Shown: in pieces, positions 1 to 64,000 of the stretch
How the letters are laid out: each line of letters starts with the position of its first letter
Numbering within the stretch: the first letter of the stretch is position 1
Assembly (NCBI RefSeq): GCF_022045235.1
Contig: NW_027266267.1
Coordinates: forward strand, 44,888,001 to 44,952,000
Length of the DNA stretch: 64,000 nt
Direction: 5' to 3'
Origin: Haliotis cracherodii
Lineage: Eukaryota
Translations under genes and position numbers: made by a program
The notes under the pieces: generated by a model
What the model was told of the DNA's origin: nothing
What the model saw: only the letters and a program-made list of their open reading frames with translations
Database searches by the model: none

Positions 1-1171
1 GGATCTTCACGGGTTTGATACAGGTGATGTCGTTGACAATCAAATAAACTAACCTATGTCCACAGAGGTACAGCACGTGTTACAGGTAGGTACTAAGGTG
101 TGGACACCATTCCATGTTATTAATAATGATAAATATCTATCATTCCTCGATGCTTGTTTCAGGAAGGACGTGGTCCACCTAAACAGACAATCCAAGATAC
201 CCTTTAGCCTATCGAAGCTTCACCTTTGCTGGTGTTTGCGACAAGCTTCTGTGGATTATTGCACAAGAGACTCAATAATTATGTGGAGTCTCATTCGCTG
301 ATTGAGGACATCTGGCGTGAGGAGAGTCTCTCGCCAATCTAAATATTGACAAATATAATGTTGTTCATACCCGATGGAGGACTGGTGCTGAATATGTAAT
401 ATATTTAAGGTAAACGTAGATAATTTATAATTCTCAGATAGACCCTTTGACTAGCTTTAAGATTTCAAAGAGCGTCATACTACTCTTTATCAAAGTTGTC
501 TGGTCAGTGTTACAGTATCCAAGGCCTAAGTACATTTTCTAAAGTTGTTTTGTTGGACATGTGGAGGATATTTTCAAATTTGATGCGTCAGTAATAAATA
601 TGATGTCCGATGCCTTTCTCTATTTTACTTGAAACATATGTTCATGTGTTCCTGTCAGTTGATTTGTCTTTGCATGTGGGCCAGGATACACTCACCATTT
701 TGCAAAGAATTGGTTTCATCACTATTTGCTGCTTTTCACATCATATCATGTATATACTTCTCGTTATATTGTTGTAGTCACTACCACTTGATCCACGTCG
801 AAACTTCGCTAAATGCAAGAAACCAGAAGTTGTTGTCCATGATGATGGAATATAATGTAAAGGTTATGAGGATCACCTTCATCATGTAGCGTGGTTCTAC
901 AACTCTCAGGGAACATACCACTGTTCAATACCTTTAGTTGCAGAGCATGTTAAAATAATGTATATTTATCGGAGTTTCATATTCATCCAGTGAATTGGGT
1001 TTGTTCATCGCATCAATAACAGCATTATCTGCATTTTGTTATTTCTAATGGATTGAGAATTATTTTTTTTCAAGTTTCTATCTTAAAGAACATGTGTCCC
1101 TCGCTTGGCATATTACTCGGTATGTGGAATTTGAATCAAAATCAACAAAGTTTTCTTAACGAGGAGTTTAT

Positions 1172-4100
1172 CTACTGAAGTTTTCCAACAACGAGTGCGA
1201 TGGATGTCACGTGGCCACCGTTTCCATCAAAGGTCATGCTGACGGTGTTTGTTGTTTTGACCTGTGATTCAGGGATCATGAACTCCCACACGTTCCATTT
1301 TGTTTTCCCCTCAATCTTCATAGCATCAAACAACATGTAGCTTGAAGACAGCGTCAGGCCATTGAAAACCACTTCATGTGGCTTTGTATTGGCGTTCATG
1401 TCTCGGCTAACTCCAACTCTAAGATGAGCTGTATGATAGCCTGAGCTGGGTAGATGGATGTTCGTCTGCACATGTCCGTTGATGATAGGGATGACCATGT
1501 CCTTACCATAGTATGTGGTCTGGTTGTCCGTGTGTATTCCGTTAAAGTTGTAGTTGGTTTTTAACTTGTAGAAGCAGGTTGAAGATCCAGGGAGACCAAC
1601 TGTTCCATTAAGCTTAGACATGTTGAAAGGGTAATTGAGATGAAGAGCTGGATAACCATTTTCGAACAGAATGCATGTTTCTTCACCCGTAGAAGGGTTG
1701 ATCCAGCTGTCGCTAAAGTCGAGTTTTACATTCTGCCTTTCACTTCCATAGTTGTGCAGAAGAACTACCATCTCTTTGCTTTGAGGATTTGCAAGAGCAA
1801 GAGGAGCAACTATTCTCTCTTGTCCACTATATTGACTTGTGACCCGGAGAAACTTTTGATCAAATGTAAAGTTTTGCCAAAACATGAAGTATTTGGTCGT
1901 TTGAAGGGGATGACCATCCTTCGTGAATAAGGAATTTCGAAGGGAATTATGACCAGGCCATTGACCATTTGATGCGAGAAACACTGTTACTCTGTCGATA
2001 AACTCTCTCATGTTAAGGAAAGTAAACATGAAGCCGTTTGGTTGATAAATGGTTTCGAACTCTATCATTCCATTTTCAACATCGGGGCTAACTCCGAAAA
2101 CGTTTCCTCTTCCAAATTCAGTGTTAACTAACTGAACACCTTTTCCTTTCTTGAGATGAGAGTAATTCTCCACCATGTCAAGAGAAGCAGCCAGACGAGC
2201 TTCATTGATGCCAAAGACGGTGTGATTTATTCCCAGTACACGCAGATAATTGTAGGAGTGGAAAGAGAAAAAGTCCAAGTGATCAAGAGACATGTCCAGA
2301 AACTTAGCAGTTCTGTTCCAGTAGCTAAAGTTATTTTCGTCTGCTTCTCGTAAGGCCATACTGGTATACGATGGCCCTGCAACTTTTATTCCAAATCTTG
2401 ATTTCAGTTTATCGGCGACGGCCTCGTGGAAATCTATATTCGTTTGTGGGTCAATAGTCTTTTCTTTCCAATCAGGTTCATTGATGACTTCAAATATGTA
2501 GGGAAGGCGTCCTCCTGTGTAACTCTTGGCACTCTGCACCATCAGTGACACAAGCTCTGACGCAGCGTCAACGTTGTTGGGGAATCCACCTTGATGATTA
2601 GACTTATTCATCCAGTTGGGCCAGGCCGAACCTATAACAAAGGAATATATGCAATTATGCAATAACAAAAATGGAAGACAACTCTATTAATCCCGTTTTC
2701 AAATACTTAAAACAATGTGAGTGAATAGGTCAAGTAGCAGACATTTACAGCTGTTGGTGAAAATGTCATGAGTATTCTGCCGCAAATGGAATCTTATCTT
2801 TCAAATTCTCCATTACTTTTTTCAAATAATTGTCAAAACGATTTAATGACTTTCAAAACCTTGTATGTTCCAGACCATGTTGTCGATGCCGCTCCCATAG
2901 CCATCCAGTTGTTGCATATAGGATGCCCATGTTCTTGACTGGAGTGCATGGTCCTTGAGATAGGTAGTGTTTGGGTAACCATGGCGACTAGGGCTTTGGG
3001 GCCACTGAATACAATAAAATGTTATGGTATGGATTTGCCAGTTTTCACTTTGGAAGGAGACATCTTATTATGTGCATGACTTCCATCCTAGAAATAAATT
3101 AACAAAAATGTTCCCAGGACAAACATTTGTCTTGATAGGGTGTTCAAATAGGAGATGAACTACTATGTTATCATTCGGTGATACCTGTGAATCAGCTTAA
3201 CTTCAATACTACACTGTTTGTCTAATATTAAAAACAACTGGTATAAAATCTCATTTTTTATTGCATGATACCAAATTTTATTGTCTTTATGGAACTTATA
3301 TGGGCTACGTGCATAAGACTGGCAGACTTTTCAGTCCCACCATAAAAACATAGCTATTTATGTCTTGATACCAAAAATCGACATTGATTGTATGAATATG
3401 TTCGAACATCTGACCCTTAGCCCTGTGGTTCAATATTTCTACATAAGTGCATTGCTAGCAAATCTTTTCTCTCAAAGGACCATTGTGAAATACACATACG
3501 TTTTACCAACTCATTGTATATGTCGTCACGTGATAAATATAGAGGTGTTTTACTGTAGAGCATTTTAAACATCTGGTTCAGATATATTCATCTTCTCAAA
3601 TCTGTAATTTTGTAAACATGGTATTAGAACTAACACACATTTGCAGGAAAGGTGAGTGAGTGGGTATGGTTTAACGCCGCTTTTAGCAACATTCCAGCAA
3701 TATCACAGAGGCGGACACCAGAAATGGGCTTCACACATTGTACCCATGTCGGGAATTGAACCCAGGTCTTCGGCATGACCAGTGAACGGTTTAACCACTA
3801 GACTACCCAATCGCCCCTTGCAGCAAAGGGAAACACAAAATGAATGAATCTGTACCCAACAGATCAATAGTGGAAAGTATGAGTATACGTTAGATACATC
3901 AGCTCCAACTGCTTCGTTCCCATTTCAAGTTATGTAGAAATACGGCTCCTTACAATGTACCCATCAAAGCACAGATTCTGCAGGCGTACTAGAACATTGA
4001 AACCATACATGAATAAAATTGTTTCTTAAAATTTTATCTTCATTGAAGATACGTACATTTGGAAAGAGACTCAGGTCTATGTTCATCCAACGCCCGGGAG

Positions 4101-4284
4101 CCGCTCCGATAGACTTCATCTTTGGAATTAGGTTCAACTGGGTGAGTCCATTAACTTTGTTCCATCTTTCAGGTTCATAATGGACACGTCCACCCTGGGA
4201 GAGCCATTCGTTGTATATTGTGACGGTTGTGTCAGGGAGCGCCGCTCTCCACAGGAACAATGTACACACTACCAGAAGTAACAT
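1172..4284 (-). CDS. GH86 beta-porphyranase/agarase-like secreted glycoside hydrolase, copy 1; exons 4284-4057, 3004-2860, 2631-1172 (610 aa)
   Basis: Hydrophobic N-terminus MLLLVVCTLFLWRAALP. GT/AG junctions (AAT|GTACGT, TTCAG|TGG, CAAG|GTTTTG, TATAG|GT) give 228+145+1460=1833 nt in frame. Motifs FEVINEP, NFSYWN..KFLD..LDFFSFHSY, LDMVENYS, NTEFG, LRVGVSR and TFDGNGGHVTS match my recollection of bacterial GH86 porphyranase A. Confidence 0.88.
3652..3817 (-). mobile_element. SINE family A (tRNA-Asp-like head, ~165 bp, (ACTC)n tail) in copy 1 intron 1
   Basis: A/B-box-like head; TSD ttgcag(g/c)aaagg; multiple copies in the window. Confidence 0.85.
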
Positions 4285-4478
4285 TCTGCAGTGGAATTTG
4301 GATAATCCTGTTCACGAATATTGGCTTTTAAATATTATATTCAAGGCTGTAATCTGTGTGTGAAGGCAGCACGTGACAGATGTCAGGCGATGTATAAAAC
4401 ATAAGATAAGAGTAATCATAGTAAGTTCACTTTAATTTCAACCTTGATCAGTTTGCCAAGTTTTATCTTGTTGATATA

Positions 4479-5525
4479 CTGAACCGCAAAAGAAACGTCT
4501 CCATGGATAGATATATGAGAAACCTTATTTGTCCAAACACTGTAAACATACTTTGTGACATGTAAAAAGATGAAACTTGGCGAACTGATCATCAAGGTTG
4601 AAATCAAAGTGTCAAATGTTTTTAAAGTGAAACACAACACTAGTCTCTGAGAAAATGGCACCACAAGTCAGTATCTCGCGTGTCCGCCCTCAGCATTGAT
4701 GACTGCCGTGCAACGTCGATACAGGAAATGGATGAGGCGGTTGATGAAGGCCATAGGCGCTTGAGCCCACACTCTGAGGAACGCCTGACGCTGTTCAGCT
4801 GCAGTTGTCGGCCTTGGTCGGACGTCATTCAGCCGTCTCTGAATGTCGTCCCACAGGTGCTCAATGGGATTTAACTCGGGACTGAGGCCAGACGCAGCAG
4901 TAACAAAGCGTTCTTGAAGATGCTGTCGCACAATCTGACGATCCTGACGTCGATCGCGAGGGGTGACCCTTGGTCTTCCACTACCAGGTCAGTCATCTGT
5001 AGTGTTGGTGGTCTTGACCGTTGCTGGAGCTTGTATATGGTCCTTACGTGGACTTGAAATGCATTGGCTAAAGGCCGGGCGGTTTGTCCAGCTTGCAATC
5101 GTCCAAGGGCTTGGTGTCGCTGATTTTTTGTCAATCTTGGCATGTGGTAGCAATTCACTAACGAATGAATGTTATCCGATCTGGGTGGATTTTTATATGG
5201 CAAGGAATGGTGGAACGCATGTGGATTTCAAACTCACGTGCATCGGGTTACCATGGCCGTTGCCATGCGTTTGGGCGATCGGTTTTATTGTCATCTGCTT
5301 TGTTTTTTATCATCAAATTTCCCTTTTCCGGACTAGGTTATGTGAAATTTTCGAAAATTTGAATTTTTTTTACCCAGATATTTAAATGACAACTTTTCAA
5401 GCAATGTTACTTGGAGTGACGTTTCCTTTGCGGTTCAGTATATGTCTCAAAGTATATTTAGAGTGTTTGGACAAATACGTTTTCTCATATATTTATCCAT
5501 GGTGGCGTTTCTTTTGCGGTTCAGT
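4479..5525 (-). mobile_element. Internally deleted Tc1/mariner transposon
   Basis: TIR ctgaaccgcaaaagaaacgt at 4479, with inverted copies ending at ~5439 and ~5524. Paired-domain start MPRLTKNQRHQALGRLQAG and DDE-end motif SPELNPIEHLWD. Confidence 0.85.
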
Positions 5526-6559
5526 TTCCTATTTTACTAGGCTGCTGTAACGTTCCGATGTAAATGATATTTTGACATGAGGCATTTTCATACTTTTCGG
5601 GCTTTTCACAGCTTTAGTAATATGTCGGCAATATAACAGCAGCACACTCAAAAATGATTTTCACATATTTGAGGAATCAAGTCCTGGGTCTAACCTTGAC
5701 AAACGAACAATCTATCCACTTTCATTGCATTTCGAACAATTAAAAACACATACATATTATAAGACATCCATGATCAATTAACATACAACACCAATAACAT
5801 CAAATGCGTATGTTTGACTTGGAGAGAGTATCTGAATTCTCACTTTTATACCGTAGTAACACAAGCATCGAGGAATTGAGGATCAGAGATGCGGTATAAG
5901 TAAAATATGTCACAATATTCATCACCAGAGTCCTTCATAATACTTACTTTCATAAGCATGATTGTAGTTCCCTGATTGCTTATCGATGTGACTGGTGTAA
6001 AGTATTGAGAGATATGTAACGATATGGAACTTGGGTGGGTGGATGGTTGTGGCTTTTCACATTTAAGCAACATCATAATGGCAGCGTCCAAACTCGGCTT
6101 ACCTATGTGTTGAATCAATCCCGGGCCTTGGCCTTGACAAATGGACACTCTAGATCTATCTACTGGGGAACGCCCTAAGAGAACTTTAATAAGAAATATC
6201 CTTGAAGTCAAGTGAAGCCAAAACACAACTTGCTTGAAGAAAGTATGCGGAAATCAATACCGATAATATCACAAAACAAAATACGTGATAGCTATTTCCG
6301 GTGACATTCTAAAGTGACCACTCAGTGTTATAATATACAATTTCCGAGGATGCCAGAATGTTTGTCAAATTAAGAAGTGTCATTTATGTGACCATGGGAC
6401 ACATACTGTAAATCATACGTAGTTGTGGTTATACCTAGGCGTGCCAAACCTCAAAACAACAACGCATGGACATGATCGTCCGGTTACATTAATTACACTA
6501 CACCATGGATTTTAATCTGCTCCAGTTATCAATAGAGAATTCAGTAAATAATAGGAAGG

Positions 6560-6970
6560 CGAATTTCAACATCTTCCTTTAAAAACAGGTCTATGCAGTT
6601 CACTCGAAAGCAAGACGTCACGTGCCCTTTAACGGTTCCCATAGGCAGCAAACATTGGTACGGGCAAGTCAAAACCAAGGAAGAGTTGCGAGGAATCAGG
6701 GCTTTGCCTACTTTTTACAAATGGCAGAAAACGTTGTTGACGGCGTAGCGGCGAACAGTGCGCCAGGATAAAAAATCTGAATCTGGATCATGATCTGTAT
6801 GGGGGCAGTAGTGTCATGGTGTTGGCCGGTATCACATACATGACATGCGAACTGATTTGGTTATTGTGAATGGACATTCACAGACGAAAATCTGCGTCGT
6901 GTCGTTGTTCCAATTGCTAGACGTATCGGCAGAAATTTTGAGCAGCAAGACAACATCGTTCCCAGGTCAT
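6560..6970 (+). mobile_element. Degenerate Tc1 transposase remnant
   Basis: Fragments resembling GGSSVMVLAGI, DE.LR..VVP and QQDN. Confidence 0.55.
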
Positions 6971-8400
6971 TACCCATTATCAGCGTCTGTGGGATGTGCT
7001 GTGTCTATACATTGACACAATAAAAAGAAATTACTTTTACAGAAATTTGTCGTCATTACAACCTGAATATCATTTCACCACTTCCTTTGTTGTTTGTTAG
7101 ACATAATTCCTCTTTGTCAGTTTATGCATACTGCCATTCACAGCTAAATATAGATAATCTGGATACCAGTTTGTAGCGGCGGGATAAGTAACTCCGAGAA
7201 GAGCATAACACGAAAGGAATTTGGAAAGGTAAACGTTAACATATCCCTTGTACTTTCTCTTCATTTATGAAGTGTTTGGGATGAATGTTACCAACAAGTT
7301 CACGACAATAGTCCAAGACCCAACGCGAAGGCTGTGCGTTTTATTTAAAAAGGTTAAATCAGTTCTGTGCCAGTGCTGAGTTCTTATTGCTGTTGGTTCT
7401 TTGACATAATTTCATCTACAGCTATATACATCATGGGTAGTAGCACAAAAGCTCAGTTTGTGTGTAATACTGTTTTCAATTATGCTAATGAGTAAACAGA
7501 TATGTGATAATTCATAGTGACATGTGAAATCAATTACCAAATCAAAGTTGCTCCAATATATCAAACCAAAATATGTTTCATAAACGATATAAGCTAATTG
7601 ACCCCTTCATCAGTTGGCTGTGCACCAAAAGTAATTTTTATTGCATTATTAGTAACACCATTGGTGGGAAATAATTAAAGTATCCATTTCAATTATACTT
7701 CCTACTCTGTATAAGACCTCTGTGGTCTGGTGGATTGGAAGGTCGGCGCTCGGCATTGATCTTTAGCCTGCCGTATTGTTTTAACATAAGGCAATCTAAA
7801 GAGAGTCGACGATTTCAAGCAGTCCGTGTTTCATTGAACAAGGATCAATTGAACAAATATTTTGCATATTCATTCCTGATAGAAAACTACACAGGACTAT
7901 ATAAAACTATCCCGATGTTCTTAATCTGACCAAAGCGAACACAAAATTTTCTTGAACTTACCTGATTTACGCTATTGAAGGTGGTTTGCGTTTTATGTTA
8001 GGAACCTTTTTAATTTGTTAAATTTGTGCAAATTGATTTCAGTGATCATATCTCTGATATTCTAATTTTAACTGATTTATGAAGTCGATTTGTTTACTGG
8101 TAAATAATATCCCAATGGTAAATTATGAACCATTTCAGTAAATTTATGATCAAAACGTTAAACCAAAAGTTTCGAGGTCAGTTGCAGAAATACGAACATT
8201 CGGGTTAATCTAACATTTAATGTTATTAAATTTGCAGGAAACAATTCACAACTTATAAATATTCACCTCATCCTAATTTCAAGTGTTTTTGTTGAATATT
8301 TATGATTTAAGAAAATACAAATCCTGTGTGATGATGCTAGCAGACGTACGACACAGTGTGTAGACACTTGCAGTAAGCAATACGATCCCATCATCGTGAG

Positions 8401-8756
8401 GACCGCCTCCGTGGTCTAGTGGTAGAGCGTCCGCCCGGAGACCGGAAGGTCCGGGGTTCGATCCCCGGCCGCGTCATACCAAAAGACGTTAAAAGATGGT
8501 ACTTGTTGTTACCCTGTCTGGCGCTCGGCATTAAAGGGCTAAAACAAGGACTGGTCGGCTCGGAGTCAGTATACTGTGTCTGAGTGGGGTATTCATGTTA
8601 AACTGCAGCATGGTATCTCAGTGAGCTAGCACTATAAATCGGCATCAGTCCTGACTAGTACAAGCAGCTACACTAACACGCACACGTACATGCACGTTGC
8701 TATATAAGTGCAATAATCTGGGACGCGACGTTAAACCCCATTTCACCTCACCTCAC
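8401..8756 (+). mobile_element. SINE family C (~355 bp, tRNA head, core resembling MetaSINE domain, (CACCT)n tail)
   Basis: GTGGTCTAGTGG...GGTTCGATCCCC head; CATACCAAAAGACGTTAAAAGATGGTACTTG core (MetaSINE resemblance is from memory); TSD catcatcgtgag. Confidence 0.8.
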
Positions 8757-9311
8757 ATCATCGTGAGCCAAGAGAACTTGTGTTGAACTGATGATAATGA
8801 GTTTTGAAAATGGATATGCCAGGTCGGGTTGGATTTAACAGGAGGAAACATATTCCCATTAATTTGCCTAATGGTTCTGTCAGAACTGTTAGGGACATGT
8901 AGAGGGTGAGTGAGAGAGTTGGGTTTAACACGATTTTGAAAAGTATTGCAGTTATATCACAGCACGTCAGCACATTGTAGAAAGAAAGTGATGCAGGCCT
9001 CAGACGTTGAGCACTTAGGTGAAACCCACGAGCACGTATGTTGTTGGAACGAGACTTGTAAAGCCTATATCTATCTGTTTTATTGACATATTCCGCTCTA
9101 CAATACCGTCAATAAAGTTATTTGGATTAGTCGATAACACCAACCTTTATATGATAAATCTATTTCTGATGGATTGACAAAATTATCTCTTTAAAGTTTG
9201 TATTGGCCTATCTATCTCTATTCTCTGTGACACGTCACCTTCTCTTGGCATTTCATTTCTCATCCGGGATTGAAACACAAGTAAAATATTCTTATGGACT
9301 TTTAACTTTAT

Positions 9312-12300
9312 CTACTGAAGTTTCCCAACAACCAGTGCTACGGATGTCACGTGGCCACCATTTCCATCAAAGGTCATGCTGACGGTGTTCAATGTGTGGA
9401 CCTGTGATTCAGGAACCATGAACTCCCACACGTTCCATTTTGTTTTCCCCTCCGCCTTCATAGCATCAAACAGCATGTAGCTTGAAGACAGCGCATGGCC
9501 ATTGAACACCATTCTATTGGGTTTTGCATTGGCATTCTTGTCTCGGCTAACTCCCACTCTAAGATGAGCTGTATGATAGCCAGAGCCGGGTAGACTGATG
9601 GTTGTCTGCGCATGTCCGTTGCTGATGGGGATGACCATGTCCTTACCATAGTATGTGTTCCGGTTGTCGGTGCGTATTCCAGCAAAGTTGTAGTTGGTCT
9701 TAAAGTTGTAGAAGCAGGTTGAAGATCCAGGGAGACCAACTGTTCCATTAAGCTTAGACATGTTGAAAGGGTTATTGAGATGAAGGGCTGGATAACCATT
9801 TTCGAACAGAATGCATGTTTCTTCACCCGTAGAAGGGTTGATCCAGCTGTTGTTAAAGTCGAGTTTTACATTCTGCCTTTCACTGCCATAGTTGTGTAGA
9901 AGAACTACCATCTCTTTGCTTTGAGGATTTGCAAGAGCAAGAGGGGCAACCATTCTCTCTTGTCCACTATATTGACTTGTGATCCGTAGAAACTTTTGAT
10001 CATATGTAAAGTTTTGCCAAAACGTGAAGTATTTGGTCGTTTGAAGGGGATGACCTTCCTTCGTGAATAAGGAATTTCGAAGGGAATTATGGCCTGGCCA
10101 TTGCCCATTTGAGTGGAGAAACACAGTTACTCTGTCGATAAACTCTCTCATGTTAAGGAAAGTAAACATGAAGCCGTTTGGTTGATAAATGGTTTCGAAC
10201 TCTATCATTCCATTTTCAAGATCGGGGGCCACTCCGAAAACGTTACCTCTTCCAAATTCAGTGTTAATTAACTGAACATTTTTTCCTTTCTTGAGATGAG
10301 AGTAATTCTCCACCATGTCAAGAGAAGCAACCAGACGAGCTTCATTGATGCCAAAGTAGGTATGATTTCCACCCGATACACGCAGATAATTGTAGGAGTG
10401 GAAAGAGAAAAAGTCCAAGTGATCAAGAGACATGTCCAGAAACTTAGCAGTTCTGTTCCAGTAGCTGAAGTCATTTTCGTCTGCTTGTCGTAAGGCCATA
10501 CTGGTGTACGTTGGCCCTGCAACTTTCATTCCAAATCTTGATTTCAGCTTATCAGCGACGGCCTTATGGAAGTCTATATTCGTTTGTGGGTCAATAATGT
10601 TTTCCACCCAATCAGGTTCATTGATGACTTCAAATATGTGGGGACTGCGTCCTCCTGTGTAACTCTTGGCACTCTGAACCATCAGTGACACAAACTCTGA
10701 CGCAGCGTCAACGTTGTTGGGGAATTTACCTTGATGAAGAGACTTATTCATCCAGTTGGGCCAGGTTAAACCTATGATGAAGAAACATATACAATTGGAA
10801 AAGAAAATGGAAGTCGTATATTTTTTCATCTACCCTATTGGGCAAAAAGAGTATGAGTGGATAGGTGAAGTGTTGGTGAAATAAAAGATGATATGTATCT
10901 GCCACGTTTGGAATCTTATCTTTGAAAACTCTGTTTACTCTTTTCATATACTTCTCAAACCGATTTAATGACTTGCAAAACCTTGTATGTTCCAGGCCAT
11001 GTTGTCGATACTGCTCCCATAGCCAGCCAGTTGTTGCATATATGACGCCCATGTTCTGGACTGGAAAGCATGGTCCTTGAGATAGGTAGTGTCTGGGTAA
11101 CCATGGCGACTAGGGCTTTGGGGCCACTGAATAAAAAAATAATATGGAATGGATTTGGCAGTTTTCACTATGGTAGACATGTTCCAAGGTTCATGACTAC
11201 CCTCCTGGAATTAAATTATTATAAATGTTCCCAGGACAAACATTGGTTTTGAAAGGTTGTTTATATGAACTAATAGACAATCATATATTGATACCCGTGA
11301 CGGAGCTTCAATACTACATTGTTTATCTAATATTGAAAGAAAACTGGTGTAATATCTCAATTTGATTCGCTTTCTTTATGGAAAATAGGTGTGCAATATA
11401 TAAGACTAGCATACTTTCCAGTCACATCATAACATAAAACAGTTATTCATGTCTTTGTTCTAATAATCTACATTGATATGTGGAAGAAGATGTTACAAAA
11501 CACCTAACCCTTAGTCCTGTGGTTCAACATTGCTAGATAAGTGTTTTGCTTGAACAGCTTTCCTCTATTAGGACCGTTTTGAAATACACATATGTTTTAC
11601 CAACTCATGTTATATGTCGTCACGTGATAAATATAGAGTTACGTTTCATGTTAAAGCATTTTAAACATCTGATTCAAGGATTTTAAGTGTTAAGCTCCTC
11701 AAATAATTATGTTAACGACCTGTTGTCACTTTTTTACTTACCATATGTATTCTTCATGGGTGTATTGAATCCCTATGATATTGCTGTGCAGTGATACATG
11801 CCTGATCTGAGATGTTATGGCCCTGTTGACAACGTATCAGTGAGGGAAGGTACACACTGTACGGATTAGGGGTAATAATTGGTGTGGATGTGGGCAAAGT
11901 GACGACATTTTGCGATTTTCTGTATTTATTTTTAAACATCTGTTCTTCTTTGCGGCACCGTGAATTTAATTGAATAAGATCTATATGCACATAGTTTTGA
12001 ACTAACAAACATCAGCAAAAGAACATATTGAATACCTGAATCTGCACCCAGACAAATCAAGTGTTGACAGTATGAGCCGTGGTCATCTATGAGTGAGTGA
12101 GTGAGTTGGGTTTAACGCCGCTTTTAACAGTATTCCAGTTATATCACGGCGTGTCAGCTTAATGTGGGAGGAAAGCCCGAAGTGATGCAGGTCTCAGATG
12201 TTTACCACTTCGGTGAAACCCACGAGCACGGGTATGGTGCTGAAAAACCTAGAAACATAATTGGGGCGAACCGGTATTCGAACCGACAATCATAGGTTTC

Positions 12301-13051
12301 TGGCGTGCCCAAGGGACGCAACTCTGCACAGTGAATCGCGGCGCCTTAGACGACTGGGCCCCCGTGCCCCCGGTCAGCTATGAAGACATCGGACCCGAAC
12401 ACTTACTGCCCCATTTGCATTGCAAGGTAGGTATATTGTAATGAGCTATATTCCTATCTATGAAAGCATAGATTCGGTAGGAATACTTGGACATTGAAAC
12501 CATACATGAATCATATCATTTTCATCATAGACGATTCTGTTTACTTCATACATACATTTTACCCGTGAAGATCCGGGGTAGAATAGATCCTCAGCAACCC
12601 ATGCTTGCCGTAAAAGGTGACTATACTTGTCGTAAAAGGCGACTAATGGGATCGGGTGGTCAGGCTCGCTGACTTGGTGGATGCATGTCATCGATCCCAA
12701 TTGCGTGGATCGATGCTCATGATATTAATCACTGGATTGTCTGGTCCAGACCGTCATATAGCTGGAATATTGCTGAGTGCGGCGTTAAACAACAAAACAA
12801 CAAACCAACCAAATCATACATACATTTGGGAAGAGACTCTCATCGCTGTTCAACCAACGTCCGGGGGCCGTTCCGATAGATTTACACTTTGGAATTAGGT
12901 TCAGTTGGGTGAGTCCATTAATTTTGTTCCATCTTTGAGGTTCATAATGGACACGTCCACCCTGGGCGAGCCATTCGTTGTGGATTGTCACGGTTGTGTC
13001 AGAGAACGCCGCTCCCCAGAGCCACGAGGAGCACAGAACCAGCAGTACCAT
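9312..13051 (-). CDS. GH86-like glycoside hydrolase, copy 2; exons 13051-12824, 11126-10982, 10771-9312 (610 aa)
   Basis: Same exon sizes and phases as copy 1 (228/145/1460); EVINEP and NTEFG intact; signal peptide present. Confidence 0.88.
12091..12371 (-). mobile_element. SINE family B (~280 bp, tRNA-derived) in copy 2 intron 1
   Basis: Head GGGGGCACGGG..GGCCCAGTCGTCTAAGGCG, B box GGTTCGAAT; TSD ggtca(t/g)ctatga. Confidence 0.85.
12561..12811 (+). mobile_element. SINE family D (non-tRNA head ACCCGTGAAGATCCGGGGTAGAATAG..., (CAAC/CAAA)n tail) in copy 2 intron 1
   Basis: About ten copies in the window; source of the recurring spurious ORF MVRLADLVDACHRSQLRGS. Confidence 0.82.
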
Positions 13052-13412
13052 TCTTCAGTGAAATTATGATACTCCTGTCCACAGGCCAACACAGGCTTTC
13101 AACTATTTAATTCATGTCTGTAATCTGTGCGTGAAGGCAGCATGTGACATGTGGCATGAATTGCATAAAACACATCTGCGATAAGAGAAGTTAGACTCAA
13201 CAGAGGCCCCCCTCTGCTCTTTCTGCAATATTCAAACCTCAACCTTTCGGCAGCCTGAGGGTTGTATATAAAGTGTGTTTCCACTTTCAGAATACAACAA
13301 TACCGAGGATATATGAAACAAGTGACGTAACTCGTAATGACATCAGGCTCAACTAAATAGTATACTATTTTACTAGTTCGTCTTATGCCGCAAAAGAAAC
13401 TTCTGTTCCAGA

Positions 13413-13760
13413 AGACCGTTTCCGTGGCCTAGTGGTAGAGCGTCCGCCCGGAGAGCGGAAGGTCCGGGGTTCGATCCCCGGCCGCGTCATACCAAAAGAT
13501 GTTAAAGGATTTTACTTGTTGTTACCCTGTCTGGCGCTCGGCATTTAGGGGCCAAAACAAGGACTGGTCGGCTCGGAGTCAGTATACTGTGTCTGAGTGG
13601 GGTATTCATGTTAAACTGCGGCATGGTATCTCAGTGAGCTAGCACTTTAAATCGGCATCAGTACATGCAGCCACACAAACACACACACGTACATGCACGT
13701 CGCTATATAAGTGCAATAATCTTGGACGCGACGTTAAACCCCATTTCACCTCACCTCACC
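13413..13760 (+). mobile_element. SINE family C, followed by an older headless copy at ~13800-14065
   Basis: Near-identical to 8401-8756. Confidence 0.8.
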
Positions 13761-15109
13761 ATGTATAGGTGATGAAGTGATTAAAGCACAGTTTGGTACA
13801 TACCAATAGACGTTAAAATACTGTAATTGTTATTACCCTGCCTGGCGCTCGGCATCACGGTGCTTAAACCAGGACCGGTCGACTAGGAGTCAGTATATAC
13901 CGTCTGAGTGGAGTATTCGTGTTAAACTTCGACATGATATCTTAGTCGGCTTGCACAATGTAAAATCGGTATTAGGATGGACCAGTAGAACTGGCCACAG
14001 ACACACACGTGCATGCACGTCGTCATATAAGTGAACGCGACATTAGAACCTATTTCACCTCAACTCATCACCTTGGTCTCTGTTAATGCTTGGCTACAGT
14101 GTTGATTGGTATGAAGATCAATTAAAACACAGTTGCAGGCTATCAAGATTAACTTTTCGAAATGTCAGAATATTACGCATATACTTTACCACTAGTTCAG
14201 ACTGATGGGAAATTGACATCGAATGCCATACTGACATGTTACCGCATTTAACTATTTTATCAAAGAGACAACCCAAACTAGGTTACATGCTTCGTGCGAA
14301 TTGATAGGTACCTTTCATTGCATTTTGTGTTGAGTGACATCATTGTCTACTCGTGGTAAGTAAAGATAAGAATTTAATCGGCTCGTCACTATCCATAACA
14401 CGATCCCATGTGACTTAAATAACATAAATATAACCAGTTGTAACCAGTTTTCCTTTTTGTGAATATGTCAAGGTAACTATTATCACTGACAAAAAATTTA
14501 ATGTATTTAGAAGTTACGGATTTGGTCGATCTCATTAGAAAGAACATATGACATATATCTCAGAGTAGTATATTACTTTACGAACAAAACCTACAACACC
14601 CTTTCCATAACCATAAGTAATATCTTCTAAAAAGGTCATTCGTAGCACGATTTCGAATATATCATTAACATGTGTTAACAAATCACAATAAAATAGTCAC
14701 AATACCAGGTATTCAATAAAACGGGAGCGTATTCTACCCCAATGTAGGTACCACAAACACATGCAAGGGCAAGTCAACTGTTCACTTGGCAAACACGAAA
14801 CATCATGCAAGTCAGTTGCAATGGACCTCATTTGGTCAGTGAGAAGCTAAATGTGGAAATAGCTCGATATTGCTACCATTAAATATCCCGAAGGCTGACT
14901 ATTGTGACACAAGCAATCCGATATACGTTTGTGGTTGATGATGTGATTAAAGCACAGTTTAGTACACGCGAGGTAGATGGATGCCTTGGTCTCTGTTAAT
15001 GGTTGGCTACAATGTTGATACGTATGGCGATCAATACAACACAGTTGGAGGCGAACAACATGTCAGAATGTAACACAGAATGCAACACATATACAATGCC
15101 ACTGATACA

Positions 15110-15276
15110 GGGGGTGGTCGGGTAGCCTAGTGGTTAAAGCGTTCGCTCGTCACGCCGAAGATCCGGGTTCGATTCCCGACATGGGTACAATATGTGAAGC
15201 CCATTTCTGGTGTCCCCCGCCGTGATATTGCTGGAATATTTCTAAAAGCGGCGTAAAACCATACTCACTCACTCAC
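15110..15276 (+). mobile_element. SINE family A
   Basis: GGTAGCCTAGTGG...GGTTCGATTCC head; ACTC tail; TSD cactgatacagg. Confidence 0.85.
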
Positions 15277-15559
15277 TGATACAGGGTCATGCGACATTGG
15301 CTTTGAATGACATACTGACATTAAATTACATGTAACGGACTGATAAAACATACTTTGTTAATGTTGACATCTCGAAACTATGATTCATGAGGACTGAAAT
15401 GTATATATACCTTTATAGCAGATTGTGTTGAGTTACATCAATCTCTTCTATTGGTAAGTACAGATATGTATTTAATCAGCTCATCATAGTTCCGAGAGTT
15501 ATAAGGGCCTTGAATGTTATGATCCTATGTTCGTAGAAAGAGCATGCTCTGTTGTGAAT

Positions 15560-17810
15560 GTAGACACCAGAGGCTTGAACTGCAAGAACAATTTTGTACA
15601 TAAAAGAAAACACTATTGAAAAGTTATTACTGGAAATGTGAAGTCACCCTCATTGTCACTTGTAATGCACAGCTCTAAATATCTAGATCTCTTTCACAGG
15701 TCAGGTTCTAGTTTAGGTGGTTATATCAGCAGAAAGGTTTTACTACTTGGCTATTTTTGAAAGATATGTTATCAACGATATACCTCAAGCTAAAGTGAAC
15801 TTTCTAGGCTATATTCATTTTTGACAAAATAAATGTTCTTAACCTTTGAAAACAGAGAGGTAACAATATCTATGGTCACCGGGTTTTGTGACAAATGCCT
15901 TTCACAGATCAAAGAATGAATAATGATGATTGAGTTTCTTTTCTGGGCTTGCAAAAATACAAGGAAATTCTTTGAGTTTTTGAAAATTCCACTTGGCTCA
16001 TATAAAATATGTGACAATAAAGAAAGTCTTTCTTTGATTGTGCTGAGGATTATGGTTGATCTTGACAGGGATTCTGTGGTTCATTTGCTTGACCCAACAC
16101 TATATATTAGTTTGTCCGTATGTTTATGGAGCTTCAGAATCCATAACAAAAGAGGAGCGGACATGTCTCCAGGTTTCAGAGTCAGCTCAAAAGTTGATAG
16201 TATTGATAAATGAGTGAGTGAGTTAAAGTTTTACGTCACATCGGCAGTATCTCAGCCATATAGTGACGAGAACAAATTGAAAGATAAATATTTGCCACAA
16301 AGGACAGTAAAACATTAGCATGGTATCACAGATTGAAATCTAAGTATTGATAAATGTTTTTCGCAGATATCTTCCTCAGTTAGCATACTCGCCTTATATG
16401 GGGCATTTTTTTGCATGACATATACATGCAGTGATTCTTTTTTTATGAAGAAAAGATAATGTAGTGATGATGGCTGTATTATTTAAGGCCTTCTCAATAG
16501 GAACAACTGCAAACTTGTAATGTAAGGCAGCCAGAATTTGGATGACAGCTGGGTGTAACAGAATGGATGATTACTTACGAAGAAAAATAAGGGAGTTGAG
16601 TTGTACACTCACATGATCGTGGTGTAGCATCTGAAAGTAACATCTAACCACAATGAACTTTCAAATCAGCACACAAAAGACAAAGTATGTGGACATAAAG
16701 GGTAACTCACAATCAAAAATGCAACTGAGCTGAGTACGCACAAAAAATGCTTCAGAGACAGTATCTCAATGAACAGGCAAAATGGCAAATTGTGGGAATG
16801 ACAGAGGGAGGGATGTCAATACCCGAATTTTGGTCAAATCAGAAAGTGCAATTTCTCGACAATGGTTTACATACCGTTAAACAGATGGGGTTGCAGTGTG
16901 ACCTTGGCGTGTCAAACCTAACAAAACCAATCAGGATCCTCTGATGATATTAATTTCACTTCGTAATTGATACAGATCCGCTCCTGTAATCAATATAATG
17001 CACATGTCTACCATAAAACTTTTTGAAAGCTTTACTCAGGCATTGAATGTTGTAACCTTGATCAAACAACTTCTGAGTCGAATGACGCTCTTTGAAATCT
17101 TGAGCATGCTCGACTGTATCTAAAAAAATAGCGAAATGTGAACACCAAAGTCTGGAGATGCAGGAATATTGCTCGATATGAATATTGCTTGACTATTAGA
17201 AAGTTGAAGTCAATCCTCTTGTCAAACAGTCTTGTGGAGAGTGTTTTTCACTCTGAATCTTTATGCATAGATCTCAATATGAAACAGATGAGGAGGTCTC
17301 AATAATCTCCTTTATTTCTAGTTCCGGTGGGTAAATCAGTAGAAGTGTATTGGCTATTTGATGCTTATTGAACGATATCAGATCATCGATATACCTGAAG
17401 CTCAAGTTAAACTTCTTGGCCAAATTACCTTGTTTTTACTTCATACGCTTAAAAAACCAGATCCGCAAAAGAATCTACATGGCATTAATTCCACTTGTCG
17501 CGAATACTTTCTGTGAATATAAAGGAAATTCTTCCTTGATTGTATTAACGATTGGTCCGTCTTTGAGACAGTGATTTGGTGGTGCATTTGCTAAACCCAA
17601 CGATATATGTTTTATGGCGCTTTGGAATCCAGTGCAAAAGAGGAATGGATATATATTCAGGTTTTAGAGTCAAGTCAAAAGTTTGCAGTACTGATTTATT
17701 GTTTTGGCAGATTTCTTCCACCGTAAACATTCTTGCTTATATAGTGCATTATTTGATATATCATTTATACCAAGTTATTTGATCAAACAATTAATGTAGT
17801 GATGCTCACA
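15560..17810 (-). mobile_element. Two decayed Penelope-like RT remnants (15560-16560 and 17040-17810); related piece at ~56860-57420
   Basis: IPLLHWIPKRHK.YIVG.SKCTTK.LS, WIFKNS, YIDD-like and IYPPEL-like motifs. Confidence 0.6.
16700..16945 (+). mobile_element. Tc1 N-terminal remnant
   Basis: QYLNEQAKWQIVGMTEGGMS resembles the start of a Tc1 paired domain. Confidence 0.45.
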
Positions 17811-17820
17811 TATAATGGCA

Positions 17821-18099
17821 GGGGGCACGGGTGGTCCAGTCGTCTAAGGCGCCGCGATTCGCTGTGCACAGTTGCGTTCCTTGGACACGCCAGAAACCTA
17901 TGATCGTGGGTTCGAATTCCGGTCGCCACGATTAATTTTCTAGGTTTGTCAGCACCATACCCGTGCTCGTTGGTTTCAACAAAGTGGCAAACGTCTGATC
18001 ATGAGACCTGCATCACTTCGGGCTTTCCTCCCACATTAAGCTGACATATAACTGGAATACTGTTAAAAGCGGTGTAAAACCCAACCCACTCACTCACTC
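17821..18099 (+). mobile_element. SINE family B
   Basis: Full-length match to family B; ACTC tail. Confidence 0.85.
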
Positions 18100-19630
18100 T
18101 ATTAGTTTGTAATCACTTGCGGCCAGTAAATAATGCCAATTAAAAAATAAATGCCTCTCCACCTTGGTTTCACTTAACCTACGAACGGACCAGCTTACTG
18201 ATCACAACTGTCAATGGCTGCAAGTGTTGCTAATGACGGTCTCCGTGCTTCTGCGACGTTAAACGAAGCAACATGACAACCCCGATCTATGATGTGGTTG
18301 AACAAGGATACCCCTTTTCAACCAACAGTAATCCAGCATTCATCAATGTCGAAGAGAGCATATGACAACTTTGACACGTGGGCGTATAATTATATCCAAT
18401 ATTCATTTTGGCAATGTTTGTGAAAGGCTAGAACTAAATCAGAATGAGATTACATATACATTCTTCAAACCATATTGGATTTGTGATTGTTTCAATATCA
18501 GTTAACATTGTAATCAGTGCAACCCGTGTCATGTTTTTATGGGAGAAAGTTCTTTATCATATCCGACACAATGTACTGGAAAGATTATGGTAAATTTGGA
18601 ACCAACAAGTATGTTACACCGACACCACTTTCAACTTCTGATTTATTGTTCCCAGTGAGATGACGTCTTTCCACAAATGTATATTATCAGTTGTGAAGTT
18701 TGGTATTGTATATCTCTTACGTTGGCAACTTAATACAAAATTTGTATCCCTCTTATAGCATACATACGATATGGAAAGGTGGTTAGGTAATGGGAAATGG
18801 GGTTTGGCGTCGCGTTCAGTATGATTGCACTTCTATAGCGTCGTGTGTTTTTGTGTAGCTAGTAGGGACTAAGGTCGAATTTGTAGTGCTAACATACTCA
18901 AATACCATGCCACAGTTTATTATGGACACCTAACTAAGACAAAGCATACTGACTCCAAGCGAATAAGTTCTTGATTTAGCCCGAACGACAGTCAGGGTAA
19001 CATCAAGTACCATCTTGAAACATTTTTTGTATGATGCGACCGGGAATTGAACCCCTACCTTCCACTGTCCAGGCAGATTTCTACCACTAGATCACGAAGA
19101 TGGTCGCAAAGACGCAAAGGTAATAATCTCTTTATCATGAATTGTCATGCTCAAAATGAGTGAATGATAAGGCACATTGTTATTCACTTTTGTCCAACCA
19201 TGTTGGAAAAAAGTCTCAGTCTTTGATATAGTGGCAACTGTTGTGCAGCCATGTATTTGCATAATTACTCACACAACAGAAAAACGCTGTCTAATGATTT
19301 AGGGAATGCTATGCAGCTTTGGTGCAAGTACACACCACATCAATGTACAGAGCTCATTAAAAGTAGTTCCTGCCAAGTGACGTAATTTGCATGTTTATCT
19401 GATCGTAATACAAAATTTACAGGATTGGCTTTTAACATCGATGACACTTACATTCACTTGATCAATCTTTTCCCTGATGACTTAAGTAAATGGTATCTTT
19501 CAGTTTTGTATCGTGCCTCAGGAACATATATACCAGTATCCTCTCGTAACATGTCACCCTCTCTTCGTAAAACATTACTCACGTAGGATGTGCATAAAAA
19601 CAAACAAACCATTGTTTCTAAGAATTTTAT

Positions 19631-22600
19631 CTACTGAAGTTTTCCAGCAACGAGTGCGACGGATGTCACGTGGCCACCGTTCCCATCATAGGTCATACTG
19701 ACGGTGTTTGTTGTTTTCATCTGAGAGGGAGGGACCATGAACACCCACACGTTCCAATTTGTTTTCCCCACAATCTTCGAAGCATCAAACAGCATGTAGC
19801 TTGTAGACAGCGTGTTGCCATTGAAAACAACACTACGAGGTTTTGCATTGGCATTCTTGTCTCGGCTAGCTCCCACTCTAAGATAAGATGTATGGTAGCC
19901 AGAGCTGGGTAGATGGATGGTGGTCTGCGCATGTCCGTTGTTGATGGGGATGAGCATGTCCTTGCCGTAGTATGTTATCTCGTTGTCCGTGTGTATTCCG
20001 TTAAAGTTGTAGTTGGTTTTAAACTTGTAGAAGCAGGTTGAGGATCCAGGGAGACCGACGGTGCCATGAAGCTTGGATCTATCGAACTTGAAATCGGAAT
20101 TCATAGTTGGCTTACCGTTTTCGAACAGAATGCATGTTTCTTCACCTATAGAAGGGTTGAGCCAACTGTTTGGAAAGTCAAGTTTTACATTCTCAAATTT
20201 GCTGCCATAGTTGTGGAGAAGAACTACCATCTCTTTAGTGTGAGGGTTTGCAAGGGCAAGTGGTGAAACTATTCTCTCCTGTCCATTGTATTCACTTGAA
20301 ACTCGGAGAAACCTTTGATCATAAACAAAGTTTTTCCAAAACAGGAAGAATTTGGTCATTTCAAGGGGATGACCATCCTGGGTAAATAAGGAATTTCGAA
20401 GGGCAGTATGACCCGGGTATTGCTCATTTGAGAGGAGAAAGATTGTAACTCTGTCTATAAACTCTCTCAGGTTAAGGAAAGTAAACATGAAGCCGTTTGG
20501 TTGATAAATGGTTTCAAAGTCTGTCATTGCATTTTCAAATTCGCGGTCCACTCCTACCAGGTTATCTAAACCTAATCCAAATTCAGTGTTGACTAACTGA
20601 ACATTTTTTCCTTTCTTTTGATGAGAGTAATTCTCTATCATGTCAAGAGTAGCAACCAGACGAGCTTCGTTGATGCCAAAGAAGGTGTGGTTTGCACCCG
20701 ACATTTGCAAATAGTTGTAGGAATGGAAAGAGAAAAAGTCCAGGTGATCAAGAGACATGTCCAGAAACTTAGCAGTTCTCTTCCAGTAGGCGAAGTTATT
20801 TTCATCTCCTTGTCGTAAGGCCATACTTGTGTACGATGGTCCTGCAACTTTCATTCCAAATCTTGATTTCAGTTTGTCGGCGACGGCCTTGTGGAAATCT
20901 ATATTCGTTTGTGGGTCAATAATGTTTTCCACCCAATCAGGTTCATTGAGGGCTTCAAACATGTAGGGAAGGCGTCCTGATGTGTAGTCCTTGGCACTCT
21001 GCACCATCAGTGACACAAACTCTGATGCAGCGTCAACGTTGTTGGGAAACTTTCCTTGATGGTGAGACTTATCTATCCAGCTGGGCCAGTGCTGACCTGT
21101 GAAGAAGTAACATATACAATTAGAGAATAAGTCAAACATATTCATTTTTGTGTTCAGCTACGTGATTGGTATGTCAGTGTGAGTAGATTGGTGCCGTTGC
21201 AGATATTTACAACTGTTGGTGAAATAAAATAGCATGTGTATTCTGCAGACAGTGAGGTCAGCAAAAGGACACATTGAATACCTGAATCTGCACCCAGACA
21301 AATCAAGTGTTGACAGTATGAGCCGTGGTCATCTATGAGTGAGTGAGTGAGTTGGGTTTAACGCCGCTTTTAACAGTATTCCAATTATATCGCAGCGTGT
21401 CAGCTTAAAGTGGTGGGAAAGCCCGAAGTGATGCAGGTGTCAGACGTTTACCACTTCGGTGAAACCCACGAGCACGGGTATGGTGCTGACAAACCTAGAA
21501 ACATAATTAGGGCGAACCGGGATTCGAACCCACAATTATAGGTTTCTGGCGTGTCCAAGGGACGCAACTGTGCACAGCGAATCGCGGCGCCGTAGACGAC
21601 TGGGACACCCGTGCCCCCGAAATAGGATTAGCTTCAACGATGACTGAAACAGTAATAAAAGGCTAAGCCCAGAGTCTTTTAACACATTTTCTTTGTCTCC
21701 AGTTATGTTTGAAAAAATTGTGTCTCTTTTTAAATGCTAGGATTTGATGACTTGTGATACCTTCTATGTTCCAGACCATGTTGTCGATGTAGTTCCCATA
21801 TTCGTTCAATTGTTGCACATACCATCCGAATGTCCTTGCTTGGAGTGCATGGTCTTGGAGATAGGCAGGATCTGGGTAACCATGGCGACTTGGGTTTTGA
21901 GGCCACTAAATAAAATACAATAATATAGTATAGATTTTCAAGTTTTCCCAATTAACTAATACATGTTCATTTTGCATGGCTTCCATGTTGGAAGTAAATG
22001 AACATACATTATCCCAGAACAGCATTGTTGAAACATTCATTTGTTTTGAAAGGGTGTTCAAATATGTTATTAACAAATAGATTACCATATCGTCATACAT
22101 TTTGGTAGCTGAACTGCAGTGCTATATCGATATGTAACATTTAATGATACTGTTATCGGATATATTTTGATAGACCATATCTGTACTTTATATAAGACAA
22201 GTTGGTTGGTTTCTTGTTTAACGCCGCACTCAGCAATATTCCAGCTATATGACGGCGGTCTGTAAATAATCGACTCTGGACCAGACAATCCAGTGATTGA
22301 CATCATGAACATCGATCCACGCAATTTGGATCGACCAGCATCAACCAAGTCCACCTGACCACCCTATCCCGTTAGTCGCCATTTACGACAAGCACAGTCG
22401 CCTTTGATGGCAAGCATGGGTTGCTGAAGACCTATTCTACCCCGGCGTCTTCACGGGTCATATAAGACAATTAGTGTTTCCAGACAGAACAAATATTTTT
22501 TTATGTTTTTTTTAATAAAGAATACATTGATTGTATGCATTTCTGCCCATCACTTAACCCATAGACCTATGATTCGTCATTGGTGTCTAAGGGTATTGCT

Positions 22601-23522
22601 TGCACATAGCTTTCCTCTCAAAAGGCCATTGTCAAATGCTCCATATGCTATTTACATTCATTTTAACACCATCAGGTGATTAATATAGAGTTGCATTACA
22701 TTGAAAAGCATTTTACGAGTTGATTTGCTTTACTCTTCATGGGTGTTCATTCAATCCATATATCATATAATCATGCAGTAACACCCATTTCTGATGTCCC
22801 CAGCCGTGATATTGCTGGAATATTGCTGAAAACGGCGTAAAACCATACTCACTCACTCAATCACTCATGCAGTAACATGTTGATCTGAGATTGTTTCCTG
22901 CTCTTTACAATGTATCAGTGATTGCAGGTATAGACTTTACAGATCTAAGGTTACAGTTGGTGTGGATGTGACGTGATGCAACTCGGCGATTTTGGCTGTT
23001 TGAAACCAATATGCCACCAAACGGCAACCTGAATTCAAAAGTGATTGAAACCAACAAACATTTGCAGTAAAGGGACACATTGAGTGACATAATCTGAACT
23101 GCACGGGGAGCATATATAGATACATAAGCTCACACACTTTAACCATCTCATTCCAGTTTCAAGGTAGGTAGGAATACGGCTCCATACAATGTACCCATTA
23201 AAACATACAAGAATACTAAAATCATACATGAATCATATCATTGCATAAAATGGTTTCAGCATTCAAGGTGCTTTTACTTCATACGTACATTTGGAAAGAG
23301 ATCATCTCTCAGGTCTCTGTTTACCCAACGTCCAGGAGCGGCTCCGATAGATTTAATCTTTGGAATAAGGTTCAACTGCGTGAGGCCATTAATTTTGTTC
23401 CATCTCTGAACTTCATAATGGAGACGTCCACCCTGAGCAAGCCATTCGTTGTAGATCGTGACGGTTGTGTCAGAGAACGTCTCTCCCCACAGCAACAGGG
23501 TGCTCAGAACAAGTAGTAACAT
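19631..23522 (-). CDS. GH86-like glycoside hydrolase, copy 3; exons 23522-23289, 21905-21761, 21096-19631 (614 aa)
   Basis: 234/145/1466 nt in frame; EALNEP and NTEFG; GT/AG sites at homologous positions. Confidence 0.88.
21337..21618 (-). mobile_element. SINE family B in copy 3 intron 2, carrying ~80 bp of 3' flank shared with the 12091 copy
   Basis: 21258-21336 is nearly identical to 12012-12090. Confidence 0.85.
22200..22459 (-). mobile_element. SINE family D in copy 3 intron 1
   Basis: TSD atataagacaa. Confidence 0.82.
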
Positions 23523-23687
23523 TCTTCTGTGAAATTATGTTACTTCTGCTCACAGTCATGGGCTTTTCAAACGTTTTATTTAAGGCTGTAATCTGCGTGT
23601 GAAAGCACCATAAGATTATGCTAATTAATTGATAAGGAAATGTGTGTCAAACTCAACAGTCGTTCCCTATGCTCTTTCTACAACATT

Positions 23688-23855
23688 AGGGGCGGTCGGG
23701 TAGCCTGGTGGTTAAAGCGTTCGCTCGTCACGCCGAAGATCCGGGTTCGATTCCCGACATGGGTACAATGTGTGAAGCTCATTTCTGGTGTCCCCCGCCG
23801 TGATATTGCTGGAATATTGCTAAAAGCGGCGTAAAACCATACTCAGTCAGTCAGT
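23688..23855 (+). mobile_element. SINE family A, just upstream of copy 3
   Basis: Near-identical to the other family A copies. Confidence 0.85.
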
Positions 23856-24420
23856 CTGGAGTTTTCGGAAAAAAACCCATAAACATGACCGTAGTGGCAG
23901 TAGCATTACGTGATATCAAGTTTAGATCATGAAACATGTTTAAATGGTACATTCTGTTTGCTCGTAACCAATGCTGCAGTAGCGGTACTATACTACATGA
24001 ACAGATTGGCGGCCATCTTGATTTTTTGCATATTTGTCAATTGTCGAAAACGTTCAGTTGTTGTGAATATCTTTTTAGAAACATAATATGGTTATTTCGC
24101 AAGACAACACATGTTTTTTTTCATCAAAGCATTGACCCTCATCTGACATATGGAAGATATAGTGATAATTGGTGGCCATATTAGATTATGCAAATTAGAC
24201 ACATTTCCCAAACTGGGATTGCTTGGGACTTTTAGTATGTTGTTTTCGGGACCTTGTAGAAATGCATTGTGATAAAATAAATTCTGTTGCAATTTGTTCC
24301 AAGTGAAACCTTATTTTGCCTGGACTATGAGACAATATCTGACGACTACAGTCAAATGTAAAGATGAGACAAGTCAGAAATGCAGATAACCACCGTCGTC
24401 AATGTGCGTAACTTTGCGTT

Positions 24421-24497
24421 ACACGGCGTCATTGCGTCACACGGCGTCATTGCGTCACACGGCGTCATTGCGGCATACGGCGTCATTGCGTCACACA
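24421..24497. repeat. 18-bp minisatellite, about 4 copies
   Basis: acacggcgtcattgcgtc units. Confidence 0.9.
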
Positions 24498-25289
24498 GGA
24501 CGGAAAATTTACCGCTTTCTGTTGAATTTACCTGACCATTGTGATGTATTGTTAATTTCATAATTCGTGCTACAATATTCTTTCCCACAAATATTCTCAA
24601 ACACGTCAGCCAATGCATGCAACGAATGCATCCCTCAAAATAGGAGGAAATACTAAACGGTGTAAAATCCGATTGTCCCTTTGTTTGCATTTCAATAAGT
24701 ACAATTTTCCGAGCACAGTGTTCGTTTCAACACCTAATTTATTTCGGCTGATTTCATCTAGATAATTTGTATGGCGACGAAATTATTTGATTTTGAAATA
24801 CACGGTTTATTCAGGGATGCATGTATCTCAGCTGAGTTTGAAATATATGTGATCTAATGGGCGTCTCATAACCGGCATACGTGAAACGTGATCTTGTAAA
24901 CACTATCCAATATGGCGGAAAGTGCACTGAAGAATTACCATTTGTGATTTGATGAAATTCAGGTACCCGTGATCACTAACATGCTATATCTGGAATTCGT
25001 CCATGGAATTAACATGCGATATTTAGATTTCTAAACACACTGTATATAACGCTGTGAATGGTGATTTAGTAATGTATAAACATGGCAAGATTTACGATGT
25101 ACATAATTTTTAGAGGTTACTTTCAGTAATGTTGCTTTGCCTAAATGACAGTGGATGATCACAAAAAGGGGACTTTCAATTCAAAACTGTGAAATGTATT
25201 AGTGTGCATGGTGTATTCTAAACTGTATTCGACTTCGAATTGAGGGTTGAAGAGGAGGGACGTATATGTCGCTGTGACATCCCGGGGGG

Positions 25290-25410
25290 TTAACACGCTA
25301 CGAAAAACATGAAGGCGTCCCAGACGTGATGGGATTGAGGTCGGGAGACCTTGACGGCCAGTCCATGATATTTACTCCCGCATTCTGAAGGAAATTCCTT
25401 GTCAAAACGT
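25290..25410 (-). mobile_element. Tc1 catalytic-domain fragment
   Basis: Minus strand reads FLQNAGVNIMDWPSRSPDLNPI. Confidence 0.65.
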
Positions 25411-25691
25411 TCAACACAGACGTAGGTGGACGCTGACTTGACTTATAGCTGGAATATTGCTGAGTGCGGTGTCAGACAACCAACAAACAAACAAACACAT
25501 GGTTATGTTTCGTTATTGACTGACCTAAGTGATGCATGGGTAGTCATGTGATTCTCCCGATAAATATTTAAAAATAATTAGGACACCTTCAGATACTTTC
25601 TCACAGTTACTAGGCCATCTGAAATGTTTATAAAAAATTCATCCTTGAATCAGCCGATCCTTGATTTTCAGTCTCCGCGAAAAGCTGACTA

Positions 25692-25867
25692 GAGTGAGTG
25701 AGTGAGTGAGTGAGTATGGTTTTACGCCGCGTTTAGCAATATTCCAGCAATATCACGGAGGGGGACACCAGAAATGGGCTTCACACATTATACCCATGTC
25801 GGGAATCGAACCCGGGTCTTCGGCGTGACGAGCGAACGCTTTAACCACTACGCTACCCGACCGCCCC
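25692..25867 (-). mobile_element. SINE family A
   Basis: Reverse-complement full-length copy with (GAGT)n. Confidence 0.85.
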
Positions 25868-26057
25868 TTCTTCTCTGGATACAAATGTAGCATAAAGATC
25901 TGAACTGTTTCCATGTAAGAACTAGAAAAAAATAAAAAGAATATGAATTAATATAGTGTATGACCTAATTCGGTGAGAATGTAAATAATTGTTCCTCCGA
26001 TCAAACTTGTCTGTATAATCGATTAAATATGACAAAATGGATACGTTTATAATGGAT

Positions 26058-26310
26058 GTTTTTGTTTGTTTGTTTGATGCCTAACGCCGCACTCAGCAAT
26101 ATTCCAGCTATATGACGGCGGTCTGTACCAGACAATTAAGTGATTGACATCATGAGCATCATCCACGCAATTGGGATCGATGACATGTATCAACCAAGTC
26201 AGCGAGCCTGACCACCCGATCCCGTTTGTCGCCTTTTACGACAAGCATAATCGCCTTTTACGGCAAGCATGGGTTGCTGAAGACCTATTCTACCCCGGAA
26301 TCTTCACGTG
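26058..26310 (-). mobile_element. SINE family D
   Basis: Family match. Confidence 0.8.
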
Positions 26311-26398
26311 TCTTTTTAATGGCTGAGTGTTAAGTGTTGAACTGAGTGGGGACCACGGGCATGTGCATCGTCGTGTGATTAAATATTGTATATCCTTG

Positions 26399-26831
26399 CA
26401 GAGCTCCAGATAAGCTGCGTATCTGCGTGAAATACGCATCAGAAATGCAGAAATACGCAGTAAAATAAAATCCAAGCGTATCAAATAGGCAACGAACATT
26501 ACAGATACGCTACAAAAATAAAACTTGTGCGTATCATCAAAATATTGTGAAGTAACCCTGCGTATTCGATTAGCAAATCAGCAACTTATTTTGAAATTTC
26601 TTGTGGAAGTATCGTGGTATTTTTGAGTCCTATAAAGCTCTAGAACCCACACGACACCAGTTTGCAGGAACTAGATGAATAGTGTTTTTAAATATTTAAC
26701 TTAAATACCCACATGTGTAAAAGCTAGTGGGTAACAGAAATTTGAATACCCAGATAGAATTACTGATACCCAATGATGTTAAATTGCATGGGTAAAATAC
26801 CCACAACACCAAAAGCTTATCTGGAGCTCTG
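26399..26831. mobile_element. MITE with 18-bp perfect TIR (hAT-like CAG terminus)
   Basis: cagagctccagataagct ... agcttatctggagctctg; tccttg on both flanks. Confidence 0.8.
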
Positions 26832-27338
26832 TCCTTGTTAACAGGACACTCAGCTTATCTGTCTACCATGACAAGACTCCAAGGTCGTAAGAGTCTCTAG
26901 ATATGGCATGTCACTTTGTGTAACTCAACATGCAGCTCACATGCTTCCAAGTATCATGTAGTAGATGTGTTACAATACAGGTGCACCAGATAAGAGAACG
27001 GGTTTTGAACCGGAATTTAATTTAATCTGCCCAGCAAAAGAAAGTAAGTGCTGGAAAATGAACTGACCAAACGCTATCAAAACGTCTGTTGGTTGAAAAC
27101 AGCCACCGCCACATATATAAACGGAAAGTGCACAACACAACTGTGTTGCACGTATATAATACATCACCATCTATAATCGTGCAAGGTTTGTTTCATTTTA
27201 TCCCGGGGAGGATAAATAAGAATGTGTCCTCAACACCCAATTGCTGGTCGTAAAGGGCGACCGAATTAGGCTGCCTGTTTGCTGTGGGTTGCGACCTTGT
27301 GTCGGGAGAGGAAGGGAGAAGTGGTTGAACGCAGAGGA

Positions 27339-27941
27339 GCCGGTGTCACGAAATATATTCGCCCCCAGAATAAAATGTCCCCCCGGCGAATTTATACCGG
27401 TACAGTTCCGGTTCAGTAGCCTGTATTAAGTAATATATTTTAGATCTTAAATCAGAGTATAACGGACAGCCTGAGCTGGAGGCGGGCGTGGATATGTTGA
27501 CAGTTTTTACGTAGTTAGTGTTAATGTTTGCGAGGATTAATAAGATTTCTGAATTCAGTTACAACAGTAACCGTACATGTATTTGTCACATTAAGTCATT
27601 TCATTCAAATATGTTTGTTGTGATATACGTCTTATAATTATTTTAGGATGGAAGGTACAGTTACCAAATAAAATATGCTGAAATATCAATTCATTATGAC
27701 CATATTTCATAATCTATTTTTTAAAGTAACCCTCCTTACATTAAAGATATCTATTTAAAGAATATAGTACTTAAAGACATTGCAACAAACCGAATAATCA
27801 GGGGGAGACTTTATACGGAGGGGGGCGCGAAATATATCCGCCCAGGGTAGAATTTATTTCAGAACAGATTCCCCGGGGGAGAATCTGTACCGGTATAAAA
27901 TCTCCGGATGGGAAATTGGACGGGTGAGAGTTTACACCGGC
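27339..27941. mobile_element. Putative non-autonomous DNA element with short TIR and subterminal repeats
   Basis: gccggtgt ... acaccggc; C-rich left and G-rich right subterminal motifs; interrupts a GC-rich retroelement-like 5' segment. Confidence 0.5.
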
Positions 27942-28096
27942 AATAGTGCTCCCTAGTCCAACACGCCACTTCGACCCTAGACGGGCGGTAGGATGGGCCT
28001 GATTCTATCATTCGGCTGGTCATGTCATGCTCTGTGCATATACTATTTCACACAAGCGTTTTGTATTTAAAACTAAAATTGATTAAAATGTCTATA

Positions 28097-28466
28097 CCGT
28101 ATTCAATGTAATAAGCGCCTCGGGCGCTCTCAAAATTAGAAAAAAGGGGGCTCTTATTAGAATATAGTTTTGGTAAGAAAAAAAGAGTTGAAAGATCTGT
28201 AATATTGTGGTTTATGTTGACAGCCTGATATGATACAAAAGAAAAGTCTGTGCGTATTTTACACGACATATATATTTTCAAGAATTTAAATGCCCATAAT
28301 TAATGGAGCATATAACACACGAGTGCGTATTATGCGCAAATAGATAAGTCTTGTGTACACTGATCAATCGGAAGGGGTGCTAAATGGGATTGTTCACCAG
28401 CCAATATATTAGCAAATATCGCCGTGGGCGCTTATTAGAGCAGGGCGCTTATTTCGTCGATTACGG
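28097..28466. mobile_element. Tc1/pogo-type MITE
   Basis: TA|ccgta..aataagcgcc ... ggcgcttatt..tacgg|TA. Confidence 0.7.
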
Positions 28467-28614
28467 TAATATCTGGTTGTATCTGTAAACTTGTTTAGAG
28501 CCCTATGTCTTGAAGGCAGTGGCTCATGGGCCAATCTGGTGATGCTGACCTTCGAATGATGTACTTCCCCAATTGACTGTCATGGGCCGAACCAGCCTGG
28601 AAGAATGCAACAGC

Positions 28615-29000
28615 TCTGTAAATATTCGAGTCTGAAACAGACAATCCAGTGATTAATGTCATGAGCATCGATCCACGCAATTGCGATCGATGACATGCAT
28701 CAACCAAGTCAGCGAGCCTGACCACCCGATCCCGTTACTCGCCCCTTACGACAAGCATAATCGCCTTTTACGGCAAGCATGGGTTGCTGAAGACCTATTC
28801 TTGTCGTAAGAGGCGATTAACGGGATCGGGTGGTCAGGCTCGCTGACTTTGGTGATGCATGTCATCGATCCAAATTGTGTGGATCGATGCTTATGATGTC
28901 AATCACCAGATTGTCTGGTCCAGATTCGATTATTTACAGACCTCCACCATACAGCTGGCATAGTGTTGAGTGCAGCGTTAACCATCAAATAGATACACAA
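28615..29000. mobile_element. Two family D copies fused head-to-head
   Basis: Minus copy ~28615-28800 abuts plus copy ~28800-29000. Confidence 0.75.
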
Positions 29001-29009
29001 ACAAAAACC

Positions 29010-29380
29010 AGTGAAAAAGTCCTTGAAGAATTTATCTCAAACAATGATTTATGCATCTTCAATGACGGTATTAGGACATATCTACATCCTGCCATTGACA
29101 CATAATCTGCCCTAGATCTCCACTGCCAGATTCAAATATTTTTAATGAATTTGAATGGTCGGCCCATGAGGACCTCTGCGGAAGTGACCATTTTCCAACA
29201 ATAGTTATATTTTTTATATTAATCCGTCTGATGAACCGCCTTCAACAAGATGGAACTTTACAAAGACCAACTGGTCTATTCCAAACACTATGTACTGAAA
29301 AACTAAAACCTGACAGTTTTAGGAATGCTCCTGATCCTATACAACTTTTTCAGATATATTAAATGCTATAGGAGACGAAA
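29010..29380 (+). mobile_element. LINE AP-endonuclease fragment (I-group-like)
   Basis: LEEFISNNDLCIFNDG.RTYLHPA, SALDL and EDLCGSDHFP. Confidence 0.75.
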
Positions 29381-29770
29381 AATGAGACATTGGTGATGGT
29401 AAAAGATTTAGTGCTGTAGTATATCCACAGCGTTGTGATTGACGGAAGGGTTTACTTACGCCTTTGTCCGATGTAAAGTGGGGCCCTGGGTTATTCTAGT
29501 GATTAAAGTGTTCGTTCGTCAGCCCGAAGGTTCGTACAATGGGGAAAAGCTCATTTCTGGTGTCCCCTATTGTGATTTTGCTGTAATATTGCTAAAAGCA
29601 GGGTAACATCATGGTTATTCCCTCGAGGTAAAGTTTGGGCTTAAACAAGGCTGGTTGTTTCCTCGGATGTTATGTACTTTGTACATACATGATTTGTTAC
29701 CTGCAAAAGATAACTTGTTTCAAGTCGTGTCCGCTGATGACACTGTTGTACAAGTGTTTACTTATGGGTA

Positions 29771-30120
29771 GACCGCCTCCGTGGTCTAGTGGTAGAGCGT
29801 CCGCCCGGACAGCGGAAGGTCCGGGGTTCGATCCCCGGCCGCGCCATACCAAAAGACGTTAAAAGATGATACTTGTAGTTACCATGTCTGACGCTCGGCA
29901 TTAAGGGGCTAAAACAAGGACTGGTCGGCTCGGAGTCAGTATGCTGTGTCTGAGTGGGGTATTCATGTTAAACTGTGGCATGGTAGTGGGCTAGCACTAT
30001 AAATCGGCACCAGTCCGGACTAGTACAAGCAGCCACACACACACACACGTGCATGCACGTCGCTATATAAGTGCATTAATCTTGGACGCGACGTTAAACC
30101 CAATTTCACCTCACCTCACC
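29771..30120 (+). mobile_element. SINE family C
   Basis: Near-identical to 8401-8756. Confidence 0.8.
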
Positions 30121-31658
30121 ACACTTACAGGTAAATAAAGGACACCCCTTCAATTCACAATATAGACAATCAACAACAACAAAAATGAACGAAATACCTG
30201 CTACGAAATCTCAATAACAACGATGAGCGATCAGCTCAAACACACATGAGTAAAAACTCATTCCCAGGGCGTTTCCTTCAAGTTGCACATCCTGCTCGGG
30301 ATACCAGACTTACAGTATAAATACAAACACATATTTAGTAATAGACGACACTGACCATTTCCCGTTGCCCTGGAAATGGAGGTTAAAGACGTGATTGCCT
30401 GCACAGCCAAGGGAATAATTGGTTAAGAATGTAAATATCATAATGTAAATAACACTAATTAATGAAAAGTGACATCGTAGTACAGGTTGTCTGACATTCT
30501 ATATTTAATGCAATAGAAATAAGAATTAACAATGGGGAATAGGTCAATGACCTTTTAATGATGGAGACATATACTTGTCATGGCTCCAGGGTAAATAACC
30601 TTTGGAAAAGAATGTTCATACGTAACAAAGGTTGTCCTTAATCTGTCGGTGTGACAATACTGTACAGAACCGAGTAAAAAAGATTATATTTTGGTTGGAT
30701 AACAACTACCCCAAACTTGGCTGTAAAAGGGATAGTGTATGAATCGCACCTATAATTCGTCAGTAGGGAAATGCTGTCAAACTGTAAGAACGTCTTTTTA
30801 AAAATCTAAACCGAGAATCGACCGTGACATATCCATCTGGTGAAATGACAAGAGGAAAGAGGAATTTGAAATTTTGCATTAATATCAAACATGCAGAACT
30901 TGTTTGGGAACAATTTACACCCAAAGCCATTTGGTTTAATTAAGATTTAAGAGTTTCAGGGGTTAAACAATCAGTGTCTTATGCGTACAAAAATGCATGC
31001 ACAAATGTAATTACAAAACCTGCAGGTCCATCAAGACCTTAGTGATCAACGTCTGAGACCTGCAACAAACGCGTTTCCTACTAAATGAAGCTGACATGCC
31101 GAGATGTAACACGAATACTGTTAAAAACGGCGTTAAAACCAATTAATTCACTCCGTTATTGTTAATTTGATTTCTCTCCTCCAACCACCGTCCCACACAA
31201 AATGAATGTTCTTAATGTTATGGCATTATATGATAAAGAGGTTATCATGCTTTTGTGTTTTGGGATGGACAATATCCTCAATTAGGAACAAACAAACATA
31301 CAATGTATATTCCTAATGCAGGATATTTATTATTCGAATACACATTCGCATAATAACCTCTGTTTGTCTTACAATGTCGTACTTAAAATATTGAATTTTA
31401 AGACATATTGATATTTACTGTAGCAACTTTGGAAACCGAATAGAAACAAAGCCTTACGCATCCGGAAACTACCATGTTATGGTTCGGGGAATGTAATGCG
31501 TTTTTTAGCAAATAAAAAACACATCGATGTACTGAGCTTACTGAATGTAATTCCTTCCAGGTGACTCATTTGAATATTTATTTGATCCTGATACCAAGCT
31601 AATTGTTTGAGTAAATCCTTCCGTTTGTATCGTGCCCTAGGAACATATCTACAATGTA

Positions 31659-31833
31659 CAGTGATCTACGGTTATAACGAACACGCTTATAACGAACTGA
31701 CGGATAAAACGAACTATGTTTTTGGTCCTGTCTATTTGCTGTATATATTCCGTACATTTGCTTATAACGAACTACGGTTATAACGAATTAGAATTAGTGG
31801 TCCATTTGAGTTCGTTATAACCGTAGTTTACTG
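31659..31833. mobile_element. Pogo/Tigger-type MITE
   Basis: TA|cagtgatctacggttataacgaac ... gttcgttataaccgtagtttactg|TA; internal ttataacgaa repeats. Confidence 0.85.
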
Positions 31834-32193
31834 TAATTGTATTCTCTAATCGAAGATGCTTTGCCAGAAGATCAAAGAAAATCCTGCAATAAAGTATAAA
31901 ACATCGTCCTTTCAATACTGTCAAAGAAGATGGCGCACCCTAATCACTAGATTGGTTTAATAGTTTCTTTAAACTTGTGGAATAATTGATTAATACTACC
32001 TGGAGGGAAATATGGCAAGATGATGTCAACCATCTGTCATGACAGAGGGTTTTCCCAAACATATTTAAACCACTGTGGCCGAGCCACAGCAGCCACAAAG
32101 TTGTCCCAGACGGCCACAAAGTTGTCCCAGACGGCATTTGGGACACACAGTCTTTGTGCTCTTATAGTATGTTCAAACTGTCTCTTAGCGTTA

Positions 32194-32360
32194 GGGGGGC
32201 GGTTGGGTCGGTTAAAGCGTTCGCTCGTCACGCCGAAGACCCGGGTTCGATTCCCGACATGGGTACATTGTGTGAAGCCCATTTCTGGTGACCCCCGCCG
32301 TGATATTGCTGGAATATTGCTAAAAGCAGCGTAAAACCATACTCACTCACTCACTCACTC
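32194..32360 (+). mobile_element. SINE family A
   Basis: TSD ctcttagcgttagg. Confidence 0.85.
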
Positions 32361-32565
32361 TTAGCGTTAGGCTTTAGGCACTTGGGTGGAATGGGCGGTC
32401 ACGTAGGCCCGTTCAAGGATTTTCAATTTACTGCACAGCATATTACAGATTTAATTTTAAACCATCTCTAGCAAAACACAAGGTTAATCTTACATTCGGC
32501 ATCTCAGTAAATTGCTTTTGGAATAGAATCTTCATACGAAACATAGGTTGTCCTAAATCTGTCCA

Positions 32566-32835
32566 CCCGTGAAGATTCCGGAGTAGAATAGGTCTTCAGC
32601 AACCCATGTTTGCTGTAAAAGGTGAGTATGCTTGTCGTAAAAGGCGACTAACGTGATCGGGTGGTCAGGATCGCTGACTTTGTTGATGCATGTCATCGAT
32701 CCAAATTGCGTGGATCGATGCTCATGATATCAATCACTGGATTGTCTGGTCCAGACTCGATTATTTGCAGAAGGCCGTCATATAGCTGGAATATTGCTGA
32801 GTGCGGCGTTAAACAAGAAACCAAACCAAACCAAA
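32566..32835 (+). mobile_element. SINE family D
   Basis: Full-length family match. Confidence 0.82.
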
Positions 32836-33102
32836 AACATTCCGCATCTCAGTAAAGTAAAAGAGTTTCATGCGTCATGTAATGAAGTATAGTTTTGCAC
32901 TGAAGTATAATAACATCAAATCACTCGCACGCAAGCGTCTTCGTTCGCTAACTATAATACTTCAGAGTAAAATTGTACTTCATTTCTCAACACTTGTGAG
33001 CAGAACATACTATATTTCTTAAATAAGACCCACTCTTGGAATATTATTCGGCATATGGGATTTGAATCAAAAGAAACAAAATATTCTTAAAGAGAATTTT
33101 AT

Positions 33103-35676
33103 CTACTGAAGTTTTCCAACAACGAGTGCAACTGATGTCACGTGGCCACCATTTCCATCAAAGGTCATGCTGACGGTGTTTGTTGTTTTGACCTGTGATT
33201 CAGGGACCATGAACTCCCACACGTTCCATTTTGTTGTCCCCTCAACCTTCATAGCATCAAACAACATGTAGCTTGAAGATAGCGTCTGGCCATTGAACAC
33301 AACTTTGTGGGGCTTTGCATTGGCGTTCTTGTCTCGGCTAACACCTACTCTAAGATGAGATGTATGATAGCCAGAGCTGGGTAGATGGATGGTGGTCTGT
33401 GCATGTCCGTTGCTGATGGGGATGACCATGTCCTTGCCATAGTATGTATTCTGGTTGGTTGTGCGTAGTCTGGGAAAGTTGTAGTTGGTTTTAAACTTGT
33501 AGAAACAGGTGGATGACCCAGGGAGACCAACAGTGCCAAAAGGCTTAGACATGTTGAAATGCTTATTGGGATGAAGAGCTGGATTACCATGTTCGAACAG
33601 GATACATGTTTCATCACCCGTAGAAGGGTTGATCCAGCTGCTGTGGAAGTCAAGTTTTACATTCTGCCATTTACTGCCATAGTTGTGTAGAAGAACTACC
33701 ATCTCTTTGGTGTGAGGATTTGCCAGGGCAAGTGGTGCAACCATTCTTTCTTGTCCACTGTATTGATTTGAAACTCGGAGAAACTTTTGATCATAAATAA
33801 AGTTTTGCCAAAACGTGAAGAATTTGGTCATTTGAAGCGGATGACCATCTTTGGTAAACAAGGAACTTCGAAGGTTTTTATCATTATTTGAGAGTAGAAA
33901 CACGATAGCTCTTTCTATAAACTCTCTCAAGTTAAGGAAAGTAAACATGAAGCCGTTTGGCTGATAAATGGTTTCAAAGTCTGTCATTCCATTTGTAAAA
34001 TTGGAGGGAACTCCAAACACGTTGCCTCTTCCAAATTCACTGATTATTAATGGAACATTTTTTCCTTTCTTGAGATGAGAGTAATTCTCCACCATGTCAA
34101 TTGAAGCAACCAGGCGCGCTTCGTTGATGCCAAAGAAGGTGTGACTTCCACCCGATACACGCAGGTAGTTGTAGGAGTGGAAAGAGAAAAAGTCCAAGTG
34201 ATCAAGAGACATGTCCATAAACTTTGCAGTTCTCTTCCAGTAGCTGAAGTCATTTTCGTCAGATTTTCTTAAGGCCATACTGGTGTACGTAGGTCCGGCA
34301 ACTTTCATTCCAAATCTTGATTTGAGCTTTTGGGCGACGACCTTGTGGAAGTCTATATTCGTTTGTGGGTCAATAATCTTCTCCACCCAATCAGGTTCAT
34401 TGATGACTTCAAATATGTGGGGAATGCGTCCTCCTGTGTAGTCCTTGGCACTCTGCACCATCAGCGACACAAATTCTGATGCAGCATCAAGGTTGTTCGG
34501 GAATGTTCCTTGATGATTAGACTTAGCCATCCAGTCGGGCCACGTCAGATCTGTAAAGAAGTAACGTAAGAAACATTTGAGTCATATAAATTCACCCTGT
34601 GTTGAACTGTGTTATACGAAACTGAGTGTGTGTGTGTGGCTATTTCAAGTTGTAGACATTTACAACTTTGGGTAAAATAGGAAATCATTGATATTGTGTT
34701 GATAGTGATATCTGAGGCAAAATGTTATTCGGACCAATGACCAATGGAACTGTAATTACTGTTTAAAGGACTCAACGCAATGAGCTGTGGAGTGTCAGAC
34801 ACCAGAACGACCGTTCCGTAACTGCTTTTAGTGTTGATTCAAAATATATATTCCTCTTAATGTGTATTTATAAATCCGATTTATGGAACCTTTCAATTCC
34901 CAGACCATGTTGTCAATGACACTCCCGTAGCTATTTAGCTGTATCATATACGACGCCCATGTCTTTGACTGGAGTGAATGATCCTGGAGATAGGCAGGGT
35001 CTGGGTAACCATGGCGACTAGGGCTTTGATGCCACTGAATAACATAAAAAAATATGGTTTGGATTTGGCCGTCATTCTATCAAACAATCTAAAATGTCCC
35101 AGAAATGTTGCTTCCACACACACACACACCCACACACACACCCCACCCCACCCCACACCCCACACCCCACACACACCCCTCCAAACCAGCACCCCCAATG
35201 GAAAACATTTGATACTTTAAGCTGGACATGAGAAACCAGTATTTGAAAGTATGAGCAACGGTGAGCGCGATAATACATTAGAACCTAGCTCTCACAGTCT
35301 GATTCCCTTTTTTAAGTTAGGAAGGGGTATAGGGCTCATTACAAAATACCCATAAACTCATTGGTTCGTTTAAACAAACGAAGACTTTAAATTCAAATCA
35401 AAATGTTTTCTGTATGCCAAATCTGTTTTATGACAAACTTACATTTGCAAACAGATTATTGCTCAGGTCTACGTGAATCCAACGCCCGGCAGCCGTTCCG
35501 ATAGATTTACACTTTTGAATTAAGTTCGAGTGGGTGAACCCATTGTGTTTGTTCCATCTTTCAACTTCATAATGGACCCGTCCACCCTGAGAGAGCCACT
35601 CGTTGTAGATGGTGATTGTTGTGTCCGGGAACACCGCTCCCAACAGCAACATGGTGCACACAACCAGTAGTAGCAT
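33103..35676 (-). CDS. GH86-like glycoside hydrolase, copy 4; exons 35676-35443, 35034-34890, 34550-33103 (608 aa)
   Basis: 234/145/1448 nt in frame; consensus donor AAT|GTAAGT; EVINEP and PLIISEFG. Confidence 0.88.
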
Positions 35677-35911
35677 TCTGCAATGAAATTATGCTTTTTC
35701 TGTTCACCAACATGGGCTTTTAAATGTTTTATTCAAGGTTGTAATCTACATGTGAAAGCAACACTTGTCAGTTGCCAGGTAATCTAAAAACATAATTGAC
35801 GTCAGAATAGACACAGTGAATGATAAGGTAAGGTATGTAAGGCTAAACAGAGTTCCCTTCTGCTCTTTCAGCAAAATGTATACGTCAAACAAAAGGCTTG
35901 TCGTGTCTTCA

Positions 35912-36222
35912 TGTTTGTTTGTTTGTTGTTTAACGCCGCACTCAGCAATGTTCCAGCTATATGATAGCAGTCGGTAAATAATCAAGTCTGAACCAGACAA
36001 TCCAGCAATCGACATCATGACTATGCTTGTCGTAAAAGGCAACTAACGGGATGGGCTGGGCAGGGTTGCTGACTTGGCTGATGCATTTCATCGATCCCAA
36101 TTGTGTGGATCGATGCTCATGATATTAATCACTGGATTGTCTGGTCCAGACCTGATTATTTACAGACCACCGTCATATAGCTGAGATATTGCTGCATGCA
36201 GCGTTAAACAAGAAACCAACCA
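35912..36222. mobile_element. Two truncated family D copies fused head-to-head upstream of copy 4
   Basis: Minus tail fragment 35912-36020 joined to plus copy 36020-36222. Confidence 0.75.
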
Positions 36223-36244
36223 ATTCCCTATTCTTAAAGAGGAT

Positions 36245-36720
36245 TTGCCCAGCATTGGGATTGTATTATGGGAGTTGTTGAATCCTTCTCCACTCATCCT
36301 GCAATGCATGGTTCAGCTGTTGAAGCGTCGTACACGTCTGTCTAGCAGATCCCACGAATGTTCAGTGGGGTTTAGATCAGGCGATTTGGAGGGCAATGGC
36401 AGCACAGTAACATTGTTGTGGGTAAGAGAATCCATGGCAACACGTGCAGTATGTGGTCTCAGGATTTCATCAAGGTAGCGTACAGCAGTTAAATTTCCCT
36501 GCACGTGCACCAGATCTGCCCTACCATTCACGGATATGCCTGCCCACATCATGACACTTCCACCGCCGTATCGGTCGACTTCATGAATACAGTGTCAAGT
36601 GTAGCGTTCATTTCTCCATCTGTAGACATGCATCTTACCATCATGGTGATACAGCATGAACCGCGACTCATCACTGAACCATCCAGTCTTCATCCAGAAG
36701 CAAATTTTAAAACTGTTAAA
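36245..36720 (-). mobile_element. Tc1 transposase remnant
   Basis: MMWAGISVNGRADLVHVQGNLTAVRYLDEILRPH and SKSPDLNPTEHSWD. Confidence 0.8.
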
Positions 36721-36779
36721 TGAACACGCTCAATAATTTGTAAATGTTCGTATCCTCATATTTTTGAACCATATAACAA

Positions 36780-39170
36780 GATACGTGATACCATAGAATC
36801 GAAAGCCAAGATAAGGCAATCGAGTGGTAAATTAATATTTCTTGCTCTCTTCTGGAGGCAGAACATAGCTTTCTTAGCATAAGAGGCAATAGATTTGATT
36901 GTGCTTATCATTCTTCGATTTCTATGGAATGTTATGCCAAGGTTAACATATAGCTATCTACTATCTCGAGGTGTTTTCGACCAAACATAAACTGGAGTTT
37001 ACTTCGTTTAGCAGGGCCACTGTCAAATAAAATAATTTTGTTGTTGAAATGTTAACGTTTAGTTTTCATTTCCTGCAGGGCATCTACTAAATAAGACTGT
37101 ATCATCAGCATACAGTACAATTAGCACAATTGTAATAATAGGTTTGCCTCATCACCAAGATTATAATCAACATTAACACCGTGATGATTATGTTTCAATA
37201 GAGATTGCTCGAGGTCATTTATGTTCAATGGAAATAGTAATGGGGATAAATTGTCTCCTTGTCTAGATCCGGAAAGGCTTGGAAAAAAGCTGATATTTCA
37301 TTGTTTACAACAGCACACGATTTAAAACTGCTGTACAAGTTTTTAATTAGGATGAGAAATTTACCTCTAACGCCACTTTTCAACAGTTTGTGTCAAAGAC
37401 CTATTCTCCACACTTTTGTGTAAAGCCTTGGTAAAATCTATAAAAACATAATACAACTTTTGTTTGCTATGCTTAAGGCTCTGCATTAACATATTTATGA
37501 TAGACATGTTGTCTACTGTTGAGTAGTGTTCCAGCTAAATCCAGCTTGTGCGGGAGACATGGTGTTTTTGTTATCAGTGAAAGATGACAATCGTGTATTT
37601 AATATACTCGTAACAAGTTTCCACAAGCAACTCAAAATTGTGATTGGTCTGTAAGAGTTCGGATCTAGTGGGTTAACTTCATTTCAAATGCAGGCTTCTC
37701 GTATGTTTCCGGTAGTGAACACAGCATTGTGACAGCTTTGTGTATTTTTTCTATTGTGATATCACTATTGTGCATTTCATGATCGTGCCTAGTAGTATTT
37801 GGATATTCTTCATCAATAGTTGTGTCTGTATTCATGTCTTTATTTATATCTTTATAGAATTCATAAAATGTGTTCAATTTCAGGCTCAGTGTTATTTACC
37901 TTACTCTTATTTTTGTTCAGAGCCTTCCAGAATTCATGTGGACTATGTTTTCGATGGGCTCTGATTAAATTATATAAACAGTTTCTATGTTTCTTGATGT
38001 GTTTGTCTAGCCATTTCGTATATGACTTCAAATGCTCTGGGAAAAACTTTCTATTGTCAGTAGTGTTAGTTTTCTTAAGTTTATTTTAGCCTTACGGAAG
38101 TAGTTCCTTTGTTTTTTACATTCGTTAACGAACCAAGGTTTTTACTTCCTCTTAGTGGGAGCGTCCGCATCACGCTGGTAACAAGGTGTCACCCCGAATG
38201 TTGCACGTGCAGCGTCGACAAGTACATGTACGATTTCCTTAGCTATATCATTCATAGTGCTTGGGTCAGGGACTCCCAAACGCGATTACTTTGCTAATTT
38301 GACAGGACAAATTATCAAAATATGTCTGGCTTTTAGTAATCTCAAATCTTTTGGGCTTAGGTTCACAGTCCGACTTATTTTTCACTGTTTTTGTAACGGG
38401 GTTTTGACTTTGAATGATCAAGAGAAAATCTTACTGGTCAACGTACATCAGACAACAATGAGTAGTAACTTTTAATTTCAAATCTTTTAATAAAGGAAGA
38501 CGAAGTCGATGAGATTACGTAATCGTTTACACTCTTGTCTGGCAAGATAAATAAGTTCTGATTCTTGCATAGTTCTTTCAATTTTGCACCTGAAGTATCA
38601 ACTCGTGATGTATCTTTTGACGACCTAACCCTTGGAAGAAAAAGATCATCGAGTACGGCTTCAGGTTCGACTTCAGATCTCAAATCACTTATGTCTATGT
38701 CCAACTCCTCAAGTATGTATTTCTCTATGGTACAATAGTCACACAAGTTACTAGTTTTAGCGCTAAAATCGCCCATCAATACAACATAATCACTTAAGGA
38801 TAGAGTGTGTTATATGGATTGTTCAAGTTTATAGTATTCTTCTTCGTTTAAGTATTTAGTTTTCGGGTGGAATATATACTACTCCAACATACGGGACTTG
38901 CTCAGTATTAAATAGCTCCTTGGAAATTTTAACCCAGAGAATATACTCACACATTTCCTCAATGGGGTTGGCATATTTAGCATATTTTTCTTTTATTGCA
39001 AAACCGACACCTCCTGGTCTTCTTAAAGCGCTGCTCCTATGTTGGAGATAGACATGACAACCCTCACTCACTCACTCAATATGGATATCAATCACTATAT
39101 CAGTTTTAGTTTCTTGGAAGCCTAGCAATATTGTTAGCAATTAGATCCATGAATTCAGAACACACTGCTT
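36780..39170 (-). mobile_element. Decayed L2/CR1-group LINE (endonuclease plus RT)
   Basis: GVVYIPPEN, MGDFSAKT, YRPITILSC, FIDFTKA, QGDNLSPLLF and LYADDTVL, with stops and frameshifts. Confidence 0.8.
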
Positions 39171-40120
39171 ATCTGGGAATCTTGAATAGACTGACGTCGT
39201 GACGGTAGTCACTTTGAAACATGGATGTATTATTTCTGTTGTCCGACAGATTGTATCTGTTGTAGTAGTCTTTCAAATTCGGTTGAAAACAATGTTTCCT
39301 AGTGTGGAAGATATGGTACGGAAGGTACAAGCATACAAACATCAAACATTTAGGTAACATATATACGGAAGTAGCTACTTTCAAGATGAAGGTAGCACTT
39401 GTATACAAAATGTGGATAAATATATATTTCGTTCGCAGTACATGACAAACATGTAGGAGGGAATATTTCAGTATGCTTTCTGCATTAAACGTACACAATT
39501 GTTCCAATGCGTTAATAAGATCAGATATCAGTATACCATACCGTACATCATGCGAAGTGGAGTCTCAAAACGCCATAATGCATTTGTCAAATATTTCACG
39601 CCATGTGATTAAACTGAAGTATATATTTCTTATTGCTGCGTGGGGTTATGGATAATCACACTCTGGATTATTAAATGTCACTTAGCCATAAAGTACCCAC
39701 TTGAGTGGTGTTCTATTATGTTTAAAACGTACTTCGTCCCTTAACGTAAGGGAAGCATTTAGGTGGAACAGCTCTTCACTCAGCCTTGTTTCGAGGATTT
39801 TCAATTTACGGCACCAATTTAATTGTACCATCTCCATTAAAACACAAGGTTAGTCTAAAAAATTGACATCTTAGAAAACAAATAGTTTGCTCTACCCCAG
39901 TGTGAAGTGTAATTAATTGTATTTTTTCCTTAAACTATTATAATTTAAAAGCACTTCTTGCTTTAATTATTATAGCTCAGGGCAAAGCTATTAGTTATTA
40001 CACGACAAATAGGGGTAGCGCGAACCTTATTTCTTAAATAGCATGTGAACCTCTTTGAATAATTTGCTTTGTGTAGGATTTAAATCAAAAGAAACAAAAA
40101 ATACTTCAAGATAATTTTAT

Positions 40121-42916
40121 CTACTGAAGTGTTCCAACAACTAGTGCGACGGACGTCACAGTACCTCCGTCTCCATCAAATGTCATGTTGACATTGTTTG
40201 TTGGGTGGACCAGTGATTCGGGGACCATGTACTCCCACACGTTCCATTTTGTTTTCCCAAGAATCTTCATAGCATCAAACAGCATGTAGCTTGCAGACAC
40301 TGCCTGGCCATTGAACACAACTTCCTGGGGTTTTGCATTGGCGTTCTTGTCTCGGCTAACTCCTACTCTAAGATGAGCTGTATGATAGCCAGAGCCGGGT
40401 AGACTGATGGTTGTCTGCGCATGTCCGTTGCTGATAGGGATCACCATGTCCTTGCCATAGTATGTGTTCTGGTTGTCAGTGCGTATTCCAGCAAAGTTGT
40501 AGTTGGTTTTAAACTTGTAGAAGCAGGTTGAAGATCCCGGGAGACCAACGGTTCCATTATGCTCAGACATGTTGAAAGGGTAATTGAGATGAACAGCTGG
40601 ATTACCATTTTCGAACAGAATGCATGTTTCTTTACCAGTAGAAGGGTTGATCCAGCTGTTGTTAAAGTCAAGTTTCACATTCTCAAATTTACTGCCATAG
40701 TTGTGGAGAAGAACTACCATCTCTTTGGTGTGAGGGTTTGCAAGGGCAAGTGGTGCAACTTTTCTCTCCTGCCCATTGTACTGACTTGAGACTCGCAGAA
40801 ACGTTTGATTAGAATTAAAGTTATGCCAAAAGGTGTAGAATTTGGCCGCTGAAAGGGGACGACCGTCCGTTGTGAACAAGGAATTTCGAAGGGAAGTATG
40901 ACCTGGGTATTGTTCATTTGCGAGGAGATATGCTGTAACTCTGTCTATAAACTCTCTTAGAGTAAGAAAAGTAAACATGAAGCCGTTAAGTTGATAAATG
41001 GTCTGGAAGTCTGTTATTCCATTTTCAAAGTTGGGACTAACGCCAAGATTAAGTAAACCTAATCCAAATTCAGTGTTAACTAACTGAACACCTTTTCCTT
41101 TCTTTTGATGAGAGTAATTCTCCACCATATCAAGAGAAGCAACCAGACGAGCTTCGTTGATACCATAGTAGGTATAATTACTAAAGTTGGTGTGATTTCT
41201 GCCTGGTATATGCAGATAGTTGTAGGAATGGAAAGAGAAAAAGTCCAAGTGATCAAGAGACATGTCCAGGAACTTAGCAGTCCTCTTCCAGTAGCTGAAG
41301 TCATTTTCATCTGCTTGTCGTAAGGCAAAACTGGTGTACGATGGGCCTGCAACTTTCATTCCAAATCTTGATTTCAGCTTATCAGCGACGGCCCTTTGGT
41401 AATCTACATTTGTTTGTGGGTCAATAATCTTTTCGGCCCAATCAGGTTCATTGATGACTTCAAATATGTAGGGAAGGCGTCCTCCTATGTAACTCTTGGC
41501 ACTCTGCACCATCAGCGACACAAGTTCTGACGCAGCGTCAACGTTGTTGGGGAATCCACCTTGATGATTAGACTTATTCATCCAGTTGGGCCAACTCAAA
41601 CCTAAATATACAATACATTATGTAATGAGAAAAACTGTACATCAAACATGTTCATTCCATGTCAAATGGTTTTCTAGGTAATTGAGTACGTGCGGATAGG
41701 GGAAGCTGCAGACAATTACATTTCTGGTGAATAAATAGACCATGGGTATTCTGCCGAAATAAAATAAAATATTAGTACAGCTAAACGTGATTCTAATCAA
41801 CGACCAATGAAACAGTAATTACAGACTAAAGACTGGACTGCCTTAGGCACTGCAACACATGTACCGCATCTGCTTTGTATTCAGTTATCTTTCCAAAACT
41901 ATGTTCCTCTTTTAATATACTTATTAAACCTATTAAATGAAACATAAACCTTTCATTTCCCAGACCATGTCGTCGACGACACTCCCATAGCCAGTCAGTT
42001 GAAACATGTAGGAACCCCATGTCCTTCTCTGCAGTGCATGGTCCTGAAGATAGGTGGGGTCTGGGTAACCATGGTGACTAGGGTTTTGAGGCCACTGAAT
42101 AAAAAAATAATATAAAGTAGGTATTTGTCAATTTTCTCAGAGACAGAACAACTGGATCATATGTTGATCATATGAATGTGTGCAAGAATATATTTTCCCT
42201 CACCTAACCCATAGTCCTGAGTTTCACCATTGGTGTTTCAACGTATATGTGTCCTCTCAAATGACAATAGCGAAATATACGATATGTTCTACACACTGAC
42301 TCTATACGCCATCACGGGATAAATATAGAGTTGCGTGTCATTGTAAAATATTTGATGAGTTTACTGACCACACTTACTGTTCATGGGTCTATAATCATGC
42401 AGTGATACATGCCTCATCTGAGATTGTTTGCCCCTCTTAACAATGATCCACACAAGTGGGATGCGATGACATGCATCAACCAAGTCAGCGAGGCTGACCA
42501 ACCGATCCCATTTGTTGACTCTTACGACAAGCATAGTTGCCTTTTAAATCAAGCATGGGTTGCTGATGACTTTTTCTACCCCGGATCTTCAAGAGTACTG
42601 GGACATTGAAATTATACATGAATCATTTCATTTCCTAAACTCTTTTTTTCTGAATAGAAGATGTATTTTCCTTCATACATACATTTGCAAAGAGATTCTC
42701 TCTCAGGTCTCTGTTCACCCAACGCCCGGGAGCCGTTCCGATAGATTTACAATTAGGAATAAGTGTCCTTTTGTCGAGAGCATTATGTTTGTTCCATCTT
42801 TGAGGTTCGTAATGGACACGTCCACCCTGGGAGAGCCACTCGTTGTAGATTGTGACGGTTGTGTCAGAGTACGCCGCTCCCCAGAGCAACAAGGTGTACA
42901 GGACGAGTAGAAACAT
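40121..42916 (-). CDS. GH86-like glycoside hydrolase, copy 5; exons 42916-42683, 42094-41950, 41601-40121 (619 aa)
   Basis: 234/145/1481 nt in frame; catalytic motifs intact. Confidence 0.88.
42445..42595 (-). mobile_element. Older partial SINE family D in copy 5 intron 1
   Basis: Diverged match to the 5' half of family D. Confidence 0.7.
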
Positions 42917-42919
42917 TCT

Positions 42920-43115
42920 TCAGTGAAACTAGGATTTTTCTGTTCAAAAACGTGGTCTTTTAAATGGTATATTCATGGTTGTAATCTACACATGAATGCA
43001 GTATGTGACAGCTGCCAGGTAATATGTGAAACATATTTGAGATAAGAGTAGACAAAGTCCATGATAAGGCAAAGGCGTGTCAGTCTCGACAGACGTCTCC
43101 TCTGCTCTTTCTGCA
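42920..43115 (-). promoter_or_regulatory. Conserved proximal upstream block of the GH86 genes (copy 5 shown)
   Basis: Alignable upstream of all six ATGs: tgtaatct..gtga..gca..tgaca, GATAAG sites and ctgctctttc. Function is inferred. Confidence 0.5.
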
Positions 43116-44099
43116 CCATTTACACGTCAGGCAGCTTGAAAACGAAAACGTTTTGCTATTGTTCATTTTACTGTCAATCAGAGTCTGGCACATTCCTATG
43201 CTGGGCTGTTCGGTGCGAATTTTACACTGCATAGCTATTTACACATTTGAGCGTTTATTGTTCCGGGTTAGGAGTCCCTTGGAAATTATGCTTGTATGGG
43301 GTGGTAAAAATAGTTCATTGTTCCTTATAAACTGACCTTGCACTGTTACAGATGTAAGTCAAATGTTTAAAATGTCAAGCTTCTGAGAAAAAGTCTAGGC
43401 AGGGAATCTTGGGTGATGAGTGATCTTCACACGAACGCTGGTCGTGATGTACTGACATGTGTTAAGAAATACGAAAGGAAACGCCCGTGCACATGACGCT
43501 AGCATATGAATATAGTTACTTCCTCAAAACTGCCTACATTAAAAAGTACTACATTCCTGACAACTAATCACTATCCAAACACAATGCAATGGACATATAC
43601 CGAATCCCAACAGAAACAATGTAATACCGTTAGAATCATTGCTCAGCATTATAACAATGTCATGGCCATAAATCAGCTTTTGGAATTATTGATCCTTCTT
43701 AACAATGGTTGTCATGACTCGGTCCCTGTGAAAATACTGCACAAGAACCATGCTAGAAAGTGATATTTGGGTGCGACAAAAAATGTCCAAAATATGATAT
43801 AACGATGCAATTACAAAACCCGCAGGTCCATCTGACAGGAGAGGTTGTAAACTTAGATTGTATTGCCGTGTAAAACAAGAATACTCTGTTGACGAGTGCG
43901 TAATTCACTTTTGCCCCGAGCCACAGACGCGTCTTAGCAAAATATGTGACACTGTTCACATGAATATATTATAGTATCATACACTGAAATAGGGTAATTC
44001 ATTAACGAGCTTGACTACACGATCCCGCGAGTCGCCTCTTATGACAAGCATGGTAGACAAGTGAACTAATACCATGTGGAATTTCAAACAATTATATGA

Positions 44100-44760
44100 T
44101 TTGCTTGACTGTTAACAATCTCATAAAAGAACCAGGTTGAACTGTGTCTAAACATTTGACTTTTTAACTTTGTACACCATTGTCTCATTTGAGAAAATTA
44201 AGGACAAACGTTATGTCTTGAGCCATGTGGCTTTTGCTGGCTAAACGTGGTGACCATAGGTATAGTTACATGAATATCCTCATGTTAGGGTCAATTAGTA
44301 AAAAGTGAAAGCAAATGTCATTTGAACTTTACTGAGAAAATGCTGAATTTTGAAATGCTGGACTTCCTCATTCATACCACCAATGTAAAATGTTGAGGTA
44401 AGACATTTAAGCAAGAGGTAAGCATCCCCATGGGCACCAATTGCGCACCCCTTCTTGCTGATCTGTTTCTTTATGCATATGAATCAGAATTTCTGCTGGG
44501 ATTGGCAAAGTCATCACAAGGTCATGCAGCCAAGAAGTTTAACTTAAACTCCAGGTATATCGATGATCTGATATCGTTCAATAAGCATTTAATAGACGAA
44601 TCCCTTCCCCTGATTTACCCACCTGAACTACATGTAAAGGAGACCAGTCATCTCTTTAATATTTAGATCTACGCATAACGATTCAGTGACAAAACGATCT
44701 TGTATGACAAGAGTGATGGCTTTAACTTTCCAATAGTCTACTATCCCTCTTATTCAGAAG
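44100..44760 (+). mobile_element. Penelope-like retroelement RT remnant
   Basis: IPMGTNCAPLLADLFLYAYE, RYIDDL, IYPPEL and YDK.D.FNFPIV. Confidence 0.75.
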
Positions 44761-45372
44761 CTGTCAAATAAAACACACTTTCCATTCAGGTTTGAATCTT
44801 AAGCTCGTTGTATTCATTAATAGAGGTGGTATGGTCTTTGGGAAGGTATTTCCAGCTTAATCACGAGCAACTGATGAACTGCACATTTATCTTGTTGAAT
44901 GATATTTCATTCTCTGACCAGTTGATTGGGGTCATTCTGTGTTTCTCCATGAAAGAACTCAAAACCATGAATTACAACATTGTCCCATCAAACGTTTTGT
45001 TGATAATTTACTCATGGCAGTTTCATACATGTTGAAACACTTTGTGTTACAAAAACACAATATTCACTCTGGCAGTGACTGTTAAAAGCCGGTGCAGAAT
45101 CCGAATAAGATTAAATGTACCTTCTTCAAGCCATATTGAATTTGTGGGTATTTTTTCAAAATCAATTAACATAGTAATCAATGCAACATATCTCTCTTAT
45201 GTATCAGAGTTGTTCTTTTGGGAGAAAGGTATTCATCATATCCCACACAAAACACTAGATAATCGAAGAGACGATAAATTTGGAATGAAAAAAATATGTT
45301 AAACTAACACCTGTTTAAACTGTTGATTTATTGTCTCAAGACCAAGTGAGACTAAACTAATCAACATATAGG

Positions 45373-47045
45373 GAGTGAGTGAGTGAGTGAGTTAATGCTT
45401 TACGTCACATCGGCAATATTTCAGCCATATCGTGACGAGAAGTTATACATGAAATATACATATATTTAAACTTTATACAAATCTGTCATCGAAGGACTGT
45501 ATGATAACTAGATTTAAAACTAGTTGCGGAACATTTAAAAGCATTAAGTAGTAAGGAACAACACAATATAAAAATGGGCTAGAGATCGTCAGTAACTAAA
45601 TGGAGATCACCATACCAGGGACCATGGGGACTTACAGTACCTCTGCTTCCTGCATGGATCCTGGCAAGATTCATATCAGCCCTTCAGTCACTGGCGATAA
45701 TTTACCAGTTAAGCCTTATAATAAAATGACAAAAATCCTACGTTTTAAAATTCTGGCATGCATAACAATACTTTGAATGATGTGGGACTTACATACTCTC
45801 TTAGGGGGACACTAATTTTACACTACTTTAACCCCCTTCGAGGGTATAGCCACTAACAATCTAAGTTATTAATTAGCACTACCAATATGTAAAATAATAC
45901 ATTAAACACATCGAAATTTATGAAGAAGTTCGATATCTTTAAAAAAACATAATATTAAACGAGAATTAACATCATTAAAAAGGTCCTTAATTATTTTAAC
46001 ACTGAAATATTTAACCCTTGTGATGAAAACATCAATGCAGTCAAGCAGGACATGCTTGACCGTGATTCTTTCATCACAAGGGACACAAAACGGAGGATCC
46101 TCACCTTTTAATAAGTATTCATTTGTATATCTTGAATGGCCAATACATCGTCCCATAATGACCTCTTCAAATCTGGACTGACAGCCCAAGTAGGTGTAAC
46201 CGATATTTGGTTTAATTTGATGTAAATGTAATTTATTGATACCTACTTGGGTGTCCCACTTCTTTTGCATCAGATCACGAATGTAAGATCTAATTGCAGG
46301 TTTATAATCAGTGTAGGGTATGAGAAGTGGTGTCACAGATTTGGTGAGTGCTGCTTTAGCAGCAGCATCGGCCATTGTGTTACCAGTGATACCAACATGG
46401 CTTGGTAACCAACAAAAGACGATGTCATATTGGCCAGTAGCAAGATCATGAAATAATTCAAGAATTTGGATTAAAAGTGGATGTTTCAAAGACATATTGT
46501 TAATCGCCTGAAGGCACGAAAGTGAATCAGAAAAAATAATGAATTGTTTATGTTTAGATTGATGACTGATATATTTTAGTGCTGTAAAAATGGCATGTGC
46601 TTCAGCTGTAAATATGGAACTGTTATCGGGTAATCGGGAAGATATTGTTCTGTATCCAATTACAGTGGCACTAGCGACTGCACCACCATCAATCCACATA
46701 TAGAGGTTATCAGCTGTAAATATGAAACTATTATCGGGTAATTGGGAAGATATTGTTCTGGATCCAATGACAGTGGCACTAGCAACTGCACCACCATCAA
46801 TCCACATATAGAGGTTATCAGCTGTAAATATGGAACTGTTATCGGGTAATCGGGAAGATATTGTTCTGGATCCAATGACAGTGGCACTAGCAACTGCACC
46901 ACCGCCAATCCACATATAGAGGTTATCAGCTGTAAATATGGAACTGTTATCGGGTAATCGGGAAGATATTGTTCTGGATCCAATGACAGTGGCACTAGCA
47001 ACTGCACCACCGCCAATCCACATATAGAGGTTATCAGCTGTAAAG
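45373..47045 (-). mobile_element. 5'-truncated I-group (Nimb/I-like) LINE: RNase H, C-terminal CCHC, 3' UTR and (ACTC)n tail
   Basis: AEAHAI, IFSDSLS, WLPSHVGITGNTMADAAAK, CVPCDERITVKHVLLDC. Further 3'-end fragments at ~16211-16275, ~61080-61410 and 63963-64000. Confidence 0.85.
46603..47045 (-). repeat. 4x 108-bp in-frame tandem repeat of the RNase H N-terminus
   Basis: cagctgtaaa recurs at 46603, 46711, 46819, 46927 and 47035. Confidence 0.95.
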
Positions 47046-47300
47046 TTTCGTCTTGTACTTCTCATGTGTTGAGTGCAAAAGAATGGGCTATGTGAACGTA
47101 TTACAATGTGTGTATTCCTGATATGTGATACTTACAATATGGAAAGACATGAATCTCTCATAATCCCTTTATCATGAAATTAAAAGTTGAAATTGATTGA
47201 ATTTTAAGACATATTGATATTCACTTCGTCTTAGTGGACTGCCTCATTTATGGTATAATGCCAACGGAATTAAAGTCAGGTTTGTACACATGATCACTCG

Positions 47301-47560
47301 ACCCGTGAAGATTTCGGGGTAGAATAGGTTTTCAGCAACCCATGCTTGTCGTAAAAGGTGACTATGCTTGTCGTAAAAGGCGACTAACGGGATCGGGTGG
47401 TCAGGCTCGCTGACTTGGTTGATGCATGTCATCGATCCCAATTGCGTGGATCGATGCTCATGATATAAATCACTGGATTGTCTGGTCAAGACTCGATTAT
47501 TTACAGACCGCCGTTATATAGAATATTGCTGAGTGCAGCGTTTAAAACAAACAAACAAAC
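47301..47560 (+). mobile_element. SINE family D
   Basis: Full-length family match. Confidence 0.82.
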
Positions 47561-47854
47561 ATAATCACTCACACATCGGGAAACCGCTATCAAATGATCT
47601 GATGACCGATAGCACGTTTTGGGCAAGCAAACACCGCATCGATGTAAAGAGGTTTTGTAAAAGAAGTTCGTGCGAGGTAACCTCATTTGCATATTTATCG
47701 GATTGAGATAGAAAATGTATTTGACTGGTTCATCACCTCGATAACAATAACCATTTATTTCTATTCGTGGTAGCTTGAGTATATGGCATCTTTCAATTTG
47801 TATTGTGCCTCAGAGAAATACATATCTGTATCCCCTAATCACATGCCACCTTCG

Positions 47855-48130
47855 ACCCGTGAAGATTCCGGGGTAGAATAGGTCTTCAGCAACTCATGCT
47901 TGCCGTAAAAGGTGACTATGCTTGTCGTAAAATGCGACTAACGGGATCGGGTGGTCAGGCTCGCTGACTTGGTTGATACATGTCAACGATCCCAATTCCG
48001 TGGATCGATGCTCATGATATCAATCACTTGATTGTCTGGTCCAGACTCGATTATTTACAGACCGCCGACATATAGCTGGAATATTGCTGAGTGCGGCGTT
48101 AAACAACAAACCAACCAACCAACCAACCAA
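47855..48130 (+). mobile_element. SINE family D, ~80 bp past the copy 6 stop codon
   Basis: 13-bp TSD acatgccaccttc. Confidence 0.85.
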
Positions 48131-48211
48131 CATGCCACCTTCTCTTGGCACATCATTCCTCGTGTAGAATATGAATCAAAACAAACAAACTATTCTTTGA
48201 GGGAATTTTAT

Positions 48212-51200
48212 TTACTGAAGTTTTCCAGCAACGAGTGCGACGGATGTCACGTGGCCACCATTTCCATCAAAGGTCATGCTGACGGTGTTTGTTGTTTTGA
48301 CCTGTGAGTGAGGGACTAAGAACTGCCACACGTTCCATTTTGTTTTCCCCACAGTCTTCTCAGCATCAAACAGCATGTAGCTTGTAGACAATGCGTGGCC
48401 ATTGAACACAACCCCACGAGGTTTTGCATTAGCATTCTTGTCTCGGCTCACTCCCACTCTAAGATAAGATGTATGGTAGCCAGAGCCGGGTAGACTGATG
48501 GTTGTCTGCGCATGTCCGTTGCTGATGGGGATGACCATGTCCTTGCCATAGTATGTGATCTGGTTGTCCGTGTGTATTCCGGCAAAGTTGTAGTTGGTTT
48601 TAAACTTGAAGAAGCAGGTTGAAGATCCAGGGAGACTGACGGCACCATGAAGCTTAGATCTGTCGAAATGGTTACCGGAATGAATAGCTGGATTACCGTT
48701 TTCGAACACAACACATGTTTCTTCACCTGTAGAAGGGTTGATCCAATTGTTGGGGAAGTCGAGTTGTACTTTCTCAATGTTACTGCCATAGTTGTGAAGA
48801 AGGACCACCATCTCTTTGGTGTTAGGGTTTGCAAGGGCAAGTGGTGCAACTATTCTCTCCTGTCCATTGTATTGACTTGAGACTCTGAGAAATTTATGAT
48901 CATTAATAAAGTTTTTCCAAAATATGTAGAATTTGGCCGCTGGAAGAGGATGACCATCCTTGGTAAATATGGAATTCCGAAGGGAAGTATGACCCGGGTA
49001 TTGCTCATTTGAGAGGAGATACGCTGTAACTCTGTCAATAAACTCTCTCAGAGAAAGAAAGGTAAACATGAAGCCGTTTTGTTGATAAATGGTTTCAAAG
49101 TCTGTCATTCCATTTTCAAAGTCGGGGCTAACGCCAAGATTAAGTAAACCTAATCCAAATTCAGTGTTAACTAACTGAACATTTTTTCCTTTCTTTTGAT
49201 GAGAGTAATTTTCCACCATGTCAAGGGAAGCAACCAGATGAGCTTCGTTGATGCCCGAGTAGGTGTGACTTTGACCTGTTATATGCAGACGGTTGTAGGA
49301 GTGGAAAGAGAAAAAGTCCAAGTGATCAAGAGACATGTCCAGAAACTTGGCAATTATCTTCCAGTTGCTGAAGTTATTTTCGTCTGCTTGTTCCAAGAAC
49401 ATACTGGTATACGTTGGTCCGGCAACTTTCATTCCAAATCTTGATTTCAGCTTATCAGCAACTGCCTTGTGGTAGTTTATATTCGTTTGTGAGTCAATTA
49501 CATTTGGGTACCAATCAGGTTCATTGATGACTTCAAATACACGGGGAATACGTCCTCCTATGTAGTCCTTGGCACTCTGAACCATAAGTGACACAAACTC
49601 CGCTGCAGCGTCAACGTTGTTTGGGAATGTACCTTGGTGATCAGACTTATTCATCCACTTCGGCCAGCTCAAACCTATAAAGAACAACATATACAGTCAT
49701 AACAAATGTAACTCAAACATATTCATCTACTGTTAACCTACTTCATGCGTAAATGAGTCTGTCTGGAAAGCTGAAGTTGTACACATTTACGACGTTTGGT
49801 GAAATAATTGATCTTGGGTATTCTTCAGACAGAAATATTAGCAGCTAAACTGGATTCTAGCCAACGGAGCATCAATTAAAGGCTAAAGGACTGAACTCAG
49901 AGAATTTTGGAGCAACAGACAATGCGAATCATGTTAAGCATATGCTTGGTCTTCAGTTAGCTTTCAAAATTTATGCTCCTCTTTTTATATACTATTTAAA
50001 CCAATTAAATGACTTATAAAACCTTTCATTTCCCAGACCATGTCGTCGATGGCACTCCCATAGCCATTCAGTTGAAACATATACGAATCAAATGTCCTTC
50101 TCTGGAGTGCTTTGTCCTGGAGATAGGCAGGGTCTGGGTAACCATGGTGTTGAGGGTTTTGAGGCCACTGAATAAAATAAGAAAAAGTAATATGGATTTG
50201 CCAGTTTTCTCTATGAAAGAATGAATGTTATTTTTTGCATGACATCCATGTTTGGAGTAAATCAACAAAAAATATCCAGGCCAGCATTGTCAAAACAAAC
50301 ATTTACACTGAAATGACCATTGAGAAGTACACTATATATTCCACCAACATTTATGCCCCTCTATACAGCGCATCAGTTATGGCAGGCATAGACTGAACTG
50401 GTCAAGGTTGACATGGTTTGGGGCTAAGCTTTTTGTTTATAAACCAATATGCTACGAAGTGGCACCCTGAGATCTACTGGAATTGAAACCAACATTTGCA
50501 GTAAAGGAACACATTAAATAATGTAATCTGATCTGTACCGTGAGTATATATAAATGCAATAGCTCACACACTACAACCGCCTCATTCCCATTTCAAGGTA
50601 TCACATCAAACAAGAAGGCTTTCGTTTTTATCCGTATGTTGTCTTTGAACGAAACAACGACGTTTTTTGGACGCTTTGTTTCCATCGGTCTTCCATCCAA
50701 ATAACGCCGTTATTTGACATCTGAATTGACTACGAGAGAACGATGCTATGAAGCTCCTCCCTTAAATGTCAATCACGCATCATCGTTTACCGTTACTTCT
50801 ATGTTCTCAGCTTTAAACGGATGCGAAAATGATGTACACAGAGCTCTATTTGTTTGAGCAGTTTGCCAGAACGAAGACAAGATAATAACGTTCCTGAGAA
50901 GATACGTTTTCGGGACCTGTCTGTCTCACAGTTCCTGTAACATATTATTTTCCTACAAGCCCTAACTGTGATGACTTTAGTTCTGAATTAAGAAGCAACT
51001 CCAGATTTTCCTGAATCTCCCATCTCACTGTGGCTCCTTTTCAATTTAAATGTAGTTGTTTGTTCCTCTAAAATCATTAGGCTAGCTCACAACCTGTACA
51101 GTTTGCAAACATTAACCTTATTGTGGCGCTTTAAACAGTAAATAGATAAAAGTCCAGAGTCATGTCAGATGCTGTTCGTGAGATCTATTGTGTGTGTACT

Positions 51201-54200
51201 ATATGTTAAAATAGTGAGGAACACATTACTCTAACGCCTCAAGTGACTTTGTGTAGATGTTAAGCGTCAACACATGTGCAAACGGTAACTGATTGTAAGA
51301 CCCCCGGAAATACTCACTCGCTGATGCAGTTACAAACTGAAATAAAGGACCGCAACATTCATTCATTTTCACAGACCGCCTCAAGGTCGTGGTGTCTCTT
51401 CAGGCACTCGTCCCAGTCACATTCTCTTCATGTGAGCATGCGTTACGATTATTTTGTGGCTTCTATAATATAAATCAAAGGTGTTTTATTTAACGAGCAT
51501 GAATATCATATTCCACCAAGCTGTTGGTTCTGCATGAAATGTTCTTCATAAATACTTTGAATTATGAAATTAAGGAGTCACCAAATTAATGCAAGTGTCA
51601 ACCCCCGGCCTAAAATGCATGATGACATCAATGCAAGTAGTCCTCCCTCTAAACTATAACAAACCAATCAGCAAACAATAGACGTTCGATTGATACATGT
51701 TGTTATTTTCACAAACTTCACTTTAACTGTTGATCTAACTACTATGAAGTCAGCAAGCAAATTATGCATTATCACAGCATGGTGTCAGTGTTAAACGCTG
51801 ATTCAAACTGAACAAATAGGACCGCAACAGATTGCCTGTAGGTAGCGTGGTGTTACTTCTGGCACTCATCCAAGTCACATTCTCTTCATGTAATCATTCA
51901 TTACGTCATATACATGCACATGTAGGAATATAAAGCGAAGATGGTTTGTTTAGTGTTTCTAATCAGTAGCACGGATAATGATAACGATGGTCATGTCAGG
52001 GCAATCAACATCGGGGAAATCTCTGTTTTAGAATAGCAGATATATACTGTACACAACAATAGCACCTCAGGTGCAGTTTACAGGGAGGATTGTGTTCACT
52101 CAGAGTTTAAAAAAAGCTGCTACATATACAAAACATTGTTGCACAGTACTTTTAACGTGTACCATAAAAAGCAGAAACATTTGCTGTTTTTCAACAGGAT
52201 AAATTCTCAGACAACATTTGGCAGTGTCTTTTTTCTAAACCAGTTTTTGCAGATTTGCAGTTACATTTACACCATAAGATAGGAAAGTTAATAGTCTACA
52301 TCTCTGCATAATGTTATAGCCTGAGGGAGATTCAGTGCTGAGTGAGCGCATTTCTCACACAACCTTCACTTTTCAAATCTTGGGAAAATGTGCGTCAGAA
52401 AAACCAGCATTCACCGTGTTAAACCAATTACCGTTTTTAGGGATACTGGTTGACTTCAAACTCTGATTTTGGATGGTATTTTGCCACTTTCTGGGGAATC
52501 TCCATTTGATGTTTCGGTTTTGTTGGTCAAGGTCGAGGTTGTAGAAACTCTACCTGTTAAAGGTGTAGACTTACTTATTGGGAATGATTTGGCAGGTTAA
52601 AGATGTTTGGCTGATTCTATTGTTTGTCTTGAGTCCAGCACTTCGGAAAGTACTGAAGATCTTGAAAAAGAAATTCCAGGTATTTTTCCTTCATGTGTTC
52701 TTACAAAGCAAAGTCCTTCTGATAATGATTCCGGCTAAGGTTTGCCAGGCACCTTAATGGATCGATCTCCTGACCTGTCTACATTTTCGATGGAGAGTAC
52801 TGAGCATTCTCATAGTTTGACTCTTGAGGAACCAGTTCTGGATAGGCAACAGTTAGTTAAGTTACAGGGAGTAGACCAACTGATCTAAAACAACAAATAG
52901 TTATGGGAGATTTCTAAAAGAAACTTCACTCCTGAGTAGAGTCCCACTCTTGTTTAGTAACACCAAACACTAGGCTTACCAAAAAGCAAGAAACATTAAT
53001 TATTTACCACACTTATAACTCGACTTCAAATGGGAGGGAAATAAGTGTTAAGTCAATGTGAAAACCCAGGTTGTGCTTGAAAATGTACCACAATGTATCA
53101 ACTGTATTTAGATCGATTTATGTGCCATGTGAAATTCATCGGAGCTTCATGGGATATAGGTCAATATGTTAGCAATAAATACCAGCAAAAGTGTTCTTAA
53201 ATTGTTGTGTGGTCTCTGTTTGTTGTGGATGAATAGTGTGTTATGGATCTAAACGTAGAAACTCTATTCGTATCTGGTAAACGTAAAATTACATAATGCA
53301 CTGATGCAGAAAGATGTTTTGATAACACTTTTCAAACTGCGCTATGGGCGATAATAGATAATAGATGCACTGGTACGTAAAGCTGTGCATAAAGTTCAAG
53401 CGAACTGCACTGTATGAGAAAGTAGATGACGCCCTATGTGTGGTTCTACTGTCCACTGAAATTTGTGTTTTTTAGTTCCACACTTTAAGGTCTCGAACCA
53501 TTGACCAATGTGACGTGAGGGGGTAGAGAGTGGGCAGGAGTCTCCAGAGAGTGGTTGGGATATTCGATCTTGAGGACAGATAATTGCAATGACAAACAAT
53601 AACAAAAACAATGTTGAGTGTAAGTACCTAAAGTACTGAACTAATAATAGTCCATTCAAATCGCTGTAAGCAACATCTCATATTTCATAAGATTTACTTT
53701 CATTTACTGTTGTAACCAAATAATAGACAACCGATTGTCTGATAGAATTACATGTGCATAGCAGAGGGATATGTGTATCAATAAACATGGAATTGTGATT
53801 TAGTTTAATTTATCGACGCATGTTTGAATTCCAGTAACAGGTTACAAATCCTAAAACTCGCCAGCAAATCTTGCTGTACCGCGCGGGACAGATATTAGAG
53901 AACAGCTTGCAATGGCAGTCAGAAATAGGAAACTTGCTACTTCCTAAAGACAGCCGTCGACATCATGTACGTCAGGGGGCTGGCGCAATGTAATAGGCAG
54001 TTACGACTCGTAACATTTGCTAAAGGCAGAGGAAAAAGCATTGTTTTTCCATATATTTTCCAATTGAAAACTTCGATGTTTTTTCCGGACACTTTCTGGA
54101 CGCTCACCAATTAATCAATTTTAATGAATTTGTAGTCGTGTTCCGTCCAATGCCATTATACGAAAACCAACTATGTTACGTTTTTGCTGTGCATGTTGCT

Positions 54201-54567
54201 ATACGACCCCTTGCAACAAAAAACCCATTAAAGCATGGATACGGTAGTCAAACTAGGATAATGAAATCATATATGAACTATTTCATTTCCTAAAATCTTT
54301 CTGCATGGAAGATTCTTTTTACTTCATACGTACATTTGCAAAGAGATCTGCTCTCAGGTCTCTGTTCACCCAACGTCCGGGAGCTGTTCCGATGGATTTA
54401 CAATTAGCAATTAGGGCCTTTCCGGTGAGCCCATTATGTTTGTTCCATCTTTGGGGTTCATAATGGACACGTCCATCCTGGGCGAGCCACTCGTTGTAGA
54501 TTGTCACAGTTGTGTCAGAGAAGGCCTCCTCCCACAGCAACAAGGTGCACAGAACCAGTAGTAACAT
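48212..54567 (-). CDS. GH86-like glycoside hydrolase, copy 6; exons 54567-54334, 50167-50023, 49674-48212 (613 aa)
   Basis: 234/145/1463 nt in frame; catalytic motifs intact; intron 1 expanded to about 4.2 kb. Confidence 0.86.
52380..52900 (+). mobile_element. Gypsy-type LTR retrotransposon protease-region remnant inside copy 6 intron 1
   Basis: PITVFRDTG, LPVKGVDLLIGNDLAG and PGIFPSCVLT. Confidence 0.6.
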
Positions 54568-55420
54568 TCTGCAGTGAAATATGGATACGTCTGTTCAAGA
54601 ACATGGACTTTTATTCAAGGTTGTAATCTACACGTGATGGCAGCACCTGACAGCTTTCTGGTATTTAGTAAATATATTTTTGATAAGCGTAGACAAAGTG
54701 AAAGATAAGGAAGTGTGTGTCAGACACAAAAAGAGGTTCCCTCTACCCTTTCTGCAACAATCTGTGCCAGCCAAGGTTTGTTTCCACTTGTTTTAAAAAT
54801 ACATCATTATGTACATCATCGGGATATTAAACAAAGATAACAACACATGACATGTCATGAGGGTCGTACTGTGCCATGCTATCGCTGCTCATATTATCAA
54901 ATATATACTCCTCTTTTTGCCTGGGCCCAACTTGATTAAAGACTGCTGCAAAGTTTTTATATAAATTATATTTTAATAAAAGAGGTATTTTCATTTCTGA
55001 TAATTTTCTTGAAAAATGAAGTACATGTATGACAGCTTCATTGAAGTTCGTACAATTAAAAAGCCAATTCACATAAAACGATGACAGTGTTTAATTAACA
55101 TACAACAGTAATAACATCAAGTGGGGACAGGATCGCTGGACTTTCAACCAAAATATGTTTGACAGGGAGAGTGCATATGAATTCTCACTTTTATATCATA
55201 GTAATAATGCAAACATTGTAGTATTGAGAATCAGATCATCACAAATTTAACAAAGCATCATGACAACATTCATTGTCGAAGTCCTTCGTTACAGCATCAT
55301 TCCATAAGCATGATTGTTGTTCCCTGGTCAAGTATCAATCATTTTCCAGCGTAAGGGAGCAAAATAGTGATGTACATTTATGAAAATCAGAAATCAGAGT
55401 CCATTGTGTTCGATTCCAAC

Positions 55421-55752
55421 CATGTTATAAGCATGTGTTTATAAATCACTGTCAAACATGTTATAAGCATGTGTTTATAAATCACTGTCAAACATGTTAT
55501 AAGCATGTGTTTATAAATCACTGTCAAACATATTATAAGCATGTGTTTATAAATCACTGTCAAACATATTATAAGCATGTGTTTATAAATCACTGTCAAA
55601 CATATTATAAGCATGTGTTTATAAATCACTGTCAAACATGTTATAAGCATGTGTTTATAAATCACTGTCAAACATGTTATAAGCATGTGTTTATAAATCA
55701 CTGTCAACCATGTTATCAGCATGTGTTTATAAATCACTGTCAAACATGTTAT
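55421..55752. repeat. 36-bp minisatellite, about 9 copies
   Basis: catgttataagcatgtgtttataaatcactgtcaaa units. Confidence 0.95.
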
Positions 55753-56553
55753 ACAAATGCTGCGTTAACATAACTCAGCAGCTGTGGTAGGCGTACATAC
55801 AGAAACATATCTCCGCATTTGCTAAAAAAAAAGCGAATTTAACTTACCATGAAATATTGCTTTGCGTGGTGATTCATATATAAAAAAACTCAAATGTATG
55901 CTAACAAAATTAACTTTAAAATTAAAAAGATAAGATACAGGGTCGTGTCGCAGTGACATAAAATGACATGCTGACATTAAAATACATTTAACACGCTTAT
56001 CAAAACGGCATATTTTACGCTTGTAAATTTTCTCATGTTCAAAGCTCGAAACTATCCTATCTATTTCATGGGATTTGAAACGTAGAATGTGTGAATGTTA
56101 CATTACTTTCTATTATTAGTTATCAAGGATACGATAAGAATTTAAACGTCTCATCACAGTTTATGCCACGCCCTTGTGAGTTTTATAGGACATAACCGGC
56201 TGAGATAGCATACCCTTTGTAAATTTGACACGGCTATAACAGATACAGATGTGACGTATTAGCAGTTAAAACGTTTTGTAGATCTCAATACAAAGTATAC
56301 AGAATATATATTTCACAACAATACATTATTTTATAGAAGAGAAACGACAAACTTCCGACTATACAATAAGCATGTGTTCAATGTAAAATAGTGACGATAC
56401 CCCATCCTACTCCATTGGAGGTACATGAAACAAGCACATGCGAAGACAAGTGAACTATTCCCTTGACAAAAACACAGAATGGTCCAAGTCAATTTCACCA
56501 GGCATCATTTTTAAGTGATGCATTAATTTGGAAAAATCCTTTACATGTATACC

Positions 56554-56833
56554 GGGGGCACGGGTGGCCCAGTCGTCTAAGGCGCCACAATTCGATGTGC
56601 AGAGTTGCATCCCTGGGGCACGCCAGAAACCCATGATTGTGGGTTCGAATCCCGGTTCGTCCCTATTATGTTTTTAGGTTTGTCAGGACCATACCCGTGC
56701 TAGTTGGTTTCACTTAAAATGGTAAACGTCTGAGACCTGCATCACTTCGGGCTTTCCTCCCACATTAAGCAGACACGCCATGACTGGAATACTGTTAAAA
56801 GCGGCGTTAACCACACCTCACTCACTCACTCAC
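56554..56833 (+). mobile_element. SINE family B
   Basis: TSD ctttacatgtatacc. Confidence 0.85.
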
Positions 56834-57010
56834 TTTACATGTATACCATTAAACGTATTGACAGCTTAACTGAAATCTCGGGTGTTGTAACCCTGTTGAA
56901 ACAGCTTTTGCAAATTTCGTAGATTCCAGCTCAAAAGTTGTGAATGTTGACTCCAAAGACTTGAGCTGCTGGAAAATTGCTGGAAATATATGGGAAAGTT
57001 GACTAATGGA

Positions 57011-57292
57011 GTGTGAGTGAGTGAGTTGGGTTTTACGCCGCTTTTAACAGTATTCCAGTTATATCACGTCGTGTCAGCTTAATGTGGGAGGAAAGCCCGA
57101 AGTGATGCAGGTCTCAGACGTTTACCACTTCGGTGAAACCCACGAGCACGGGTATGGTCCTGACAAACCTAGAAACATAATTGGGGCGAACCGGGATTCG
57201 ACCCCACAATCATAGGTTTCTGGCGTGCCCAAGGGACGCAACTCTGCACAGCGAATCGCGGCGCCTCAGACGACTGGGCCACCCGTGCCCCC
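57011..57292 (-). mobile_element. SINE family B
   Basis: Degenerate TSD ttgactaatgga/ttgaccattgga. Confidence 0.85.
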
Positions 57293-57508
57293 TTGACCAT
57301 TGGAAGCCAGTACAAAAGACAAATTGACATGTGTTCAATGATTTAGGGTCAAGTCAAAAATTGATGCATAGACCTGATGCATGGTTTTGGCAGATTTCTT
57401 TCTCTTCTTCGAGAAACACAGACAAAATGCAGACATTCCACTTGAACTCGTTACATTGACTTAAATGATTTGAGTGATTGCAGTTGCATGAGGTGGTGTT
57501 GGTATTAT

Positions 57509-60500
57509 CCTTTATTTTACAAACCATGTTGTTGATGTCGTTTCCAATTGCATTCCCTTGTTGCATTTGAGAACCAAATGTTCTCTTTTCCGTCCATAGT
57601 CTGATGGATTATGCGGGTCTGGGTTTTCAATGTGCCTTTGATCCTGATGCCACAGACAAAATAATAACAAGAGTGAGTGTATATCCGGTATCACGTGGGA
57701 AATACACATACTACAACCAGCAATCACTTATTGTATCATTGTGGGGAACCGCTTGACGAACGAATGATTTCACCTCTTGGCCTGGCTACCCAACCATGCC
57801 AAAACCTATATAATGGCCATGATGATTATCATGATATATGAATGTTACACGATAAATTGCAAAGAAAATTAAGAACGAAGCATACTTTATTTCACGATAA
57901 GGCATTGTTCGATCATGACGTTATTTCTGGAGATTACAACATGCTCTCGTAACTTGATGACGTCTTAAATATTACGACAGTATGTTTGAGAGGGGTGTGA
58001 TTAGAGAATATTACGTGCAGATTCTTTGTGTGACGTCAAACATGCGACATGGTCAAGTAAACAAAAGACATATCAACACATATTAGTGAATGTCTGTCTG
58101 GCACATATTAATAATGTGCTCCCTGACACAATACCAACACAGATATGAGATAATGCCTGTCTAGCACAGATTGCTGATCTTCTCTCTGACACAATGTCGG
58201 ATCACCTTTGACATAATGCCTGTCTGGCACAGACCGCTGCTCTCCTCTCTGACACAATGTCGGATCACCTTTGAGACAACGACTGTCTGGCACACATTGC
58301 TGATCTTCTCTCTGACAAAATGTCGGATCACCTTTGACACAATGCCGGTCTGGCGCAGACCGCTGCTCTCCTCTCTGACACAATGTCGGATCACCTTTGA
58401 GATAATGCCTGTCTAGCACAGATTGCTGATCTTCTCTCTGACACAATGTCGGATCACCTTTGTGATAATGCCGGTCTGGAACATATTGCTGATCTTCTCT
58501 CTGAAACAATGTCGGATCACCTTTGACATAATGCCTGTCTGGCACAGATTGCTGCTCTTCTCTCTGACACAATGTCGGATCACCTTTGAGATAATGCCGG
58601 TCTGGAACATATTGCTGATCTTCTCTCTGAAACCATGTCGGATCACCTTTGACATAATGCCTGTCTGGCACAGATTGCTGCTCTTCTCTCTGACACAATG
58701 TCGGATCATCTTTGGGACAACGACTGTCTGGCACAAATTGCTGATCTTCTCTCTGACACAATGTCGGATCACCTTTGAGATATTGCCTGTCTGGCACATA
58801 TTGCTGATCTTCTCTCTGAAACAATGTCGGATCACCTTTGACATAATGCCTGTCTGGCACAGATTGCTGCTCTTCTCTCTGACACAATGTCGGATCATCT
58901 TTGAGATAATGCCTGTCTGGCCCAGACTGCTGCTCTTCTCTCTGACACAATGTCGGATCACCTTTGAGATAATGCCTGTCTGGCACAGATCGCTGCTCTT
59001 CTCTCTGACACAATGTCGGATCACCTTTGACATAATGCCTGTCTGGCACAGACCGCTGCTCTCCTCTCTGACACAATGTCGGATCACCTTTGAGACAACG
59101 ACTGTCTGGCACACATTGCTGATCTTCTCTCTGACAAAATGTCGGATCACCTTTGACACAATGCCGGTCTGGCGCAGACCGCTGCTCTCCTCTCTGACAC
59201 AATGTCGGATCACCTTTGAGATAATGCCTGTCTAGCACAGATTGCTGATCTTCTCTCTGACACAATGTCGGATCACCTTTGGGATAATGCCGGTCTGGAA
59301 CATATTGCTGATCTTCTCTCTGAAACAATGTCGGATCACCTTTGACATAATGCCTGTCTGGCACAGATTGCTGCTCTTCTCTCTGACACAATGTCGGATC
59401 ACCTTTGACATAATGCCGGTCTGGAACATATTGCTGATCTTCTCTCTGAAACAATGTCGGATCACCTTTGACATAATGCCTGTCTGGCACAGATTGCTGC
59501 TCTTCTCTCTGACACAATGTCGGATCATCTTTGAGATAATGCCTGTCTGGCCCAGACTGCTGCTCTTCTCTCTGACACAATGTCGGATCACCTTTGAGAT
59601 AATGCCTGTCTGGCACAGATCGCTGCTCTTCTCTCTGACACAATGTCGGATCATCTTTGAGACAACGACTGTCTGGCACAAATTGCTGATCTTCTCTCTG
59701 ACACAATGTCGGATCACCTTTGACATAATGCATGTCTGGTACTGATTGCTGATTACCGCTAAACGCTGGACACTGTGATACCACCCTTTCAGGATATGCT
59801 TATGCATTCACAGGACACATATTTTCTAATATGCTGTTTTGGTTTGCCTCGTCGTCAGCAATATTTCAGCAATATGGTGGTAATATGTGGGTACTCGAAT
59901 CTTGACCAACGAAATTGCATTGCAATACTACTTTTATTCCCGTCGTGTTGCTTCTCTTTGGAGTGAATATTGTTAAATGCCTCAGTAACCAATATTCAAG
60001 GTTAAGCAAAAGCAATCTATAAATAATCGATTCGGGACGAGGTAAACAAATGTCTAAATTCTTGCACTATTAATCCACTCCATCATGGCACCATTGCAGG
60101 CAATCAGACGAAACTCTTAGTCCGTTGTTTGCGTTGTGCTACTGAGGACCTTTATAGCCCGGAACCACCAGGCAGTTGTTTATGCAACCAAGACGAGACA
60201 TCTGATAGAATGAAATCAGGACAAGAGAAGATATTTGACTAAATCCCTTAAACTGTTTTTTAATGCGTTGATTGTCTGTCATAATAGATTTAATGTAAAT
60301 ATAGACACTTGTCTTGTAACAGCGTTGATGTTGTATAGGGAAACTCTGAGGTTGGTAAATGAGTAGATGGGAATGGTTAATTTAACAGTTATCATGGTCT
60401 GGAGGATCGTGACGTCTTCATCCAATCGTAATTCACAACGGACATGCCATCTCGGGGACAACCACTCGTTGTAGACAGTCGTGTCTACGTGCAACCCCCG

Positions 60501-60533
60501 CAACAACAAGGTGAGCATACGCTGAAGAAACAT
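57509..60533 (-). pseudogene. Decayed seventh GH86-like copy (exon-1 remnant from 60533; exon-2 remnant 57652-57509; exon 3 not found)
   Basis: MFLQRMLTLLLRGLHVDTTVYNEWLSPRWHVRCE aligns to exon 1. WHQDQRHIENPDP followed, after a frameshift, by RTFGSQMQQGNAIGNDINNMVCKIK aligns to exon 2. That remnant is 144 nt rather than 145, with acceptor TG and donor AT. Confidence 0.72.
58145..59740. repeat. 63-bp tandem repeat, about 25 units, with higher-order structure
   Basis: Unit ~ctgacacaatgtcggatcacctttgacataatgcctgtctggcacagattgctgctcttctct; open frames give 21-aa repeats. Confidence 0.95.
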
Positions 60534-60561
60534 ATGGCTCATGAATATGTTCTATTTTATG

Positions 60562-60733
60562 AGGGGCGGTCGGGTAGCCTAGTGGTTAAAGCGTTCGCTC
60601 GTTACGCCGAAGACCCGGGTTCGAATCCCGACATGGGTACAATGTGTGAAGTCCATTTGTGGTGTCCCCCGCCGTGATATTGCTGGAATATTGCTAAAAG
60701 CGGCGTAAAACCAAACTCACTCACTCACTCACT
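60562..60733 (+). mobile_element. SINE family A, ~30 bp upstream of the pseudogene ATG
   Basis: TSD tctattttatga. Confidence 0.85.
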
Positions 60734-61689
60734 CTATTTTATGATGGTTTCCTGTATTCTTTATGTGAGTAGTGGCACATGGACGTTATGGCCTTGAGTA
60801 TATCATGTTTTGGTGTTCGTGGGTACAAGATATTTCTTTCGCTAGCTAGGAAAGGCTCACATAGGACTGGCTACATTCCTGCTAGAGATAACAAAGCAGT
60901 GGGGGCTAAAAATATTCTCTAACTTTCTGTACTTTACGTTTTATCTTTAAAGGTGCATATATGGCACACCCTTATGTCATATCTTCAGGTTGTGTCTCGC
61001 AGTGATCTATTATTAAATTCACAAGACGAAATGCGAAAATGTTTTCAAACGAGCTCATCTCACAAGATATTATTACATACAACTTAAAATCTCCATATAA
61101 ATCCTGCTGGGGTGTCATGCAGGAAGCATAGGTACTGTAAGTCCCCATGATCTCCAGTAAGGTGGTCTAACTTTGGTTATTAGTGGTCTATAGCCTTGTT
61201 TTAATTGATAGGACTTAATCTCTTATTGCTATATGTTTTTTAAATGTAATTATGATCTAGTTTGTTTTATTAAAAACTGTGATATACCTTACTATTCTAC
61301 TGTCCTTTGTCGACAGATCTTTTAGATTTAATACCTAGTTCCCATCGCTATATGGCTGAAATATTGCCGATGCGATGTAAAATTTAACTCACTCACTCAC
61401 TCACTCACTCCACAGTGTAGACAGAACTATATAGATCATGATAAGTTTGTGGAGACTGTTTTCGCTGAAATGTACAACATTCTCTTAAAAACGATTTGGT
61501 AATTAGCTTTTGGAAATGGATGTTTATTCGAAACAACGGTTGTCTTGACTCGGTCGCTGTGTCAATACTGCACAGAACCGTGTAACAAAGAAGATATTTG
61601 GGATATAATATTTCCCAACATGGCTTTAGATGAGAAAATGATTCATTGTTTGAGAGGCATTACTTATAGACATTGACGAATGAGGCAGC

Positions 61690-61740
61690 CTTGCTTGACA
61701 ACGGTATAAGGATCTATACCGAAACGTCGCCTTTACAAGA
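61690..61740 (+). ncRNA. Candidate minimal type I hammerhead ribozyme motif (Penelope pLTR-like)
   Basis: UUGACAA-C-GGUAUA-(AGGAUC)-UAUACC-GAAA-CG-UC. Confidence 0.45.
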
Positions 61741-61783
61741 TTAAAGAAGTTGTTATCCTTAAATTGCGTCTACTTTGCAATAT

Positions 61784-62049
61784 GGTTGGTTGGTTTGTTG
61801 TTTAACGCCACACTCAGCAATGTTCCAGCTATATGACGGCGGTCTGTAAATAATCGAGTCTGGACCAGACAATCCAGTGATTGATATCATGAGCATCGAT
61901 CCACGCAATTGGGATCGATCACATGCATCAACCAAGTCAGCGAGCCTGACCACCCGATCCCGTTAGTCGCCTTTTACGACAAGCATAGTCACCTTTAACG
62001 GCAAGCATGAGTTGCTGAAGACCTATTCTACCCCGGATTCTTCACGGGT
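61784..62049 (-). mobile_element. SINE family D
   Basis: TSD tttgcaatatgg. Confidence 0.85.
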
Positions 62050-62494
62050 CTTTTGCAATATGGATCATACCTATAGTTCGTTATTTCGAAGTGCTGTTAT
62101 ATTGTGATTATGTTTTGGAAATCTTAATCAAGATCGAATTGCCCGTAACATCTTCATCTGGAGTAATGACCAGGCCAGAAGAAAGAGAAAACGTGAGTTT
62201 TCGATCTCATAATAAACTTGTAGAACGTGGTTTGGAACACGTTTATTCGCCCAGACAATGGTTTGAATTCATGTTTTACAGTTCCGAGGTAAAACACTTA
62301 GTGTTTAATGTGTGTAATAATGAATCCGAAAATGCAATTAAAAAACCTGCAGGTCCATCTGACGGGGAGGTAAAAAACTTGGATTGTATTGCTGTGTATG
62401 CATATATACTGTTGACGAGTGTGTTACTCGTCCTTTTCATCGAGCCGACAGACGTGTCTCGGCAAAGGAAGCGGCACTGCTCCAAGATGAATAA

Positions 62495-62495
<1 letters not shown>

Positions 62496-62540
<45 letters not shown>
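62496..62540. repeat. (GATA)n microsatellite
   Basis: About 11 tagа-type units read directly. Confidence 0.95.
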
Positions 62541-63539
62541 CGAGTGTGATATTGAAAAATTCCAAAAACGTTTAATAATATGCCATGCAAACGTCACATT
62601 TTACAAAACAATATGTGTTATACATGTATTGGCCGATTGTGCTACTATCTATAGATGTGAACATTATATTTCTTCATGTATTTTCTAAAAAAAAAATTAA
62701 AAAAGTATTTGACATTTGCCAACATGAGTGTCAACTATGTTTCTGTCTGTTATGACGTGTCGTGCTCTACATCGGCACCATTACAACCATTCTCACATTT
62801 TCTGGCTGTTAGGCCCGTTGGTGTTTTGGTAGTTTGTAGTGGACTGAACATATACTGACGAGATCCAGTGAATTGATCACACACACTGTTGTAGTGAACC
62901 TGCAGATTGAGGTAGAGACCGTCTTGCGTTTGTCAGCAACATTGTCTGTACACCTAACTTGTGGAGATATGATAAGATAGTTGAAGTTACTACATTCTCG
63001 GTAAATCCTTTTAATGATTTGTCAGTTAAATCATAATAATCATCCTCGACAAATTCGCTTCCCTTGCTTCGTCACTGACCATCAGAATAACCATATCCTC
63101 ATCAGATTTACCGCCTCTTCAAGAACAAGGCTAACATAGATGTTACCTTTTTTAGCGGCAAGAACATGAAAACCCATCTACAAGCCAGTGGCAGGGGCAC
63201 AAGCAGAGTAAGTCCTAACCCCCGAGGGTGTATATATCAGATCTCCTGCAACTGTGGCCATCAGTACATTAGAGAGACCTGAAAACCACATATCCGAGCA
63301 CAACCTCAAGAACCAAGACCATATCATCATGAAGAAGCCACCGAAATCCTGTCTACCAACAACAACAACTGGCGACAAAGAAAACTACAAGAAGCCATTG
63401 ACATCAGGAGACACCAGCCAGCGGAATAATATCTGCCTTGTGCTTGAGACTTATTGATTTGATCTTTGTCGGTGCCAGTTATCTTACTGACTTCCATTTG
63501 CCCATTACTATTGCTATTCTTTTACCTATCAGTGCTAGT

Positions 63540-63826
63540 GGGCACGGGTGGCCCAGTCGTCTAAGGCGCCGCGATTCGCTGTGCAGAGTTGCGTCCCTTG
63601 GGCACGCCAGAAACCTATGATTGTGGGTTCGAATCCCAGTTCGCACCGATTATGTTTCTAGGTTTGTCAGCACCATGACCGTGCTCGTGGGTTTCACCGA
63701 AGTGGTAAACGTCTGAGACCTGCATTACTTCGGGCTTTCCTCCCACATTAAGCTGAAACCCCGCGATATAACTGGAATACTGTTAAAAGCGGCGTTAAAC
63801 CCAACTCACTCACTCACTCACTCACT
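63540..63826 (+). mobile_element. SINE family B
   Basis: TSD ctatcagtgcta. Confidence 0.85.
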
Positions 63827-64000
63827 ATCAGTGCTAAATAACCCCAGCCTCGCGTTTACCTATCAGTGCTAATTTATCCCGGCCTACCGTGTGTCCATTT
63901 TTTTATTGTCATTTACCAATCAGTGATAATTTAGTCCTGGCTTCCAGTTTTTAAGTGATTGAATGAGTGAGTTTATTCTTAACGTCACATCGGCAGTATT

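What the first reader, a model, noticed from the sequence alone, without database searches (positions are those of the whole stretch)
1172..54567. Tandem array of six intron-containing, secreted GH86 beta-porphyranase/agarase-like genes in an animal genome
Seen: six head-to-tail minus-strand genes, each with a signal peptide, three in-frame exons, and intact NEP (acid/base) and (T/S)EFG (nucleophile) glutamates. They sit among metazoan SINEs and LINEs, so contamination is unlikely. Established: GH86 enzymes such as Bacteroides plebeius BpGH86A are clan-A TIM-barrel hydrolases of red-algal galactans (porphyran, agarose) characterised from bacteria. The blocks NFSYWN..KFLD....LD.FS.H.Y, LDMVE.YS, PL.ISEFG and the C-terminal 'NTVS.TF.G.GGHV.S' match my recollection of that enzyme. 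Inference: an algae-grazing mollusc, probably abalone, encodes its own amplified system for digesting red-seaweed sulfated galactans, a job usually credited to gut bacteria. Database annotations of similar mollusc genes may exist; I know of no biochemical characterisation.
Basis: partly seen in the sequence, partly recalled or inferred. Interest (0 to 1): 0.92.

Follow-up and report, generated by a model that had tools for sequence, protein, structure and literature searches.

The report
Abalone's own GH86 red-seaweed galactanase genes
The black abalone genome carries six intact, intron-containing, secreted copies in this window (about 48 genome-wide) of a glycoside hydrolase family (GH86 agarase/porphyranase) otherwise found almost only in bacteria, so the animal itself, not only its gut microbes, may break down red-seaweed galactans; databases already name these genes automatically but I found no paper on them.

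Summary
The window is Haliotis cracherodii chromosome DNA (G000:C4:44,888,001-44,952,000). It holds six head-to-tail minus-strand genes. Each has three exons, GT..AG introns, a hydrophobic signal-like N-terminus and intact NEP and (S/T)EFG glutamates.

GH86 membership is firm:
- Pfam BPA_C passes its gathering score in all six.
- A family profile hits the BuGH86 agarase at E=1e-95 over the full length.
- An AlphaFold model superposes on all three solved GH86 enzymes at TM about 0.8. The next families (GH30, GH39) stay below 0.5.

The six genes are only part of the picture:
- The array runs beyond the window: 11 same-strand copies plus one inverted pseudogene.
- The genome holds about 48 full-length copies in clusters on six chromosome-scale contigs.
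- The only close relatives are molluscan: Haliotis, a chiton, mussels and a pearl oyster. They form one strongly supported group that is 31% identical or less to anything else.
- Deep paralogues share the three-exon structure, so the introns predate the amplification.
- Pairwise dN/dS of 0.23-0.45 indicates purifying selection.

RefSeq already names these genes "beta-porphyranase A-like". No paper in the searchable library reports an animal GH86.

The parts
1172..4284 (-). Gene 1 (610 aa; = RefSeq P0006 'funoran endo-beta-hydrolase-like'): exon 1 4057-4284, exon 2 2860-3004, exon 3 1172-2631 including the stop
   Evidence: tblastn mapping is 99.6-100% identical. Splice sites and open frames were checked. 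BPA_C E=2e-9. The -2 pocket residue is Ala.
9312..13051 (-). Gene 2 (610 aa; = P0003 'beta-porphyranase A-like'): exon 1 12824-13051, exon 2 10982-11126, exon 3 9312-10771
   Evidence: Mapping and splice sites. BPA_C E=1.5e-10. The -2 pocket residue is His.
19631..23522 (-). Gene 3 (614 aa; = P0012): exon 1 23289-23522, exon 2 21761-21905, exon 3 19631-21096
   Evidence: Mapping and splice sites. BPA_C E=8e-7.
33103..35676 (-). Gene 4 (608 aa; = P0001 'funoran endo-beta-hydrolase-like'): exon 1 35443-35676, exon 2 34890-35034, exon 3 33103-34550. It is the only copy with ISEFG, and it has a shorter loop after the -2 pocket.
   Evidence: Mapping and motifs. AlphaFold model with pLDDT 85.8. Foldseek TM 0.81 to BuGH86.
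40121..42916 (-). Gene 5 (619 aa; 97% identical to cluster representative P0019): exon 1 42683-42916, exon 2 41950-42094, exon 3 40121-41601
   Evidence: Exons and best match. BPA_C E=3e-8.
48212..54567 (-). Gene 6 (613 aa; = P0020): exon 1 54334-54567, exon 2 50023-50167, exon 3 48212-49674. Intron 1 is 4166 nt.
   Evidence: BPA_C E=4e-8.
4285..4455 (-). Conserved upstream block of about 170 nt, shared by all six genes. The others lie at 13052-, 23523-, 35677-, 42917- and 54568- onward. It contains a TATA-like TTTAAAAG about 45 nt before the ATG and is a putative shared core promoter.
   Evidence: Alignment A2 has 67% mean column identity, with invariant runs near the ATG. Promoter function is inferred.
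57510..57664 (-). Relic exon-2-like GH86 fragment between gene 6 and the next gene of the array
   Evidence: tblastn with P0035, E=1e-5.

Best explanation
These are genuine nuclear genes of the black abalone. They encode secreted, catalytically competent retaining glycoside hydrolases of family GH86. Each protein has a clan GH-A (beta/alpha)8 barrel followed by two beta-sandwich domains. The acid/base is Glu178 in the NEP motif and the nucleophile is Glu298 in (S/T)EFG (P0001 numbering).

The family most likely entered an early mollusc from a bacterium. It then acquired a signal-peptide exon, two introns and a TATA-type promoter. In Haliotis it was later amplified by tandem duplication into about 48 copies, of which this window holds six.

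By analogy with every characterised GH86, the enzymes most likely cleave internal beta-1,4 galactosidic bonds of agaran-type red-algal galactans (agarose, porphyran, funoran or coralline agarans) in the gut lumen. That would release neoagaro-type oligosaccharides, which other host or microbial enzymes finish.

The residue that fills or opens the 6-sulfate pocket of the -2 subsite differs between paralogues: Ala in g1, His in g2, Leu in g3-g6. This suggests the copies have diversified in which decorated galactans they accept.

What is shown: gene structure, family membership, fold, catalytic residues, purifying selection, copy number and taxonomic distribution. What is inferred: secretion, tissue of expression, substrate, and the horizontal origin with its timing.
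For: Endogenous origin:
- Canonical GT..AG introns in conserved phases.
- The same three-exon structure in paralogues only 37-50% identical, on other contigs.
- Exon GC of 44.5% against 39% in flanking DNA, with no bacterial-like island.
- Retroelement and transposase relics between the genes.
- The window lies on a 45.3-Mb contig, and there are orthologues in H. rufescens, H. rubra and H. asinina.

GH86 membership:
- BPA_C passes its gathering score in all six.
- phmmer of exon 3 alone hits 8H97, 5TA1 and 4AW7 at 5e-18 to 6e-13, with nothing else significant.
- The family profile hits 5TA1 at E=1e-95 from residue 18 to 612.
- The AF2 model has pLDDT 85.8 and pTM 0.87.
- Foldseek gives TM 0.73-0.81 to the three GH86 structures and 0.49 or less to GH30, GH39, GH51 and GH79.

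Catalysis:
- The nucleophile mutated in 5TA0 (E322Q; PMC5849685) aligns with E298.
- N177, E178, P179 and E298 are invariant in 22 sequences.
- Both motifs are intact in all six genes.

Selection: pairwise dN/dS is 0.23-0.45.

Origin:
- Of 1.84 billion cluster representatives, only 11 score below 1e-30. Those that carry names are all mollusc.
- The next hits are 31% identical or less. The named ones are bacterial agarases, mainly Verrucomicrobiota and Bacteroidota.
- Molluscs form one group with SH-aLRT 100.

Specificity pocket: the alignments place BuGH86 Met (PFAM) and BpGH86A Ser326 (PFVS) opposite F-L-[A/H/L] in the abalone genes.
Against: - No expression or splicing data could be obtained. 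The RefSeq models are automatic predictions.
- No biochemical data exist for any mollusc GH86.
- Identity to characterised enzymes is low, 17-20% in the structural alignment and 22-27% by sequence. Substrate transfer by homology is therefore weak.
- Pfam Porphyrn_cat_1 is not detected in the six proteins.
- The family also occurs in filter feeders, Mytilus and Pinctada, which do not graze red seaweeds.
- From general knowledge, adult black abalone eat mostly brown kelps.
- The pocket-residue reading rests on HMM alignments in a divergent region. It also needs the paper's 'M396' to be the Met that I count as residue 369.
- In the tree the nearest neighbours of the molluscs are two long-branched EukProt entries, not named bacteria. 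The donor is therefore unidentified.
Confidence: 0.66

Rival explanations
1. The genes are real, secreted, active GH86-fold hydrolases, but the mollusc clade has moved to a different substrate. Candidates are another algal, diatom or biofilm galactan, or a glycan from detritus. The 'porphyranase/agarase' label would then be misleading.
For: Identity to any characterised GH86 is at most about 27%. A long branch of 0.57 leads to the mollusc clade. The family is present in filter-feeding mussels and a pearl oyster. The -2 subsite residue is variable and gene 4 has a loop deletion there. Porphyrn_cat_1 falls below threshold.
Against: In what I read here and recall, all characterised GH86 activities act on agaran-type galactans (PMC5849685, plus my own knowledge of the family). 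Residues typical of the clan GH-A active site are invariant. The full three-domain architecture is kept at TM about 0.8. The grazers with the family, abalone and chiton, do scrape red and coralline algae (general knowledge).
Confidence: 0.22
2. The family has a non-digestive role. Examples would be remodelling algal surfaces or biofilms at larval settlement, or defence and recognition of galactan-bearing microbes. In that case it would be expressed outside the digestive gland.
For: Large, fast-diverging tandem families (dN/dS up to 0.45) are also typical of recognition and defence genes. No tissue data were available.
Against: The catalytic glutamates are strictly conserved in every copy examined. 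The proteins have no added binding or membrane domains. Other endogenous abalone polysaccharidases are hepatopancreas enzymes (PMC11025796 and PMC6181387).
Confidence: 0.07
3. The mollusc genes descend vertically from an ancient eukaryotic GH86, or came from a eukaryotic donor, rather than by bacterium-to-mollusc transfer.
For: The two nearest non-mollusc sequences in the tree, P0110 and P0112, come from EukProt sources.
Against: Those two branches are very long and the program flags the join as possible long-branch attraction. One of them is from a single-cell amplified genome and also occurs in metagenome contigs. No other animal phylum appears in searches of 5.8 billion 90%-identity clusters and 1.84 billion representatives of about 15 billion proteins.
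Confidence: 0.1
4. Bacterial contamination or an assembly artefact.
For: GH86 is otherwise an almost exclusively bacterial family.
Against: The genes have spliceosomal introns and host-like composition. Animal transposon relics lie between the copies. The contig is chromosome-scale. The architecture is conserved in about 48 copies, with orthologues in four abalone genomes.
Confidence: 0.01

Closest known systems
BuGH86, beta-agarase of Bacteroides uniformis NP1 (PDB 5TA1/5TA0/5TA5; PMC5849685)
   Same: It is the best profile match (E=1e-95 over the full length) and the best structural match (TM 0.81/0.78). It shares the (beta/alpha)8 barrel plus two Ig-like domains. The NEP acid/base is the same, and its nucleophile E322 aligns with E298.
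   Different: Identity is only about 17-25%. It is a bacterial gene in a polysaccharide-utilisation locus with no introns. The Met that fills its -2 pocket is replaced by Leu, Ala or His in the abalone copies. The abalone genes have a eukaryotic signal-like N-terminus, a three-exon structure and tandem amplification.
BpGH86A, beta-porphyranase of Bacteroides plebeius (PDB 4AW7)
   Same: Same family, fold and catalytic pair. It matches BPA_C and the profile at E=3e-52, with TM 0.73/0.79. The small pocket residue of gene 1 (Ala) resembles its Ser326, which leaves room for the 6-sulfate.
   Different: The profile alignment covers only the region from residue about 169 onward. The N-terminal part is more divergent, and four of the six abalone copies have a bulky Leu at the pocket.
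Aga86A_Wa, GH86 agarase of Wenyingzhuangia (PDB 8H97)
   Same: It is the best single-sequence PDB hit of exon 3 (E=5e-18), with Foldseek TM 0.79.
   Different: It is a bacterial, longer protein (742 aa) and about 20% identical.
Other endogenous polysaccharidases of abalone and invertebrates: the host-encoded alginate lyase of H. discus hannai (PMC6181387), the GH45 cellulase of H. rufescens (PMC11025796), and GH32 genes acquired from bacteria by invertebrates (PMC11311677)
   Same: Same general kind of thing: an animal-encoded enzyme for a dietary plant or algal polymer, which in the GH32 case is reported as acquired from bacteria.
   Different: Different CAZy families and substrates. None of them acts on red-algal agarans. 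The scale of amplification here, about 48 copies, is unusual.

Membership tests
CAZy GH86 | Significant sequence similarity to characterised GH86 catalytic modules, stronger than to any other GH family | tested here: met
   phmmer of exon 3 hits only the GH86 chains 8H97, 5TA1, 5TA0 and 4AW7, at 5e-18 to 6e-13. The next hit is at E=0.35. The profile hits 5TA1 at 1e-95, 8H97 at 1e-91 and 4AW7 at 3e-52.
CAZy GH86 | Clan GH-A (beta/alpha)8 barrel followed by two beta-sandwich (Ig-like) domains | tested here: met
   The AF2 model has pLDDT 85.8, with an alternating strand/helix barrel over residues 19-375 and an all-beta region over 382-607. Foldseek aligns the whole length to the GH86 structures at TM 0.73-0.81. 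GH30 and GH39 reach 0.49 or less.
CAZy GH86 | Retaining catalytic pair: acid/base Glu in an NEP motif and nucleophile Glu | tested here: met
   N177, E178, P179 and E298 are invariant in 22 homologues. Both motifs are present in all six genes. E298 aligns with BuGH86 E322, the residue mutated in 5TA0.
CAZy GH86 | Pfam BPA_C (PF18040) C-terminal domain | tested here: met
   It passes the gathering score of 26.2 bits in all six, scoring 29.5-41.4 bits.
CAZy GH86 | Pfam Porphyrn_cat_1 (PF18206) beta-sandwich domain 1 | tested here: inconclusive
   No hit at E<=1 in the six proteins. The chiton paralogue P0074 passes (30.9 bits against a cutoff of 27) and P0084 is borderline. The corresponding beta-sandwich is present in the model.
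CAZy GH86 | dbCAN / CAZy family HMM assignment | not tested
   No dbCAN library is available among the tools.
CAZy GH86 | Endo-hydrolysis of beta-1,4 linkages of agarose, porphyran or funoran | not testable with these tools
   This needs recombinant enzyme assays.
Horizontally acquired animal CAZyme | Animal sequences form one clade nested among, or next to, bacterial sequences, and are absent from other animal phyla | tested here: inconclusive
   Molluscs form one group with SH-aLRT 100, set among bacterial GH86. No other animal phylum was found. However, the tree is unrooted, the nearest neighbours are two long-branched EukProt entries, and no close donor was found.

The most novel reading that the evidence does not exclude
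Molluscs own an ancient animal clade of GH86 enzymes, the first animal-encoded agarase/porphyranase family. In abalone it has expanded to about 48 genes whose -2 subsite pockets have diversified. The host itself would then depolymerise the differently sulfated and methylated agarans of red and coralline algae, a step so far credited to gut bacteria.
Probability: 0.5. Interest if true: 0.78.

Novelty: new member of a known kind. Interest (0 to 1): 0.6.

Why it matters
The reviews and abalone gut studies read here credit agar and porphyran breakdown in seaweed-eating molluscs to gut bacteria (PMC2817930, PMC5870069, PMC6181387). A dedicated survey of mollusc glycoside hydrolase families does not mention GH86 (PMC7560691).

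A host-encoded GH86 family under purifying selection, with about 48 copies, would change how the host and its microbiome are thought to share red-seaweed digestion in a commercially farmed and, for this species, endangered grazer. It would add an ancient case to the short list of bacterial-type carbohydrate enzymes fixed in animals. It would also offer eukaryote-adapted agarases and porphyranases for biotechnology.

The question is directly testable by expressing a few paralogues.

Two things temper this. Automatic RefSeq names already point to the family. The enzymatic role is still an inference.

Tried and rejected
- As a result there is no RNA or splicing evidence, and intron positions in Mytilus, Pinctada and Liolophura could not be examined.

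Exons were translated and searched one at a time by reference. Full-length comparisons used database proteins returned by the search (P0001 and others).

Searches that gave little:
- The search for related loci in 185,579 bacterial and archaeal genomes gave only three remote loci at 22-25% identity (Verrucomicrobia, Rikenellaceae and Porphyromonas MAGs), so no donor was identified.
- Nine literature searches found no paper on an animal or mollusc GH86 or on an endogenous mollusc agarase.
- The HGT compendium PMC13342648 has no supplement held as text and no relevant passage.
- The tRNA scan for tRNA-derived SINEs found nothing.
- A search of the scan's findings for 'GH86 porphyranase agarase' found nothing.

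Method notes:
The reported tree uses LG+G4 with a quick search.
- I tried to map the other specificity residues of PMC5849685 (T82/F77 and Q138/H114) onto the abalone proteins. The alignment there, at the end of exon 1 and around the intron-2 junction, is too uncertain to use.

Rejected readings:
- Contamination, because of the introns, the transposon neighbours and the composition.
- GH5 or GH39 membership, because the Pfam hits are sub-threshold and the structural TM is below 0.5.
Full report
WHAT IS THERE

The window contains six paralogous minus-strand ORFs of 475-505 aa. Mapping RefSeq proteins found by homology search onto the window shows that each ORF is the third exon of a three-exon gene. 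Exact boundaries were derived exon by exon:
- Exon 1 is 228 or 234 nt, runs from the ATG to a GT donor, and ends in phase 0.
- Exon 2 is 145 nt, runs from AG to GT, and ends in phase 1.
- Exon 3 is 1448-1481 nt up to the stop codon.

All 18 exons are open in frame and all 12 introns are GT..AG. Intron 1 is 408-4166 nt and intron 2 is 210-664 nt. The products are 608-619 aa.

Five genes correspond to Haliotis cracherodii RefSeq proteins at about 97-100% identity in every exon (P0006, P0003, P0012, P0001, P0020). The sixth, g5, is 97% identical to P0019, the representative of a 90%-identity cluster.

Full-length analyses used the database proteins.

The window is G000:C4:44,888,001-44,952,000 of a 45.3-Mb contig and contains no N.

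ENDOGENOUS, NOT CONTAMINANT

- The introns are spliceosomal, with conserved phases.
- Exon GC is 44.5% against 39% for the rest of the window, and the composition profile shows no bacterial-like island.
- An RNase_H/RVT_3 retroelement ORF (45902-47065) and a DDE_3 transposase relic (36313-36552) lie between the genes. Decayed LINE-like ORFs lie at about 37.2-39.1 kb (read by eye).
- About 170 nt upstream of each ATG is conserved among the six copies and includes a TATA-like TTTAAAAG about 45 nt upstream. Promoter function is inferred.
- Orthologues exist in H. rufescens, H. rubra and H. asinina.

FAMILY

- Pfam BPA_C (PF18040) passes its gathering score in all six. GH5 and GH39 hits are sub-threshold.
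- Exon 3 of g4 alone hits only GH86 chains in the PDB: 8H97 at 5e-18, 5TA1 at 2e-16 and 4AW7 at 6e-13.
- A profile of 22 homologues (A1) hits BuGH86 (5TA1) at 1e-95 from residue 18 to 612, that is, the entire mature protein.
- An AlphaFold model of P0001 (pLDDT 85.8, pTM 0.87) superposes on BuGH86, Aga86A_Wa and BpGH86A at TM 0.73-0.81. The next folds (GH30, GH39, GH51, heparanase) reach 0.49 or less.
- The BuGH86 nucleophile E322, mutated in 5TA0 (PMC5849685), aligns with E298. The NEP glutamate is E178. Both are invariant across the alignment and present in all six genes.
- Residues 1-17 are Met plus a hydrophobic run that precedes the first residue aligned to the bacterial structures, as expected for a signal peptide.
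- The only membership feature not met is Pfam Porphyrn_cat_1, which is undetectable in these six although present in a chiton paralogue. The corresponding beta-sandwich is present in the model.

SIZE AND AGE OF THE FAMILY

A six-frame search of the whole genome finds about 48 full-length exon-3 copies, at least 45 of them without internal stops. The count is a stated lower bound. They lie in clusters:
- C4 at 44.88-45.02 Mb: this array, with 11 same-strand copies and one inverted pseudogene just upstream of the window.
- C4 at 23.7-25.7 Mb.
- C23 at 42.07-42.25 and 47.27-47.30 Mb.
- C25, C80, C1 and C12.

Fetching five distant loci showed the same architecture (76-99 aa, about 48 aa, about 487 aa) in paralogues only 37-50% identical to g4. 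The introns therefore predate the amplification.

Pairwise dN/dS among the six is 0.23-0.45, with dS of 0.15-0.43. That indicates purifying selection with some relaxation or diversification.

DISTRIBUTION AND ORIGIN

- A search of 1.84 billion cluster representatives gives 328 hits. Only 11 score below 1e-30, and all the named ones are Haliotis or Mytilus.
- Name-bearing searches add only Pinctada and the chiton Liolophura.
- Everything else is 31% identical or less. Where named, it is a bacterial agarase or an Ig-domain protein: Verrucomicrobiota such as Haloferula and Rubellicoccus and several MAGs; the Bacteroidota Lutibacter, Reichenbachiella and Pontibacter; and Algibacillus.
- In a maximum-likelihood tree of 25 mollusc and 62 other sequences, the molluscs are one side of a branch with SH-aLRT 100. 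The chiton and bivalve sequences sit among the deep Haliotis clades.
- Their nearest neighbours are two very long-branched EukProt entries. The program flags that join as suspect.

The most economical reading is one ancient acquisition, probably from a bacterium, in an early mollusc, followed by loss in many lineages and expansion in abalone. The donor and the direction are not shown.

FUNCTION

The GH86 activities I read about here or recall are all endo- or exo-hydrolysis of beta-1,4 bonds in agaran-type galactans (PMC5849685, plus general knowledge).

That paper places agarose versus porphyran selectivity largely in the -2 subsite. BpGH86A has Ser326 at the base of a 6-sulfate pocket, and BuGH86 fills the pocket with a Met. 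By my count in the HMM alignments, those residues are the fourth positions of PFVS and PFAM. The Met comes out as residue 369, not the printed 396. They align with F/Y-L-X in the abalone proteins, where X is Ala in g1, His in g2 and Leu in g3-g6. Gene 4 also has a shortened following loop and ISEFG instead of NTEFG.

This suggests, without proving, that neighbouring paralogues differ in the decorated galactans they accept.

LITERATURE

Nine full-text searches found no paper on an animal GH86.
- An agarase review states that mollusc agarase comes from gut microorganisms (PMC2817930).
- The abalone microbiome papers assign GH86 to Polaribacter and similar bacteria (PMC5870069).
- A survey of mollusc GH families omits GH86 (PMC7560691).

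The library lacks most subscription journals, so prior publication cannot be excluded. The RefSeq names show that the similarity has been picked up automatically.

VERDICT

The digestive role on red-algal galactans is plausible but untested.

In kind, this is a new (animal) member of a known enzyme family. It is notable for its copy number, its age within Mollusca, and what it implies for the division of labour between host and microbiome.

Noticed in passing
window 58146-59753: A 63-bp satellite of 25.5 copies with 88% matches. It produces long spurious ORFs on both strands (for example 58108-59784, 558 aa) and meaningless repeat-driven Pfam hits.
   Followed up: partly
window 45902-47065 (-), with repeat 46602-47044: A retroelement ORF with RNase_H and RVT_3 domains. 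Its N-terminal part is a 108-bp tandem repeat of 4.1 copies at 96% identity. It sits between genes 5 and 6.
   Followed up: partly
window 55417-55753: A 36-bp tandem repeat of 9.4 copies with 97% matches, just upstream of gene 6.
   Followed up: no
window 36313-36552 (-) and about 37225-39071 (-): A DDE_3 (Tc1/mariner-type) transposase relic, and a string of short ORFs that look like a decayed non-LTR retrotransposon (endonuclease- and RT-like motifs by eye). They lie between genes 4 and 5.
   Followed up: partly
L009 (G000:C4:44880001-44888000), about 1227-3518 (+): Immediately outside the window there is an inverted GH86 copy. It has frame breaks and stops (1 TGA and 2 TAA), so it is a pseudogene at the edge of the array.
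   Followed up: partly
L010 (G000:C4:44952001-44960000): A seventh intact three-exon GH86 gene (exon 3 about 90% identical to P0020) continues the array. A duplicated fragment of the C-terminal 118 residues lies next to it (2531-2884).
   Followed up: partly
G000 contig C4, 44.88-45.02 Mb of 45.30 Mb: The array lies within about 0.3-0.4 Mb of the end of the chromosome-scale contig. A subtelomeric setting might favour tandem amplification.
   Followed up: no
proteins P0102 and P0103 (Mytilus coruscus 'CHST1'; Mytilus edulis 'DDE-1 domain-containing'): These two mussel gene models carry GH86-like segments fused to unrelated parts. They are probably merged gene models next to GH86 genes or fragments.
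   Followed up: no
proteins P0110 and P0112: The nearest non-mollusc neighbours in the tree come from EukProt: a Picozoa single-cell genome and an unnamed transcriptome. Whether protists really encode GH86 or these are bacterial contaminants is open.
   Followed up: no
This abalone may therefore carry several domesticated bacterial-type glycosidases.
   Followed up: no
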